In this document: positions 1 to 64,000 of the stretch, one piece after another
How the letters are laid out: every line of letters begins with the position of its first letter
Position numbering within the stretch: position 1 is the first letter of the stretch
Assembly (NCBI GenBank): GCA_977017575.1
Contig: CDRNVI010000139.1
Span: 248,001-312,000, forward strand
Reading direction: 5' to 3'
Source: Paramoeba atlantica
Lineage: Eukaryota > Protista > Discosea
DNA length: 64,000 nucleotides
Made by a program: the position numbers and the translations under genes
Notes under the pieces: generated by a model
Told to the model about the DNA's origin: nothing
The model's database searches: none
The model's input: the letters and a program-made list of their open reading frames with translations, nothing else

Positions 1-2024
1 AACAATATTCCCATCTCTATCAACTCCAACACTTCTTGGTTCATCTAATTGACCTTCAAAAGAACCTTTTGAACCAAAAGAACGAAGAAAAGATCCATCA
101 TTATCAAACACTTGAATTCGATGATTTCCAGAGTCAGCAACAATAATTCTACCTTCTTCATCCACATCCACACCAAATGGTTCATTAAACTGACCATCTT
201 CAGAACCAAATGATCCAAAAGAATTGATCAATTCTCCTTCTTTGTTTAATATTACAACTCTTCTTTCAGATTGAGACCAATCAAGAACAACAATTTGATC
301 ATCCAATCCAATTGAAACATCAACAGGATCCAATTGAAGTGAATCAATTGTTTTCTGAATTGTTGATTCAATCATCTCATTTCCTTCTTTATCTCTCACT
401 TTCAATCCACACTCATCTTCACAAATAAAAATATTCCCATCACTGTTCACACTCACTCCCAAAGAATGATTCTCCAAAGGAAAAGAAGAAACTAAACGAA
501 AAGAATCACCACCACCATCACAACAAATCACTCCTTTCTTTCCAAATCCAACAACACCTCCTTCGGAAACAATATCATTTGCAGTTTGAAGAAGAGTTGA
601 AAAAAGTTGATCATCAAAAAAGAGAGAAACATCACAATCAGTTGTTGTTGTTGTTGTTGTTGTTGTTGTTGGGGTGTTGGATAAATGAATAATTGAATCT
701 TTTCTGATTCTCAAATCTTCTTTCTCCAATTCTATTTCTTTCTTTTCAATTCTTTTCTTTTCTAATTTCTCTTCTAATTCTTTCATTTCTTCTTTAATCT
801 TTTTTCTTTTCTTTTCCACAATCTCCAATCTTTTCTCCAATTTATCTCCAATCTTTACAACTTCATTCCTTTTCTTCAAAATACTTTCTTCAATTGATTT
901 CACTTTCTCAATGTGTTGAACATGTGTTTCAAGAACACAATGAAGGCAAACAAAAGAAGAACATTGAAAACAATATCCACTGATTGTTTCAGATGGGTGT
1001 TTTGAACATTCTCTCTTCTTCAAATTCTCCAATCCCACTCCCATCACCACCCCCTCCTCCAATCTTCTTCTTCCACCTCCTTCATCACTCTGCTCACCAC
1101 AAGGAACATTTTGTTGTTGAGATCGTTTGTGATTTCGAGAGAAAATGGAAGAAGAGTGAGATGGATCACAAGAATCACAAATAAAGACTTTACAATCAGA
1201 ACAATACATTCGAGTTCGTTCTCCACACGCTCCAAAATTCGCACATCTTCTTTTAGCTTCTCCTGATTTGTTTGTGTGTTTAAAAAAGAAGAAACTAAGT
1301 CAGTGAATGTTGGGTTTAGGAGTGGGTGGGTCGAATTGGGTGGTCTTGGGGCTCAGTTCAAAAACAACAAGAGAAAAGAAAGAAAAAAAAAAAAAATCAA
1401 GAAGATGAAACCTGAAGTTGATTGTTGGGATAAAGAGATCAAATTTGAAGAAAAAAGAACATCAATTGTTTCTGGAATCAAATAATTCATCGAAAGTGTT
1501 TCAATGCTTTCACATTCGTTCATTTCTCTACAAACTGGACATTTCACTCCTTCCAAAGAAGAAATGGGAGAGGGGGAAGAGGAAGAAGAAGAAGAGGAAG
1601 GATTTTGAAGGAGAAAGAGTTTGTTGAGACAAAGAGAACAAAAAGAAAGACCACAACAAGGTAACAACCTTGGTTCTTTTTCCCAACTCATCAATTCCAA
1701 ACATATTCCACATTCAAATCTTTTCTTTTTCTCTTCTTCTTCCTTTCTTCTTCTTTTCATCATCTCTTCTTCTCTTTCTCTTTCCCTTTCTCCTTCTTCT
1801 TCTCGTTCTCTCTTTCCAAGAACATCCTCACTTCTTCTTTCTCTTTCTTCCTCTCCTTCTCCTTCTCTTTCATCATCAACATTGTCATCTTCAATTACAA
1901 CAACAACATCAACATCATCTTCTTTCTCTTTCTTTCCTCTTTTGGTTTTTCTCTTTTTCTCACTTTCTAATTCTCTTCCTTGTTCTTCTCCTCCTCTTTT
2001 TCTCTTTCCTCTTTTTTCACTCAT
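1..2024 (-). CDS. TRIM-NHL paralog A (RING-B-box1-B-box2-CC-NHL), 3' end runs off window
   Basis: Exon 1 2024-1412 (MSEKRGKRKR...CGIC...CCGLSFCSLC...CPVC); GT-AG phase-1 intron 1411-1263; exon 2 from 1262 with B-boxes, coiled coil and NHL blades continuing past base 1. Confidence 0.85.
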
Positions 2025-2571
2025 TTTGTTTCTCTTCTCTGTGTGTGGGGGAAAGAGATTAATCAAAACAAAAAAAGGAACAAAAGTGGGAACAAAAAAC
2101 ACATACAAAAAAGAAAAAAAAAGAAAATAAAGGAAAATGAAAGTATAAAAATGAAAAAAAACCTGATTCCAATCTTTTCAGATTCTCCCAAAAAATCTCC
2201 CATCAGAGAGAGAAGAGAGAAGAGAGAAGAGGTTCTGATAACTATATACTTTTTTCAAAAAAAATTGAGACAAAAAGAAAGAGAAGAAAAAATGGAAAAA
2301 CAAATAGAAAAAAAGAAAATACAAACATCCCCCAAAAAATTCAGAAAAGAAGAGAGGGAGAGAGGAAACGTCCAAAAACAAATTGTCAAAGAGAAACAAA
2401 AACAAAACAAAAACAAGGGATAATTTTTCTCCAAAGTGGTTCAAAAACCCAAAAAGAGATAAAAGAGACAAGACGCTCAAGAGTGAACAAACAAAAGGAA
2501 ATAAGAGAAAGAAAGAAAGAACAAGAGAGACAAGAAAAACAGAAAAACAGAAAAAAAGAGAAAAAAAGGGA

Positions 2572-2660
2572 GGGTACGAAAAGAGGATTCAAAACTTTTT
2601 AAACCTCTGAAAAAAATATCACAAAAACACACCAAAAACTTTTTCTTTTTTTCGTTGTTC
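2572..2660 (+). promoter_or_regulatory. Conserved divergent-spacer block, A/B
   Basis: GGGTACGAAAAGAGGATTCAAAACTTTTTAAACCTCTGAAAAAAATATCAC...; found once in each of 7 head-to-head spacers; regulatory role inferred. Confidence 0.5.
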
Positions 2661-3221
2661 CCTCTCTTCTCTCTTCTCCCTCTTCTCTCTTCTCTTCTCT
2701 TGTTTTTGTGTACTTCTCCTTGGGTTGTTGTTGTCCATTTTTGCTCTCCTTTTGTTCAGACTCTTTCTTCTTCTTTGGCTTTGAGAGTTTTTGTTTTTAG
2801 GCGCGAGACTCTTTTCTCTTCTCTTTCTTTCTTTGGAAACGAAAAATCCTTCCCTGGCTTTTTGAGAGATGTTTGTATTTTCATTTCCATTTCTCTCTTT
2901 CTTTGTGTGATTTTTTGATTGTTTTTTTCCCCCTCCCTCACATTTCTTTTCTTTTTCTTTCAGAGAGATATCCTTCTCCCTCTCTCTCTTGTTTTTTGTG
3001 TTTTTGAACAATCACATTTTGACCCTCTCACACTCTCTTCGCACTCTATCTCTTTTGAGTTCATTCTTTTGGGAAGGTGTTTTTGTTTGTTCTTTGTCTT
3101 TGATCTTTTTTGTTTTCTTAAATTTGGTGCAGAGAATGTTTGTTTTTTTCTTTTCTTTTCTTTTCTTTTCTTTTCTTTCTTTTTTTGTTGATTGATTTCT
3201 TTTCCCACAGAGAGAGACAAA

Positions 3222-4785
3222 ATGAGTGAAAAAAGAGGAAAAAGAAAGAGAGGAGGAGAAGAAACAGAATTAGAGAGTGAGAAAAAGAGAAAAACCAAAA
3301 GAGGAAAGAAAGAGAAAGAAGATCAAAGAACAGATTGTGGTGATGATGATGTTGTTGTTGTGATTGAAGATAACGATGATGAAAAAGACCAAAGAGGGGG
3401 AAAAAGTGAAGATGTTCTTGGAAAGAGAGAACAACAAGTGGGACAAAATGAAGGAGAATTTGAAGAAGAGAGAATGTTCAAAACACCCATCTGAAACAAT
3501 CTGTGGATATTGTTTTCAATGTTCTTCTTTTGTTTGTATTCGTTGTGTTCTCGGAACACATGATGATCACAGAAAGAAAGTGAAATCGATTGAAGAAAGT
3601 ATTTTAGAGAAAAGGAATGAAGTTGTGAGGATTGGAGATAAATTGGAGAAAAGATTGATTGAGATTGAAGCAGAAAGAAAAAGGATTGAAAAAGAAATGA
3701 AAGAATTAGAAGAGAAATTAGAAAAGAAAAGAATTGAAAAGAAAGAAATAGAATTAGAGAAAGAAGATTTGAGAATAAGAAAAGATTCAATTATTCGTTT
3801 ATCCAACACACCAACAACAACAACTGATTGTGATGTTTCTCTCTTTTTTGATGATCAACTTTTTTCAACTCTTCTTCAAACTGCAAATGATATTGTTTTT
3901 GAAGGAGGTGTTGTTGGATTATTCTCAAAACCAAAGAAAGGAGTGATTTGTTGTGATGGTGGCGGTGATTCGATTCGTTTTGTTTCTTCTTTTCCTTTGA
4001 AGAATCAACCTTTTGGAATGAGTGTGAACAGTGATGGGAATATTTTTATTTGTGGAGAGGAGGGTGGATTGAAAGTGAGAGATAAAGAAGGAAATGAGAT
4101 GATTGAATCAACAATTCAGAAAACAATTGATTCACTTCAGTTGGAGCCTGTTGATGTTTCAATTGGATTGGATGATCAAATTGTTATTCTTGATTGGTCT
4201 CAAGCTTGTTGTCGAGTTGTAATATTAAACAAAGAAGGAGAATTGATCAAATCTTTTGGATCAGTTGGTTTTGAAGAGGGTCAGTTTAATGAACCATTTG
4301 GTGTGGATGTGGATGAAGAAGGTAGAATTATTGTTGTTGATACTTTGAATCATCGAATTGAAGTGTTTGATAATGATGGATCTTTTCTTCATTCTTTTGG
4401 TTCAAAAGGTTCTTTTGAAGGTCAATTTTATGAACCAAGAAGTGTTGTAGTTGATAGAGATGGGAATATTGTTATTTCTGATTTTGGGCGAATTCAAGTG
4501 ATGGATATTGAAGGGAATTTTATTCGATGTTTTGGAACATTTGGTTCAGGTGATTCTCAATTGAACTATCCAGAAGGTGTTGATGTGGATGGGGAAGGTA
4601 GAATTGTTGTTTGTGAAGAAGGAAATGGGAGGGTGTGTGTGTTTGAGAAAGATGGAACATTTCTTTTTTCATTTGGTGCCAAACCTCACATGGGGGATCC
4701 TCGTGGGGTTGTTGTTGATTTATTTGGAACAATTATTGTTTCAGATTATGAGAAAAAGTCAGTTGAATTGTGGAAATCATTTTGA
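3222..4785 (+). pseudogene. TRIM-NHL paralog B, RING/intron/B-box1 deleted; B-box2-CC-NHL ORF remains in another frame
   Basis: ATG 3222 frame stops at 3494; the junction at ~3452 joins exon 1 to ENLKKRECSKHP through shared GGAGAA; ORF 3364-4785 holds B-box2, coiled coil and 6 NHL blades. Confidence 0.8.
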
Positions 4786-4789
4786 AAAG

Positions 4790-5950
4790 AGATGGAGGTT
4801 TTTTCTTTTCTTTTTTTCTTTTTTTTTTCTTTGCTTTTGATTTGTTTTATTTTATTATTTGTATCTTTTTTTTCTTTCTTTTTTCTTTTTGTTTCCTTTT
4901 TTGTTTGAAGAAAATTAAAAACAAGAAATTAATATTTTTTTCTCTTCTCTTCTCTTTTTCCCTTCCTCCCCTTCCTCCCTTCCTCCCCTTTTCTCCTTTT
5001 TAGTCTCTCGTGGTGCAGTGGTCTTCTTCTTCCCTAATCATCATTTTTGATTCGATTTTTTACCTTCAAAAACTTTTCTTGCTTTTCCTTCTCCTCTCTT
5101 TTTGTGTTATGTTTGTGTTGTGAAATTCTCTTTTCTCTTCTCTTTTTCAAAATTTTGTTGTTGTTAAAAAGAAATGATTCTTTTTTGATCTTTTGTGTCT
5201 TCCCCTTTGTTTTGTTTTTTGTTTTGTCGTTCTTTTGTTGTTGGAGGAATTCATATTTTGGTTAATTGAATGAGAGAAACACAATTTTTAGTAAATAAAA
5301 AAATTGAAATAGTATTCCACAAAAGGATCAAGAATTGAGAAAATTCCCCCCCCCTCCCCACAGCAAGGATTGAGAATAATATCACCCCACATCAAAAACA
5401 AAAAGAAACAACAAAATTGAGAGATAAAGAAAGAAAGAAAAGAAATCAAGAAGAAGAAAGAAAGAGATAAGAAACACACACAAAAGAAGTGAAGCGAGAA
5501 GGAGAAAGAAGGTCATTATTGGTCTGGAGAAAATCGAATAAGGTTTGAAGAAAATCAAAGCGAAAAATTGGGAAGAACACAACATCGTGCACCAGAGACT
5601 AAAAGGAAGGAAAAGGGAGGGAAGAAAAGAGAAAAGGGGGAGGAGAGGGGAGAAAGAGAAGGTGTTGAGAAAACTCACATATTCAAAATTAATTTCTTTT
5701 TCTTTTTTCACAAGAAAAAGAAAAAAACAAGTTTCACAAAAAAAAAGGAAAAAAACTCAATCAACCCATCACCAACCAAGAAAAATACACAAAAATACAC
5801 AAAATGAACAATTTTAAAGAACAAAAATAATTTTTGAAAGAACAAAAGACAAAAAATCATTTTTGTTGATCTCCCCCAAAAGAAAAAAAAAACACAAATA
5901 AAAACAAAGAACAAAAAACACAAATTTGACAAAATGAGAGAAACCAAAAT
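4790..5950. repeat. Tail-to-tail spacer family 1 (also ~14445-15770, ~34775-36000, ~59450-61130)
   Basis: Shared GAAGAGTCATTATTGGTCTG, CCACAAAAGGATCAAG and GTGCACCAG(A)AGACTAAAA segments in the same order. Confidence 0.8.
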
Positions 5951-6058
5951 CATTTTTCATTTTTCACAAATCGAGAAAACACGCCAAAAAACAACCAGAC
6001 GAAAAATAAAAGGGACAAAATGAAAAATGAAAAGAAAAAACATACCTTCCTCCTCTCT

Positions 6059-8284
6059 TCAAAATGATTTCCATAAATCAATTGCCATTTCATAATCTGA
6101 AATAATAATTGTTCCAAATGAATCAATAACAACCCCATTAGGAGTCTCCATGTGATCTTGACCAAACGAAAAAAGAAAGGTTCCATCTTTCTCAAACACA
6201 CTCACTCTCCCATTTTCTGTATCACAAACAACAATTCTACCTTCCCCATCAACACCAACACCTTCTGGATACTTGAGTTGAGAAACACCTGAACCTTTTG
6301 TTGCAAAACATCGAATAAAATTCCCTTCAATATCTATCACTTGAATTCGATGATTCCCAGTATCAGAAATAACAATATTCCCATCTCTATCAACTGCAAC
6401 ACTTCTTGGTTGATTAAATTGCTTAAATTGACCTTTAAAAAATCCTATTGAACCAAAAGAACGAAGAAAAGATCCATCATTATCAAACACTTGAATTCGA
6501 TCATTCAAAGTATCACAAACAATAATTCGACCTTCTTCATCCACATCCACACCATGTGGTTCATTAAACTGACCATCTTCAAAACCAACTGATCCAAAAG
6601 ATTTGATCAATTCTCCTTCTTTGTTTAAGATTACAACTCTATGAGAATGTTGAGACCAATCAAGAACAACAATTTGATCATTCAATCCAATTGAAACATC
6701 AACAGGTTGCAATTGAAGTGAATCAATTGTTTTCTGAATTGTTGATTTAATCATCTCATTTCCTTCTTTATCTTTCACTCTCAATCCACCATCCTCTTCA
6801 CAAATAAAAATATTCCCATCACCGTTCACACTCACTCCCAAAGGATATTTCTTCAAAGAAAAAGAAGAATCACGTGAAACTCCACCACCATCACAACAAA
6901 TCACTCCTTTCTTTGGTTTTGAGAATAATCCATCAACAACTCCTTCAGAAACAATATCATTTGCAGTTTGAAGAAGAGTTGAAAAAAGTTGATCATCAAA
7001 AAAGAGAGAAACATCACAATCAGTTGTTGTTGTTGTTGTTGTTGTTGTTGGGGTGTTGGATAAACGAATAATTGAATCTTTTCTTATTCTCAAATCTTCT
7101 TTCTCTAATTCTATTTCTTTCTTTTCAATTCTTTTCTTTTCTAATTTCTCTTCTAATTCTTTCATTTCTTCTTCAATCCTTTTTCTTTTCCCTTCAATCA
7201 AAATCAATCTTTTCTCCAATCTATCTCCAATCCTCACAACTTCATTTCTCTTCTCCAAAATACTTTCTTCAATCGATTTCACTTTCTTTCTGTGACCATC
7301 ATGTGTTTCAAGAACACAACGAATACAAACAAAAGAAGAACATTGAAAACAATATCCACTGATTGTTTCAGATGGGTGTTTTGAACATTCTCTCTTCTTC
7401 AAATTCTCCAATCCCGCCACCCCCTCCTCTTCCAATCTTCTTCTTCCACCTCCCTCAACACCATCTCTTTCAGATCGTTTGTGATTTCGAGTGAAAAGAG
7501 TTGAAGTGTGAGAAGAATCACAAGAATCACAAATAAACATCTCACATTGGAAACAAAACATTCGAGTTTGTTCTCCACATGTTTCAAAATTCGCACATTC
7601 TGATCCACCATCTCCTATTTTGGTTTCTTTTTCATCAATTCAAGAGAAAAGGGAAGGTTGAAAAAGAAAAGAGACAATAAATTAAGAAAACGAAAAAAAA
7701 CTTGATTGTTGGGATAAAGAAATCAAATTTGAAGAAAGAAGAACATCAATCGTTTCTGGAATCAAATAATTCATTGTAAGTGTCTCAATGCTTTCACATT
7801 CGTTCATTTCTCTACAAACTGGACATTTCACTCCTTTCAAAAAAGAAGAGGAAGAGGAAGAAGAAGAGGGAGAAGAAGAAGAAGAAGAAGAAGAAGGCTT
7901 TTGAAGAAGAAAGAGTTTGTTGAGGCAAAGAGAACAAAAAGAAAGACCACAACAAGGTAACAACCTTGGTTCTTTTTCCCAATTCATCAACTCCAAACAG
8001 GTTCCACATTCAAATCTTTTCTTTTTCTCTTCTTCTTTCTTTCTCCTTCTGTTCATCACCTCTTCTTCTTCTTCTCTTTCTCTTCCTTGTTGTTCTCTCT
8101 TTCCAAGAACATCCTTACTTCTTCTTTCTCTCTGTTTTATTTCATCATCTTCTTCAATCACAACAACATCAGCATCGTCACAATCTGTTGTTTGTTCTTC
8201 TTTCTCTTTCTTTCCTCTTTCTATTTTTCTCTTTTTCTCAGTTTCCAATTCTCCTCTCTTTCTCTTTCCACTATTTTCACTCAT
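6059..8284 (-). CDS. TRIM-NHL paralog C, apparently intact (~712 aa)
   Basis: Exon 1 8284-7702, intron 7701-7615 (GT..AG, phase 1), exon 2 7614-6059; frames join without stops. Confidence 0.88.
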
Positions 8285-8809
8285 TTTTGTCTCTCTGTGT
8301 GAGAAAAGAGAGAATCAACAACAGAAAAAGGAAAGAAGAAAAAGACAAAAGAACAAACAAAATACCTCCAAAACCAAGAGAGAGTAAGAAGGGGATCTGA
8401 TGTCAGAAAAAACAAAAAACAAGAGAGAGGGGAAGATATCTGTGAAAGAAAAAGAAGAAATGTGAGGAAGGGGAAATTGCGCAACAAAATTGTACAAGAA
8501 AAAAAATATGGAAGAAAATGAAAATGAAAATGAAAATTGTTTGAGAATTTTTGTTTAAAACCAAACCAAACTATCCGAGAAAACCAAAACGAATTTTCTC
8601 TGAGAAGGGAAAGATGCCAAAGAGCCACAAATATTAAGTGCCGAAGAGAGAAGAGTGAGAGAGAGAGAGAGGAGCCCAAAACAATATCTCTGTAAAAGAG
8701 AAACAAAAGAACGAAAACAATCAAACGAAGACACAACTGAAGAGGTCCAAACGAAAACGCTTGAGGAAAGAGAAACAGAAAAACAGAAAAAAAGAGAAAA
8801 AAAAAGGGA

Positions 8810-8898
8810 GGGTACGAAAAGAGGATTCAAAACTTTTTAAACCTCTGAAAAAAATATCACCAAAAACACACCAAAAACTTTTTCTTTTTCGTTTTTCC
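8810..8898 (+). promoter_or_regulatory. Conserved divergent-spacer block, C/D
   Basis: Near-identical to 2572-2660. Confidence 0.5.
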
Positions 8899-11680
8899 CC
8901 TCCTCTCTTCTCTCTTCTCTCTCTTCTCTCTCTTCTCTCTCTTCTCTTTCTTTTCTCTCTTCTCTCTTCTCTTCTCTCTTTCTTGTCGTTGTTGTTGTTG
9001 GTGGTTTCATTTTGGAACAGCTTTTTTTGAGAGTTTTTTTTTAGATTTTGGAATCCTCTTTGGCTTCGTTTTGTTTCATTTAGAGACAATTTGTTTTTGG
9101 AACTCTCTCTCTCTTTCATTGAGACCCTTCTTTTCGTTTTCGTTTGGGTCTCTTTGACAAATTGTTTTTGGACTTCTTCTCTCATTTTTTCGCTCTTTTT
9201 TTCTTCTTTGGTGTTTCTTTCATATTTTGGAGCTTCTTTGAGGGTTTTATTTTGTTTGGATTTTTCACTTTCTTCTTCTTTGCCAAAGAATCCTTTCGTG
9301 ACTTTTTGAGAGATGTTTGTTTTTTTTTTATTTTCTTTTTTCTCTTCTTTTTATTCCATTTTTGAAAAAAAAAATTGTCAGAAACCTCTCGATCTCTCTC
9401 TCTCTCTCTCTCTTTGGAGGACATTCTTTAAGAATTGGTTTCTCTCCGTTGTTCCTCTTTTTATTTGTCTTTTGTTTTGGCAAGAGCAGTCTCTTTGTGG
9501 GGTGATTCTTCTTTGTCATTTTCATTTTCAATCTCTCCATTTTCTTTAAAATTGTTCCCTTTTCACATTTTCTTTCCATTTTGTTTGTTGATTAATCTTT
9601 TTTCCCACACAGAGAGACAAAATGAGTGAAAAAAGAGGAAAGAGAAAGAGAGGAGGAGAACAAGGAACAGAATTAGAAAGTGAGAAAAAGAGAAAAACCA
9701 AAAGAGGAAAGAAAGAGAAAGAAGATCAAAGAACAGATTGTGGTGATGATGATGTTGTTGTGATTGAAGACGCTAGTGATGATGAAAAAGAACAAAGAGA
9801 AAGAAGAAGTGAAGATGTTCTTGGAAAGAAAGAACAACAAGTGGGACAAAATGAGGAGAAAGAGAAAGAGCAGAAGAAGTAGTGATGAAAAGGAGAAGAA
9901 AGGAAGAAGAAGAGAAAAAGAAAAGATTTGAATGTGGAATATGTTTGGAATTGATGAATTGGGAAAAAGAACCAAGGTTGTTACCTTGTTGTGGTCTTTC
10001 TTTTTGTTCTCTTTGTCTCAACAAACTCTTTCTTCTTCAAGATCCTTCTTATTCTTCTTCCTCTTCTTTCTCATCTCCCTCTCCCTCTTCTTCTTCCTCT
10101 TCTTCCGATTCTTTGAAAGGAGTGAAATGTCCAGTTTGTAGAGAAATGAACGAATGTGAAAGTGTTGAGACACTTTCGATGAATTATTTGATTCCAGAAA
10201 CGATTGATGTTCTTCTTTCTTCAAAGTTAATCTCTTTCTTCAATCAATCAGGTTTTCTCTCCACTTTTTGAGCTCTCACTTTCTTTCCTCTTCCTCTCTT
10301 TTTTTCTTTTTTTTTGAGAGAAAATGATTTCAAAGTTGAAAAACTTTTATTTTTTAATAAACAAAACAACAGGAGATGAATCAGAATGTGTGAATTTCGA
10401 AACATGTGGAGAACAAACTCGAATGTTTTGTTCTGATTGTAAAGTATTCATTTGTGATTCTTGTGATCCATCTCACACTTCTTCTGTTTTCACTCGAAAT
10501 CACAAACGATGTGAAAGAGATGGTGTTGAGAGAGGTGGAAGAAGAAGATTGGAAGAGGAGGGAGGGGTGGTGGTGGGAGTGGGATTGGAGAATTTGGAGA
10601 AGAGAGAATGTTCAAAACACCCATCTGAAACAATCAGTGGATATTGTTTTCAATGTTCTTCTTTTGATTGTCTTCGTTGTGTTCTTGGAACACATGATGA
10701 TCACAGAAAGAAAGTGAAATCAATTGAAGAAAGTACTTTGGAGAAGAGGAATGAAGTTGTAAAGATTGGAGATAAATTGGAGAAAAGATTGGTTTTGATT
10801 GAGAGGAAAAGAAAAAGGATTGAAAAAGAAATGAAAGAATTAGAAAAGAAATTAGAAAAGAAAAGAATTGAAAAGAAAGAAATAGAATTAGAGAAAGAAG
10901 ATTTGAGAATAAGAAAAGATTCAATTATTCGTTTATCCAACACACCAACAACAACAACAACAACAACAACTGATTGTGATGTTTCTCTCTTTTTTGATGA
11001 TCAACTTTTTTCGACTCTTCTTCAAACTGCAAATGATATTGTTTCTGAAGGAGGTGTTGTTGGATTACTGAAACCAAAGAAAGGAGTGATTTGTTGTGAT
11101 GGTGGTGGTGATTCTTTTCGTTTTGTTTCTTCTTTTCCTTTGAAGAATGGACCTTTTGGAGTGAGTGTGAACAGTGATGGGAATATTTTTATTTGTGAAG
11201 ATGGGGTTGGTGGATTGAAAGTGAGAGATAAAGAAGGAAATGAGATGATTGAATCAACAATTCAGAAAACAATTGATTCACTTCATTTGAAACCTGTTGA
11301 TGTTTCAATTGGATTGGATGATCAAATTGTTGTTCTTGATTATTCTCAAGATTGTTGTCGAGTTGTGATATTAAACAAAGAAGGAGAATTAATCAAATCT
11401 TTTGGATCAAGAGGTTCTGAAGATGGTCAGTTTAATGAACCATATGGTGTGGATGTGGATGAAGAAGGTAGAATTATTGTTTGTGATACTTTGAATAATC
11501 GAATTGAAGTGTTTGATAATGATGGATCTTTTCTTCATTCTTTTGGTTCAAAAGGTTCTTCTGAAGGTCAATTTAATCGACCTTCTAGTGTTGGAGTTGA
11601 TAGAGATGGGAATATTGTTATTTCTGATTCTTGGAATCATCGGATTCAAGTGATGGATATTGAAGGGAATTTTATTCGAT

Positions 11681-14179
11681 CGGGTTCCTTCCAGGGGGGC
11701 CTAATTAGTCTTTTTGGGCCTAATTAGGCTCCTGTTTGTTGGCCAAAATAAAGCTCATTTTTGAACTTTTTTTTTTTTTTTTACTTTCTTTTGCGTTTCT
11801 TTGAGGTTTTTTCTTGATTTTCATCACAATGCCTTTCTCAGAAAGTCTGAATGAAAAAAGTTACAGTGGTGAGAAAAATGAGTTCTGGATCAACTTCCCC
11901 AAGAATTGAAGAATTGAAGGAGGGTACTATTTGGTTCTGCAAAGCTGTGAACCTTCGCCCTTCTCATCTTCTAAGGAAACATTTTGGTGACCAATATCAA
12001 GGAGCATCTCTCTCTTCACTCAGGGTGAAAAGGGTGGAACTTCAGAACTATGACAGGAAATCTCAGATGGTAGTTTTGCTTCGTTCTCCTGTCTTCCAGA
12101 ATGATTACCTTCTGGCTCTCCCTGAAAATTTAAAGTTTGTCGGAGAAGTGGATGTCTCAGAGGGTTGTGGGACTTCAACTCATCCATCTTCATCTTCATC
12201 ATCCTCTTCTGGCTCAGAAGGATCAAGTTCTGGTTCATCCCAGGCATCAACAACCTCTGTGCCTGTTTTGGGCTCATCTGATACTGATGATGAAGATACT
12301 GAATCTTGCTCTGATATTGAGGAGGAAGGGGAAGACAATGCAGCAGAACTCGTTGAAAATGATCTTTCCTTTGTTTCTGAGTGGTCTTCCTCAACAACTG
12401 ATGCTCGTGCTGTGATAGGAGCACAAGACCTCAAGGCCTGTACAAGAATTCGCTTTGATGCTGTTCATGTCCCCACTCCCCTAGATATTTTTCTCCAAGT
12501 TCTGCCTCTAACCTTTCTAAAAACTGATGTGCTGAAAGCAACAAATGAGTTTAACCGTTCTTTGAACTTCACTGAAGCTGAAATGCTTGATTTTATTGCC
12601 TTGCGCCAGATTATGTCTTTCTACCCAGGACATAAAAGAAGGGATTTTTTTCGAATTTCAAAGGATTCAGCTGGATCTTCCTTGCGTGGTACACTGCCTT
12701 ATCTTGGGAAATATATCAGTAGAAATCGGTTTGATATGATTGTCTCCTCTCTTAAACTTGCTCCTCTCTCTGCAAAACCCTCTTACACAGACCGTATGTG
12801 GGAAATTCGACCCCTGATTGCTGCTTTTAATGAAAAGATGAAGACCATCTTTGTTCCAAGTTGGCAAGTCTGTCTGGATGAGTCTATGGTGGTGTGGTTT
12901 TGTAAATGGGCTCCTGGTTGGATGTTTGTTCAGAGGAAACCTCATCCTTTTGGAAATGAATATCATACAATTGGTTGTGGGGAGACTAGAGTGATATTCT
13001 TTCTTGAAATTGTGGAAGGAAAGTCCCATCCTTCTGAAATGGGCCTGCCCAAGTTTCAACCTCCATCTGGTTCTGGAGCGAAAACTGTTGGTTTAATGCT
13101 TAGAATGACTGAGGGAATTTGGGGAACTGGTCGAGTAGTTGCTTTGGATAGTGGTTTTTGTGTGTTGGAAGGTTGTATTCAACTTCTGGAAAAGGGATTG
13201 TATTGTACTTCAGTTGTGAAGAAAAAACGATATTGGCCCAAAGGAATTCCAGGGGAAGAGATTGTTGCACACCTCAAGGAGAAGGAACCTGGTTATGTGA
13301 AAGTGAAGAAAGGATCTCTGAGAGGTCATAAATTCTATGTGGAGGCTTTCCAAGATGTTCATCACTCTTCTATAATGATTAATACCTGGGGAACTTCTTT
13401 TCCCACTGGTCGCCCATGAAATCGCAAGCTTGAAGGCCAAAGACTCTCCCTGCGATATACTCAGCCTCTTGACTTTTACTATCAAACCAGGCATTGTGTG
13501 GATGATCACAACCAACTGAGGCAAGGTTCTCTCTTCTTGGAGAGTTCCTGGAAGACCAAAAAATGGGTCCACAGGCAGTTTGCTTTCATTCTTGTAGTTG
13601 TGGAAGTCAATGCCTTCCTCATATTTCAGCACTTTTTCCCTCAAGCCAAAGAGCTCTCCTTTGCAGAATTTCGTTTTGAGGTTGCCCAAGGTCTACTCTC
13701 TCAGAATCATCCCTTGGATGAAGGCTATAACCTGCGAATACCACTCCCAACTCATGTAGAACATCATCTGATGATCAAGCCCAACTTTGCTGGAGTTTGG
13801 TGAAATGGTAATTGGACTGAAGCCAGACAAGAGTACCAGAAGAGTAGATGCAATGGGACAAATTGTACAAAGAAAGTTCGAACCTATTGCTCCTGTGATC
13901 AAACACTCATTTTTTGTTCAGGTTGCTTTGCTGACCATATGAGCAGGCACATGACTGAGGACTAATTAGTCCTTTTGAAAAATGATGATTTTTTTTTTTT
14001 TGGTGACTCAATTTTTTTTTTCAAAAAACAATATTTGGACAAATATTTCTTGATATTCTTGTTTAAAAGATCTTTATTAAAAAGTTTATCAAAAAAAATC
14101 TCCCCTCCACCCACCAGTGGCTTCAAAAAAGGAGTCAAAAATAGGGGCCTAATTAGTCTTTTGGCCTGGAAGGAACCCG
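11681..14179 (+). mobile_element. piggyBac-like DNA transposon, copy 1 (2499 bp)
   Basis: TIR CGGGTTCCTTCCAGG at 11681-11695 and 14165-14179; TSD CGAT (11677-11680, 14180-14183); empty site TTTATTCGATGTTTTGG is seen in sister paralogs; subterminal CTAATTAG at 11701, 11720, 13962, 14149. Confidence 0.93.
11851..13965 (+). pseudogene. piggyBac-family transposase with two in-frame TGA (13417, 13801)
   Basis: Motifs VCLDESMV, VALDSGF, HCVDDHN (DDD triad); C-terminal Cys-rich domain CNGTNCTKKVRTYCSCDQTLIFCSGCFADH; copy 2 has CGA at both stops. Confidence 0.87.
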
Positions 14180-15773
14180 CGATGTTTTGGAACATTTGGT
14201 TCAGGTGATTCTCAATTGAACTCTCCAGAAGGTGTTGATGTGGATGGGGAAGGTAGAATTGTTGTTTGTGATGGAGGAAATGAAAGAGTGAGTGTGTTTG
14301 AGAAAGATGGAACATTTCTTTTTTCATTTGGTACCAAACATCACATGGGGGATCCTGGTGGGGTTGTTATTGATTCATTTGGAACAATTATTGTTTCAGA
14401 TTATGTGAAAAATTCAATTGAATTGTGGAAATCATTTTGAAAAGAGATGGAGGTTTTTTCTTTTCTCTTTTTTTCTCTTTTTTGATTTTGATTTGTTTTA
14501 TTTTATTATTTGTATCCTTTTTCCATTATTTTTCTTTTTGTTTCCTTTTTTGTTTGAAGAAAATTAAAAACAAGAAATTAAGATATTTTTCTCTTCTCTT
14601 CTTCTCTTTTCCCTTCCTACCCTTCCTCCCCTTCCTCCCCTCCTCCCTTTTCTCCTTTTTCGTTTCTGTTGTGGTGTGCAGTGGTCTTCTTCTTCCCCCC
14701 CAAAATCATCATCATTCTTCTTCCAATTTTTGATTCGATTTTTGATCCTTCTTCTTCAAAAACACTTTTCTTTGATTTTGTTTCTCCTCTTCATTTGTGT
14801 TTTATTGTTGTTGTGTGTGTTTTGTGTTTTTGTGAAAGTTCTCTCTCTTTCTCTTCCTCTTCTCTTTTTTTTGATTTAAATTATTTTTCTATTTTTGTTT
14901 TCAAATTTTGTTGTGTTGGAAGGAAATGATTCTTTTTTGTTGCCCAGTCTTTTTTTGCCTATTCTTTTTTTTTTTCTTTTTTTTTTGTTATTGGGGAGTA
15001 ATTCATATTTTTAATAAACAAAAAAATTGAAAAATAGTATTCCACGAAGGGGTCAAGAATTTGAGAAAATTCCCCCCCCACATCAAAAACAAATGAGAGA
15101 TGAAGAAAGAAAGAAAAAGGGAAAGAAGAGTCATTATTGGTCTGTGGAGTGAGGTTTTTTTTTGACAGGCACTTTTTTTCTTGTTCTCGTTTTCTTCAAT
15201 TCCGAGAAGAAATTCCTTTGAGATTTTGTTCCCAAACACCCTCTCTTGCCAAGTTCCAAAAAGAAATGGATTTGAAAGATTTAATGAAACATGGAGTTCC
15301 AACAAAAAAAATCAAAAGGGGGAAGGAATGTGAAGTGAGGGAGAGGAGGAGAGGAGAGAAAGAAGAGTCATTATTGGTCTGTGGAGGAAATCGAAAAAAA
15401 TGGTTTGAAAGAAGAAGAATAAAAACAAAGCGAAAAATTGGGAACAAAAAGAATACCCCAACATTTTGTGCACCAGAAGAGACTAAAAAGAAAGGAAAAG
15501 GGAGGGAACGAAAGAGATAAAAATCGAATCAAAATTGAAGAAGAAGGTGATTGGAAAAGAAGAAGACCACACCACACCAGAACAGAGACTAAAACTAAAA
15601 AGAAGGGGGAAGGAGGGGAGGAGAGGGGGAAAAGAGAAAAAATTAATTTCTTTTCATTTTCCTCTCAAAACAAGAAAAAAAAGGAAACAAAAAATTAAAA
15701 ATGAAAATCAAAAAAAGAAAAAAAAATAAGAGAAAAGATGAAAAAAAAAATCAAACCCTTTCCTCCATCTCTT

Positions 15774-18028
15774 TCAAAATGATTTCCAAAATTCAATTGA
15801 CTTTTTCTTATAATCTGAAACAATTACTGTTCCAAATGAATCAACAACAACCCCTTGAAGATTCTCCACGTGATGTTTACCAAATGAAAAAAGAAATGTT
15901 CCATCTTTCTCAAACACACTCACTCTTTCATTTTCTGAATCACAAACAACATTTCTACCTTCCCCATCCACATCAACACTTGTTAGATAATCGAATTGAG
16001 AATCACCTGAACCAAATGTTCCAAAACATCGAATAAAATTCCCTTCAATATCCATCACTTGAATTCGATGATTCCCAGAATCACAAATAACAATATTCCC
16101 ATCTCTATCAACTACAACACTCATAGGTTGATCAAATTGACCTTCAGAAGAACCTTCTGAACCAAAAGAACGAAGAAAAGATCCATCATTATCAAACACT
16201 TCAATTCGATGATTCCAAGTATCACAAACAATAATTCTACCTTCTTCATCCACATCCACACCATATGGTTCATTAAACTGACCATCTTTAGAACCTTTTG
16301 ATCCAAAAGATTTGATCAATTCTCCTTCTTTGTTTAATATTACAACTCTATGAGAATCTTGAGAATAATCAAGAACAACAATTTGATCATTCAATCCAAT
16401 TGAAACATCATAAGGTTTCAACTGAAGTGAATCAATTGTTTTCTGAATTGTTGATTCAATCATCTCATTTCCTTCTTTATCTCTCACTTTCAATCCACCA
16501 TTCTCTTCACAAATAAAAATATTCCCATCACTGTTCACACTCACTCCCCAAGGCCCATTCTTCAAAGGAAAAGAAGAAACAAAACGAAAAGAATCACCAC
16601 CACCATCACAACAAATTACTCCTTTCTTTGGTTTGAGTAATCCAACAATCCCTCCTTCAAAAACAATATCATTTGCAGTTTGAAGAAGAGTCGAAAAAAG
16701 TTGATCATCAAAAAAGAGAGAAACATCACAATCAGTTGTTGTTGTTGTTGTTGTTGTTGGTGTGTTGGATAAACGAATAATTGAATCTTTTCTGATTCTC
16801 AAATCTTCTTTCTCTAATTCTATTTCTTTCTTTTCAATTCTTTTCTTTTCTAATTTCTCTTCTAATTCTTTCATTTCTTTTTCAATTCTTTTTCTTTTTT
16901 CTTCAATCAAAATCAATCTTCTCTCCAATTTATCTCCAATCTTTACAACTTCATTCCTTTTCTCTAAAATACTTTCTTCAATCGATTTCACTTTCTTATT
17001 GTGTTGAACGTGTGTTTCAAGAATACAACGAATACAAACAAAAGAAGAACATTGAAAACAAAATCCACAAATTGTTTCAGATGGGTGTTTTGAACATTCT
17101 CTCTTCTTCAAATTCTCCAATCCCACTCCCACCACCCCACCCTCCTCTTCCAATCTTCTTCTTCTTCCACCTCTCTCAACACCATCTCTTTTAGATCGTT
17201 TGTGATTTCGAGTGAAAATAGAAGAAGAGTGAGAAGAATGATCACAAGAATCACAAATAAAGACTTTACAATCAGAACAATACATTCGAGTTCGTTCTCC
17301 ACATGTTTCGAAATTCGCACATTCTGATCCACCATCTCCTGTTGTTTTGTTTTCAAAAAACATGTTTTTTCAATTTTGAAATAACTTTCTCTCGAAAACA
17401 GAAAGAAAGAAAGAAAACCTGGTTGGTGGGAGAAAGAAATCAAATTGGAAGAAAGAAGAACATCAATCGTTTCTGGAATCAAATAATTCATCGAAAGTGT
17501 TTCAATCGCTTCACATTCGTTCATTTCTCTACAAACTGGACATTTCACTCCTTTCAAAGAAGAAATGGGAGAGGGAGAAGGGGAAGAAGAAGAAGAAGAG
17601 GAAGAAGAAGAAGGATCTTGAATCAGAAAGAGTTTGTTGAGACAAAGAGTACAAAAAGAAAGACCACAACAAGGTAACAACCTTGGTTCTTTTTCCCAAC
17701 TCATCAATTCCAAACACATTCCACATTCAAATCTTTTCTTTTTCTCTTCTTCTTCCTTTCTTCTTCTTTTCATCACCACTTCTTCTTCTCTTTCTCTTTC
17801 TTCCTCTCCTTCATTTTGTCCCACTTGTTGTTCTCTCTTTCCAAGAACATCCTCATTTCTTCTTTCTCTTTGTTCTTTTTCATCAACATTGTCATCTTCA
17901 ATTACAACAACAACATCTTCTTCTTCTTTCTCTTTCTTTCCTCTTTTGGTTTTTCTCTTTTTCTCACTTTCTAATTCTATTTCTCTTTCTCCCCCTCCTC
18001 TTTTTCTCTTTCCTCTTTTTTCACTCAT
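15774..18028 (-). CDS. TRIM-NHL paralog E, apparently intact (~724 aa)
   Basis: Exon 1 18028-17419, intron 17418-17339, exon 2 17338-15774. Confidence 0.88.
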
Positions 18029-18662
18029 TTTGTCTCTCTTCTCTTCTTCTCTGTGTGTGGGAAAAAGAAATCAATCAATACAACAAAAAATAAGAAAGGA
18101 AAAGGAAAAAGGAAAAAAGAAAAAATCAAACCAAAAAACTATCACACACACACAAAAGAGACTGGTACTACCCCCCCCAAAATAAAAGGAATAAAAAGAG
18201 GAACAATGGAGAGAGAACCAATTCTTAGAGAATGTCCTACAAAGAGAGAGAGAGAAAGAAGAGAGAGAGAAAGAGGTTCTACCAATTTTTTCAAAAATGG
18301 GAAAGAGAAAAAAGAAAGAAAGTAAAAATACAAACATCTCCCAAAAAGTCACGAAAGATTTTCTTCTTTTGCAAAGTGAAGAGAAAAGAAGAAAAGAGAC
18401 AAAAACAATATAACCCAAAAAGGCTCCAAAATATGAAATCCCCAAGGAAAGAAAGAGATCTCCAAACAAACGAAAAAAATGAGAGAGGAGAGATCCAAAA
18501 GAGAAGAAGAAAGAGATTCCAAAAGAGAAGAAGAAATTGCAAAGATGGTGACACGAAAATCCCCCAAATGAAAGGAGAGAGAGATAGAGAGTCCAAAACA
18601 AGGTAAAGAGAGCCCAAATGAATGAGAAAAGAGAGAGAAGAGAAGAGAGAGAAGAGGAGAGA

Positions 18663-18753
18663 GGGAAAAACGAAAAAAAGAAAAAGTTTTTGGTGTGTTT
18701 TTGTGATATTTTTTTCAGAGGTTTAAAAAGTTTTGAATCCTCTTTTCGTACCC
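18663..18753 (-). promoter_or_regulatory. Conserved divergent-spacer block, E/F
   Basis: Reverse complement of 2572-2660. Confidence 0.5.
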
Positions 18754-19354
18754 TTCCTTTTTTTTCTCTTTTTTTTCTTCCACAAGTTCTCTTCTTGTTT
18801 TCTTTCTTTCTTTCTTGGTTCTCTATTTCAGTTTTCTTGGACTCTCTTTTTGAATCCAACACAAATTGACCTTTGTCTCTTTTCTTTTCGTGTTTGTTTT
18901 TTATTTCTTTTTTCTTTTCATGATTTTCTTCTCAAGATTCATTTTTATTTATTTTATCTCTCTTTTTTGATTTTTGAATCTCTCTTGAAAAAAATGAATC
19001 ATCTCTCTTCTCTCTTTTGTTCCTCTTTCTTTTCAGTGACTCTCGCCGTATTTTTTGTCTTCTCTCTCTCTCTCTCTTTGTTGTGGAAGAGGTGTGTTCT
19101 TGTCGCTTTGAAGGTGAATTGTTTTTGGTTGGGAAAAAAACAGACTATTGTCTTATTTTGTTCTCCTCTCTTTCTTTTCTTTTTCTTTTCTTCTTTTTTC
19201 ATTTCTTTAATCTCTTTCTTTTTTCACATATTAAGATCAACAACATTGAGCAATCCTCTTCTTTTCGAAAGAAACACCTTGGAAACTCTTCTTGAATTGT
19301 CGTTGTTGGAAAACTGTGTGTTTTGGTTTTGATTGAAAGAAGAGCAAAAAGAAA

Positions 19355-21665
19355 ATGAGTGGACAACAAGGAAAGAGAAAGAGAGAAGTGGTGAGAACTG
19401 GGAGTGAGGAGGAGAAAAGAAAATCGAAAAGAGAAAAGAGAGAACAAATTACTCATGATGATGGGGATGTTATCATTGGTGGAGTTGAGAATGATGAAGA
19501 CGGAAAAGAACAAAGAGGAAGAAGAAATGAGGATGTTCTTGGAAAGAGAGAACAAAAAGTGAGACAAAATGAAGGAGAAGGAGAGGAAGAAAGAGAAAGA
19601 GAAGAAGAAGTGGTGATGAAAAGAAGAAGAAAAGAAGAAGAGAAAAAGAAAAGATTTGAATGTGGAATATGTTTGGAATTGATGGGTTGGGAAAAAGAAC
19701 CAAGGTTGTTACCTTGTTGTGGTCTTTCTTTTTGTTCTCTTTGCCTTAACAACCTCTTTCTTCTTCAAAATCCTTCTTCTTCTTCTTCTTCTTCTTCTTC
19801 CCCCTCCCCTTCTCCCTCTCCCTTTTTTTCTTTGAAAGGAGTGAAATGTCCAGTTTGTAGAGAAATGAACGAATGTGAAAGTGTTGAAACACTTTCGATG
19901 AATTATTTGATTCCAGAAACGATTGATGTTCTTCTTTCTTCAAATTTGATCTCTTTCTCCAATCAATCAGGTTTTTCTTTCCATTTTTTGAACTTTCACT
20001 TTCTTTCCTCTCTTTTTTTCGTTTTTTTCATTTATTGTCTCTTTTCTTTTTCAACCTTTCTCCTTCTCTCTTGAATTGACGAAAAAGAAACCAAAAATAG
20101 GAGATGGTGGAATGGAATGCGCGAATTTTGAAACGTGTGGAAAACGAACTCAATTGTTTTGTTCCAAATGTGAGATGTTTATTTGTGATTCTTGTGATCC
20201 ATCTCACACTTCTTCTATTTTCACTCGAAATCACAAACGATCTGAAAGAGATGGTGTTGAGGGAGGTGGAAGAAGAAGATTGGAAGAGGAGGGAGGGGTG
20301 GTGGTGGGAGTGATGGGATTGGAGAATTTGAAGAAGAGAGAATGTTCAAAACACCCATCTGAAACAATCAGTGGATATTGTTTTCAATGTTCTTCTTTTG
20401 TTTGTGTTTGTTGTGTTCTTGAAACACATGATGATCACAGAAAGAAAGTGAAATCGATTGAAGAAAGTATTTTAGAGAAAAGGAATGAAGTTGTGAGGAT
20501 TGGAGATAAATTGGAGAGAAGATTGATTTTGATTGAAGAAAAAAGAAAAAGGATTGAAAAAGAAATGAAAGAATTAGAAGAGAAATTAGAAAAGAAAAGA
20601 ATTGAAAAGAAAGAAATAGAATTGGAGAAAGAAGATTTGAGAATAAGAAAAGATTCAATTATTCGTTTATCCAACACACCACCAACAACAACAACAACAA
20701 CAACAACTGATTGTGATGTTTCTCTCTTTTTTGATGATCAACTTTTTTCGACTCTTCTTCAAACTGCAAATGATATTGTTTTTGAAGGAGGTGTTGTAGA
20801 GTTCCCAAAACCAAAGAAAGGAGTGATTTGTTGTGATGGTGGTGGTGATTCTTTTCGCGTTGTTTCTTCTTTTCCTTTGAAGAGGGAATCTTATGGAATG
20901 AGTGTGAACAGTGATGGGAATATTTTTATTTGTGAAGATGGGGTTGGTGGATTGAAAGTGAGAGATAAAGAAGGAAATGAGATGATTGAATCAACAATTC
21001 AGAAAACAATTGATTCACTTCAATTGGAACCTATGGATGTTTCAATTGGATTGAATGATCAAATTGTTGTTCTTGATTGGTATCAATCTGAAAGAAGAGT
21101 TGTAATATTAAACAAAGAAGGAGAATTGATTCAATCTTTTGGATCAGTTGGTTCTGAAGATGGTCAGTTTCGTGATCCATATGGTGTGGATGTGGATGAA
21201 GAAGGTAGAATTATTGTTTGCGATACTGAAAATCATCGGATTCAAGTGTTTGATTATGATGGATCTTTTCTTCATTCTTTTGGTTCAAAAGGTTCTTCTG
21301 AAGGTCAGTTTAACAATCCTCATGGTGTTGCAGTTAATCAAGATGGGGATATTGTTATTTCTGATTGTGGGAATCATCGGATTCAAGTGATGGATATTGA
21401 AGGGAATTTTATTCGATGTTTTGGAACAAGAGGTTCGAGTGATTCTCAATTCAAAGATCCAATAAGTGTTGATGTGGATGGGGAAGGTAGAATTGTTGTT
21501 TGTGATTCAGAAAATAGAAGAGTGAGTGTGTTTGAGAAAGATGGAACATTTCTTTTTTCGTTTGGTCAACATCACATGAAATATCCTCATGGACTTGTTA
21601 TTGATTCATTTGGAACAATTATTGTTTCAGATTGGGCGAAAGGTTTAATTGAAATGTGGAATTAA
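19355..21665 (+). CDS. TRIM-NHL paralog F, apparently intact (~726 aa), MSGQQ-type N-terminus
   Basis: Exon 1 19355-19970, intron 19971-20100, exon 2 20101-21665. Confidence 0.88.
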
Positions 21666-21828
21666 CCTTGAAGAGATGAGGGGTTCAGTATTTTCTTTTC
21701 TCTCTTTCTTTTTTCTTTTTTGTTCTCTTTTGGATTTTGTTTTAATTTTATCACTTTACTTTGTTCTTTTGTTTCCTTTTTTTTTCTGTTTTACTTCATA
21801 TTTACTCTCTTTTAGAGAAATTGCCCTG

Positions 21829-22203
21829 CACTCTTTGCCTCAACAAACTCTTTCTTCAAATTCCTTCTTCCTCTTCTTCCTCTTCTTCTTCCCCTTCTCC
21901 ATCTCCCTCTTTTCTTCTTTGAAAGGAGTGAAATCCGGTGTGTTGCGTGAACGAATGTGAAAGCGTTGAAACACTTTCAATGAATTATTTGATTCCAGAA
22001 ACGATTGATGTTCTTCTTTCTTCTTGATCTCTTTCTCCCACCAACCAGGTTTTCTTTCTTTTTTTTGAGAGAATGTTATTGCAAAGTTGAAAAAACATGT
22101 TTTTTGAAAAACAAAACAACAGGAGATGAATCAGAATGTGCGAATTTCGAAACAGTGTGAAGAACAAACTCGAATGTTTTGTTCTCTTTGCAACATGTTT
22201 ATT
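21829..22203 (+). pseudogene. TRIM fragment (RING C-terminal half, intron, start of B-box1)
   Basis: Recognisable CAACAAACTC...GGAGTGAAA...ATGAATTATTTGATTCCAG...CAG/GAGATGAATCAGAATGTGCG with indels; stops after ATGTTTATT. Confidence 0.75.
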
Positions 22204-22374
22204 CAAATCTTTTTGCAAGGTTTTTTATTCTTATTTTCATTTATTTATTTGTTTTTGTGTTGTTGATGGTTTGTGTCTTTTGGTTTTTTAATATTTGCTG
22301 AGAATGTTTTTTTGAGTTTGTGTTTTTCTTTGAAATGGATGGTTTTACTTTTTGGGTCGAGCCTCCCTTATCCA

Positions 22375-22750
22375 AATTTTAGTCTCTGCCTCTGGCGCCT
22401 GCTTTGATTTTGTTCTCCTTCTTCCACTTTTGATTTCTCTGCATTAATAATAACTCTTCTCTCTTTCTTTCTTCTTCATCTCTCAATTGATTAACCAAAA
22501 TATAAAGGATATCCTTCCCCCAATTCAAAAAGGGAGAAAAAAAAGAAAAAAAATGTTTTAAGTCTTGAGTTTGTATTGAGGAAGAGGAAGTCTTTTTAAT
22601 ATTTGAAGCAGATTTCCACCACATAAAACGAAACACAAGAGAATACTCAAAGAGAGACCTATTTTTCTGGGCAACAAAAAAAAGATCAGTAATTCCGAAA
22701 GAAAAAGAAAAAAAAACAGAAAAAAAAACAAATAAAATAAAAATAACAAA
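22375..22750. repeat. Tail-to-tail spacer family 2 (also ~28375-28800)
   Basis: Shared TTTTAGTCTCTG..CTCTGGCGC, ATATCCTTCCCCCAATTCAAAA, GCA(GA)TTTCCACCAC and CTCAAAGAGAGACC. Confidence 0.75.
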
Positions 22751-22908
22751 AACAGCTCAACAGCGGCTCATGGACACTTTCTGAGATCTCTCTCTTCTTA
22801 AATTGAAACTCAAATTAAGATTAAGCTTTTAACATCAAAAAATCTCAAAAAAAAACAGGGAGAAAATGGAAAATAATAATCAACAGAAGATGAAAAAACA
22901 AACCTCTT

Positions 22909-24694
22909 TCAAAATGATTTCCAAAATTCAATTGACTTTTTCTCATTCTCTGAAACAATAATTGTTCCAAATGAATCAATAACAATCCCAGAAGGATACT
23001 TCATGTGATCTTCACCAAACGAAAAAAGAAATGTTCCATCTTTCTCAAACACACTCACTCTCCCATTTCCTGAATCACAAACAACAATTCTACCTTCCCC
23101 ATCCACATCAACACCTTCTGGACCACAGAATTGAGAATCACCTGAACCTTCTGTTCCAAAACATCGAATAAAATTCCCTTCAATGTCCATCACTTGAATC
23201 CGACCATTGTCATAATCACAAACAACAATATTTCCATCTCCATCAATTCCAACACCATGAGGTAAATAATAATCCCCACTTTGCAAATTAACAGAATGAA
23301 GAAAAGATCCATCATTATCAAACACTTGAATTCGATCATTCAAAGTATCACAAACAATAATTCTACCTTCTCCATCCACATCCACACCACTCACACCCTC
23401 TTCACGACCAAGTCGAGTCTCTCCAAATGATTGAATCAATTCTCCTTCTTTGTTTAAGATTACAACTCGCGGGTCGTCGAGAGAGAGATCAAGAACAACA
23501 ATTTGATCATTCAATCCAATTGAAACATCAACAGGTTTCAAATGAAGTGAATCAATTGTTTTCTGAATTGTTGATTCAATCATCTCATTTCCTTCTTTAT
23601 CTCTCACTTTCAATCCAACCCCATCTTCACAAATAAAAATATTCCCATCACTGTTCACACTCACTCCCAAAGGTTTTTCATTCAAACGAAAAGAAGAAAC
23701 AAAACGAAAAGAATCACCACCACCATCACAACAAATCACTCCTTTCTTTGGTTTCAGTAATCCAGCTTCAGAAACAATATCAGTTGCAGTTTGAAGAAGA
23801 GTTGAAAAAAGTTGATCATCAAAAAAGAGAGAAACATCACAATCAGTTGTTGTTGTTGTTGTTGTTGTTGGTGGTGTGTTGGATAAACGAATAATTGAAT
23901 CTTTTCTGATTCTCAAATCTTCTTTCTCCAATTCTATTTCTTTCTTTTCAATTCTTTTCTTTTCTAATTTCTCTTCTAATTCTTTCATTTCTTTTTCAAT
24001 CCTTTTTCTTTTCCTCTCAATCAAAATCAATCTTTTCTCCAATTTATCTCCAACCTTTACAACTTCGTCCCTTTTCTCTAAAATACTTTCTTCAATCGAT
24101 TTCACTTTCTTTCTGTGATCATCGTGTGTTTCAAGAACACAACGAAGACAAACAAAAGAAGAACATTGAAAACAATATCCACTGATTGTTTCAGATGGGT
24201 GTTTTGAACATTCTCTCTTCTTCAAATTCTCTAATCCCATCACTCCCACCACCCCTCCTCCCTCCTCTTCCAATCTTCTTCTTCCACCTCCCTCAACACC
24301 ATCTCTTTCAGATCGTTTGTGATTTCGAGAGAAAATAGAAGAAGTGTGAGATGGATCACAAGAATCACAAATAAACATTTTACAATCAGAACAAAACATT
24401 TGAGTTCGTTCTCCACACGTTCCGAAATTCACACATTCTGATCCACCATCTCCTGTTGTTGTTTTTCAAAAAACATGTTTTTTCTCACAAAGGAAGAGAG
24501 GAAAGAAAGTGAGAGTTCAAAAAATGAAGAAAATAAAGAAAGAAAAACCTGATTGATTGGAGAAAGAGATCAAATTGGAAGAAAGAAGAAGATCAATTGT
24601 TTCTGGAATCAAATAATTTATCGAAAGTGTTTCAATACTTCCACATTCGTTCACTTCGCAACACACTGGACATTTCACTCCTTTCAAAGAAGGC

Positions 24695-24729
<35 letters not shown>

Positions 24730-25080
24730 GGAAGAGGGAGAAGATGGGGAAGAAGAAAAAGAAGAAGAAGAAGAAGAAGAAGGGTTTTGAAGAAGAAAGA
24801 GTTTTTTGAGACAAAGAAAACAAAAAGAAAGGCCACAACAAGGTAACAACCTTGGTTCTTTCTCCCAACTCATCAACTCCAAACATATCCCACATTCAAA
24901 TCTTTTCTTTTTCTCTTCTTCTTCCTTTCTTCTCTTTGTTGCCACTTCTCCATCTCCTTCTCTTTCTCTTTGTTTTTCTTTCTCTTTCTTTCCTCTTTTG
25001 GTTTTTCTCTTTTTCTCAGTTTCCAATTCTGTTCCTTCTTCTTCTCCTCCTCTCTTTCTCTTTTCTCTTTTCTCACTCAT
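22909..25080 (-). CDS. TRIM-NHL paralog G, apparently intact (~691 aa), shortened NHL loops
   Basis: Exon 1 25080-24549, intron 24548-24453, exon 2 24452-22909; blades 3-4 linkers altered (FGETRLGREEGVSG; SVNLQSGDYYLPHG). Confidence 0.85.
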
Positions 25081-25666
25081 TTTGTCTCTGTGAGGAAAAA
25101 GAGATCAATCAACAAAGAAGAAGAAGAAATACAAAAGGGAGAAGGTAAAAATGAGTAATTTGAAACAAAAAGAAAAAGAAAAGAAAAAAAACAAACATTT
25201 GCTTCACCAATTTCCAATTTGAGAAAATAACAAGAGAACAAACAACAAAGACCCCAAAAAATATCAAGAGAGGGGGAAGAGAAATCTCTGTGATAAGAAA
25301 AGGGGAGGAGTCAAAAAACCAAAACAGGGTGGATCAAAGAGGCCACAAACAAAACAATGGAGAAGGAAAGAGAGAGAGAGAGAGAGACTGAGGAGTTGTT
25401 TGAACTGTTGACAGTTATTGGAGACAATAACTTCTTGCGTTTTTCTCTGGTCAGATTTTTAGTGAGAGAAAAAAATGCCAAAAGAGAAAGAGTCTTTCTT
25501 ACAATTTTCAAAAAGGATGAAAGAATTTTGGTCCAAGAAGAAAAACACACAATAAAGATGAAAAAAGTGACACGAAATCAGAGAGAGAGAGAACCAACAG
25601 AAGACGAGAAAGAAAGAAGAACAAGAGACAAAGAAAAACAGAAAAAAAAGAGAGAAAAAAAAGGAA

Positions 25667-25755
25667 GGGTACGAAAAGAGGATTCAAAATTTTTTAAACC
25701 TCTGAAAAAAATATCACAAAAACACACCAAAAACTTTTTCTTTTTCGTTTTTCCC
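25667..25755 (+). promoter_or_regulatory. Conserved divergent-spacer block, G/H
   Basis: Near-identical to 2572-2660. Confidence 0.5.
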
Positions 25756-26140
25756 TCTCTCTCCTCTTTCTTCTCTCTTCTCTCTTCTGTTCACCCTTTC
25801 TCTTTCTCCTCCCTTCTCTTTGAGACACTCTGCAAATTGTTTTTTGGTTTTTTCTCTTTTTGTCTGGTGTGGGATAGTTTTGGTTTGTTCTTTTTCTTTT
25901 TCATTTTGTGTGTGTTTTCTCCCTCACATTTCTTTTCTTTTCTTTCAGAGATATCTTTCCCCCTCTCTTGTTTGACCTCTTCTTATCTTGAGTTCATTTT
26001 TGGGAAGGTGTTTTGTTTGTTCTTTGTCTTTGATCTTTGTTTTCTAAATTGGTGAAGAAAACTAATGTTTGTTTTTTTCTTTTCTTTTCTTTCTTTTTTT
26101 GTTGATTGATTTCTTTTTCCCACAGAGAGAGAGAGACAAA

Positions 26141-28037
26141 ATGAGTGAAAAAAGAGGAAAGAGAAAAAGAGGAGGAGAAGAAGGAACAAAATTAGAAAGT
26201 GAGAAAAAGAGAAAAACCAAAAGAGGAAAGAAAGAGAAAGAAGATGATGTTGATGTTGTTGTAATTGAAGAAGAAGAGGATGATCAAATAGAACAAAGAG
26301 AAAGAAGAAATGAGGATGTTCTTGGAAAGAGAGAACAAGAAGTAGGACAAAATGAAGGAGAAGGAGAGGAAGAAAGAGAAAGAGAAGAAGAAGTGGTGAT
26401 GAAAAGAAGAAGAAAGGAAGAAGAAGAGAAAAAGAAAAGATTTGAATGTGGCATATGTTTGGAATTGATGAGTTGGGAAAAAGAACCAAGGTTGTTACCT
26501 TGTTGTGGTCTTTCTTTTTGTTCTCTTTGTCTCAACAAACTCTTTCTCCTTCAAAATCCTTCCTCTTCTTCTTCTTCTTCTTCTCCCTCTTCTTCCTCTT
26601 CCCCCTCTCCCATTTCTTCTTTGGAAGGAAGGAGTGAAATGTCCAGTTTGTAGAGAAATGAACGAATGTGAAAGCATTGAAACACTTACGATGAATTATT
26701 TGATTCCAGAAACGATTGATGTTCTTCTTTCTTCAAATTTGATCTCTTTATCCCAACAATCAACTTCAGGTTTCATCTTCTTGATTTTTTTTTTCTTTTT
26801 TCTTTCTTTTCTCTTGTTGTTTTTGAACTGAGCCCCAAGACCACCCAATTCGACCCACCCACTCCTAAACCCAACATTCACTGACTTAGTTTCTTCTTTT
26901 TTAAATACACAAACAAATCAGGAGAAGCTAAAAGAAGATGTGCGAATTTTGGAGCGTGTGGAGAACGAACTCGAATGTATTGTTCTGATTGTAAAGTCTT
27001 TATTTGTGATTCTTGTGGTCCATCTCACTCTTCTTCCATTTTCTCTCGAAATCACAAACGATCTCAACAACAAAATGTTCCTTGTGGTGAGCAGAGTGAT
27101 GAAGGAGGTGGAAGAAGAAGATTGGAGGAGGGGGTGGTGATGAAGAAGAGAGAATGTTCAAAACACCCATCTGAAACAATCAGTGGATATTGTTTTGAAT
27201 GTTCTTCTTTTGTTTGCCTTCATTGTGTTCTTGAAACACATGTTCAACACAATGAGAAAGTGAAATCAATTGAAGAAAGTATTTTGAAGAAAAGGAATGA
27301 AGTTGTAAAGATTGGAGATAAATTGGAGAAAAGATTGGAGATTGTGGAAAAGAAAAGAAAAAGATTGAAGAAGAAATGAAAGAATTAGAAGAGAAATTAG
27401 AAAAGAAAAGAATGGAAAAGAAAGAAATAGAATTGGAGAAAGAAGATTTGAGAATAAGAAAAGATTCAATTATTCGTTTATCCAACACCCCAACAACAAC
27501 AACAACAACTGATTGTGATGTTTCTCTCTTTTTTGATGATCAACTTTTTTCAACTCTTCTTCAAACTGCAAATGATATTGTTTCTGAAGGAGGTGTTGTT
27601 GGATTTGGAAAGAAAGGAGTGATTTGTTGTGATGGTGGTGATTCTTTTCGTTTTGTTGGCTCTTCTTTTCCTTTGAAGAATCTACCTTATGGAGTGAGTG
27701 TGAACAGTGATGGGAATATTTTTATTTGTGAAGGTTGGGAGGGTGGATTGAAAGTGAGAGATAAAGAAGGAAATGAGATGATTGAATCAACAATTCAGAA
27801 AACAATTGATTCACTTCAGTTGAAACCTTATGATGTTTCAATTGGATTGAATGATCAAATTGTTGTTCTTGATTATTCTCAAGATTCTTTTCGAGTTGTA
27901 ATATTAAACAAAGAAGGAGAATTGATCAAATCTTTTGGATCAAAAGGTTCTAAAGATGGTCAGTTTAATGGACCGTGTGGGGTGGGTGTGGATGAAGAAG
28001 GTAGAATTATTGTTTGTCAATTGAATTTTGGAAATAA
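26141..28037 (+). pseudogene. TRIM-NHL paralog H (frameshifts and loss of NHL blades 4-6)
   Basis: 4-bp duplication at ~26628 (GAAGGAAGG); intron 26770-26921; -1 shift at ~27361; blade 3 fused to the terminal TCAATTGAATTTTGG at ~28015. Confidence 0.85.
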
Positions 28038-29001
28038 TTTTGAAAGAGAAGGTTTTTTTATTCTTATTTTTCTTTTTTTATTGTTTTTTGTGTTGTTGTT
28101 GGATGAGTGAAAAAGAATTTTCTTTTCTTTTTTGTATTTTTTTTGATTTGATTTTTTGATGTTTATTTTCCTTAAACCTTTCATGAAAGGAACACCGCCC
28201 CTTTGTTTCTCCAACAATTAGAGCTGTTTATTATTTTTGGTTTTTTTTTTTTTTGGATTTTCATTATTATTTCTTTTTCTTTTTTGTGTACTTTATTTTT
28301 TATTTTCATTTCTTTTTCTTTTGTTGTTTTTGGTTTTCATTTTTTGATTGATTTATCGACCACTTTTCCCCCTTCATTTTAGTCTCTGGCTCTGGCGCTT
28401 TGATTTTATTCTCCTTCTACCACTTTCGATTTTCTTCACATCAATAATAACTCTTCTCTCCTCGCACTCTCTTTCTTTCTTCATCTCTCAATTTGTTGTT
28501 TCTTTTTGTTTTTTTGATTTTGGGGTGGGGTATTTCTCAATTGCTCTTTTGATCAACCAACAAAAATATCCTTCCCCCAATTCAAAAAGGAAGAAATAAA
28601 AAGAAAAATAAAATATTTTAAGTCTTGAATGAATTTCAATCAATTGGATAAACGAAAGAGGATTTGGTTGTAGTGGAGAAGGAGGAGCAGAAGAAGAGAG
28701 GAAGTCTTTTTTTGACGTAAAATTGAAGCATTTCCACCACACAAAACTCAAAGAGAGACCAATTTTTCTGGTCAACAAAAAAAGATCAGAAAGTGATTCT
28801 AAAAAAACAAATCAAAATATCATTTCAAAAATAAAAAAATAAAACAAAATCACCCAAAAAAACAAAAACCATCTCTCACAAAAAAAGATACAAAATAAAA
28901 TGTCATTACATTGAAAAAAAAAACAACAAAAATGAGAAGAAAAAAAAAGAGAGAGAAAATGGAAAATAAGAATCAAAAAAACCTTCTCTTCAAACCTCTT
29001 T

Positions 29002-29218
29002 TCAAAATGATTTCCAAAATTCAATCGACTTGTTCTCATAATCTGAAACAATAATTGTTCCAAATGAATCAACAACAACCCCATAAGGTTCTTTCATATG
29101 ATCTTTCCTGAATCACAAACAACAATTCTACCTTCCCCATCCACAGCAACTCCTGTTGGACAATCGAATTGAGAATCACCTGAACCTTGTGTTCCAAAAC
29201 ATCGATAAAATTCCCTTA
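29002..29218 (-). pseudogene. NHL blade 5-6 fragment
   Basis: Matches paralog 3' ends with an internal deletion at ~29100; abruptly replaced by unrelated sequence at 29219. Confidence 0.75.
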
Positions 29219-29299
29219 AACCATCTGATGATTGAAAGTATAACAGTAATATTATAATAATTCATGCACCGTTGGATCAATCTCGGGAAGAATAAATAC

Positions 29300-29700
29300 A
29301 ACATTCAAAAGAACGAATACTTACAATCCCCACATGACAATTGTGTCACATTACAACAATCTGGCAAAGCGCCCACCAGCCAGAAAACATCACAAGGTAA
29401 ACACCTTCTTTATCACAGGTGACACCATCCCAAGGTCGAATGAAATCGCAAGGGGGAAGTAGGTTGAAGCCAATTTGTTTTTAAGAACCATCATGAGCCT
29501 CCTGTCTGAAGGTACAGCTCTTCCAACACAAGACGTTCGGAAAGAGATGGAACAGGAGATGGGACAGGAGATGGAGTCGGAGATGGAACAGGAGACGGAG
29601 TTGGAGAAGGAACAGAAATCGGAGGTAGAGATGGAACAGGGGACAGGAGATTCAAAAGAGAGAATAGTTGAGAGAGATTTTTTTTGTTTCAAAAAAAATT
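29300..29700 (-). pseudogene. Remnant of an LRR surface/receptor protein (Pro-Ser-Thr stalk plus LRR N-cap)
   Basis: Manual translation PSPTPSPVPSPTPSPVPSPVPSLSERLVLEELYLQTGGS*WFLKTNWLQPTS/PCDFIRPWDGVTCDKEG.../LVGALPD with a stop and frameshifts; GTAAGT donor at ~29310. Confidence 0.55.
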
Positions 29701-30098
29701 TCGAAAAATCATAACCCAACACGAAGAGAGAAAGTCTTTTCTTGAAGATCGATTTCTATTTAACGAAAAAAAAATCTTAGGAAACTAAATTAAAAACCAC
29801 CAATTGTGGAAAAAGGTCATGCAAAAATCCACTCTCAAAAAATCACTTTCCACAAAAAATGAAAAAAAATACTCACCCTTCAAAATTGAAGAGAAATCTT
29901 GTCCTAATTCATAAAAATTCCATTTTGCCATCAAAAGAATTGAGAAGAAAACGAAAATTGAATGAAGGAAAGGCAACGAAAACAAAAAACTCGATGTTTC
30001 TGATCGAAAAACAGAGCAAATTCAACCAATGAAAAGGACTCTTTTCAAAGGAAAGAAAAAAAGTGGAATAAAATTGAACCTCTTCAATTTCTCTCCAA

Positions 30099-31753
30099 TT
30101 ACCTCCACCACGAAATCAACTTGCTCTCATAATCTGAAACAAGAATTGCTCCAAAAGAATCAATAACAATCCCACGAGGTCTTTTCATGTGATCTTCACC
30201 AAAAGAAAAAAGAAATGTTCCATCTTTCTCAAACACACTCACTCTTCCATTTCCTAATTCACCAACAACAATTCTACCTTCCCCATCCACATCAACACTT
30301 CTTGGACACTCCAATTGAGAAACACCTGAACCTCTTGTTCCAAAACATCGAATAAAATTCCCTTCAATATCCATCACTTGAATCCGATGATTTAAACCAT
30401 CGCAAATAACAATATTCCCATCTCTATCAACTGCAACAGCATAAGGTTTGTTAAATTGACCTTCAGAAGAACCTCTCGAACCAAAAGAATGAAGAAAAGA
30501 TCCATCATTATCAAACACTTGAATTCGATGAGACCAAGTATCACAAACAATAATATTACCTTCTTCATCCACACCCACTCCCCATGGTCTGTCAAACTGA
30601 CCAAGTTGAGAACCATTTGATCCAAATGATTTGATTAACTTTCCTTCGTTGTTTAATATTACAACACGAAAAGAATCTCGAGACCAATCAAGAACAACAA
30701 TTTGATCATTCAATCCAATTGCAGCATCAACAGGTTCCAACTGAAGTGAATCAACTGTTTTCTGAATTGATTGAATCTCATTTCCTTCTTTATCTCTCAC
30801 TCTCATCCCACCCTTCCATTCGCAAATAAAGAGATTCTCATCACTGTTCACACACACTCCTAAAGATTCATTCAAAGGAAAAGAAGAAAAGACACGAAAC
30901 GAATCACCACCACCATCACAACAAATCACTCCTTTCTTTGGTTTAGATCGCAAGGATGGCGCAACTCCAGCCTCAGAAACAATATCATTTGCGGTTTGAA
31001 GAAGAGTTGAAAAAATTTGATCATCAAAAAAGAGAGAAAGATCCGTTGGTGTGTTGGATAAACGAATAATTGAATCTTTTCTGATTCTCAAATCTTCTTT
31101 CTCCAATTCTATTTCTTTCTTTTCAATTCTTTTCTTTTCTAATTTCTCTTCTAATTCTTTCATTTCTTCTTCAATCCTTTTTCTTTTCTTTTCAACAATC
31201 TTCAATCTTTTCTCCAATCCATCTCCAATCTTTATAACTTCATTTCTCTTCTTCAAAATACTTTCTTCAATCGATTTCACTTTCTCTTTGTGTTGAACAT
31301 GAGTTTCAAGAACACAACAAACACAAACAAAAGAAGAACATTCAAAACAATATCCACATATCAACTCAGATAAATGGATTGAACACTTTTCTTTCTTCAT
31401 CTCTGAGTTCTCATCATCGCCACCACCGCTGTTTGTTTCGCAAAGGACCGGCTCTGGTGGCAAAATTAAATCATTGAGCCAAAATCAACAAAAAGAAAAT
31501 TGATCCTTCAGCAAGAAAAAAAAATCATCTCAAAATAAATGAAACCAAGAAAAAGAAACCTGATTGATTGGAAGAGGGTTTTGAAAACAAATTGGAAGAG
31601 GAAGAAAGAAGAACATCAATCGTTTCTGGAATCAAATAATTCATCGAAAGTGTTTCAATCGTTTCACATTTGTTCATTTCTCTACAAACAGGACATTTCA
31701 CTCCTTTCAAAGAGGAAGGGGATAAAGAAGAAGAAGAAGAAGAAGAAGAAGAA

Positions 31754-31794
<41 letters not shown>

Positions 31795-31804
31795 GGAAGA
31801 AGAG

Positions 31805-31835
<31 letters not shown>

Positions 31836-32157
31836 GAGAAGAAGAGGAAGAAGAGGAAGAAGAGGAAGGATTTTGAAGAAGAAAAAGTTTGTTGAGACAA
31901 AGAGAACAAAAAGAAAGACCACAACAAGGTAACAACCTTGGTTCTTTTTCCCAACTCATCAATTCCAAACATATCCCACATTCAAATTTTTTCTTTTTCT
32001 TTTCTTCTTCTCTCTTTCTTCTTTTCATTGCCACTTCTTCTTCTCTTATCTCATTCCCAACAACAGGATCAGCGCTTTGTTCTTTCCTTTTTCTTTTTTT
32101 CTCTGCATTCTCACTTTCTCCTCCCATTCCTCTTCTCTTTCCGATTCCTTCACTCAT
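30099..32157 (-). CDS. TRIM-NHL paralog I, lacks B-box1, very long poly-Ser in RING (~650 aa)
   Basis: Exon 1 32157-31560, intron 31559-31454 (acceptor CCACCAG inferred), exon 2 31453-30099; a single B-box CSIHLSELICGYCFEC. Confidence 0.8.
31718..31868 (+). repeat. (GAA/GAG)n microsatellite encoding the poly-Ser RING loop of paralog I
   Basis: ~150 bp of near-pure triplet repeat inside exon 1. Confidence 0.95.
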
Positions 32158-32255
32158 CTAATCATTCAACACACAGAGAAAACACAAAAAAAGGAGAAAG
32201 GGGTCCAAACGAAACAGAAGAGAATAGAGAGAGAGAAGAGAAAAGAGAGAAGAGA

Positions 32256-32344
32256 GGGAAAAACGAAAAAGAAAAAGTTTTTGGGTGTTTTTTGTGATAT
32301 TTTTTTCAGAGGTTTAAAAAGTTTTGAATCCTCTTTTCGTACCC
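32256..32344 (-). promoter_or_regulatory. Conserved divergent-spacer block, I/J
   Basis: Reverse complement of 2572-2660. Confidence 0.5.
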
Positions 32345-32829
32345 TTCCTTTTTTTTCTCTCTTGTTCTTTCTTTCTTTTCTTGGTTCTCTCTATTTCAGT
32401 TTTCTTGGACCGATTTCTCTCTCTTTTTGAATCCGACACAAATTGACCTTTGTGTTCCTCTCTCTTTTCTCTTTTCATGTTTGTTTTTGATTTCTTTTTT
32501 CTTTTTTCATGATTTTCTTCTCAAGATTCAATATTATTTTCTGTTCTTTTCAGTGACTCTCGCGTATTTTTTGTCTTCTCTCTCTCTCTTTGTTGTGTGG
32601 AGGAGGTGTGTTCTTGAACTCCTTTGAAGGTGATTTGTTTTTGGTTGGAAAAAAACAGACTATTGTATTATTTTGTTCTCCTCTCTTTCTTTCCTTTTTC
32701 TTTTCTTCTTTTTTCATTTCTTTAATCTCTTTCTTTTTTCACATATTAAGATAAGAGAGAACTACGTTGAATTGTCGTTGTTGGAAAACTGTGTGTTTTG
32801 GTTTTGATTGAAAGAAGAGCAAAAAGAGA

Positions 32830-34770
32830 ATGAGTGGACAACAAGGAAAGAGAAAGAGAGAAGTGGTGAGAACTGGGAGTGAGGAGGAGAAAAGAAAATC
32901 GAAAAGAGAAAAGAGAGAACAAATTACTCATGATGGGGATGTTATCCTTGGTGGAGTTGAGAATGATGAAGACGGAAAAGAACAAAGAGGAAGAAGAAGT
33001 AAGGATGTTCTTGGAAAGAGAGAACAAGAAGTGGGAGGAAATGAAGGAGAAAGAGAAAGAGAAAGAGAAGAAGAGATGATAAAGAGAAGAAGAAAGGAAG
33101 AAGAAGAGAAAAAGAAAAGGTTTGAATGTGAAATATGTTTGGAATTGATGAGTTGGGAAAAAGAACCAAGGTTGTTACCTTGTTGTGGTCTTTCTTTTTG
33201 TACTCTTTGTCTTAACAAACTCTTTCTTCTTCAAAATCCTTCTTATTCTTCTTCCTCTTCTTCTCCCTCTCCCTCTTCTTCCTCTTCCTCTTCTTCTTCT
33301 TCATCCTCTTTGAAAGGAGTGAAATGTCCAGTTTGTAGAGAAATGAACGAATGTGAAAGTGTTGAAACACTTTCGATGAATTATTTGATTCCAGAAACGA
33401 TTGATCTTCTTCTTTCTTCAAATTTGATTTCTTTCTCCAATCAATTAAGTTTTTTTTCTTTTGTTTTCTAAATTGATTGTCTCTTTTCTTTTTCAACCTT
33501 TCTCCTTCTCTCTTGAATTGACGAAAAAGAAACCAAAAACAGGAGATGGTGGATCAAAATGTGCGAATTTCGAAACATGTGGAGAACGAACTCGAATGTT
33601 TTGTTCCCAATGTGAGATGTTTATTTGTGATTCTTGTGATCCATCTCACACTTCTTCTATTTTCACTCAAAATCACAAACGATGTGAAAGAGATGGTGTT
33701 GAGGGAAGAGGTGGAAGAAAAAGATTGGAAGAGGAGGGAGGGGTGATGGGATTGGAGAATTTGAAGAGAGAATGTTCAAAACACCCATCTGAAACAATCA
33801 GTGGATATTGTTTTCAATGTTCTTCTTTTGTTTGTCTTCGTTGTGTTCTTGAAACACATGTTCAACACAATGAGAAAGTGAAATCGATTGAAGAAAGTAT
33901 TTTAGAGAAAAGGAATGAAGTTGTAAAGATTGGAGATAAATTGGAGAAAAGATTGATTGAGATTGAAGAAGAAAGAAAAAGAATTGAAAAAGAAATGAAA
34001 GAATTAGAAGAGAAATTAGAAAAGAAAAGAATTGAAAAGAAAGAAATAGAATTGGAGAAAGAAGATTTGAGAATAAGAAAAGATTCAATTATTCGTTTAT
34101 CCAACACACCAACAACAACAACAACAACAACAACAACTGATTGTGATGTTTCTCTCTTTTTTGATGATCAACTTTTTTCAACTCTTCTTCAAACTGCAAA
34201 TGATATTGTTTTTGAAGGAGGTGTTGCTGGATTTGGAAAGAAAGGAGTGATTTGTTGTGATGGTGGTGGTGATTCTTTTCGCGTTGTTTCTTCTTTTCCT
34301 TTGAAGAATCTACCTCGTGGAGTGAGTGTGAACAGTGATGGGAATATTTTTATTTGTAAAGAGGATGGTGGATTGAAAGTGAGAGATAAAGAAGGAAATG
34401 AGATGATTGAATCAACAATTCAGAAAACAATTGATTCACTTCATTTGAAACCTGTTGATGTTTCAATTGGATTGAATGATCAAATTGTTGTTCTTGATTG
34501 GTCTCAAGATTGTCGGAGAGTTGTAATATTAAACAAAGAAGGAGAATTGATCAAATCTCTTGGATCAAGAGGTTCTGAAGTGGTCAGTTTGATGAACCAT
34601 ATGGTGTGGATGTGGATGAAGATGTTTTGGAACAAAAGGTTCAGGTGATTCTCAATTGAGCTATCCAAGAGGTGTTGATGTGGATGAAGTATCTTATTGT
34701 TATTGATTCTTTTGGAACAATTATTGTTTCAGATAATGCTAAAATGTCAATTGTATTTTGGAAATCATTT
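32830..34770 (+). pseudogene. TRIM-NHL paralog J (frameshift and two NHL deletions)
   Basis: Exon 1 32830-33448, intron 33449-33542; 1-bp loss at ~34580 (GAAGTGGTCAG); deletions at ~34620 and ~34688. Confidence 0.85.
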
Positions 34771-35778
34771 TGGAAGAGATGGAGGTTTTTCTCTTTTTAT
34801 TTTTGTTTCCTTTTTTGTTTGAAGAAAATTAAAAACAAGAAATTAATCTATTTTTTTCTCTTCTCTTCTCTTTTCCCCCTTGCTCCCCTTCCTCCCCTCC
34901 TCCCTTTTCTCCTTTTTAGTCTCGTTGTGGTGTGGTGTGGTGTGGTCTTCTTCTTCCCCCCAAAATCATCATCATTCTTCTTCTTCCAATTTTTGATTCG
35001 ATTTTTTTCTCCTTCTTCTTCAAAAACACTTTTCTTTGATTTTGTTTCTCCTCTCATTTTGTGTTTTGTTGTTGTGTTTTTGTGTTTTGTGTTTTTGTGA
35101 AAATTTTCTCTCTTTCTCTTCCTCTTCTCTTTTTTTGATTTAAATTATTTTCCTGTTTTTTGAATGATTCTTTTTGTGTTGCTCTGTCTTTTTGTTGAGA
35201 TTTCCATTTTTTTTTTGATCTTCTTTTTTGTTCTGTTCCTTTTTTTTGTTTTGTTTTTGTTTTATGTTCTTTTTGTTGATTCATCTTTTTGATTTGGTTG
35301 GCTGAAGAATACCCAAACTCACCTCCACTCTTTCGTCCCTTTTTTTTCTTTTTTTTTTTGGTTGTTGGGAGGGGGGAGAGGAAGAATTCGTATTTTGGTT
35401 GATTGAATGAGAGAAACACAATTTTTGGGAAAAAGAAATTTTAATCAACAAAAAATTAAGAATTGTTTCCACAAAAGGATCAAGAAATTGAGAAAAAGAA
35501 AGAAAGAAAAGAATGAGAAGATAGAGAAAGAAGAGTCATTATTGGTCTGTGGAGCAAATCGAAAAAAAAAGGTTTGAAAGAAGGAGAATAAAATCAAAGC
35601 GAAAAATTGGGAACAAAGAACACCCCGATATTTTGTGCACCAGAAGAGACTAAAAAGAAAGGAAAAGGGAGAGAAAGAAAGAGAAAGGGAAGGAGAAGAA
35701 GGATAAAAATCGAATCGAAATTGAAGAAGGCGATTGGAAAAGAAGAAGACCACACCACACCACAACAGAAACTAAAAC

Positions 35779-35855
35779 CGTTGAAGTCTGAATTCACTGA
35801 ATATTCCTTATGACAAACAATGTTGATCAATTCAATTGGTCTCGAGGAATTAACG
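35779..35855 (+). mobile_element. 77-bp insertion with 5-bp TSD (AAAAC)
   Basis: AAAAC at 35774-35778 and 35856-35860; absent from homologous spacers (15585, 60998); shares internal and 3' sequence with 41758-41937. Confidence 0.7.
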
Positions 35856-36005
35856 AAAACTAAAAGAAGGGGGAGGGAGGAAAGAGTAAAAAAATGAATT
35901 TCTTTCATTTTCCTTTAAAAACAAGAAAAAAAAGAAACAAAAATAAAAATGATACAAGAAAAAGAAAGAGAAAAGAAAATGAAAAAAAAAACCCTTTCCT
36001 CTGTT

Positions 36006-38312
36006 TCAAAGTGACTTCCACAATCCAATTGACTTTTTGTCAGAATCTGAAACAATAATTGTTCCAAATGAATCAATAACAACCCCAATAGGATTCTTCA
36101 TGTGATCTTCACCAAACGAAAAAAGAAATGTTCCATCTTTCTCAAACACACTCACTCTTCTATTTCCTCTATCACAAACAACAATTCTACCTTCCCCATC
36201 CACATCAAGACAGTCTGGAGAGTTCAATTGAGAATCACCTGAACCAAATGTTCCAAAACATCGAATAAAATTCCCTTCAATATCCATCACTTGAATCCGA
36301 TGATTCCCCAACTCAGAAATAACAATATTCCCATCTCTATCAACCACAACACCGCTTGGTCCATCAAATTGACCTTCAGAAGAACCTTTTGAACCAAAAG
36401 AATGAAGAAAAGATCCATCATTATCAAACACTTGAATTCGATGATTCAAAGTATCAACAACAATAATTCGACCTTCTTCATCTATATCCACACCACATGG
36501 GTCATTAAACTGACCATCTTCAGAACCTCTTGATCCAAATGATTTGATCAATTCTCCTTCTTTGTTTAATATTACAACTCTATGAGAATCTTGAGAATAA
36601 TCAAGAACAACAATTTGATCATTCAATCCAATTGAAACATCAACAGATTTCAATTGAAGTGAATCAATTGTTTTCTGAATTGTTGATTCAATCATCTCAT
36701 TTCCTTCTTTATCTCTCACTTTCAATCCACACTCATCTTCACAAATAAAAATATTCCCATCACTGTTCACACTCACTACATAAGGTCGATTCTTCAAAAG
36801 AAAAAAAGAAACTAAACGAAAAGAATCACCACCACCATCACAACAAATCACTCCTTTCTTTGGTTTCAGTAATCCAACAACACCTCCTTCAAAAACAATA
36901 TCATTTGCAGTTTGAAGAAGAGTTGAAAAAAGTTGATCATCAAAAAAGAGAGAAACATCACAATCAGTTGTTGTTGTTGTTGTTGTTGTTGGGGTGTTGG
37001 ATAAACGAATAATTGAATCTTTTCTGATTCTCAAATCTTCTTTCTCCAATTCTATTTCTTTCTTTTCAATTCTTTTCTTTTCTAATTTCTCTTCTAATTC
37101 TTTCATTTCTTTTTCAATCTTTTTTCTTTTCCCTTCAATCTCAATCAATCTTCTCTCCAATCTATCTCCAACCTTTACAACTTCATTCCTTTTCTCTAAA
37201 ATACTTTCTTCAATCGATTTCACTTTCTTTCTGTGATCATGAGTTTCAAGAACACAACAAAGACAAACAAAAGAAGAACATTGAAAACAATATCCACTAA
37301 TTGTTTCAGATGGGTGTTTTGAACATTCTCTCTTCTTCAAATTCTCCAATCCCACTCCCATCACCACCCCTCCCTCCTCCTCCAATCTTCTTCTTCCACC
37401 TCTTCCCTCAACACCATCTTTTTCACATCGTTTGTGATTTCGAGTGAAAATAGTTGAAGTGTGAGATGGATCACAAGAATCACAAATAAACATGTTACAA
37501 AGAGGACAAAACATTTGAGTTTGTTTTCCACACGTTTCGAAATTCGCACATTCTGATCCACCATCTCCTGTTTTTTCAAAAAAGTTATTTCAAAGTTAAA
37601 AAAACAGGAAAAGAAAAAAAAGAAAAAAAAAAAGAGGGAAGAGAGGAAAGAAAGTGAGAGTTCAAAAAAGGAGAAAAAAACCTGATTGATTGGAGAAAGA
37701 AATCAAATTTGAAGAAAGAAGAATATCAATTGTTTCTGGAATCAAATAATTTATCGAAAGTGTTTCAATACTTTCACATTCGTTCATTTCGCGACACACT
37801 GGACATTTCACTCCTTTCAAAGAAGAGGAGGAGGAAGAAGAAGAAGAGGGAGAAGGGGAAGAAGAAGAAGAAGAAGAAAAAGAAGAGGAAGAAGGATTTT
37901 GAAGAAGAAAGAGTTTGTGGAGACAAAGAGAACAAAAAGAAAGACCACAACAAGGTAACAACCTTGGTTCTTTTTCCCAACTCATCAATTCCAAACATAT
38001 TCCACATTCAAATCTTTTCTTTTTCTCTTCTTCTTCCTTTCTTCTTCTCATCATCTCTTCTTCTCTTTCTCTTTCTCTTTCTCCTTCATTTTCTCCCACT
38101 TGTTCTCTCTTTCCAAGAACATCCTCACTTCCTTTCTTCTTCTTTTCATCATTATCATTATCTTCAATCACATCAACATCATGATCACCAACAAGATCTG
38201 TTGTTTGATCTTCTTTCTCTTTCTTTCCTCTTTTGGTTTTTCTCTTTTTCTCAGTTTCTAATTCTGTTCCTTCTTCTCCTCCTCTCTTTCTCTTTCCTCT
38301 TCTTTCACTCAT
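36006..38312 (-). CDS. TRIM-NHL paralog K, apparently intact (~730 aa)
   Basis: Exon 1 38312-37682, intron 37681-37568, exon 2 37567-36006. Confidence 0.88.
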
Positions 38313-38521
38313 TTTGTTCTCTTCTCTGTGTGAGAAAAGGTTACAACAAAAAATAAGAAATAAAAAGGAAAAGGAAAGAAAAGTCAACCAAAAAACTATC
38401 ACACATAAAAGAGACTGCTCAGAGAAGAGAGAGAAGAGAAAGAGGTTCTACAAATGGGACAAAAGAAAAAAATAAAAAATGAAAAACACAAACATCATAA
38501 AAAAAAAAACAAAAAAAGGAA

Positions 38522-38600
38522 GGGTATGAAAAGAGGATTCAAAACTTTTTAAACCTCTGAAAAAAATATCACCAAAAACTTTTTCTTTTTCGTTTTTCCC
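38522..38600 (+). promoter_or_regulatory. Conserved divergent-spacer block, K/L
   Basis: Same block with a ~10-bp internal deletion and a CpG>TpG change. Confidence 0.5.
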
Positions 38601-39194
38601 TCTCTTCTCTCTTCTCTCTTCTCTCTTTTCTTTTTCCTCTTCTCTTCTCTCAATTCTTTCCCTCAATTTGTTTTCGTTTCTCCCCTTTATCTTCTCTCCT
38701 TCTCCTGTTTCGTTTTTTGGAAGGAGAGACCTCGTTTTGATCTCTTTCATTCCTTTTTTTTGGTTTCTGTGGGTTGTTGTTTTCGCTTGTGTGTGGTGGT
38801 GTGTTGGGTGGCGACACTTTTGGTTTCATTTTTATTTTTTCATTTTCATTTTTCATTTTTCATTTTCGTTTTTTCATCCGTTTCTTTCGATTTTTGTTTT
38901 GTGTGTGATGATTTTTTTGATTGTTTTTTTCGCTCCCTCACATTTCTTTTCTTTTTCTTTCAGAGAGATATCTTTCTCCCCCTCTCTCTCTTGTTTTTTT
39001 GTGTGTTTTTGACAATCACATTTTGATCCTCTCACACTCTCGCACTCTATCTCTTTTAAGTTCATTTTTGGGAAGGTGTTTTGTTTCTTTGTCTTGATCT
39101 TTGTTTCTTTTCTTTCCTTTGTTTTTATGTTGTTGATTCATTTCTTCTTTTTTTGTTGTTGATTAATCTCTTTTTCCTCACAGAGAGAGACAAA

Positions 39195-41465
39195 ATGAGT
39201 GAAAAAAGAGGAAAGAGAAAAAGAGGAGGAGAAGAGGGAACAGAATTAGAAAGTGAGAAAAAGAGAAAAACCAAAAGAGGAGAGAAAGAGAAAGAAGAGG
39301 GTGTTGATGTTGTTGTGATTGAAGAAGAAGAGGATGATAAAATAGAACAAAGAGAAAGAAGAAGTGAGGATGTTCTTGGAAAGAGAGAAGGACAAGTGGG
39401 ACAAAATGAAGGAGAAGGAGAGGAAGAAGGGGAAAGAGAAAGAGAAGAAGAGATGATGATGAAAAGAAGAAGAAAAGAAGAAGAAGAGAAAAAGAAAAGA
39501 TTTGAATGTGGAATATGTTTGGAATTGATGAGTTGGGAAAAAGAACCAAGGTTGTTACCTTGTTGTGGTCTTTCTTTTTGTACTCTTTGTCTCAACAAAC
39601 TCTTACTTCTTCAAAATCCTTCTTCTTCTTCTCCCTCATCTTCCTCTTCTTCTTCTTCTTCTTCTTCTTCATCCTCTTTGAAAGGAGTGAAATGTCCAGT
39701 TTGTAGAGAAATGAACGAATGTGAAAGCGTTGAAACACTTTCGATGAATTATTTGATTCCAGAAACGATTGATGTTCTTCTTTCTTCAAATTTGATTTCT
39801 TTTTCCCACCAACCAGGTTTTTTTTCTCCTTTCTTTTATTGTGAAAAAGTTATTTCAAAGTTGAAAAAACATGTTTTTTGAAAAAACAAAACAACAGGAG
39901 ATGGTGGATCAGAATGTGTGAATTTCGAAACGTGTGGAAAACAAACTCGAATGTATTGTTCTATTTGTAACATGTTTATTTGTGATTCTTGTGATCCATC
40001 TCACTCTTCTTCTATTTTCTCTCGAAATCACAAACGATGTGAAAGAGATGGTGTTGAGGGAAGAGGTGGAAGAAGAAGATCAGAAGAGAAGGGAGGGATG
40101 GTGATGGGAGTGGGATTGGAGAATTTGAAGAAGAGAGAATGTTCAAAACACCCATCTGAAACAATCAGTGGATATTGTTTTCAATGTTCTTCTTTTGTTT
40201 GTCTTCGTTGTGTTCTTGAAACACATGTTCAACACAATGAGAAAGTGAAATCGATTGAAGAAAGTATTTTAGAGAAAAGGAATGAAATTGTAAAGGTTGG
40301 AGATCGATTGGAGAAAAGATTGATTTGGATTGAAGAAGAAAGAAAAAGGATTGAAAAAGAAATGAAAGAATTAGAAGAGAAATTAGAAAAGAAAAGAATT
40401 GAAAAGAAAGAAATAGAATTGGAGAAAGAAGATTTGAGAATAAGAAAAGATTCAATTATTCGTTTATCCAACACACCAACAACAACAACAACAACAACAA
40501 CAACTGATTGTGATGTTTCTCTCTTTTTTGATGATCAACTTTTTTCAACTCTTCTTCAAACTGCAAATGATATTGTTTTTGAAGGAGGTGTTGTTGGATT
40601 ATTCTCAAAACCAAAGAAAGGAGTGATTTGTTGTGATGGTGGTAGTGATTCTTTTCGTTTTGTTTCTTCTTTTCCTTTGGAGAATAAACCTTATGGAGTG
40701 AGTGTGAACAGTGATGGGAATATTTTTATTTGTGAATGGGAGGATGGTGGATTGAAAGTGAGAGATAAAGAAGGAAATAAGATGATTGAATCAACAATTC
40801 AGAAAACAATTGATTCACTTCAGTTGGAACCTGTTGATGTTTCAATTGGATTGAATGATCAAATTGTTGTTCTTGATTGTTCTCAAGATTTTCGTCGAGT
40901 TGTAATATTAAACAAAGAAGGAGAATTGATCAAATCTTTTGGATCAAGAGGTTCTGAAGATGGTCAGTTTGCGTCCCCGTGTGGTGTGGATGTGGATGAA
41001 GAAGGTAGAATTATTGTTTGTGATACTTTGAATCATCGAATTCAAGTGTTTGATAATGATGGATCTTTTCTTCATTCTTTTGGTTCAGAAGGTTCTTCTG
41101 AAGGTCAATTTAATCGACCTTCTAGTGTTGGAGTTGATAGAGATGGGAATATTGTTATTTCTGATTCTTGGAATGATCGCATTCAAGTGTTTGATATTGA
41201 AGGGAATTTTATTCGATGTTTTGGAACAACGGGTGATTCTCAATTGGCCTCTCCAAAAGGTGTTGATGTGGATAGGGAAGGTAGAATTATTGTTTGTGAT
41301 CGAGGAAATGAAAGAGTGAGTGTGTTTGAGAAAGATGGAACATTTCTTTTTTCATTTGGTCAATCGCACATGAAGTATCCTCAAGGGATTGTTCTTGATT
41401 CATTTGGAACAATTGTTGTTGTAGATTATAAGAAAAAGTCAATTGAATTTTGGAAATCATTTTGA
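39195..41465 (+). CDS. TRIM-NHL paralog L, apparently intact (~729 aa)
   Basis: Exon 1 39195-39816, intron 39817-39897, exon 2 39898-41465. Confidence 0.88.
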
Positions 41466-41653
41466 AAGGATTGAGAGGTTTTTCTTTTCTTTTCTTTTTT
41501 AATTTGATTTTCTTGATTTTTATTTTTGTTATTTATTGAAAACAAGAAATTGATATTTTTTTCTTTTTTTTTTTCCCCTTTTCCCTTTTTTTTCTTTTTA
41601 GTCTGTGGAGTTCTTTTTCTTCCCAATTTTTCGCTTTGATTCTTCTCCTTCTT

Positions 41654-41937
41654 CCGCCTTTCGGCAGTCTTCTGACAGACCAAGAATACAGCGAGATTTG
41701 CGGAACTGGGGGAGAAACTCTTGATAAAGGGGATGGGGGAGCTGACAAAATGGAAATACTGAATATTCCTTATGACAAACAATGTTGATCCACACCTTTA
41801 ACATTCGCACCTTCACTGAACTTTCATTTAAATTGCAATGCAATCGTCACATTGCGATTGTTGTTGCAATGTCTCTTGAACACAAATAATAAATCATTCT
41901 TGTTTTTCCCAATTCAATTGGTCTCGAGGAATTAACG
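41654..41937 (+). mobile_element. ~280-bp foreign insertion related to the 77-bp element
   Basis: Contains ACTGAATATTCCTTATGACAAACAATGTTGATC and ends AATTCAATTGGTCTCGAGGAATTAACG exactly as 35779-35855; left boundary approximate, no TSD seen. Confidence 0.55.
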
Positions 41938-42044
41938 ATTTTCCTCTAAAAACAAGAATAAAAAGGAAACGAAAATAACAAAAATAACAAAAATAATGAC
42001 TTTTTTTTGAAAATCAAAAAAAAAAATAAAACAAAACCTTCTCT

Positions 42045-44282
42045 TCAAAAAGATTTCCAAAATTTAATTGACTTTTTCTCATAATCTGAAATAATAATTG
42101 TTCCAAATGAATCAATAACAATCCCTTGAGGATATTTCATGTGATGTTTACCAAATGAAAAAAGAAATGTTCCATCTTTCTCAAACACACTCACTCTTTC
42201 ATTTTCTTTATCACAAACAACAATTCTACCTTCCCCATCCACATCAACACCTCTTGGATAATCGAATTGAGAAACACCTGAACCTCTTGATCCAAAACAT
42301 CGAATAAAATTCCCTTCAATATCCATCACTTGAATTCGATGATTTTTACAATCAGAAATAACAATATTCCCATCTCTATCAACTCCAACACTGTTTGGTT
42401 GATCAAAATGACCTTCAGAAGAACCTTTTAAACCAAAAGAACGACGAAAAGATCCATCATTATCAAACACTTCAATTCGATGATTCAAAGTATCAACAAC
42501 AATAATTCTACCTTCTTCATCCACATCCACACCACACGGACTCTTAAACTGACCATCTTCAGAACCTTTTGATCCAAAAGATTTGATCAATTCTCCTTCT
42601 TTGTTTAAGATTACAACTCGAAAAGAATCTTGAGACCAATCAAGAACAACAATTTGATCATTCAATCCAATTGAAACATCAACAGGTTCCAAATAAAGTG
42701 AATCAATTGTTTTCTGAATTGTTGATTCAATCATCTCATTTCCTTCTTTATCTCTCACTTTCAATCCATCCTCTTTACAAATAAAAATATTCCCATCACT
42801 GTTCACACTCACTCCTAAAGGTTGATTCTGCAAAGGAAAAGAAGAAACTAAACGAAAAGAATCACCACCACTAACACCTCCTTCAGAAACAATATCATTT
42901 GCAGTTTGAAGAAGAGTTGAAAAAAGTTGATCATCAAAAAAGGGAGAAACATCACAATCAGTTGTTGTTGTTGTTGTTGTTGTTGTTGGGGTGTTGGATA
43001 AACGAATAATTGAATCTTTTCTGATTCTCAAATCTTCTTTCTCCAATTCTATTTCTTTCTTTTCAATTCTTTTCTTTTCTAATTTCTCTTCTAATTCTTT
43101 CATTTCTTTTTCAATCCTTTTTCTTTTCTTTTCAATCAAAACCAATCTTTTCTCCAATTTATCTCCAACCTTTACAACTTCATTCCTTTTCTCTAAAATA
43201 CTTTCTTCAATTGATTTCACTTTCTCATTGTGTTGAACATGAGTTTCAAGAATACAACGAAGACAAACAAAAGAAGAACATTGAAAACAATATCCACTGA
43301 TTGTTTCAGATGGGTGTTTTGAACATTCTCTCTTCTTCAAATTCTCCAATCCCATCACTCCCACCACCCCTCCCTCCTCTTCCAATCTTCTTCTTCCACC
43401 TCCCCCAATACCATCTCTTTCACATCGTTTGTGATTTCGAGAGAAAATAGTTGAAGTGTGAGATGGATCACAAGAATCACAAATAAACATGTTGCAAAGA
43501 GGGCAAAACATTCGAGTTTGTTCTCCACATGTTTCGAAATTCGCACATTCTGATTCATCTCCTGTTGTTTTGTTTTTTCAACTTTGAAATCACTTTCTCT
43601 CAAAAAAAGAAAGAAAAAAAAGTGAGAGTTCAAAAAAAGAAAGAAAGAAAGAAAACCTGGTTGGTGGGAGAAAGAGATCAAATTTGAAGAAAGAAGAACA
43701 TCAATTGTTTCTGGAATCAAATAATTCATCGAAAGTGTTTCAACACTTTCACATTCGTTCATTTCTCTACAAACTGGACATTTCACTCCTTTCAAAGAAG
43801 AAATGGGAGAGGGAGAAGGGGAAGAAGGAGAAGAAGAGGAAGAAGAATAAGAAGGATTTTGAAGAAGAAAGAGTTTGTTAAGACAAAGAGAACAAAAAGA
43901 AAGACCACAACAAGGTAACAACCTTGGTTCTTTTTCCCAACTCATCAATTCCAAACATATTCCACATTCAAATCTTTTCTTTTTCTCTTCTTCTTCCTTT
44001 CTTCTTCTTTTCATCATCTCTTCTTCTCTTTCTCTTTCTCTTTCTTCCTTCTCTTTCTCCTTCATTTTGTCCCACTTGTTGTTCTCTCTTTCCAAGAACA
44101 TCTTCATTTCTTCTTTCTCTTTGTTCTTTTTCACCAACATTGTCATCTTCAATTCCAACAACAACATCAACATCATCTTCTTTGTCTTTCTTTCCTCTTT
44201 TGGTTTTTCTCTTTTTCTCAGTTTCTAATTCTGTTCCTTGTTTTTCTCCTCCTCTTTTTCTCTTTCCTCTTTTTTCACTCAT
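42045..44282 (-). CDS. TRIM-NHL paralog M, one +1 indel in a purine run of exon 1 (real or assembly error)
   Basis: Exon 1 44282-43657 is 1 nt too long (shift at ~44050); intron 43656-43562; exon 2 43561-42045 open, with an in-frame deletion before blade 1. Confidence 0.75.
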
Positions 44283-45024
44283 TTTGTTTCTCTCTCTGTG
44301 GGGTAAAGAAATCAATCAACAAAAAAAGAAAGAAAAGAAAAGAAAAAAACAAACATTCTCTTCACCAAAGTTGAGAAAACAAAGATCAAAGACAAAGAAC
44401 AAACAAAAACACCTTCCCAAAAGAATGAACTCAAAAGAGATAGAGTGCGAGAGTGTGAGAGAAGAGGATCAACAATCAAGAAAATCGAGATGTCCCCCAC
44501 AAAGCCACAAAGACACAAGAGAGAGAGAGAGAGAGAAAAAGGTTTCTGACACTTTTTCAATAAATTGAGATAAAAAAAAGAATAAAGAAGAAAAATGAAA
44601 ATACAAACATCTCTCTCAGGGAAAGGATTTTTTGTTTTCAAAGAAAGAAAGAGAAGAGAAAAGAGTCCTCTCCCCCAAAAACAAAAAAGAAAACACCGAT
44701 TCTTAGAGAATGTCCTCCAAAGAGAGAGAGAAAGAAAGAGGTCTGACAATTTTTTTTTTCAAAAATGGAGCAAAAAAAAGAGAAAAAAGAAAATAAAAAA
44801 TACAAACCACTCCCTCAAAAAGTCAAGAAAGGATTCTTTGGCAAAGGAAGAAAAAGAAAGAGAAAAATCCAAACAAAAATATGAGAGAACGAGATCCCAA
44901 AAAACCTCAAAAAGAAGAAGAAAGACAAAACAACACAACCCCAAAAAGAGAGGCACAAGAAACGAAATGAGAGAGAAGAGAGAAGAGAGAGAAGAGAGAG
45001 AAGAGAGAAGAGAGAGAGAAGAGA

Positions 45025-45114
45025 GGGAAAAACGAAAAAGAAAAAGTTTTTGGTGTGTTTTTGGTGATATTTTTTTCAGAGGTTTAAAAAGTTTTGAATC
45101 CTCTTTTCATACCC
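45025..45114 (-). promoter_or_regulatory. Conserved divergent-spacer block, M/N
   Basis: Reverse complement, with the same CpG>TpG change as the K/L block. Confidence 0.5.
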
Positions 45115-45448
45115 TTCCTTTTTTTCTCTTTTTTTCTTTGTCTCTCTTGTTCTTTTCTGTTTTTTTCTTTTGTTCGCTTTTCTTTCTTCCACAGTGCTTG
45201 TTTTTGTCTCTCTTGTTCTTTCTTTCTTTGTCTCTTTTTTCCTTTTGTTCGCTTTTCTTTCTTCCCCAGTGCTTGTTTTTGTTTCTCTCTGTGTCTTTTT
45301 CCTTTCCCTCCTTGAGTTGTTTGTATTTCCAAAATATTCTTTAAAATTCCTTTCATCTCTTAAGATCTTTCTGCAGCTCTGAGCGCTCCCTCTTTCAGAA
45401 AAAAGTTCATTTGTTTTCAAATTGTTTTGATTTTAGAGCCAAAAGATA

Positions 45449-46594
45449 ATGAGTGGACAACAAGGAAAGAGAAAGAGAGAAGTGGTGAGAACTGAAAGTG
45501 AGGAGGAGAAACGAATTTCAAAAAGAGGGAAGAAAGAACAACTTGATGATGGTCTAGAACAGAGAGAAAAAAGAAGTGAGGATGTCTCTTTCTCCAATGA
45601 ATCAGGTTTTTTTTAGAAAAGAAAAGAGTTGAAAGAAAACAACTGATTCTGATCTTCCTCTTTTTTTTTTGATGATCAACTTTTTTCAACTCTTCTTCAA
45701 ACTGCAAATGATATTGTTTCTGAAGGAGGTGTTGTTGGATTACTCAAACCAAAGAAAGGAGTGATTTGTTGTGATGGTGGTGGTGATTCATCTCGTTTCG
45801 TTTCTTCTTTTCCTTTGAAGCAAGAAGTTTTAGGAGTGAGTGTGAACAGTGATGGGAATATTTTTGTTTGTGAAGGACCGCGTGGATTGAAAGTGAGAGA
45901 TAAAGAAGGAAATGAGATTAAATCATTTCAGAAAACAATTGACTCTCTTCAGTTGGAACCTGTTGATGTTTCAATTGGATTGAATGATCAAATTGTTGTT
46001 CTTGATCATTCTCAAGATTCTTTTCGAGTTGTAATGTTAAACAAAGAAGGAGAATCGATCAAATCTTTTGGATCAAAAGGTTCTGAAGATGGTCAGTTTA
46101 ATGGACCGTGTGGGGTGGATGTGGATGAAGAAGGTAGAATTATTGTTGCTGATACCGAAAATAATCGAATTGAAGTGTTTGATAATGATGGATCTTTTCT
46201 TCATTCTTTTGGTTCAAAAGGTTCTTCTGAAGGTCAATTTGACCAACCAAACAGCGTCGGAGTTGATAGAGATGGGAATATTGTTATTTGTGATAGTTGG
46301 AATCATCGGATTCAAGTGATGGATATTGAAGGGAATTTTATTCGATGCTTTGGAACAAGAGGTTCAGGTGTTTCTCAATTAAAGTCTCCAAAAAGTGTTG
46401 ATGTGGATGGGGAAGGTAGAATTGTTGTTTGTGATTCAGGAAATGGAAGAGTGAGTGTGTTTGAGAAAGATGGAACATTTCTTTTTTCATTTGGTAAACG
46501 CCACTTGAAAGGACCTTTTGGGGTTGTTATTGATTCATTTGGATCGATTCTTGTTTCAGATTGGCGGAAAAAGTCAATTGAATTGTGGAAATAA
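45449..46594 (+). pseudogene. TRIM-NHL paralog N, RING and B-box/CC deleted, NHL propeller ORF intact
   Basis: MSGQQGKRK start with early stop; EDV joined to SFSNES; intron remnant joined to the FFDDQLFST region; 45761-46594 open over six blades. Confidence 0.8.
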
Positions 46595-47056
46595 TTTTTC
46601 AGAGAGGTTTGTTTTTTCATTTTCTTTTCTCTTTTCTGATTTTCTTTTGTTTTTTTTGTCATTTTTATCTTTATTTCTTATTTTGTTTTTTTTTTTCTGA
46701 TTTTGGAAAATGAAAGAAGAATCTAATTTTTGCTCTCTCCATCCTCCCCTCCCCTCTCTCCCTTCTTTTTTATTTTAGTCTCTGTGGTCTCAATCATCTT
46801 CTTCAATTTCGATCTTCACACTTTCCTTCATTTCTCAGTTCTGGGACAATCTTCTCATTTTTGTTGTGTCTCTCATTTCACAGAACCAAGATATTAAAAA
46901 AAAATATTTTAGTTTTGTTGTCTTGCAAATATATATTTTGTTTTTTGTCTTTTGTCGATTTTTGTTGGGGTTTCCCTGGGAGACGAGTTCAAAAGAGATA
47001 GAATAAGAAATGAAAACAAGACCGAAAGAGCACCTCCCCTGGATTGGAAGAAACCA

Positions 47057-48826
47057 TTATTTCCACCATTCAATGACTTTTTTCTCCTTGTCAACAACAA
47101 TAATGGACCCAAAAGAATCAACAACAATCCCACGAGGTCTTTTCATGTGATGTTTACCAAATGAAAAAAGAAATGTTCCATCTTTCTCAAACACACTCAC
47201 TCTTTCATTTTTCCATTCAGAAACAACAATTCTACCTTTCCCATCCACAGCAACACTTCTTGGACACTCCAATTGAGAATCACCTGAACCTCTTGTTCCA
47301 AAACATCGAATAAAATTCCCTTCAATATCCATCACTTGAATCCGATGATTCCAATAATCACAAATAACAATATTCCCATCCCCATCAACTGTAACAGCAT
47401 AAGGTTTGTTAAACCGACCTTCAGAAGAACCTTTCGAACCAAAAGAACGAAGAAAAGATCCATCATTATCAAACACTTGAATTCGATGATTGAAAGTATC
47501 TGCAACAATAATTCGACCTTCTTCATCTACCCCAACTCCCCATGGTCCACTAAATTGACCATCTTTAGAACCTCTTGATCCAAAAGATTTGATCAATTCT
47601 CCTTCTTTGTTCAATATTACAACTCTCCTCGATTTTGACCAATCAAGAACAACAATTTGATCATTCAATCCAATTGAAACATTAATAGGTTCCAATTGAA
47701 GTGAATCAATTGTTTTCTGAATTGTTTCAATTGTGTTCCCTTCTTTATCTCTCACTCTCAATCCATCATTTTCACAAAGAAAAAAAAACCCATCTCTGTT
47801 CACACTCACTCCAAAAGGTTCATCCTTCAAAGGAAAAGAAGAAATAAAACGAATCGAATCACCACCACCATCACAACAAATCACTCCTTTCTTTGGTTTT
47901 GGGAATAATCCAACAACACCTCCTTCAGAAACAATATCATTTGCAGTTTGAAGAAGAATCGAATCGAAAAAAGTTGATCATCAAAAAAAAGAGAAGGATT
48001 AGTTGTTGTTGGGGTGTTGGATAAACGAATAATTGAATCTTTTCTGATTCTCAAATCTTCTTTCTCTAATTCTATTTCTTTCTTTTCAATTCTTTTCTTT
48101 TCTAATTTCTCTTCTAATTCTTTCATTTCTTTTTCAATCCTTTTTCTTTTCTCTTCAATCTCAATCAATCTTCCGTCCAATCTATCTCCAATCTTTACAA
48201 CTTTATCCCTTTTCTTCAATACACTCTCTTCAATCGATTTCACTTTCACTTTGTGTTTAACATGAGTTTCAAGAATACAACGAATACAAACAAAAAGAGA
48301 ACATTGAAAACAATATCCACTGATTGTTTCAGATGGGTGTTTTGGACATTCTTTCATCAACTCATTCCATCTCTCATCACTCCCATCTCTCCCATCAGTC
48401 CTTGAAAAGTTGATCTTGGTTCGTTGTTCACGTTTGTGATTTCGAGTGAAAATAGAAGAAGTGTGAGACGGATCACAGGAATCACAGATAAACATATTAC
48501 AACTGGGGCAGAACATTTCAGTTCGTTCTCCACACGTTTCAAAATTCGCACATTCTGATTCATCTCCTGTTTTTTTATGTTTTTCAATCAAAACTGAATT
48601 TGAGAAAAGAAGAAAAAAGGGGAAAATGAAAAAAAAAAAGGAACCTGGTTGGGATAAAGAGATCAAATTTGAAGAAAGAAGAACATCAATCGTTTCCGGA
48701 ATTAAGTAATTCATCACAAATATCTCAATGCTTTCACATTCGTTCACTTGACTGCAAACTGGACATTTCACTCCTTTCAAAGAGGATGAAGAAGATGAAG
48801 AGGAAGAGGGAGAGGGAGAAGGGGAA

Positions 48827-48857
<31 letters not shown>

Positions 48858-49284
48858 GATTTTGAAGAAGGAAGAGGTTGTTAAGACAAAGAGTACAAAA
48901 AGAAAGACCACAACAAGATAACAACCTTGGTTCTTTTTCCCAACTCATCAATTCCAAACATATTCCACATTCAAATCTTTTCTTTTTCTCTTCTTCTTCC
49001 TTTCTCCTCTTCACCACTACTTCTTCTCTTTCTCTTTCTCCTTCTCCTTCTCCTTCATTTCCTCCCACTTGTTGTTCTCTCTTTCCAAGAACATCCTCAT
49101 TTCTTCTTTCTCTTTGTTCAATTTTATCATCCTCTTCTTCTTCAATCACATCAACATCAACAACATCACAATCTGTTGTTTGATCTCTTCGTTCTTTTTC
49201 ATCATCACTTTTTCTTTCAATTTTTCTTTTCTTTCCCTCACTCTCACTTTCGACTCCTTCTCTCTTTCTCTTTCCCTCACTCAT
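47057..49284 (-). pseudogene. TRIM-NHL paralog O, 5-bp duplication frameshift before NHL
   Basis: Exon 1 49284-48645, 78-bp intron 48644-48567, TCGATTCGATT duplication at ~47960; NHL ORF 47884-47057. Confidence 0.8.
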
Positions 49285-49591
49285 TCAGATATCAACAAAA
49301 AAAGATCTGAATAGAATTGTTGTTGGTAAGAAAAGAGAAGAAAAAACACATGAAAAGAAAAATACAAACATCAGAAACAAAGAATCAAGAGAAGGGAGAT
49401 AATTTTGTGGGAGAAAAAGCTCGTCGAGTCGAGAATAAAGAAGCGGTCAAAAAAAAAGAAGAAAAAACCAAACTCTTGGAGAAGAGAAATGTGAAAAAAG
49501 CAAGCAAAAAAAAAAAAAGAGCCATTGGCCATTTTTTAGGGTTCTTTTTTTAGCTTTTTTCTATTTCTTTTTCTGGAAATTTTTTTTGCAA

Positions 49592-50430
49592 ATGGACGAA
49601 AATCGTGTGTTGTTGGACCAGTTGATGGGGATCGACAGAACTGGAGACCTTCTTGAAACGAATGAGGTTCTCAGGATCGATGATCCCGATGTTTGTAAAA
49701 ACTATTTGTGTGGATTCTGTCTTCCTGAACTTTTTGCCAATACAAAGAGCGCGCTCGGTTTGCCTTTTGTTGTTTCTCCTTCTTTCTGTTTCTGTTTCTG
49801 AGGGGCACTGACTCCCCTTTTTTTTTGTCTTAGAGCCTTGTTTGAAAAAACATGATCATTTTCTTCAACAAGAATATCAACAGATGCTTGCAATTGGAAA
49901 AACCACCGAATACGGTTATGAGTTTGATTTTCTTCAAGAACTCGAGGCTCTCGTTAAAGTTCGAGATCGAAAGTTTTTTTCTTCTTTGTTTTTTCCCTTT
50001 TTCTTCTTTTGTTTTTGAAAGGAAAAAACTGACTTTGATTCTTCAAAGGGTCAAGCAAATCAAAGAAAGAATCGGAGAAGACAAGGTAGGGTTTTTTTTT
50101 TCTCGTTCTTGAGCCGCTTCTACATTTTTTCAAAAAATTGAGAGCTTTTTCACAGAATCAACCTGATGTTCTCACTCTGAAAGTTTGTGAGGAATGTGGA
50201 GGGATATTGGCTTCAAACGGCTCAGAAGATCGAATTCAAAGTCATCTACAAGGAAAACATCATCTTGGTTTTGTTCGAATTTGCGAAACAATTAAAGAAC
50301 TGAAGGTTTTCTTTTCATTTTTGTCTTGTTTTTCTTTGTTTTTTTTTTGGTGGTGGTTGTTTAATTTTTATGGTAGATGGTGAATCTCAAACCTGCAAAG
50401 AGAGAGGCTGGTGGTTCTGATGAGTCTTGA
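49592..50430 (+). CDS. LUC7: LUC7-family U1 snRNP protein, very short (~181 aa)
   Basis: Exons 49592-49757, 49834-49972, 50049-50085, 50156-50305, 50377-50430 splice in frame; LLDQLMG, DDPDVCKNYLCGFC..LF.NTKS.LEPC..KH and VCEECG......RIQSHLQGKHHLGF zinc fingers. Confidence 0.85.
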
Positions 50431-50567
50431 CTCGAAGAAAAGCAGGAAAAGAGAAGCAATTTATTTTTTTGCAGGTTTGATATTCACTTTCCTGGACCTT
50501 GGTTTCCCTTTTGCCTGAGAGATGAAAAGGGTGAGAAAAAGAAAAGAACCAACAAAAAAAGAAGAGG

Positions 50568-51271
50568 TCAAACCTCCACCCAGATGGTTAAGTTATCTCT
50601 CATGAGTTGCAATGACACACATGCTTCTTTATATGAGTCTTCATCAAGCATGTCCAACTCTCCAATCGCACTATCAAACCCCTCCTTGGTCATTTTGATT
50701 GCTTTGTCTTCCTCTTCTTCATCCCAAAGAAACATTGAATAATAAAGAACACAACGCAACCGAGTGCTCTGAGTGCTGTGCAAATCACTCAAACAAATCT
50801 TCAGCGATTGTTCATAATATTTCCGAGCCTCTTCAGGTTCATATGTTGTGTGATTTACACGCCCCTGATTGTGATTGGAATGAATCACAAAAAAAGAAAA
50901 AGAGAAAGAGGAAAAAATTACCAGCATCCAATAAATGGAGGCCAAGAATTCTGGGTGAGAGGTTGATTGGTGGTTGACCCAAGAGTTGAAAACAGATTTG
51001 GTCAACTCAACAATCTTTTGGTTCTCATCAAAGATTGGATCCCCTTCTTTTTCGAATGTTCCTGTGGTAAGAATCACCTGTTTTTCGTTATTATCCTGCA
51101 CGAGAGAAACCAGAAAGAAAGAGAAAAGAACAAAACCAACTGTTCCAGTGTATCAATAGAATCCCAGTCTGAGTTCGCTTGAATTCTCGGAAGAGCTTCA
51201 AGCAAAAGAACACTCTTCTTTTCCTTCACTCCTTCTTTCACTTTTGCCCAAGAATCATCCTCATTGGCCAT
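50568..51271 (-). CDS. Divergent 14-3-3-like protein (~201 aa)
   Basis: Exons 51271-51137, 51095-50922, 50864-50568; C-terminal TRLRCVLYYSMF...KEGFDSAIGELDMLDEDSYKEACVSLQLMRDNLTIW matches 14-3-3 helices 7-9. Confidence 0.8.
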
Positions 51272-51615
51272 TCCTTCCCTTTGTTGATAAGAGAATCAAG
51301 AAGAATCCCGAGAAGAAAATCCAAAAGAGAAAGGCGTGTCCAAAGGTGGTGAAACGTGATCATGAGAAAAAACAGATTCAGAGAAAAGAAAAGTTGTTCT
51401 CACAATTGCAAAACTCACCCACCTCTCTTGTTTTCCTCCTCTTTCCGCAAGTTGCGACCAACAAAAAATGAAATCCAGGAAAATCCAACCCAAGTTCCTG
51501 GAACTTTTGCTTTTTTTTTTTTCTTTCCACCTTTTTCTTTTTTTCGTCTTTTTCGTCTTTTTCGTCTTTTTCTCTTTCTCTCTTTTGTTTTTTTTGTTTG
51601 TGTGAGTCTTGAAAA

Positions 51616-54043
51616 ATGGGGAAAAAATCTTTGAAGGGAGAATTGGAAATTGCTCAGGAGGAGGGAGCTTTTGATCCTGCAGAAAGGTCTTCTTTTTTCT
51701 CTCTCTTTTTCCTCTTCTTCTCTCCTTTTTCTCAACTCCCCTCCCCTTTTTCCTTCTCTCTCCCCCTTCTCTCTCTTCTTTTCTCTCTCTCTTTCAAGAG
51801 ACAAAGTTCTCAAAAGAGTGGCACTTCGTTTCTTTGGCGCGTTATTGATTATGATGATTGTATTTGTGATTGTGTTGGCGTTGTACTTTGGGGCCATGTG
51901 GGATCCTTCGACAAGAAAACTTGATATTTTGATTGTCAACAAAGATCAAGGGCTCTCTTTTGGAGGACGTTTTGAATTTTTTTATTTTTTTTTTCTCTTT
52001 TTTTTCTCTTTTTTTTCTCATTTTGTTTATCGCTTTTTCTCTCTTTGTTTTTCGATTTTATAAAAAGTTTCAAAAGCATCAAAACTGAGAGTTTTTGTTG
52101 AATAGAAAATCTCTCTCTTGGTGATATGGTCACCGATTTTCTTTTGAGTAAAAAGGTTTTTTTTCTCTTTCTTTCTTTCTTTCTTTCGGTTTCGAGAAAT
52201 AAGAGAAAGAGAGACTTTTCTCCCCTTTGGAGATTCTTTCTTTTCTTCTCTCCCCCTCATCTCAAATGATTAGGTTCTCGATTTTAAAGAAGATTCTGAT
52301 CCTCTCTCTCGAGGGCCAGATTTTGGGAGACATCGTGTTGTCGAATACAAAGATTGGGGCGTTTTGACCATTCCAGGTTATTTTCCTTTTTTTTTTTGCT
52401 TTTTTTTTTGAATCAAATTGTTTCAAATAATAATAATTAAATCATGGTTTTTCATTCAATTGTCTTTAAAATGTCTTTGTTGTTCCAAGGAAAAAGAAAT
52501 TGATGGCTCTTTTTCAAATAGAGAATTACACCGTTAGTTATGTTCAAGCTTTGTTTCAAGATCTTGGGGAATACGAGAATCCAATTCGTTTTGATTATAA
52601 TCAAGGAAGACAAAAAACAACTGCTGGTTTGTGGAATAATAATTTTGCAGGAGAAAAGAGGGGGAAAAAAGAAAAGAAAAAAGAAAAAGAAATTTCTTTC
52701 CAAAAAATTATCAAAATCGATGAATAGATTATGATTCCTAATCATTCTCTTTGAAAAATAGATGCTGCAAAAAATATTGTTTCTGCATTGATTGCTGGGA
52801 TTAGTAAAGAATTAGCTATTAGAACCGTTTCTGGGGAAGTGCTTCCTTATAATTGTAGTGATGTCACTGCTGCAGCTGTTGTTGATCCTGTAATCCATTT
52901 CATTTTGATTTAATTTATTTCATCTTTTTTTCTTTTCTTAAAAAATCATTTTCTTTTCGCTTCTTTCTCTCTTTTCGAATAGATTTATCTCTTGATTGTT
53001 GTTTCATTTCCTGTCATTGCAAACGGATACAATTTTATCACTTATATGGGTGTCAATATTCTTTGGACTGTCGCTGCTTCATTGTTAAATATTTCAATGA
53101 CTGTCACACATCCTCTTTTTAAACAAGTCCTTCTTTTTTCCCTCTTTTATTACTCTCATCTTGAAGAATGCTTTGACCTCTAACTCTTCTGAATTTAGTT
53201 TTCTTTGACCGCAGTCCATGTCATTAGAACTGTCTGTATTTTAATTTGTTGCTTCTTTCAATCGTTATTCTTTATGAGCATTGTAGCAGGTTCTCTTCTC
53301 TCTCTTCTCTCTTCTCTCTTCTTCTCTTGATTTTTAACTTCATATCCTTTTATTCTCAGCTTACGCTGATGTGGATCAATTTGCACATTCATTTGGGGCG
53401 ATTTGGATGTATTTATTTTTTGTTTTAATCACCTTTCAAACTCTTCTCAATTTTTTGATTCGAATGTTGGGTGTTGCTGGACTGTTGTTATTGAGGTATT
53501 TTTCTTATTTTGCACTTTATTAATGTGGTTCCTAGCAAAAGAATTTGGTCAAACATCTCAAATTCTATTTATTTAGTCCTATCCTTGTTCTGCAAATCAC
53601 AACATCAAATGCCATCATTCACACCGACATGATGCCTGGTTTTTACGGAACCCTTGGAGTTGGTCTTCCATTTTACCATGCAATTGAGGTATTGTTATTA
53701 TTCAAATCAAATCAACTTGATCTTTTTTTTTATTTGGATTTGGTAGGGTCTCAGATTTATGGTCATTGGACAAACTGATTCACGAATTGGCACAAATATC
53801 GGTCTCTCTTTTTCATATTGTCAGTTTTTAAAAACTGCGAGTGTGTTTCTCAAATTTTTTCTTTCAGGAGTTCTCCTTGCTTATTTTGTTGGCTTTTATC
53901 TTCTCAATGCTCTGCTGTGGCACATCAAAGTCAAAAAATTTATCAAACAATACCAATCCGATACAGTTGTCGATGCGGGTACTTCCGCAGCTTTGGCGTT
54001 TCCTTCTGATCATGGAAAAGGATTTGCTGGTGCTTCATTTTAG
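51616..54043 (+). CDS. Multi-exon SNG1/DUF3533-like (ABC-2-type fold) membrane protein
   Basis: LYFGAMWDP..RKLDILIVNKD, DWGVLTIP, DYNQGRQKTTA, several TM segments, DMMPGFYGTLGVGLPFYHAIE; many short GT-AG introns, not all exons resolved. Confidence 0.6.
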
Positions 54044-54287
54044 AAAAAAAATTTTGATCGAGAGCCATGGAAAGAATGGATCTCTTTTCCCCAAGTCGAA
54101 GGACAACACCAAAAGATTTTTTTTCCTTTTTTTGACTTTAAATGTGGTTTGAGAGGAGAGTTTTGGCTTTTGTTTTGTGTTATTTTGAAAGGTCGAGCTT
54201 GTGAATCACAACAATGAGGGTTTTTGGGTGGTGATGGAAGAAGAGAAATGACGCAAAAAACAAAATGGAATAAAATTTCATTTCTTC

Positions 54288-56434
54288 CTACAAATGAGGA
54301 ACATTTTCGACTTCCCTTGCAGGAAGCATTTGGTTCTGTATTTTCTCTGCCTCTTCTTCTGTACATTGAAAAGCCGCTATCAAATTCTTTTTCTTTTCTT
54401 CATCATTTTTTTCACCAGTCTGGATGAGAAATTCTTGAGGAGGTCCAGGATATCCAAGAGATTGCCAGGCTTTAGTTGCAAATAAGTCTTTTCCTTTCAT
54501 CATAGACGTTAGCATAGATCCAATCACACCAACTAAAAAGGAGAAAAGGGTCGAATTTTTGAGAAAAACGAGGAAATCATATTTCATCATGGAAAAAAAG
54601 AAAAAAAGAAAATCAAACAATATGGAATTTGTCCTGCTCCCGCCTCTGGACCAATCGGGACAAGCATCGCACTTTCGACTTTCGAATACCTAAACCAAGA
54701 GACAATGTCAAAACAATCCAAAAAAACAAAATCAAAAATGCAAACGATTTCATTGGAGTCTTCGATATGGAGGCAAGGATATTTCTTGCAACGACGTTTC
54801 TGTCCCAAATATAAATTTTGACAAAAAATAAACATGAAAATTTATTTGAAAGTAAAAGCAAAAGAGAATAGGAAAACAATTTCAAGGTGAGAAGAAAAGA
54901 AAAGAAGTCAAATACCCTTGTAAACGAGCAGCAAAGCTAACTTTCTTATCCGCATCACAACAATCTCCAATTGCGAAAATATGTTTCCAGATCAATCTTG
55001 GAGTTTCAACTTGCATATACTCATTAACATGAATTTCTCCCTAAAAAGAGAAAGAGAGAGTTAGAAGAAAGAGAAAAGTTGAAAACAATTTCCAAAAATA
55101 ATAAAGAAAATAAAAACATGATCATTTACAGCTTTTTTTAGAGCCTCTTGATATGAACTACAATTAATATGAGATCCATTACAAAAGAAGACAAGATCAG
55201 TTGGGATTTTAACTCCTGAAACTGTCATCGCAGAAATAGGACCCAATAAATATCGAGAGTTTGCCACTAAAAAAAAGAATAAGAATTTTTTCATTCAGAA
55301 ACAAAAAAGGAGACTCTTTCTTGATATTGCAAGACTCAAAAACTACTCGAGAAAAATCTTTTCAAAAAAGAATGAAGAAATACTCAACCATTCGCTTCTT
55401 CCAATGATTCTCCCAAAGAACTCAAATCAACTCTCTCATTCAACAACACTTCCACCCCTGTTTTTTTCAAAAGCTCCAACAATTTCTGACTCAATTTCAA
55501 ATCAAGATCATCTCTTGAAGAAAGAAGACGATTTCCTGAGTGAACAAGAAAGATTTTTTTGTCTTGGTAAGAGAGAGAGATTTCTCCTGCAAGTTCAATG
55601 CCAACTGGCCCTCCCCCAATGACCAGGATGGTTTTGGATTTGACGATGTTTGCTAAGAGAGAGAGGAAAATGAGGGATAACCTCTTTCATTTCATTGTCT
55701 ATAGAGGTATATTTTTCTTTTATCCTTCTCATTCACCACTTCCCCTCTCCTTTCACCATCAGAAAAAAAAATTCCCCAAACCTCTCAAATCTTTGTACAT
55801 CTCAGAAACCCTCATCGCAGAATCAAAAGGGATTTTGGCAGGAAAAGCATATGAAGTTCCTGTTGCCAATACCAAAAAATCAAATTTAATTTTTTCTTCA
55901 TGTCCAAAGATTTCCACATACGATGAAGTGATGTTTGTCACATCTCCCTATTTTGCGAAGTTGTTGAAAGAAAAGAGAGCGAGAGAGAGAGAATCAGAAC
56001 TGACAGAGATCATTTTTTTGTTTCTTTTGCCATCTCCTTTGCTCTCTTTTTTCTTAAATCATCCTCAAAGTGATTTTAAAAGTTACCTTGATCACAGAAC
56101 CAGTTTTGAGAAGTTTGTCATATGGGATACAAATCGCTTTTTCGAAATCTGTTGTTGAACCGCTGGAAGCAAAGGAGTGAATCGGAGAAAGAAGAGGGGA
56201 AAAGTGAGAGAAAAAAATGAAACCGAAGTGCGCCAACGTTGTGAAAGAAATAGTCTTTTCTGTCAATCAAAACACAGTTTGCTTTTCCTTCAAGAGCCTA
56301 GTCTCGAAGAATTAAGCTTTTTTCTTGCAGAGAACGATTTTGGAGAAAAAAGAGAAAGAAAAAGAAAGAACCTTCGCACATTCAATCCCACCGTATCCCC
56401 CACCAACAATCACAACAACAGGTTTCCCAGCCAT
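54288..56434 (-). CDS. AIFM2/FSP1(AMID)-like FAD/NAD(P)H oxidoreductase, multi-exon
   Basis: MAGKPVVVIVGGGYGG, VLIDRKDYFFHNVGALR, FDFLVLATGTSYAFPAK, IFAIGDC, MLVPIGPEAGAGQI, TSMMKGKDLF. Confidence 0.8.
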
Positions 56435-57278
56435 ATCAATGGATCGAGATTGTCCTCCCCCCATTCTCCCCACATCAGTTTAAACGGTCCTCTTTTCTCT
56501 TTCTTTTTCTCTTCTTTTTCCAAGAACCGAAACAAAACAAAATTAACCAGAACAAATTTTTTTCATCCCGTGTTCAATTCCCTTTCGGGATTCTTTTTTT
56601 TTCCTTTTTTTTCTTTTTTTTTTCGTTTTTTTTGTTTTTCCTCCCGCTCTTCTCTTCTCTTTTCTCTTCTCTCTTTCTTTTCTCTTTTGTCTCCGATTTT
56701 TTTTTTGGGATCACATTCTTTGGAAAAAACCTCAAGACAGCTTTTTTTGTTTCTTTTTCTTCTCCATTTTCCTTCCTCTTTTCTCTCTTCTCTCTCTTCT
56801 CTCTCTTTCTTTGTGCCTCTTTTTGGTCTTTTTGGGGTTGTTTTTGTCTTTCTTCTTCTTCTTCTTCTTTTGAGGTTTTTGGTTTTTGGGATCTCGTTCT
56901 CTCATCTTTTCGTTTGAATTGTCTTTCTTCTCCTTCTTCTTTGGTGGTTCCTCACTTTTTGAGAACTGTTTGTCTTTTTTCTTCTTTTTTTCTTTTTTTT
57001 TCTCGTATCTCAATTTATTGAAAAAACAATTCTCAGAAACCTCTTTCTCTCTCTCTCTCTTTGTGGGGACATCTCTATTTTCTTGATTGTTCCTCATTTC
57101 ATTTTGTTTTGGGTCTCAGCAGTCTCTTTGTGTGTGTGTGTGTATGTGTTGGGTGGGCATAGTTTTGGTTTCGTTTTCTTTTTCTTTTTCATTTCATTCT
57201 AATTTTGTGTGTGTGATTTTTAATTGTTTTTCCCTCCCTCACATTTCTTTTCTTTTCAATCCCACAGAGAGAGACAAA

Positions 57279-59444
57279 ATGAGTGAAAAAAGAGGAAAGA
57301 GAAAGAGAGGAGGAGGAGAAGAAACAGAATTAGAAAGTGAGAAAAAGAGAAAAACCAAAAGAGGAAAGAAAGAGAAAGAAGATGATGTTGATGTTGTTGT
57401 AATTGAAGATGACAATGTTGGTGAAAAAGAACAAAGAGAAGATGTTCTTGGAAAGAGAGAAGAAGAAGTGATGACTAAAAGAAGAAGAAAGGAAGAAGAA
57501 GAGAAAAAGAAAAGATTTGAATGTGGAATATGTTTGGAATTGATGAGTTGGGAAAAAGAACCAAGGTTGTTACCTTGTTGTGGTCTTTCTTTTTGTACTC
57601 TTTGTCTCAACAAACTCTTTCTTCTTCAAAATCCTTCCTCTTCTTCTTCTTCTTCTTCCTCTTTGAAAGGAGTGAAATGTCCAGTTTGTAGAGAAATGAA
57701 CGAATGTGAAAGCGTTGAAACACTTTCGATGAATTATTTGATTCCAGAAACGATTGATGTTCTTCTTTCTTCAAATTTGATCTCTTTCTCCCAACAACCA
57801 GGTTTTCTTTCTTCCTTTTATTGTGAGAAAGTTATTTCAAAGTTGAAAAAACATGTTTTTTGAAAAAACAAAACAATAGGAGATGGATCAGAATGTGTGA
57901 ATTTCGAAACGTGTGGAAAACAAACTCGAATGTTTTGTCCTCTTTGCAACATGTTTATTTGTGATTCTTGTGATCTGTCTCACACTTCTTCTATTTTCAC
58001 TCGAAATCACAAACGATGTGAAAGAGATGGTGTTGAGGGAAGAGGTGGAAGAAGAAGATTGGAAGAGGAAGGAGGGGTGGTGGGAGTGATGGGATTGGAG
58101 AATTTGAAGAAGAGAGAATGTTCAAAACACCCATCTGAAACAATCAGTGGATATTGTTTTCAATGTTCTTCTTTTGTTTGTCTTCGTTGTGTTCTTGAAA
58201 CTCATGTTCAACACAATGAGAAAGTGAAATCAATTGAAGAAAGTATTTTAGAGAAAAGGAATGAAATTGTAAAGGTTGGAGATAAATTGGAGAAAAGATT
58301 GATTGAGATTGAAAAGAAAAGAAAAAGGGTTGAAAAAGAAATGAAAGAATTAGAAGAGAAATTAGAAAAGAAAAGAATTGAAAAGAAAGAAATAGAATTG
58401 GAGAAAGAAGATTTGAGAATCAGAAAAGATTCAATTATTCGTTTATCCAACACACCAACAACAACAACAACAACAAAAACAACTGATTGTGATGTTTCTC
58501 TTTTTTTTGATGATCAACTTTTTTCAACTCTTCTTCAAACTGCAAATGATATTGTTTCTGAAGGAGGTGTTGTTGGATTACTGAAACCAAAGAAAGGAGT
58601 GATTTGTTGTGATGGTGGTGGTGATTCTTTTCGTTTTGTTTCTTCTTTTCGTTTGAAGAATCAACCTTTAGGAGTGAGTGTGAACAGTGATGGGAATATT
58701 TTTGTTTGTGAATTTCGGGGTGGATTGAAAGTGAGAGATAAAGAAGGAAATGAGATGATTGAATCAACAATTCAGAAAACAATTGATTCACTTCAGTTGA
58801 AACCTGTTGATGTTTCAATTGGATTGAATGATCAAATTGTTGTTCTTGATTGGTCTCAAGATTCTCATAGAGTTGTAATATTAAACAAAGAAGGAGAATT
58901 GATCAATTCTTTTGGATCAGTTGGTTCTAAAGATGGTCAGTTTAAGAGTCCATGTGGTGTGGATGTGGATGAAGAAGGTAGAATTATTGTTTGTGATACT
59001 TTGAATAATCGAATTCAAGTGTTTGATAATGATGGATCTTTTCTTCGTTCTTTTGGTTTAAAAGGTTCTTCTGAAGGTCAATTTGACCAACCTCAGAGTG
59101 TTGTAGTTGATAGAGATGGGAATATTGTTATTTCTGAGACTTTGAATCATCGAATTCAAGTGATGGATATTGAAGGGAATTTTATTCAATGTTTTGGAAC
59201 ATATGGTTCAGGTGATTCTCAATTGCACTGTCCAAAAGGTGTTGATGTGGATGGGGAAGGTAGAATTGTTGTTTGTGATAGAGGAAATAGAAGAGTGAGT
59301 GTGTTTGAGAAAGATGGAACATTTCTTTTTTCATTTGGTAAACATCACATGAAGAATCCTATTGGGGTTGTTGTTGATTCATTTGGAACAATTATTGTTT
59401 CAGATAATGAGAAAAAGTCAATTCAATTTTGGAAATCATTTTGA
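57279..59444 (+). CDS. TRIM-NHL paralog P, apparently intact (~695 aa)
   Basis: Exon 1 57279-57801, intron 57802-57879, exon 2 57880-59444. Confidence 0.88.
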
Positions 59445-60125
59445 AAGAGATAGAGGTTTTTTCTTTTCTCTTTTTTTCTTTTTTGATTTTGATTTGTTTT
59501 ATTTTATTTTTTTGGATCATTTTTTTCTTTATTTTTTCTTTTTGTTTCCTTTTTTGTTTGAAGAAAATTAAAAACAAGAAAATAATAGTTTTTCTCTTCT
59601 CTCCTCTTCTTCTTCCCCCCCAAATCATCATCATTCTTCTTCTTCCAATTTTTGATTCAATTTTTTGATCCTTCTTCTTCAAAAATACTTTTCTTTGATT
59701 TTGTTTTTTCTCCTCTTCATTTTTTGAGTTTTATTGTTGTGTGTGTGTTTTGTGTTTTTGTGAAAATTTTCTCTCTTTCTCTTCCTCTTCTCTTCCTCTT
59801 CTCTTTTTTTTTGATTGAAATTATTTTTCTTTTTTTTTTTGTTTTCTTCAAATTTTGTTGTTGTTTTAAAGAAATGATTCTTTTTTGTTCTTTGGTGTTC
59901 TTGCTCTGTCTTTTTGTTGAGATTCCCATTTTTTTTTGATATTATTTTTTGTTCTGTTCCTTTTTTTTGTTTTCTCTTCTTTGTCTCTTTGTTTCTGTTT
60001 TCCTTCCTTTACCTTCTTTCTTCTCTGTTTTTTGAATTTTGCTTTTTGTCTCTGGTTTTGAGTGTGGTTTTTTGTTGTTTTTAGTGTGTTGTTTCCTTTG
60101 TTGATAGTTTCTTTTGGAATAAACA

Positions 60126-60366
60126 CTCAGGTGGGTTCCCACTTGAGTTTCTTTCAAGTACATCCACAAAATCAGAAATAGAGAGGTGCAAACATAAATT
60201 TGAAACATAGAGGTGCAAATGAAAATATCATAGGTCCAAAGTGCAAATATGGAGATGCAAACATAAATTTGAAACATCGAGGAGGTGCAAACGTAAATGT
60301 CATAGATGCAAATGTTTACATAGAGGTGCAAACGAAAAACTCAAAACATTTGATAGGTGCAAACAT
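60126..60366 (+). repeat. Hairpin followed by ~8 degenerate (GA)GGTGCAAA(C) units
   Basis: CTCAGGTGGG-TT-CCCACTTGAG at 60126-60147; GTGCAAA/ATGCAAA recurs every ~12-30 bp; absent from homologous spacers. Confidence 0.7.
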
Positions 60367-61136
60367 AGTTCACTTTTTTTTTTTTTGTTGTTCTTTTTGT
60401 TGATTCATCTTTTTTATTTGGTTGAATAAATAAACCCAAACTCAACAACACTCTTTCAAAACTCAAAAACAATCTTTTTTTTCTTTTTTTTGGTTGTTGT
60501 TGGGAGGGGGGAGAGGAGGAATTCATATTTTTTGGTTGATTGAATGAGAGAAACACATTTTTGGAAAAATGAAATTTTAATCAACAAAAAAATTGAGAAA
60601 TAGTAATTCCACAAAAGGGTCAAGAATTTGAGAAAATTCTCATCCATCCAACCAAAACCAAACAAAATTGAGAAATGAAGAAAGAAAAGAAAGAAAGGAA
60701 AGGATGAGGGAGAGAAGAAGAAAGAGATATCAAAAACAGACAAAGGGAGAGTGAAGTGGGGGAGGAGGAGAGGAGAGAAGAAGAGTCATTATTGGTCTGT
60801 GGAGCAAATCAAAAAAAAGGTTTGAAAGAAGGAGAATAAAATCAAAGCGAAAAATTGGGAACAAAAAGAACACCCCAACATTTTGTGCACCAGAAGAGAC
60901 TAAAAAGAAAGGAAAAGGGAGGGAAAGAAAGAGATAAAAATCGAATCGAAATTGAAGAAGAAGGTGATTGGAAAAAAAGACCTCACCACACCACAACAGA
61001 GACTAAAACTAAAAGAAAGGGAGGAGGAGAGGAGGGTGGGAAAGAGAAAAAACATTAATTTCTTTCATTTTTCTCTAAAAACAAGAAAAAAAGTAAACAA
61101 AAAAATGATACAAAATAAAAATCAATGAAAACCAAA

Positions 61137-63636
61137 CGGGTTCCTTCCAGGCCAAAAGACTAATTAGGCCCCTATTTTTGACTCCTTTTTTGAAGCCACT
61201 GGTGGGTGGAGGGGGAGATTTTTTTTGATAAACTTTTTAATAAAGATCTTTTAAACAAGAATATCAAGAAATATTTGTCCAAATATTGTTTTTTGAAAAA
61301 AAAAATTGAGTCACCAAAAAAAAAAAAACATCATTTTTCAAAAGGACTAATTAGTCCTCAGTCATGTGCCTGCTCATATGGTCAGCAAAGCAACCTGAAC
61401 AAAAAATGAGTGTTTGATCACAGGAGCAATAGGTTCGAACTTTCTTTGTACAATTTGTCCCATTTGCATCTACTCTTCTGGTACTCTTGTCTGGCTTCAG
61501 TCCAATTACCATTTCGCCAAACTCCAGCAAAGTTGGGCTTGGTCATCAGATGATGTTCTACACGAGTTGGGAGTGGTATTCGCAGGTTATAGCCTTCATC
61601 CAAGGGATGATTCTGAGAGAGTAGACCTTGGGCAACCTCAAAACGAAATTCTGCAAAGGAGAGCTCTTTGGCTTGGGGGAAAAAGCGCTGAAATATGAGG
61701 AAGGCATTGACTTCCACAACTGCAAGAATGAAAGCAAACTGCCTGTGGACCCATTTTTTGGTCTTCCAGGAACTCTCCAAGGAGAGAGAACCTTGCCTCA
61801 GTTGGTTGTGATCATCCACACAATGCCTGGTTTGATAGTAAAAGTCAAGAGGCTGAGTATATCGCAGGGAGAGTCTTTGGCCTTCAAGCTTGCGATTTCG
61901 TGGGCGACCAGTGGGAAAAGAAGTTCCCCAGGTATTAATCATTATAGAAGAGTGATGAACATCTTGGAAAGCCTCCACATAGAATTTATGACCTCTCAGA
62001 GATCCTTTCTTCACTTTCACATAACCAGGTTCCTTCTCCTTGAGGTGTGCAACAATCTCTTCCCCTGGAATTCCTTTGGGCCAATATCGTTTTTTCTTTA
62101 CAACTGAAGTACAATACAATCCCTTTTCTAGAAGTTGAATACAACCTTCCAACACACAAAAACCACTATCCAAAGCAACTACTCGACCAGTTCCCCAAAT
62201 TCCCTCAGTCATTCTAAGCATCAAACCAACAGTTTTCGCTCCAGAACCAGATGGAGGTTGAAACTTGGGCAGGCCCATTTCAGGAGGATGGGACTTTCCT
62301 TCCACAATTTCAAGAAAGAATATCACTCTAGTCTCCCCACAACCAATTGTATGATATTCATTTCCAAAAGGATGAGGTTTCCTCTGAACAAACATCCAAC
62401 CAGGAGCCCATTTACAAAACCACACCACCATAGACTCATCCAGACAGACCTGCCAACTTGGAACAAAGATGGTCTTCATCTTTTCATTAAAAGCAGCAAT
62501 CAGGGGTCGAATTTCCCACATACGGTCTGTGTAAGAGGGTTTTGCAGAGAGAGGAGCAAGTTTAAGAGAGGAGACAATCATATCAAACCGATTTCTACTG
62601 ATATATTTCCCAAGATAAGGCAGTGTACCACGCAAGGAAGATCCAGCTGAATCCTTTGAAATTCGAAAAAAATCCCTTCTTTTATGTCCTGGGTAGAAAG
62701 ACATAATCTGGCGCAAGGCAATAAAATCAAGCATTTCAGCTTCAGTGAAGTTCAAAGAATGGTTAAACTCATTTGTTGCTTTCAGCACATCAGTTTTTAG
62801 AAAGGTTAGAGGCAGAACTTGGAGAAAAATATCGAGGGGAGTGGGGACATGAACAGCATCAAAGCGAATTCTTGTACAGGCCTTGAGGTCTTGTGCTCCT
62901 ATCACAGCACGAGCATCAGTTGTTGAGGAAGACCACTCAGAAACAAAGGAAAGATCATTTTCAACGAGTTCTGCTGCATTGTCTTCCCCTTCCTCCTCAA
63001 TATCAGAGCAAGATTCAGTATCTTCATCATCAGTATCAGATGAGCCCAAAACAGGCACAGAGGTTGTTGATGCCTGGGATGAACCAGAACTTGATCCTCC
63101 TGAGCCAGAAGAGGATGATGAAGATGAAGATGGATGAGTTGAAGTCCCACAACCCTCTGAGACATCCACTTCTCCGACAAACTTTAAATTTTCAGGGAGA
63201 GCCAGAAGGTAATCATTCTGGAAGACAGGAGAACGAAGCAAAACTACCATCTGAGATTTCCTGTCATAGTTCTGAAGTTCCACCCTTTTCACCCTGAGTG
63301 AAGAGAGAGATGCTCCTTGATATCGGTCACCAAAATGTTTCCTTAGAAGATGAGAAGGGCGAAGGTTCACAGCTTTGCAGAACCAAATAGTACCCTCCTT
63401 CAATTCTTCAATTCTTGGGGAAGTTGATCCAGAACTCATTTTTCTCACCACTGTAACTTTTTTCATTCAGACTTTCTGAGAAAGGCATTGTGATGAAAAT
63501 CAAGAAAAAACCTCAAAGAAACGCAAAAGAAAGTAAAAAAAAAAAAAAAAGTTCAAAAATGAGCTTTATTTTGGCCAACAAACAGGAGCCTAATTAGGCC
63601 CAAAAAGACTAATTAGGCCCCCCTGGAAGGAACCCG
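61137..63636 (-). mobile_element. piggyBac-like DNA transposon, copy 2 (2500 bp)
   Basis: Same 15-bp TIRs (61137-61151, 63622-63636); TSD CAAA (61133-61136, 63637-63640); ~99% identical to copy 1 by manual comparison. Confidence 0.93.
61351..63466 (-). CDS. piggyBac-family transposase; catalytic core open, +1 shift at ~61464 removes the Cys-rich tail
   Basis: 682-aa ORF 63466-61418; TGCAAATGGG versus TGCAATGGG in copy 1; the corrected frame ends at TAA 61353-61351. Confidence 0.85.
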
Positions 63637-63771
63637 CAAACAAGAAAAAAGAAACAAAGAGAAAAAGAAAATTTTAACAAAGAACACACCTCCACTTCAC
63701 CCACACTTCTCAAAAAAAAAGAAACAAAAAAGAGAAAGAAAATGAAAAAAAAATCAAACCTTTTCCTTCTC

Positions 63772-64000
63772 TCAGTCCCAAAATTCAATTGACTTTTTCG
63801 CATAATCTACAACAATAATTGTTCCAAATGAATCAACAACAACCCCAATAGGATTCACCATGTGATGTTTACCAAATGAAAAAAGAAATGTTCCATCTTT
63901 CTCAAATACACACACCCTCCCATTTCCTGAATCACAAACAACAATTCTATCTTCCCCATCTACATCAACACCTCCTGGAGAGTTCAATTGAGAATCACCT
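63772..64000 (-). CDS. 3' end (NHL blades 5-6) of TRIM-NHL paralog Q
   Basis: SPGGVDVDGEDRIVVCDSGNGRVCVFEKDGTFLFSFG...SIEFWD*. Confidence 0.85.
   Translation of the reverse strand, partial: GDSQLNSPGGVDVDGEDRIVVCDSGNGRVCVFEKDGTFLFSFGKHHMVNPIGVVVDSFGTIIVVDYAKKSIEFWD

Follow-up and report, generated by a model that had tools for sequence, protein, structure and literature searches.

What is a tandem array of TRIM-NHL genes doing in a genome that probably does not belong to an animal? NHL-type (subfamily C) TRIMs are ascribed by the literature to animals only (PMC3503706, PMC2533329, PMC4460960), and the earlier note on this DNA had treated them as a mostly metazoan class. In the window, the whole 64-kb stretch analysed here, we found 16 full or near-full TRIM-NHL loci, a 17th truncated by the right edge, together with two internal fragments.

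The array and its turnover

Loci were located by tblastn with one spliced copy and by Pfam, pairs of a RING exon and a B-box/NHL exon being present at 16 loci, and gene orientation alternates strictly along the array. Two exons and one short GT-AG intron in phase 1 are conserved in all copies. Complete spliced models of 691-730 aa were obtained for seven copies: T03 (6059..8284, minus strand, 712 aa, intron 7615-7701), T05 (15774..18028, minus, 724 aa, intron 17339-17418), T06 (19355..21665, plus, 726 aa), T08 (22909..25080, minus, 691 aa, the copy whose NHL blades 3-4 diverge most), T13 (36006..38312, minus, 730 aa), T14 (39195..41465, plus, 729 aa) and T18 (57279..59444, plus, 695 aa from the conserved MSEKRGK start). 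In T06, the reference copy, exon 1 (19355-19970) encodes the N-terminal K/R/E-rich part and the RING, and exon 2 (20101-21665), beyond the intron at 19971-20100, encodes B-box1, B-box2, the coiled coil and the NHL domain. The intact total rises to eight or nine when two further minus-strand copies are considered: T15 (42045..44176), whose 678-aa ORF is intact from RING to NHL and whose frameshift is confined to the N-terminal low-complexity part, and T11 (30099..32157), a divergent copy without B-box1 in which an open RING exon and an open B-box2-CC-NHL exon can be joined in frame through a GT-AG intron.

Seven of the 16 loci are broken by frameshifts, deletions or transposon insertion. On the plus strand, T02 (3384..4785) is truncated, without RING and B-box1, and retains an open B-box2-CC-NHL ORF of 473 aa; T04 (9885..14431) has an N-terminal frameshift and a piggyBac-like element that splits NHL blade 5, the NHL tail being in frame again from 14180; T09 (26297..28017), nearest to T01, carries several frameshifts; T12 (32830..34648) is frameshifted in NHL blade 3; and T16 (45449..46594) has lost the RING, the B-boxes and most of the coiled coil in a large internal deletion, its NHL ORF remaining open. 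T17 (47057..49284, minus) has a frameshift between coiled coil and NHL. T01 (1..1763, minus) is cut by the left edge and its state cannot be judged; NHL blades 5-6 are absent and the upstream N-terminal part is out of frame. At the right edge only the NHL tail of T19 is included (63769..63996, minus). The fragments, both detected by tblastn, are a RING exon within a tail-to-tail spacer (21935..22063, plus) and a piece of NHL (29011..29213, minus). Spliced models, tblastn and Pfam together match the 17 loci plus two fragments, eight intact and seven decayed, counted in the earlier note, which had also recognised that array genes are cut at both edges.

DNA divergence between copies is 5-15% (mean pairwise dS 0.145), and their spacers are homologous from unit to unit. 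The star-like gene tree, whose branches are short, suggests gene conversion between copies. Recent multiplication proceeded by segmental duplication with the spacers carried along, and loss through frameshifts, deletions and transposon insertion. The birth-and-death array that had been proposed is real. Two piggyBac-like transposons, 99.2% identical, and an island of four non-TRIM genes interrupt the array. The first transposon (11681..14179, plus, 2499 bp), inside T04, has perfect 15-nt terminal inverted repeats, a 4-bp target duplication (CGAT) and a transposase ORF shortened to 522 aa; the second (61137..63636, minus, 2500 bp, target duplication CAAA) has an intact 682-aa transposase ORF at 61418-63466. 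The island (49586..56473) comprises LUC7-like (49586-50383, plus), 14-3-3-like (about 50568-51100, minus), DUF3533-like membrane protein (about 51650-54040, plus) and AIFM2-like oxidoreductase (about 54290-56473, minus) genes. Each head-to-head spacer contains a single copy of an almost unchanging core of about 95 nt, with (GA)n to one side of it and a tract rich in T and C to the other; this core is a candidate shared regulatory element. One of the seven copies lies at 18670..18765 (plus), and a 51-nt core marks the other six at 2572-2622, 8810-8860, 25667-25717, 32294-32344, 38522-38572 and 45064-45114.

The family is large genome-wide: about 48 further contigs of this organism together carry at least 90 family ORFs. 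Five other array contigs have the same layout, and divergent paralogues (44-55% identity) are dispersed among ordinary genes on many contigs. It is also transcribed and spliced: RNA contigs have a depth of 43-199 across exons, of 5 in the intron-containing bin and of about 0 in spacers, and one RNA-contig joint coincides with the predicted exon 1/exon 2 junction. This evidence holds for the family rather than for single copies, as Logan unitigs are short and the paralogues similar.

Architecture of the encoded proteins

From the N-terminus, the proteins consist of a K/R-rich tail that looks like a nuclear targeting signal, a variant RING, B-box1, B-box2, a coiled coil, a poly-Thr linker and a six-bladed NHL propeller. 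In each copy Pfam recognised two B-box stretches, and NHL with E values down to 6.5e-33; it found no filamin domain in the array copies. The AlphaFold model (pLDDT 81.8) contains a helix at residues 119-191, about 73 residues corresponding to the coiled coil, and 23 propeller strands. The best matches among solved structures are the NHL domains of Thin/TRIM32, TRIM71/LIN-41, TRIM2, TRIM3, Brat and Mei-P26 (TM by target 0.76-0.86; 0.74-0.86 for the RNA-regulatory group that includes NHL-2), and phmmer gave E values of 1e-83 to 1e-25 to these animal NHL proteins.

The closest likeness is to TRIM32 and Drosophila Thin (Abba), which have the same RING, B-box, coiled coil and six-bladed NHL with no filamin or Ig domain between them; Thin is the best match to the array NHL domain in both sequence and fold. 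However, TRIM32, a single conserved gene, has one B-box and a canonical C3HC4 RING, whereas the family here numbers dozens of copies, most array copies have two B-boxes, and the proteins differ further in a long poly-Ser loop within the RING, the poly-Thr linker and acidic propellers. TRIM71 shares B-box1, B-box2 and the coiled coil, but it carries a filamin domain, as do TRIM2 and TRIM3. In all array copies the His zinc ligand of the RING is replaced by Leu (PCCGLSFC), and Pfam RING scores of 16-23.5 bits lie under the curated cut-offs of 25-28. Because the RING lacks its His ligand, ligase activity is uncertain and may have been lost. The earlier description of complete RING-B-box-B-box-CC-NHL ubiquitin ligases stands for the architecture; the word complete needs qualifying for the RING, and the claim of ligase activity is weakened.

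Constraint and a variable propeller face

Under neutral simulation, 0.04% of copies would stay open at the observed divergence, versus eight or nine of the 16 frames of about 700 codons observed. With a codon model (GY+F3X4, 22 genes), top loops had an omega of 0.99, propeller strands one of 0.44 and the B-box/coiled-coil module one of 0.40. Selection preserves the reading frames, the propeller scaffold and the B-box/coiled-coil module. Top loops have higher entropy than bottom loops (Mann-Whitney p = 7e-6), and DA or BC loops contain 26 of the 35 most variable sites; top and bottom were assigned on a predicted model by the propeller convention. In that model, about 40 hypervariable residues lie in the D-to-A and B-to-C loops, on the top face, the canonical ligand side of NHL domains, which known NHL domains use to bind RNA (PMC9070667). 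Loop entropy and omega at the hypervariable sites both place the variability on this face. At 41 such sites, defined on 52 other paralogues that are related genes and hence not fully independent, omega was 1.59 (2dlnL 7.06 versus omega = 1), as against 0.21 at conserved scaffold sites. The same test on the eight window genes only was not significant (2dlnL 2.28), whole-NHL omega was 1.30 by Nei-Gojobori and 0.65-0.75 by the codon model, and the codon test assumes a single tree, which gene conversion between copies would violate. Positive selection at the hypervariable sites is not robustly shown.

Variation concentrated mostly on one face of a binding domain is, by analogy, the pattern of recognition-receptor families. 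The primate TRIM5 cluster and the fish finTRIMs form tandem clusters with pseudogenes, and combine a conserved RBCC module with C-terminal hypervariable loops under diversifying selection. The array shares with these vertebrate families (also summarised in PMC3503706) the tandem clustering, the pseudogenes, the conserved RBCC module and the hypervariable loops of the C-terminal domain. The recognition domain, however, is an NHL propeller instead of B30.2/SPRY, and the host is probably no vertebrate, and probably not an animal at all. We hold with moderate confidence that this is a lineage-specific, expressed, fast-turnover TRIM-type family acting as a recognition repertoire through variable NHL top faces. 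Paralogues would dimerise through the coiled coil, and each would bind a different target with its own top face. A protein target is more likely than a nucleic acid, because the propellers are acidic (NHL net charge -10 to -28). Through the RING/B-box module, binding would feed into ubiquitin-type signalling or into sequestration. Such a sensor repertoire is plausible, and its fast-changing partners could be, for example, viruses, prey, bacteria living inside the cell or mobile elements; we only infer an immune role.

Alternative readings and origin of the family

It is somewhat unlikely that the genes serve an endogenous role in post-transcriptional regulation or proteostasis, as Brat, LIN-41, TRIM2/3 and TRIM32 do, and were multiplied for dosage or for sub-functionalised control of the cell's mRNAs or proteins, with no non-self role. 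Their nearest solved relatives are indeed developmental or RNA-regulatory TRIM-NHLs, in which the ligand-binding top face also differs between paralogues (PMC9070667); the family is transcribed under ordinary conditions, and the putative nuclear targeting signals would suit such a role. Nevertheless, housekeeping regulators of this kind are normally few, conserved and described from animals only (PMC4460960, PMC3503706), whereas half of the copies here are broken and the ligand face is their least constrained part. Moreover, acidic propellers misfit the electropositive RNA-binding top face of Brat, LIN-41 and Mei-P26 (PMC9070667), which also makes the sensing of RNA or DNA, suggested in the earlier note, unlikely.

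The family could also descend from an animal TRIM-NHL gene, of a host or prey for example, transferred horizontally to a protist and then expanded. Subfamily C TRIMs being otherwise confined to animals (PMC3503706) fits such an event, as does the identity of the NHL repeats to Thin/TRIM32, which reaches about 45-50% in the aligned part, and for protist B-boxes Sardiello et al. cautioned that transfer might be involved (PMC2533329). Bacterial NHL proteins are, however, also 29-46% identical, so that repeat identity is a weak guide to origin, and the dispersed divergent paralogues suggest long residence. We consider transfer unlikely; if true, the architecture would be uninformative on a pre-animal origin.

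That the array is mostly redundant DNA drifting towards pseudogenes, with NHL-loop variability reflecting relaxed surface constraint after runaway duplication, is quite unlikely. The seven broken loci, the active transposons inserting in the array, a maximum-likelihood omega of top loops of about 1.0, not clearly above 1, and the non-significant eight-gene test are what drift would leave. Against it stand the long open frames, the low omega of scaffold and B-box/coiled-coil sites, the excess at hypervariable sites and the transcribed, spliced exons.

An unrecognised or divergent animal host, or animal DNA in a mixed assembly, would make the array one more invertebrate TRIM expansion, not new in kind. 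The contig names, which resemble those of a metagenome-type long-read assembly, would suit such a reading. Expansions of this sort exist: in Mollusca, Cnidaria, Echinodermata and Chordata, RING-B-box-NHL proteins form ESM Atlas clusters of 50-478 members, and the immune modules of oysters include dozens of expressed TRIM2/45/71-like transcripts, which track immune phenotypes (PMC9892467). The earlier statement that expansion is not typical of NHL TRIMs was therefore too strong. These mollusc, cnidarian, echinoderm and cephalochordate families were scarcely described in the literature searched. They form large clusters with the same domain set, without filamin, and mollusc and echinoderm TRIMs are the nearest named matches of the B-box-CC profile, yet remote ones (E 1e-13 to 1e-10); the module has no word-level match outside its own genome. 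In the single gene tree made, the copine of this genome groups with Amoebozoa (Stenamoeba, Cochliopodium, Filamoeba, Arcella) and ichthyosporeans (SH-aLRT 98), both animal copine clades exclude it, and named proteins reach only 45-52% identity to it. Genes are very dense and introns short (78-152 nt), as in a compact genome. An animal source is very unlikely, and the host is probably a non-animal among Amoebozoa, on the evidence of this one gene, in keeping with the protist-like genome first perceived.

False multiplication or stitching of a few loci in the assembly, which had been named as a possible refutation, is extremely improbable: DNA-run short-read unitigs are too fragmented to span one unit, but the copies differ by too much to be a collapsed or duplicated artefact and have lesions and spacer sequence of their own, as well as a private transposon insertion that bears its own target duplication; proteins identical to those of the window occur in the protein collection on separate contigs of 19.9, 23.1 and 45.4 kb, and the layout recurs on the other array contigs.

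Taken together, a TRIM-NHL gene type otherwise described from animals alone is present here in 17 copies, in a genome that is probably not that of an animal.

Architecture of the array genes

The genes of the array have two exons, the first coding for a K/R/E-rich tail and a RING-like finger, and the second for a pair of B-boxes, a long helical stretch and the NHL repeats. In T06, the reference copy, a 130-nt GT-AG intron of phase 1 (19971-20100) joins the two ORFs; its donor (CAG/GTTT) and acceptor (ACAG/GAGATG) are kept in the other copies, and introns measure 78-152 nt. The K/R-rich tails at the N-terminus hint at localisation in the nucleus.

Downstream of the RING, Pfam zf-B_box matches lie above the cut-off, in two stretches in most copies, and the Cys/His ligands of both B-boxes vary little or not at all among 18 paralogues. 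The AlphaFold model of T06 exon 2 (pLDDT 81.8) shows a 73-residue helix (119-191) after the B-boxes and a second helix at 212-228. The long helix corresponds to the TRIM coiled coil, for which dimerisation is predicted; no other part of the protein is as conserved (entropy 0.54 bits, omega 0.39), and the helix is linked to the NHL domain by a poly-Thr stretch and a short helix. At the C-terminus, Pfam NHL matches (E down to 6.5e-33) correspond to a six-bladed propeller of 23 strands, modelled with pLDDT >90. Its best solved matches in Foldseek are the NHL domains of Drosophila Thin (TRIM32), TRIM71/LIN-41, TRIM2, TRIM3, Brat and Mei-P26, with TM by target of 0.84-0.86 to Thin, TRIM71, TRIM2 and TRIM3.

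NHL is the C-terminal domain, and Pfam gave no SPRY/PRY match. Among TRIM-NHL proteins, class VII or Marin's subfamily C, a Filamin/Ig domain between coiled coil and NHL is found in TRIM2, TRIM3 and TRIM71 only, and is absent in TRIM32. Pfam found no Filamin domain in any copy, which excludes the TRIM2/3/71 subtype and leaves the TRIM-NHL class intact. The architecture is therefore that of a TRIM-NHL protein of TRIM32 layout, likewise without Filamin, from which most array copies differ in having two B-boxes. One divergent copy, T11, is without B-box1, so that the family has both two-B-box and one-B-box layouts, as animal TRIM-NHLs do.

The RING departs from the usual pattern. A canonical TRIM RING has eight zinc ligands of the C3HC4 type. 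All 17 array-type RINGs read retain the Cys pairs CxxC...CxxC...CxxC and carry PCCGLSFC, in which the His zinc ligand is changed to Leu and a new Cys stands just before ligand 3, whereas divergent paralogues keep CGH or CLH (PCGHSFC or PSCLHSFC). The exons compared include 19661-19870 in the window and, in two other loci, those at 5036 and 10148 of L002 and at 8020 of L004. Pfam RING scores reach 16-23.5 bits, against curated cut-offs of 25-28, and a very variable poly-Ser/Pro tract of about 15 to 60 residues lies between ligands 6 and 7; one divergent paralogue, P0078, has precomputed RING-family matches. Since PCCGLSFC is fixed in the subfamily, the change is either tolerated or selected. 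Judged from these motifs, the array RING has possibly changed its zinc ligand set, and its E3 activity is putative.

Layout, copy state and transcription

Loci were mapped by tblastn with one copy and by Pfam scans of long ORFs, which gave 16 full or near-full TRIM-NHL loci in the window, at a G+C content of 34% along its entire length. The left edge cuts the first locus, the right edge cuts one further NHL tail, and there are two small fragments, at 21935-22063 and 29011-29213. Successive loci alternate strictly between minus and plus orientation. The spacers are rich in AG-rich and CT-rich low-complexity sequence. An island at 49.3-57.0 kb interrupts the array; its four genes (49586-56473), ordinary and intron-rich, encode a LUC7-like protein, a divergent 14-3-3-like protein, a DUF3533/SNG1-like membrane protein and an AIFM2-like oxidoreductase.

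Spliced translation yields complete proteins of 691-730 aa from T03, T05, T06, T08, T13, T14 and T18. Two more copies are probably usable: T15, whose frameshift is confined to the N-terminal low-complexity part, and T11 (30099-32157), with both exons open and splice-compatible in frame. T02 is broken, its RING and B-box1 being absent, as are T04 (an N-terminal frameshift and a transposon in NHL blade 5), T09, T12 and T17 (frameshifts) and T16 (a large internal deletion). By this translation the counts of the earlier note, 17 loci and two fragments with eight intact and seven decayed copies, are correct.

The copies are 5-15% apart in DNA (mean pairwise dS 0.145) and carry private lesions, and their spacers are homologous only in patches, at 65-90%. 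Proteins identical to those of the window also occur in the protein collection on separate contigs of 19.9, 23.1 and 45.4 kb, and the same alternating layout is found on five other contigs of assembly ERZ24900291; the Logan unitigs of three DNA runs are each shorter than one array unit. Mis-assembly of a few loci into an artefactual array, one of the refuters that the earlier note had named, is thus very unlikely given the divergence, the private lesions, the patchy spacers, the identical proteins elsewhere and the five similar contigs. A tree of exon 2 is star-like, which suggests gene conversion among copies. It also intermixes the two orientations, and a fixed plus/minus gene pair as the unit of duplication was rejected on these grounds.

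Two elements of the piggyBac family (DDE_Tnp_1_7), at 11681-14179 and 61137-63636, are 99.2% identical and have perfect 15-nt terminal inverted repeats, CGGGTTCCTTCCAGG. The usual target duplication of piggyBac is TTAA; here the 4-bp duplications are CGAT and CAAA. In one element the transposase ORF (682 aa) is intact, and the other lies inside the NHL exon of T04; both look recently active.

Every head-to-head spacer contains exactly one copy of a nearly invariant core of about 95 nt, in either orientation, between (GA)n and T/C-rich tracts. Its central 51 nt (2572-2622, 8810-8860, 18703-18753, 25667-25717, 32294-32344, 38522-38572 and 45064-45114) show 0-1 mismatch, a conservation far above that of the coding exons, and a diverged copy with 3 mismatches lies at 461-505 of L001, another locus examined. 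An RNA gene was considered and rejected, the core having no Rfam match and folding no better than shuffles (z -0.7 on both strands). The core is a candidate promoter or regulatory element shared between genes, or else a small mobile element.

A B-box/coiled-coil search found at least 90 family ORFs on about 48 contigs, all of them in assemblies of this organism, which supplies the genome-wide count that the earlier note had called for. Divergent members, at 44-55% identity, stand singly amid ordinary genes. A word-based protein search with the B-box-coiled-coil region gave no matches beyond the genome's own paralogues.

Transcription was assessed with the contigs of one unstimulated 2015 run, labelled probable RNA, compared with 17001-23000. 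In this interval, exons have a word depth of 43-199, which falls to about 0 in the two spacers and to 5 in the bin with the intron. One RNA contig links 19967, the end of T06 exon 1, to 17341, the start of T05 exon 2 on the opposite strand; this joint is the predicted exon-exon junction in the spliced mRNA of some paralogue. Exon depth and junction together indicate that the family is transcribed and spliced as modelled, at the level of the family and not of single copies.

Selection on the propeller and its putative ligand

By the Nei-Gojobori method, omega over the eight intact genes of the window was 0.42 in RING/B-box/CC and 1.30 in NHL (bootstrap interval 0.99-1.72). The latter value was discarded because a codon model with F3X4 frequencies (GY+F3X4) puts NHL omega at 0.65-0.75, which indicates inflation of the Nei-Gojobori value in this AT-rich genome. 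Applied to 22 intact exon-2 genes, drawn from the window and from four further contigs, the codon model separates the parts of the protein: omega is 0.40 in B-box/CC (2dlnL 81 vs omega = 1), 0.44 in the propeller strands (2dlnL 42) and 0.99 in the D-to-A and B-to-C loops of the top face (2dlnL 2.25, not significant).

Sites were also classed by their entropy in 52 other paralogues, a choice that is not independent of the tested genes. In a single-tree model, the 41 hypervariable sites have omega 1.59 (2dlnL 7.06 vs omega = 1, about p = 0.008), the 91 intermediate sites 0.58 (2dlnL 12.06) and the 134 conserved sites 0.21 (2dlnL 86.87); with the eight window genes only, the hypervariable-site test was not significant. 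Most of the hypervariable sites (29 of 41) belong to D-to-A or B-to-C loops, and a further six stand at the very start of the A strands that follow. Among 64 paralogues the top loops are more variable than the bottom loops (p = 7e-6) and contain 26 of the 35 most variable positions. A neutral simulation at the observed divergence left 0.04% of copies stop-free, against 8-9 of 16 observed. Taken together, the omega classes, the loop variability and the simulation indicate purifying selection on the scaffold and on the RBCC module, and a ligand face that either changes freely or is driven to do so.

In NHL domains that bind RNA, the RNA attaches to a top face of strongly positive charge (PMC9070667). 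The propellers of the array differ from those of Brat, LIN-41 and Mei-P26 in being acidic: in the eight intact copies, by a crude estimate from sequence, net charge is -10 to -28 for the NHL domain and -12 to 0 for the top loops, and no electropositive top surface of that type is apparent. The acidic charge argues for a protein as the ligand and against the RNA or DNA target that the earlier note had entertained.

We tentatively propose, as a reading with somewhat less than even chances, that an amoebozoan-like protist has a full TRIM-NHL family of about 100 members in which the top face of the NHL propeller is a diversifying recognition surface, like the B30.2 loops of TRIM5 and finTRIMs. The coiled coil would dimerise each paralogue, displaying two copies of its private top face; this face would engage a target that is probably a protein, and binding might be coupled to ubiquitin-type signalling or to sequestration. 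Such a repertoire could track changing partners, whether viruses, intracellular bacteria, prey or mobile elements, and the fast duplication, decay and top-face change fit this. Endogenous regulation, the strongest of the alternatives, would fit the regulatory roles of the closest solved relatives; the broken copies, the weakly constrained ligand face and the acidic propellers speak against it. Drift of redundant copies would be in keeping with loops whose omega is close to 1 and with the decayed members; the constrained scaffold and the excess of stop-free copies over the neutral simulation speak against it.

Host and significance of the family

The earlier description of the genome as protist-like is backed by its dense genes and short introns, and by a complete copine gene on a neighbouring contig of the same assembly, whose best named matches are only 45-52% identical. 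In an ML tree, this copine groups with Amoebozoa (Stenamoeba, Cochliopodium, Filamoeba and Arcella) and ichthyosporeans (SH-aLRT 98), outside the bilaterian/cnidarian and sponge copine clades, and supports a probable amoebozoan-like protist host, on the evidence of a single gene whose family includes paralogues. A CLU fragment (L005 12268-14172, contig ctg3942l), whose nearest Atlas cluster is mostly labelled Euglenozoa (score 0.83), is at odds with the copine tree and is a weak lead. In the window and two loci, scanning for Rfam families and tRNAs found tRNAs only. The four tRNA genes of L002 (14838-14908, 16898-16968, 20139-20209 and 20415-20485) group by identical Rfam score into two pairs inside 6 kb, adjoining a canonical-RING TRIM-NHL paralogue, and resemble a small local duplication.

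A profile of B-box1, B-box2 and coiled coil, searched against 1.84 billion representatives, matched 19 proteins below 1e-30, probably the family itself, then a few unnamed environmental B-box-NHL proteins, and in the next tier mollusc and echinoderm TRIMs at 1e-13 to 1e-10. The similarity to the animal subfamily C genes, with which common descent is conceivable, consists of these profile matches and of the resemblance in NHL. Horizontal transfer of the family from an animal is a less likely alternative, and the scatter of divergent paralogues among ordinary genes speaks against it. An unrecognised animal as host, also less likely, would fit the animal matches and conflicts with the position of the copine. 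The nearest B-box-NHL relative outside the genome is the protein P0398, on a gene-dense environmental contig of 149.7 kb (JGI metagenome 3300045996); its neighbours are several RCC1-repeat genes and long unannotated ORFs, and another protist or a large virus are candidate origins.

TRIM proteins are central to innate immunity and development in animals, and, to our knowledge, the NHL class is regarded as confined to animals, a small and conserved group of RNA regulators. Sardiello et al. (2008; PMC2533329) stated that the TRIM module is metazoan-specific, Marin (2012; PMC3503706) found only TRIM37-like genes outside animals and listed the NHL subfamily C as animal-only, and Laver et al. (2015; PMC4460960) called the TRIM-NHL family conserved among metazoans. 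Grau-Bove (2015) mentions neither TRIM, B-box nor NHL, and our literature searches gave nothing specific on NHL-TRIM expansions or protist TRIM-NHLs. Against these accounts, a non-animal TRIM-NHL family of about 100 members would be a novelty. The contrast that the earlier note drew between SPRY TRIMs, which expand, and NHL TRIMs, which do not, proves overdrawn: in the ESM Atlas, molluscs, cnidarians, echinoderms and chordates have RING-B-box-NHL clusters with 50-478 members, and oysters have dozens of TRIM2/45/71-like transcripts in immune-associated modules (PMC9892467).

With 17 loci in 64 kb, seven of them broken, the array shares tandem clusters, pseudogenes and recent duplication with the TRIM5 and finTRIM families, whose recognition domain is B30.2/SPRY whereas that of the array is NHL. 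TRIM multigene families whose recognition domain varies are already known as a kind of system; the novel elements here are the NHL domain in the variable role, a host that is probably not an animal, and the changed RING. The family would add NHL, beside B30.2/SPRY, as a second variable-receptor domain of TRIMs, and its naturally varied propellers offer a ready-made series of putative binding surfaces on one scaffold. If the probable protist host holds, the origin or spread of the TRIM-NHL architecture moves beyond animals. If our reading is true, the RBCC-NHL module is older than animals or was captured by transfer, and receptor-like repertoires built on TRIMs had an independent origin in a unicellular lineage, which would provide a tractable case for how unicellular eukaryotes build diversified intracellular recognition systems.

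Follow-up and report, generated by a model that had tools for sequence, protein, structure and literature searches.

A tandem family of TRIM-like NHL genes with diversifying selection concentrated on one face of the propeller

The window, by which we mean the whole 64 kb stretch of DNA that was analysed, was found by tblastn to contain around 18 tandem copies of a two-exon TRIM-like gene, distributed over both strands. The gene layout consists of a RING exon, a GT-AG intron of 70-130 nt and a large exon encoding B-box1, B-box2, a coiled coil and a six-blade NHL propeller, and the position of the intron is the same in 10 of 11 copies. The copy that served as reference for residue numbering, c17, lies on the plus strand and comprises exon 1 (57279..57800; an acidic/basic low-complexity region followed by an all-Cys RING-like finger with a poly-Ser insertion), a GT...AG intron of 79 nt (57801..57879) and the large exon (57897..59441; residue 1 starts at 57897). 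Within the latter, residues 147-187 (58335..58457) constitute a near-invariant coiled-coil core and residues 245-515 (58629..59441) the propeller.

Ten large exons in the array are intact. On the minus strand these include c03 (6062..7594, RING exon in ORF 7682-8284), c05 (15777..17318), c07 (22912..24432, RING exon in ORF 24517-25080), c12 (36009..37547) and c14 (42048..43544), and on the plus strand c06 (20121..21662, RING exon in ORF 19355-20074) and c13 (39918..41462, RING exon in ORF 39081-39881). c10 (30102..31400, minus; RING exon in ORF 31525-32157) is intact with a shorter N-terminus that lacks B-box1. In c02 (3454..4782, plus) a deletion removed the RING and B-box1 and left B-box2, coiled coil and NHL intact. 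The window starts within the large exon of c01 (1..1242, minus; B-boxes, coiled coil and NHL blades 1-4, identified by tblastn and ORFs), the RING exon of which lies inside ORF 1353-2108, and ends within the NHL tail of c18 (63769..63999, minus). The exon1/exon2 junction of c01 was recovered in its exact spliced form in a contig of the RNA-labelled run X5. Several copies are broken. The large exon of c04 (10390..14437, plus) is interrupted in blade 5 by a piggyBac-like element (11681-14179; 2,499 bp, perfect 15-bp terminal inverted repeats and a 4-bp CGAT duplication), with an uninterrupted host reading frame on either side. c08 (26942..28017, plus) carries a frame change and stops in blade 3, and c11 (33563..34770, plus) is a truncated pseudogene that also stops in blade 3 and is followed by small tail fragments. 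c15 (45761..46591, plus) has an intact NHL ORF and a broken upstream portion, while c16 (47060..48549, minus) has an intact NHL ORF and a frameshift near 47960, and ORF 47881-49284 continues in frame across its intron. No mobile elements were noted in the window apart from piggyBac copies, with two piggyBac transposases.

Around 97 proteins of the family were found by searching. At least 85 further paralogues reside on other contigs of the same metagenome assembly, each at most 93% (nearly all at most 90%) identical to any copy in the window. Lineage-specific tandem expansion is one criterion of diversifying receptor repertoires, and it is met here.

Pfam, which was run on only four ORFs, identified the NHL domain (PF01436, 101 bits) and the B-box (PF00643, 35.6-38.2 bits against a cut-off of 24.1), the latter with two matched stretches in c05. 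The RING was matched only weakly by zf-RING_2, RING_UBOX and RING_5 (E 7e-5 to 1e-3), in all cases below the curated cut-offs. It has eight cysteines in the arrangement C-x2-C...CC-x4-C-x2-C...C-x2-C, lacks the usual His and contains a poly-Ser insert. The AF2 model displays a continuous helix of 72 residues (113-184), a linker helix (206-222) and a propeller of 24 strands in six blades with pLDDT >90; among 82 members, hydrophobic residues of the coiled coil recur at roughly heptad-like spacing. Foldseek returned the NHL domains of Thin/TRIM32, TRIM71/LIN-41, TRIM2/3 and Brat as best matches (23-36% identity; E 4e-27 to 1e-16 against TRIM-NHL structures). In sequence searches the next matches past the family itself came partly from bacterial NHL proteins and partly from TRIM-NHL proteins of animals (27-36% identity). 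The tests for B-boxes, a long coiled coil (without dimerisation data) and a C-terminal six-blade NHL propeller were thus passed. As part of the explanation favoured below, we consider it probable that these around 100 genes, with RING-like finger, two B-boxes, coiled coil and NHL, specify TRIM-like E3 ubiquitin ligases; the E3 activity is inferred and there are no activity data.

The same order of RING, B-box(es), coiled coil and six-blade NHL is found in the animal TRIM-NHL proteins (TRIM32/Thin, TRIM71/LIN-41, TRIM2/3, Brat and Mei-P26), which provide the best structural matches to the propeller and are similar over the full length, as illustrated by a Patella protein with 27% identity over 97% of the query. 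A filamin domain is absent from the family and likewise, to our knowledge, from TRIM32/Thin. The all-Cys RING with its poly-Ser insert sets the family apart, and whereas animals possess 3-5 conserved single-copy TRIM-NHL members (PMC4015489), the family comprises around 100 tandem paralogues of recent origin, the top faces of which are hypervariable. Moreover, the TRIM-NHL subfamily (class VII; subfamily C of Marin) is restricted to animals according to Marin 2012, whereas the host genome of the family looks protist-like.

The original prediction held that the residues flanking the Pro at the start of the blades vary extensively on an almost invariant coiled coil. The variation proved to be real and far beyond chance. 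Every triplet claimed occurs in an alignment of 14 copies: QPF/YPL/GPW/ESY/RPY in blade 1 (LPR occurs in a truncated copy at 33461-34648), EPF/EPH/DPY/RPW/DPC/SPC/GPW in blade 3, EPR/RPS/QPM/NPH/KPY/GPS/QPN/QPQ in blade 4, YPE/YLT/DPI/CPR/SPD/SPK in blade 5 and DPR/TPN/NLQ/YPH/RPR/NPI/GPF in blade 6. The residues after the blade Asp vary in the alignment as had been claimed (W/Y/L/C/H; DT-L/W/E/F). The invariance of the coiled coil holds for its C-terminal half only: the 41-residue core shows 0-2 substitutions per copy among 12 copies and a mean entropy of 0.44 bits across 82 family members, whereas residues 113-146 vary and include site 137, which is selected in both data sets. Besides this half of the coiled coil, the almost constant scaffold takes in the linker helix and, in the propeller, the beta-strands and bottom loops. 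Two observations had been left out earlier, namely that the x-P-x of blade 2 is less variable and that the long d-a loops contain more variable positions (e.g. residues 342, 436, 443-445 and 483-487 of c17).

In animal TRIM-NHL proteins ligands bind the top face, the surface formed by the b-c and d-a loops, which in Brat binds RNA (PMC4015489). Face assignment was based on strand topology from DSSP, without 3D coordinates, and it places the variable sites on this face, in line with what had been proposed. The d-a and b-c loops account for 25 of the 31 selected NHL sites and a further 5 directly follow the blade Pro, while none of the 57 bottom-loop residues is selected (Fisher p=1.5e-6). The bottom loops are the most conserved class (omega 0.27-0.37), though equally exposed, and family-wide entropy is 1.61 bits for the top and 0.52 for the bottom. 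Across the entire protein, 20 positions exceed a family-wide entropy of 2.8 bits, and every one of them is in an NHL top loop or among the first residues of strand a. In c17 the selected codons start at 58662, 58668, 58713, 58716, 58851, 58866, 58920, 58992, 59001, 59088, 59094, 59139, 59142, 59202, 59223, 59226, 59280, 59361 and 59406. Tyr (28-fold), Trp (12-fold) and His (6-fold) are enriched at the selected sites, as are, to a lesser degree, Lys (2.0-fold) and Arg (1.7-fold), and the signatures at these sites are unique in 82 out of 82 members (mean pairwise difference 0.82). Because around 30 residues, spread over the d-a and b-c loops of all blades, vary under diversifying selection, each paralogue shows a different surface rich in Tyr, Trp, His, Arg and Lys.

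The diversifying selection that had been inferred was borne out by site models and loop mapping, with dN/dS above 1 and above background at sites that are neither buried nor scattered. Neutrality was rejected in the comparison of M7 and M8 (-7292.42 vs -7151.44; 2dlnL = 282) and the fit improved likewise from M1a to M2a (-7278.06 vs -7146.26; 2dlnL = 264), with 6.6-7.3% of sites at omega 5.9-6.5 in the window set. The likelihood of the custom codon model under M0 equalled the IQ-TREE value to 4 decimals. The signal stays when only intact copies (n=10) and segment-specific trees are used (2dlnL 53.9, 60.3 and 141.7), and it was replicated with 14 other paralogues from four other contigs (2dlnL = 247.9), in which 17 of 22 sites of the window set recur where 1.4 would be expected by chance. 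The two gene sets have disjoint members and a common ancestry; between them 6.6-8.6% of codons are at omega 5.5-6.5. The 24 positions predefined by the original prediction yielded an omega of 2.1 relative to the dS of their own codons (p=0.0055), compared to 0.44 for the remaining NHL domain; the coiled-coil core has an omega of 0.073 and around 60-70% of codons are below 0.1. When dN at selected codons was related to dS at flanking codons, ratios of 4.6 (CI 3.1-7.2) and 6.6 (CI 4.3-11.2) were obtained. Calculated from their own silent changes, the omega of the selected codons is only 1.4-2.3, because 2-3 bases are different in 40-45% of the codon pairs at these sites and dS is overestimated by path averaging. 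With 14 sequences, most per-site FEL tests were non-significant. The concentration of codons with omega >1 on the ligand-binding surface fulfils another criterion of receptor repertoires.

Could the variation have another origin? The presence of broken copies (c04, c08, c11, c15 and c16) and the tolerance of loops for change would be compatible with unconstrained loop residues or pseudogene decay, but we give this hardly any credence: a class with omega around 6 fits far better than omega = 1 (2dlnL 142-264, intact-only copies included), the bottom loops are as exposed and yet most conserved, and the composition at the selected sites is biased to Tyr, Trp and His rather than random. An assembly artefact, with a repeat family collapsed or chimerically joined during metagenome assembly, can be virtually discounted. 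Short-read contigs of the family are indeed highly fragmented, but the assembly is long-read in style with multi-copy contigs of 12-150 kb, the same pattern occurs on five independent contigs, the sequence is present in four DNA runs and the reading frames are intact over around 500 codons. Targeted mutation, by clustered multi-base changes or by templated diversification as in diversity-generating retroelements, would account for the multi-base codon differences at the selected sites and for the raised silent diversity of adjoining codons. Nevertheless, it is very unlikely, as the adjacent silent rise is few-fold whereas that of amino-acid replacements is more than tenfold, the variation involves each of the four bases at every codon position without adenine bias, the differences are fixed between germline paralogues and no mobile elements other than piggyBac copies were seen. 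Reading the translations of window ORFs of at least 180 aa revealed no reverse transcriptase of a diversity-generating retroelement, the only recognisable coding-like translations being those of the TRIM-like genes and the two transposases; the absence rests on such reading because Pfam covered only four ORFs. The family as target of such a retroelement was ruled against, as no reverse transcriptase and no adenine-specific changes were seen. Silent diversity at conserved codons is 0.10 in the immediate neighbourhood of selected codons and drops to 0.013 at distances of more than 8 codons (rho -0.31, p=6e-6), a peak that hints at concerted evolution; segment trees are discordant and PHI over the whole exon is significant (p=0.009). 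Conversion tracts within the NHL domain have little direct support: PHI for the domain gave p=0.295 and a GENECONV-like scan of it found 4 of 66 pairs at p<0.01, with a best global p of 0.061. A very recent burst of tandem duplication without ongoing exchange, followed by rapid directional positive selection at contact residues, remains possible, if rather unlikely. The absence of globally significant tracts, a star-like tree and a silent divergence of only 0.04-0.06 far from the selected sites agree with it, but the decay of silent diversity with distance, the disagreement between segments and the identical blade-4 motifs of non-sister copies (e.g. c04 and c13) do not, and around 100 members at similar low silent divergence would need a single explosive burst.

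As to the ligands, the top faces might read RNA as in Brat and LIN-41/TRIM71, in which case the family would regulate translation through a diversified set of RNA targets. Among solved folds, those nearest to the propeller belong to RNA-binding TRIM-NHL domains that use this same face, Lys and Arg are enriched at the selected sites and aromatics can also stack on bases. A simple residue count over the top-loop columns (no electrostatics), however, gave a mean net charge of -1.5 (range -17 to +8) compared to +4 to +6 for TRIM71-like sequences, so this count did not show a positively charged surface suited to RNA; in lacking a consistently positive top face the family differs from the animal proteins. 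We also know of no precedent for a single cell with around 100 RNA regulators that diversify rapidly, which counts against the reading. In the analysis of Loedige et al. RNA-binding NHL domains have positive top surfaces, and negative ones belong to NHL domains that do not bind RNA (PMC4015489). Because positive charge is not uniform on the top face and Tyr, Trp and His abound at the selected sites, RNA is not the favoured ligand class and we consider this reading improbable; judged from sequence, protein or other non-RNA ligands seem likelier, but there are no ligand data.

In our opinion the best explanation, which we hold to be probable, is a lineage-specific gene family in which the scaffold is held near constant and around 30 top-face loop residues are under strong diversifying selection. 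Architecture, selection signal, reproducibility and restriction to one face are observed, and the constraint on most codons, the ten intact large exons and the spliced junction in the RNA-labelled run speak for functional genes. Each paralogue would recognise a different ligand, more likely protein or other non-RNA than RNA, and may couple this to ubiquitylation via the shared RING/B-box/coiled-coil module; the family would then be a germline repertoire serving non-self, pathogen, prey or kin recognition. Exchange between paralogues may contribute to the uniformity of the scaffold, with selection maintaining the differences at contact codons, and mixed dimers would be possible through the invariant coiled coil, a heterodimerisation that is plausible but without dimerisation data. 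More tentatively, and beyond what we would favour at present, a unicellular non-animal eukaryote might have independently acquired a germline repertoire of around 100 intracellular receptor-ligases, each with an antibody-like, Tyr/Trp-rich hypervariable NHL paratope. Short-tract exchange would keep the scaffold uniform, mixed dimers through the invariant coiled coil could multiply specificities, and the function would be either restriction of viruses or intracellular bacteria or self/non-self discrimination. If true, protists would thereby possess an equivalent of TRIM5/finTRIM and of the propeller NLRs of fungi. Around 100 near-identical putative ligase genes that differ almost only at around 30 positions on one face, with amino-acid changes greatly exceeding silent ones at these positions, resemble immune-type recognition receptors in this respect.

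The B30.2/SPRY TRIMs of fish (finTRIM/btr) combine the same tandem expansion and loop selection with a conserved RBCC scaffold. Primate TRIM5alpha and TRIM22 show positive selection on the surface loops of their C-terminal recognition domain and share with the family a lineage-specific tandem expansion of TRIM E3 ligases on a conserved RBCC scaffold (PMC3845644). These vertebrate families have known antiviral roles and recognise via a B30.2/SPRY beta-sandwich, in contrast to the NHL propeller described here. Nearly identical in evolutionary anatomy are the HNWD NLRs (het-d/e/r) of Podospora anserina, in which the remainder of the WD40 repeat is homogenised by concerted evolution (PMC2873952). 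The propeller is WD40 rather than NHL, the effector a STAND NTPase/HET cell-death module rather than a RING E3, and exchange involves repeats that are almost identical, both inside one gene and from gene to gene, whereas the blades within one protein of the family are only around half identical by eye and exchange is weakly supported. The variable HNWD positions correspond in the family to the i/i+2 pair that flanks the blade Pro and to the two residues that follow the blade Asp.

Around 18 copies of one TRIM-like gene (c01 to c18) were recovered by tblastn from both strands of the AT-rich window (33-38% GC). Complete copies consist of two exons. Exon 1 encodes a low-complexity region of charged residues along with a RING-like finger that is all-Cys and carries a poly-Ser insert; the large exon 2 encodes two B-boxes (B-box1 and B-box2), a long coiled coil followed by a poly-Thr linker, then a linker helix and the six NHL repeats (from Pfam and from the translations). 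The exons are separated by a short, T-rich GT-AG intron of 70-130 nt (79 nt at 57801-57879 in c17, the copy used for residue numbering), located at the same position in 10 of 11 copies. Around 97 family proteins, each at least 47% identical to the query, were recovered in a search with c17; one ENA metagenome assembly accounts for all of them, on contigs of 4-150 kb. For at least 85 of these, identity to the nearest copy in the window did not exceed 93% (90% in nearly all cases), and they therefore represent further paralogues and not haplotigs. Outside the family the identity falls to 27-36%, the matches being bacterial NHL proteins and animal TRIM-NHL proteins.

The original prediction held that the residues flanking the blade-initial proline (x-P-x) are hypervariable on the NHL blades and that the coiled coil is almost invariant. 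All the x-P-x triplets it listed were recovered in an alignment of 14 copies from the window. In a consensus of 82 family members a majority residue is absent exactly at x-P-x, at the two residues after each blade Asp and at a few positions in the long inter-blade loops, and the 20 positions of the protein with an entropy above 2.8 bits are all found within the NHL domain. The combination of residues at the positions under selection (see below) is unique in each of the 82 proteins, with a mean pairwise difference of 0.82. The near-invariance of the coiled coil holds for its core only (c17 residues 147-187, 58335-58457), where copies carry 0-2 changes each and the mean entropy is 0.44 bits; residues 113-146 vary, so that the C-terminal half alone is invariant. 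Within the variable N-terminal half, c17 residue 137 (58305-58307) and its equivalents, which adjoin core residue Ile138 and are E, L, V, I, F or W across copies, were assigned to the class with omega above 1 at a posterior above 0.98 in each of the two gene sets analyzed below. Variation at this residue could tune pairing preference.

Selection was analyzed in 14 copies from the window (window set) and in 14 other paralogues from four other contigs (replicate set), using our own Goldman-Yang F3x4 codon likelihood on IQ-TREE branch lengths with a free scale. The M0 likelihoods (-7663.847 in the window set, -7354.553 in the replicate set) agreed with those of IQ-TREE to the fourth decimal. For the window set M2a (lnL -7146.26) was favoured over M1a (lnL -7278.06) with a 2dlnL of 263.6, placing 6.6% of sites at an omega of 6.5, and the check that had been proposed, M7 (lnL -7292.42) versus M8 (lnL -7151.44), came out in favour of M8 with a 2dlnL of 282. 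The posterior exceeded 0.9 at 22 sites, 19 of which are located in the NHL domain. Considering that recombination can inflate site tests and that PHI gave p=0.009 over the whole exon, the models were refitted with separate segment trees on the ten intact copies only, which yielded 2dlnL values of 53.9 and 60.3 for the two halves of the NHL domain and 141.7 for the whole domain. The replicate set gave a 2dlnL of 247.9, with 8.6% of sites at an omega of 5.45 and 33 selected sites; 17 of the 22 sites of the window set recurred among these, versus 1.4 by chance. At the 24 positions defined beforehand by the prediction, dN/dS was indeed above background (omega 2.1 on the silent rate of these codons themselves, p=0.0055), the background omega being 0.44 for the rest of the NHL domain and 0.073 for the coiled-coil core.

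A model-free comparison was run on both sets. At selected codons pN was 0.47 in the window set and 0.47 in the replicate set, pS was 0.14 and 0.11, respectively, at the four flanking codons, and 0.06 and 0.04 at codons more than four away; the ratio of dN at selected codons to dS at flanking codons was 4.6 (CI 3.1-7.2) and 6.6 (CI 4.3-11.2). Per-site FEL with site-specific silent rates was discarded, as it has little power at 14 sequences and codon differences of two to three bases inflate the silent rate; for these reasons the conclusions rest on random-site models, on partitions defined beforehand and on dS of the flanking codons. When the top loops were taken as one structural partition, omega was 0.8-1.0 and thus not above 1, because conserved Gly, Asp, Pro and Asn residues are mixed there with the hypervariable positions. 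Taken together, the data support diversifying selection on codons of the top face.

The location of these codons was derived from an AlphaFold2 model (alignment of 89 sequences), which has a pLDDT above 90 across the propeller and four clear strands per blade, and for which the top structural hits were NHL domains (Thin/TRIM32, TRIM71/LIN-41, TRIM2/3, Brat and Mei-P26). Faces were assigned from the DSSP strand order and not from 3D coordinates, as the topology fixes the face: the b-c and d-a loops form one face and the a-b and c-d loops the opposite one. The b-c/d-a loops constitute the top surface, which binds RNA in Brat (Loedige et al.; PMC4015489). Within the union of both sets (31 selected NHL sites), 25 sites reside in top loops, 5 are the residue directly after the blade proline at the top end of strand a, and one lies in strand b, while none was found among the 57 bottom-loop residues (Fisher top versus bottom, p=1.5e-6). 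Family-wide entropy follows the same division (1.61 bits in top loops, 0.52 in bottom loops and 0.84 in strands). On this strand-order assignment, burial or scatter of the variable sites, either of which would have refuted the prediction, is not seen. The family combines a constant RING/B-box/coiled-coil module with a propeller whose top face has been diversified by selection.

Compared to the rest of the domain, the selected positions are enriched in Tyr (28-fold), Trp (12-fold), His (6-fold), Cys (3-fold), Lys (2.0-fold) and Arg (1.7-fold), and depleted in Val, Ile and Pro. A composition of this kind is typical of protein-binding hot spots. The net charge of the top-loop columns, a crude count of residues, has a mean of -1.5 and ranges from -17 to +8, versus +4 to +6 for TRIM71-like rows in the same alignment; the bottom face is uniformly acidic (-13.6). 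RNA-binding NHL domains have been described with positive top surfaces and non-RNA ones with negative surfaces (PMC4015489). By the charge count, a consistently positive top surface, which is the RNA criterion for TRIM-NHL proteins, was not found. Since the charge of the top face is not consistently positive, unlike in the reported RNA-binding domains, we consider diversification towards protein or other non-RNA ligands likelier than towards RNA targets, in the absence of ligand data; some paralogues may well bind RNA.

The low omega of the top loops as a partition brought a gradient in the silent rate to light. At conserved codons silent diversity is 0.10 adjacent to a selected codon, 0.05-0.075 at a distance of 2-4 codons, 0.023 at 4-8 and 0.013 beyond 8 (Spearman rho -0.31, p=6e-6), and partitioned M0 fits infer 0.8-1.2 silent changes per codon over the tree for top loops versus 0.15-0.30 for bottom loops. 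Such a gradient is what we would expect if exchange between paralogues homogenised the scaffold and selection maintained the differences at contact codons, in which case linked silent differences would persist only beside those codons. The footprint is of very short range (~8 codons), which implies that either conversion tracts are very short or mutation is clustered. A mutational process targeted to the selected codons is unlikely: it could raise adjacent silent diversity, but the silent excess is only few-fold where the rise in replacements is more than tenfold, and a base bias is absent. With respect to exchange, the segment trees are mutually discordant and whole blade motifs are common to copies that are not sisters elsewhere, such as blade 4 of c04 and c13. 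The direct signals are weak, with PHI giving p=0.295 within the NHL domain and a GENECONV-like tract scan 4 of 66 pairs at p<0.01 and a best global p of 0.061. Concerted evolution therefore remains an inference, and a single recent burst of very fast adaptive change without exchange, which these weak signals would fit, cannot be excluded. The four- and six-fold codons of the coiled-coil core vary as much as those elsewhere, and in this respect the core does not exceed the NHL scaffold in uniformity; its invariance is hence part of a general scaffold constraint (omega 0.07). Within the core (e.g. 58335-58457), 21 of 21 two-fold codons (Lys, Glu, Asp) are identical in around 25 copies.

Each paralogue may bind a different target with its top face and ubiquitylate it via the shared module, or alternatively the module could signal by self-ubiquitylation upon clustering. 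The family would then serve as a recognition repertoire encoded in the germline, whose targets may be viruses, intracellular bacteria, prey or foreign conspecific cells. Mixed dimers should meet no barrier in the invariant coiled coil, although dimer data are lacking; mixed dimers would explain why the coiled coil cannot drift, but a shared partner protein explains this equally well.

The domain order is TRIM-NHL-like and lacks a filamin domain, resembling the arrangement in TRIM32/Thin, which is likewise not known to include one. The family deviates from TRIM-NHL proteins in its atypical RING and its top-surface charge. Among vertebrate antiviral restriction factors, a hallmark is that expanded TRIM ligases undergo diversifying selection on their recognition domain, and hypervariable propeller tops are a mark of fungal non-self receptors. 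The evolutionary behaviour is like that of TRIM5alpha and the finTRIMs, tandemly expanded TRIMs with positive selection on the B30.2 loops. The likeness to the HNWD NLRs of Podospora is closer: in each WD40 blade, two pairs of codons at the propeller top evolve under diversifying selection, and concerted evolution homogenises the rest (PMC2873952). The TRIM-NHL subfamily has been listed as animal-only (Marin 2012), and no report of a hypervariable NHL repertoire, or of an NHL propeller used in this way, was found in the full-text literature searched. The family would be a diversifying recognition repertoire on a TRIM scaffold with an NHL propeller, apparently in a protist. If the host is a protist, the family points to a recognition repertoire built on E3 ligases in a unicellular organism, with a bearing on how early cell-autonomous immunity and the architecture of TRIM proteins arose. 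It also amounts to a natural library, in which around 100 versions of a single, very stable scaffold differ at around 30 defined surface positions and which is directly useful for studying or engineering propeller-based binders.

The genome looks protist-like, with a GC content of 34%, introns with GTTTYY donors, intergenic spacers of around 1 kb and a divergent neighbouring CLU gene. The best named matches of the latter were from Pelomyxa (36%) and Balamuthia (32%), and its protein-atlas cluster is mostly Euglenozoa. As full-length animal CLU proteins are removed by the length filter of the CLU search, the host could still be a small animal. The GTTTYY donors (e.g. at 57801-57879) carry T at +3, where the usual purine is absent. 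A 177-aa ORF on the minus strand (50568-51101), whose C-terminal half resembles by eye the C-terminal helices of 14-3-3, sits in a 7.8-kb gap of the array (49300-57100) that is otherwise without long ORFs; it was too divergent to serve as a taxonomic marker.

Limited evidence for transcription and splicing of the family comes from a contig of a run labelled as possible RNA, which stops at 57797 and continues with 15 letters that are the exact predicted exon 1/exon 2 junction of c01; a DNA run has intron sequence at the same point. Analysis of expression and alleles from short-read Logan contigs was abandoned, the contigs of this multi-copy family being too fragmented; no spliced junction other than this one was recovered.

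The large exon is intact in 10 copies. Truncation affects c08 and c11; c15 and c16 retain an intact NHL ORF and are broken upstream of it, and c01 and c18 are cut by the ends of the window. In c16 the intron is in frame and read through, within the ORF at 47881-49284. Copy c02 (3364-4785) has lost the RING and B-box1 by a deletion that joins a frame-shifted acidic leader straight to B-box2, leaving an intact ORF; its product is possibly a RING-less decoy, or the copy a pseudogene. The RING-like finger in exon 1 of all copies (e.g. 57279-57800 and 31525-32157) consists of Cys without any His; a Ser/Pro run separates its third and fourth Cys pairs and differs greatly in length (around 8 to over 50 residues), and the poly-Thr run between coiled coil and linker helix varies in length as well. 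Blade 5 of c04 is split by a piggyBac-like element of 2,499 bp (11681-14179). Its terminal inverted repeats are perfect over 15 bp, the 4-bp target duplication is CGAT and not TTAA, and the transposase ORF is shortened (522 aa). The host frame is intact on each side of the element, and the insertion is therefore recent. A second piggyBac-like copy, with a full 682-aa DDE_Tnp_1_7 ORF, resides on the minus strand near the window end (61418-63466).

Follow-up and report, generated by a model that had tools for sequence, protein, structure and literature searches.

A transposon interrupts a B-box/NHL gene

The window analysed here, a continuous stretch of 64,000 nucleotides, contains two copies of a transposon of about 2.5 kb that are 99% identical to each other. 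Copy 1 lies within the coding region of a gene for a protein with B-box zinc fingers and NHL repeats, and copy 2 is intergenic. The features are as follows.

10324 to 11680, plus strand: 5' part of the interrupted host gene, encoding two B-box zinc fingers and NHL repeats; the gene resumes at 14180
11677 to 11680: left target-site duplication (TSD) of copy 1, CGAT
11681 to 14179, plus strand: transposon copy 1, 2499 bp
11681 to 11695, plus strand: left terminal inverted repeat (TIR) of copy 1, 15 bp, CGGGTTCCTTCCAGG
11701 to 11708 and 11720 to 11727: two CTAATTAG palindromes, 20 and 39 nt inside the left end
11851 to 13965, plus strand: transposase gene of copy 1, broken by in-frame TGA codons at 13417-13419 and 13801-13803
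13962 to 13969: CTAATTAG palindrome overlapping the stop codon
14149 to 14156: CTAATTAG palindrome, 23 nt inside the right end
14165 to 14179, minus strand: right TIR of copy 1, the exact reverse complement of the left TIR
14180 to 14183: right TSD of copy 1, CGAT
61133 to 61136: first TSD of copy 2, CAAA (TTTG in element orientation)
61137 to 63636, minus strand: transposon copy 2, 2500 bp, with perfect inverted ends at 61137-61151 and 63622-63636
61418 to 63466, minus strand: transposase reading frame of copy 2, 682 aa; a 1-bp insertion in an A run (about 61463-61465) causes a frameshift, with loss of the Cys-rich domain
63637 to 63640: second TSD of copy 2, CAAA

The inverted ends of both copies are perfect over 15 bp and start with C, reading CGGG, and exact 4-bp duplications, CGAT and CAAA, stand directly outside them, as the original prediction had stated. 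Only a length of 4 bp fits the flanks, 3 or 5 bp being excluded. A match of this length is expected by chance with p ~0.006 at the local base composition, and it was found at all three of the clean insertions in this genome.

The window also holds an empty version of the site occupied by copy 1. When the two flanks are joined with a single CGAT, the host reading frame runs through the reconstructed site, and the sequence aligns without gaps to 11 or more NHL-gene paralogues in the window, with identities of 86-94%. Among the junctions listed, seven of eight read ...TTTATT-CGAT-GTTTTGG and the eighth has CAAT in place of CGAT. As the paralogous genes have a lone CGAT precisely at the insertion point, this insertion did target CGAT, and the earlier claim that the empty site confirms it is upheld.

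The CTAATTAG palindrome occurs eight times in the window, where 0.23 occurrences are expected, and all eight lie within the two transposon copies. The pair at the left end are candidate binding sites for the Cys-rich domain of the transposase, for which there are no DNA-binding data.

The transposase has a piggyBac-type fold

An intact transposase of 704 aa is encoded at L002:1718-3829 on the minus strand. Copy 2 and the intact copy both have CGA in place of the two TGA codons that break the gene of copy 1. Codon reassignment of TGA was rejected, as these differences are CpG transitions, and CpG decay is strong in this genome. The 704-aa protein matches the Pfam family DDE_Tnp_1_7 (PF13843) over profile positions 1-349 of 349, with 192.9 bits against a cut-off of 22.4 (E 1.3e-56), and the family is also matched by both window copies.

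The predicted DE..D..D core and Cys-rich tail are both present. The three aspartates are D343 (LDES), D433 (LDSGF) and D551 (VDDHN), and in an AlphaFold model of the protein (mean pLDDT 82.7) they fall on the first strand, after the fourth strand and at the start of a helix, respectively. Only the first aligns directly, to the LDE of piggyBat; D433 and D551 are placed by motif and topology only. Across 46 sequences of the clade, E344, D551 and N554 are invariant, and D343 and D433 are conserved in at least 90%, as are C667, C680, C682 and C689 of the Cys/His-rich tail (residues 667-699). A structural alignment to piggyBat extends to residue 699, yet the tail does not match Pfam zf-Tnp_2.

The model contains an RNase H-like core with a piggyBac-type insertion domain and a dimerisation/DNA-binding domain. 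Foldseek returned E-values of 2.9e-17 to piggyBat (9c0f) and 2.3e-15 to piggyBac (6x67), and VIA-align gave Z 30.7 to 6x67_C (rmsd 3.6 A over 374 residues) and Z 30.0 to 9c0f_C, with Tn5 next at about 16. At the level of sequence the likeness is faint: identity to the solved piggyBac-family proteins is 15-18%, and piggyBat was the sole match in a sequence search of the PDB, over the N-terminal part only.

The asparagine that had been noted in place of a fourth aspartate (VDDHN) does occupy the position of piggyBac D450, and it is the residue found to be clade-invariant as N554. By an ungapped register around the third aspartate, piggyBac D450 would correspond to Asn554 and N440 to Tyr544; at such low identity and with no residue-level structural alignment, these equivalences remain provisional.

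Modelled in isolation, the N-terminal domain is a small beta-barrel (pLDDT 91.9). It most resembles Tudor, chromo-barrel and PWWP domains, but Z-scores of 5.3-6.6 are too weak for a family name. A CIDE-N domain, suggested at the N terminus by a weak ICAD match (E 0.0055), is not supported by the barrel model.

A young but decaying family

Across the whole genome we found only four or five independent insertions. Their TSDs are CGAT, CAAA (TTTG) and ATAT, all exact, and an imperfect ATAT/ATTT; one copy is truncated. No readable independent insertion in the genome carries a TTAA duplication. A TSD logo had been proposed as a check, but none could be built, because about 25 of the roughly 30 copies have identical flanks and descend from a single insertion, multiplied by segmental duplication beside a 193-bp satellite. 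This multi-copy insertion is the one flanked by ATAT and ATTT. The only repeat copy without the element (L050) is not a clean empty site for it: its difference from the filled site exceeds one duplication copy and may be a footprint or merely reflect divergence.

The terminus pattern YRGGTTCCTTCCAGG has 51 genomic occurrences, of which only two lie elsewhere than at ends of known copies, and a control pattern gave none. The same search revealed no miniature derivatives in the genome. One lone terminus stands at C145:44307-44321.

The family is young but decaying. Both window copies combine perfect ends with broken genes, and the only copy with an intact gene (contig C167) has a C-to-T change at base 1 of its left end. 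Mobility at the present day would need the intact protein to act in trans on other copies.

Relatives in other organisms share the ends and show no TTAA flanks

Relatives of the transposase, at 30-43% identity over the full length, were found in other organisms, diatoms being the commonest labelled phylum. These unnamed diatom and metagenomic protist proteins (P0001-P0120; for example, a hypothetical protein of Conticribra weissflogii) share the invariant VDDHN and the N-terminal domain with the window element, and their elements share CGG...CCG ends, a palindrome 20-23 nt inside the ends and 4-bp TSDs other than TTAA. They differ in their hosts, in the palindrome, which is mostly CTGAATTCAG at the equivalent distance from the ends rather than CTAATTAG, and in an added chromodomain in some; one family (P0061) has TGG...CCA ends and a TSD that could not be resolved. 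The literature searched held no description of the end structure or target site of these elements.

Four clean TSDs could be read on reliable contigs, in relatives at 30-35% identity. In L089 and L090, two members of one family on long-read contigs, similarity begins exactly at CGG and ends exactly at CCG, and the TSDs are ATAT and TGAA. L062 also has ATAT, and L093, in which 13 of 14 inverted-repeat positions match, has ATAC. Other loci were less readable: the flanks disagree in L087 (TATT versus ATAT, long-read contig), those of L061 (long-read contig) are unmatched and its ends degenerate, and no end pair could be resolved in L061, L088, L094 or L095.

For the P0026 and P0007 families, which come from short-read contig groups, no left flank matches its right flank. 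We assume that these metagenome contigs are chimeric across the repeat, as one left flank is joined to different right flanks, and left/right pairing in them was set aside as uninformative. TTAA is nonetheless absent among their distinct left and right flanks (16 in the P0026 family, seven in the P0007 family), and it was seen at none of the approximately 40 flanks read overall.

Target-site specificity and alternative interpretations

We conclude with considerable confidence that the element is a cut-and-paste piggyBac-superfamily transposon and belongs to a divergent lineage in protists that has kept the 4-bp stagger and does not require TTAA. It resembles piggyBac (Trichoplusia ni, 6x67) and piggyBat (Myotis, 9c0f) in its catalytic and insertion-domain fold with three catalytic aspartates, an apparent C-terminal Cys-rich domain, its short inverted ends starting with C, its subterminal repeats, its single gene, its size of about 2.5 kb and its 4-bp TSD. 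It differs in a target that is not TTAA, in ends that read CGG...CCG instead of the CCC...GGG of piggyBac, in having Asn at the position of D450 and probably Tyr at that of N440, a residue that reads a TTAA base in piggyBac, and in an N terminus that is a folded barrel where that of piggyBac is disordered.

The proposal of a lineage with relaxed target specificity is supported, as exact 4-bp duplications other than TTAA were found throughout the readable independent insertions and the relatives, in a small sample: clean readable insertions number three, plus one imperfect, in this genome and four in relatives. The target site can be described as relaxed, with perhaps a preference for ATAT. Because ATAT recurs, such a bias is a better description than a complete lack of specificity. 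It is also conceivable, though in our view unlikely, that specificity has changed and not relaxed, the lineage targeting ATAT, a palindrome like TTAA, with CGAT, TTTG, TGAA and ATAC as occasional off-targets. ATAT is exact in three of the seven clean TSDs and present on one side of two imperfect ones, where about 1% of random tetramers would be ATAT at this composition, and A stands at position 3 in six of the seven. However, the other four clean TSDs differ from ATAT, and the P0026 and P0007 families, with 23 distinct flanks between them, have no ATAT among these. Occasional insertion at CTAA or ATAA is known for canonical piggyBac, but its reported off-target rates are a few percent, not over half.

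Another possibility is that the likeness to piggyBac is itself superficial, the element belonging to another superfamily with 4-bp duplications (Sola, Kolobok or Ginger) or being a transposase-derived host gene. The low sequence identity and the solitary, partial PDB match leave some room for this, but it is made very improbable by the full-length DDE_Tnp_1_7 match and by structural Z-scores of about 30 to both piggyBac and piggyBat, where the next family reaches only about 16. A domesticated gene, moreover, would lack the inverted ends, TSDs, near-identical copies and occupied-versus-empty site seen here.

Rare odd piggyBac duplications have been explained by mutation of the flanks after insertion (Bouallegue et al. 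2017), and the strong CpG decay in this genome might favour the same account of an ordinary TTAA-specific element, but this is scarcely tenable here given copies that are 99% identical, flanking tetramers identical in three of three clean cases, paralogues in which the uninterrupted target is CGAT and not TTAA, and the three identical changes on both sides needed to turn TTAA into CGAT. Since relatives in other organisms likewise lack TTAA, we regard the non-TTAA target as a trait of the lineage.

Proposed mechanism

By analogy with the solved piggyBac complexes (PMC7351741), and with residue numbers from that work and PMC2533014, a pathway of transposition can be proposed. A transposase dimer would bring both ends together, with the Cys-rich domains possibly binding the CTAATTAG palindromes. 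Attack by the 3'-OH of each end on the opposite strand, at a point 4 nt into the flank, would form hairpins; once these were opened, the ends would join the target 4 bp apart. ATAT would seemingly be the favoured target, with other tetramers also used, and the contacts that grip single-stranded TTAA in piggyBac have probably been altered. Because the element is flanked by direct repeats, the 4-nt overhangs remaining at the donor site could pair irrespective of sequence, and excision could therefore stay seamless, although there are no excision data.

Relation to known systems and significance

Asn at the D450 position has precedents: all domesticated piggyBac transposases of ciliates carry it, including PiggyMac of Paramecium and TPB2 of Tetrahymena (PMC5766162). 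The eliminated sequences of Paramecium keep only the TA dinucleotide at the centre of the TTAA overhang (PMC5766162), so enzymes of the PiggyMac type act at sites short of full TTAA. PiggyMac and TPB2, however, are host genes that have lost the ability to transpose and act in excising eliminated DNA, in contrast to the window element, which is mobile and has inverted ends, TSDs and recent copies.

TTAA targeting is regarded as a defining trait of the piggyBac superfamily (PMC5381638). We found no described non-TTAA piggyBac lineage in the literature, a search that excluded Repbase and Dfam. The need for TTAA has also been named as what chiefly limits the use of piggyBac for insertion, and the largest effort at mining such elements, in 2025, retained only those with the TTAA motif (PMC13461360); because the motif was required, that effort could not have seen a lineage without it. 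What is new here is a relaxed, non-TTAA target site on a known piggyBac-superfamily architecture.

More tentatively, and at somewhat less than even chances in our judgement, the element may represent a widespread, undescribed protist clade of piggyBac, present in a euglenozoan and with diatoms as its commonest labelled host phylum, in which staggered 4-bp and potentially seamless chemistry is uncoupled from TTAA. The clade would be marked by CGG ends, by an invariant Asn at the position of D450, and by an N-terminal domain resembling a Tudor or chromo barrel, through which integration may be guided by chromatin and not by sequence. The biotechnological interest suggested in the original prediction is speculation, as no transposition, excision or DNA binding has been shown.

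DNA transposons in kinetoplastid-type protists were first reported in 2021 (PMC8101967), and the element extends their short list. A natural clade with the piggyBac fold and the 4-bp stagger but other tetramers offers a direct comparison for the residues that enforce TTAA, and it permits asking whether seamless excision survives without that motif. If the broader proposal is true, the clade would offer an obvious basis for developing scarless transposition that does not depend on TTAA.

Two window copies and the empty site of copy 1

The window contains two copies, 99% identical, of a single 2.5-kb element, each bounded by a 15-bp terminal inverted repeat that starts CGGGTTCCTTCCAGG and ends in its exact reverse complement. 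The exact 4-bp duplications that the original prediction had described outside these repeats, CGAT and CAAA, are both present, and a 3-bp or 5-bp duplication fits neither copy.

Window copies and target-site duplications
11681-14179 (+): copy 1
11677-11680 and 14180-14183: CGAT, duplication of copy 1
61137-63636 (-): copy 2
61133-61136 and 63637-63640: CAAA, duplication of copy 2 (TTTG in element orientation)

Copy 1 interrupts the coding region of one of the intronless B-box/NHL genes that form a tandem array. When its flanks were joined with a single CGAT, the reconstructed empty site aligned without gaps to 11 or more paralogues within the window (86-94% identity), and seven of eight paralogue junctions inspected read TTTATT-CGAT-GTTTTGG (CAAT in the other). 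The paralogues are thus uninterrupted at CGAT, which is therefore the target and was duplicated upon insertion, in agreement with the empty-site evidence first proposed; an origin of these flanks from a mutated TTAA is ruled out by the same junctions.

The array itself (window 1-60000) comprises at least nine intronless genes of ~500 aa in both orientations, each encoding two B-box zinc fingers and NHL repeats, which are 62-100% identical across 300-nt stretches; copy 1 splits one of them. Upstream of the transposase start (11760-11850), long stretches of pyrimidines precede an AG, and T runs are found downstream of its stop (13975-14030), an arrangement that would suit spliced-leader trans-splicing in a polycistronic unit if the host were kinetoplastid-like.

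The 8-bp palindrome CTAATTAG occurs at eight sites in the window against 0.23 expected, and every one falls within the two copies. Counting inwards, the left end has sites at 20 and 39 nt and the right end has one at 23 nt; another lies at the stop codon. The two Cys-rich domains of piggyBac form a dimer on repeats located at a single end of that transposon (PMC7351741). By analogy, and without binding data, the palindromes are likely to be binding sites of the Cys-rich domains.

Copies elsewhere in the genome

A DNA search of the assembly (45.7 Mb, 248 contigs) recovered 24 full-length copies plus fragments. About 25 copies share both their left (…ATATTATAT) and right (ATTTTCTGGAGAG…) flanks, and are therefore descendants of one insertion multiplied within a larger segmental repeat; only four or five insertions are independent.

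Independent insertions and their duplications
Window copy 1: CGAT
Window copy 2: TTTG
Contig C167, locus L002: ATAT
Amplified insertion (~25 copies): ATAT/ATTT, imperfect
L025, 5'-truncated copy

At L050, a copy of the segmental repeat without the element, the change relative to the filled site goes beyond removal of one duplication copy; it is a footprint, or else the sequences have diverged. One more perfect terminus, CGGGTTCCTTCCAGG, stands alone at G000:C145:44307-44321 (-), outside all copies found, and may mark a further independent insertion. No miniature derivatives were found in a terminus-pattern search of the genome.

Remnants of a second, related subfamily were also observed as fragments of 300 bp that match element positions 1139-1421 at 80-82% identity, and DDE_Tnp_1_7 has weak matches at loci outside the element family (E 1e-8 to 3e-7).

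Subfamily fragments and weak matches
G000:C143:154973-155274: fragment, ~3 kb from an old element copy
G000:C144:277670-277971: fragment, ~3 kb from an old element copy
C170:119641-119942; C149:232330-232631; C161:87495-87796; C241:4249-4550: fragments
G000:C149:177240-177572, 201157-201489, 508745-509071: weak DDE_Tnp_1_7 matches

Among the three young copies, 29 of ~2500 positions vary. An intact transposase gene (704 aa; L002:1718-3829:-) is found only in L002, the left terminus of which is TGGG (C-to-T at base 1). Both window copies keep perfect ends around a damaged gene: copy 1 carries two TGA stops, and in copy 2 the Cys-rich tail is lost through a 1-bp insertion. Five aligned old copies retain 14-18 CpGs versus 25-30 in young copies, and in old copies CGA codons have become TGA stops and the ends have decayed to CAGG or TGGG. 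The segmental repeat carrying the ~25 old copies is adjoined by an array of a 193-bp satellite that extends over several kb (L091, G000:C143:146000-155999; L092, G000:C144:270000-279999), where GC is 25-28% and CpG observed/expected is 0.005-0.013, versus 0.36 in the window. Across the 10 kb that make up L091, no ORF reaches 150 aa. These features suggest that repeats alone undergo a decay that is methylation-driven or RIP-like.

Transposase

The transposase covers the entire Pfam DDE_Tnp_1_7 profile (E 1.3e-56); PDB sequence searches returned piggyBat only, in an alignment ending at the first catalytic Asp. An AlphaFold model built on 46 sequences from the clade of related protist transposases (mean pLDDT 82.7) had piggyBat (E 2.9e-17) and the piggyBac strand-transfer complex (E 2.3e-15) as top Foldseek matches. 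VIA-align gave Z 30.7 for piggyBac (6x67_C; rmsd 3.6 Å over 374 residues) and 30.0 for piggyBat (9c0f_C), with Tn5 next at ~16. In the model, D343 lies on strand 1, D433 after strand 4 and D551 at a helix start, and all are conserved across the 46 sequences, which bears out the predicted piggyBac-type transposase with a DE..D..D core.

The predicted replacement of the fourth Asp by N in VDDHN also holds. This motif is conserved across the clade, with Asn554 invariant, and since the piggyBac motif PxxxxxxYxxxxGGVDxxD contains D447 and D450 (Keith et al., PMC2533014), Asn554 falls on D450. Such an Asn is not new, since every ciliate domesticated piggyBac transposase carries it (PMC5766162). In piggyBac, N440 contacts the TTAA hairpin and target in a base-specific manner (Chen et al., PMC7351741); Tyr544 would fall on this residue, as inferred from an ungapped register with no residue-level check.

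Unlike canonical piggyBac, the element transposase has an N-terminal domain (residues 16-102; L002:3524-3784:-), conserved across the clade, that is predicted to form a small beta-barrel when modelled alone (pLDDT 91.9). In the PDB it most resembles Tudor, chromo-barrel and PWWP domains, but with Z of 5.3-6.6 the likeness is too weak for family assignment; the modelled likeness is suggestive because some clade members (P0047, P0061) have an additional Pfam chromodomain. The barrel may be a chromatin reader. A weak match to CIDE-N is unsupported, as the barrel model matches these other folds instead.

Relatives in other organisms

A word-based protein search found 155 relatives at 29-43% identity, nearly all on metagenome contigs of ~2.5 kb; the only named one is from the diatom Conticribra weissflogii, and diatoms are the commonest labelled phylum among the nearest ESM Atlas clusters. 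DNA was obtained for 12 relatives.

Ends and duplications of relatives
L089/L090 (one family, long-read contigs): similarity from exactly CGG to exactly CCG; ATAT and TGAA
L062: ends CGG...CCG; ATAT
L093: inverted repeat matched at 13/14 positions (CGGATCYTTGACAGC); ATAC
L087: imperfect, TATT vs ATAT
L061: ends degenerate, flanks without match
P0026 (short-read group): ends CGGATG…CGTCCG; 16 distinct flanks
P0007 (short-read group): ends CGGTTAAGG…CAACCG; 7 distinct flanks

The palindrome CTGAATTCAG lies inside the ends of L062, L093, L089 and L090 (4/4), 20-23 nt from the end in L062 and L093; in the L089/L090 family the left end has it at ~46 nt. In the P0026 and P0007 groups the left flank never equals the right and one left flank recurs with different right flanks; these contigs are therefore assumed to be chimeric across the repeat and useless for flank pairing. 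Neither TTAA nor ATAT occurs in any of their 16 and 7 distinct flanks.

The neighbours of L093 (1-2174, JGI 3300005826 contig) look bacterial (a phosphonate-binding protein and a faint HATPase_c match). On the 2.7-Mb long-read contig of L087, two more DDE_Tnp_1_7 ORFs (4693-6506) follow the queried element directly in opposite orientation, as if piggyBac-like elements were clustered or nested here.

Target specificity

TTAA has been regarded as a general feature of the whole superfamily, with rare exceptions put down to mutation (Bouallegue et al. 2017); a bee survey likewise ascribed non-TTAA cases to possible mutation, and a 2025 mining study retained elements only if a TTAA motif was present. 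No description of such a clade emerged from literature searches on lineages without TTAA, the ends of diatom piggyBac elements, 4-bp duplications and piggyBac in euglenozoans, and earlier cataloguing in Repbase or Dfam is not excluded.

The relaxed specificity originally proposed is supported by CGAT, TTTG and ATAT here and by ATAT, ATAT, TGAA and ATAC in relatives, with the addition of a bias. ATAT makes up three of the seven exact duplications and one side of two imperfect ones, against ~1% expected, and this over-representation keeps alive the rival reading of an ATAT-specific lineage with frequent off-targets. The majority of sites, however, are other tetramers, and for this reason a relaxed target choice biased towards ATAT is the best fit.

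After piggyBac-type excision, the 4-nt donor overhangs would pair whatever their sequence, since the flanking copies are direct repeats. In the absence of excision data, seamless excision without TTAA thus remains possible by analogy. The fold and the 4-bp stagger are those of piggyBac, and the TTAA requirement is absent from the whole lineage.
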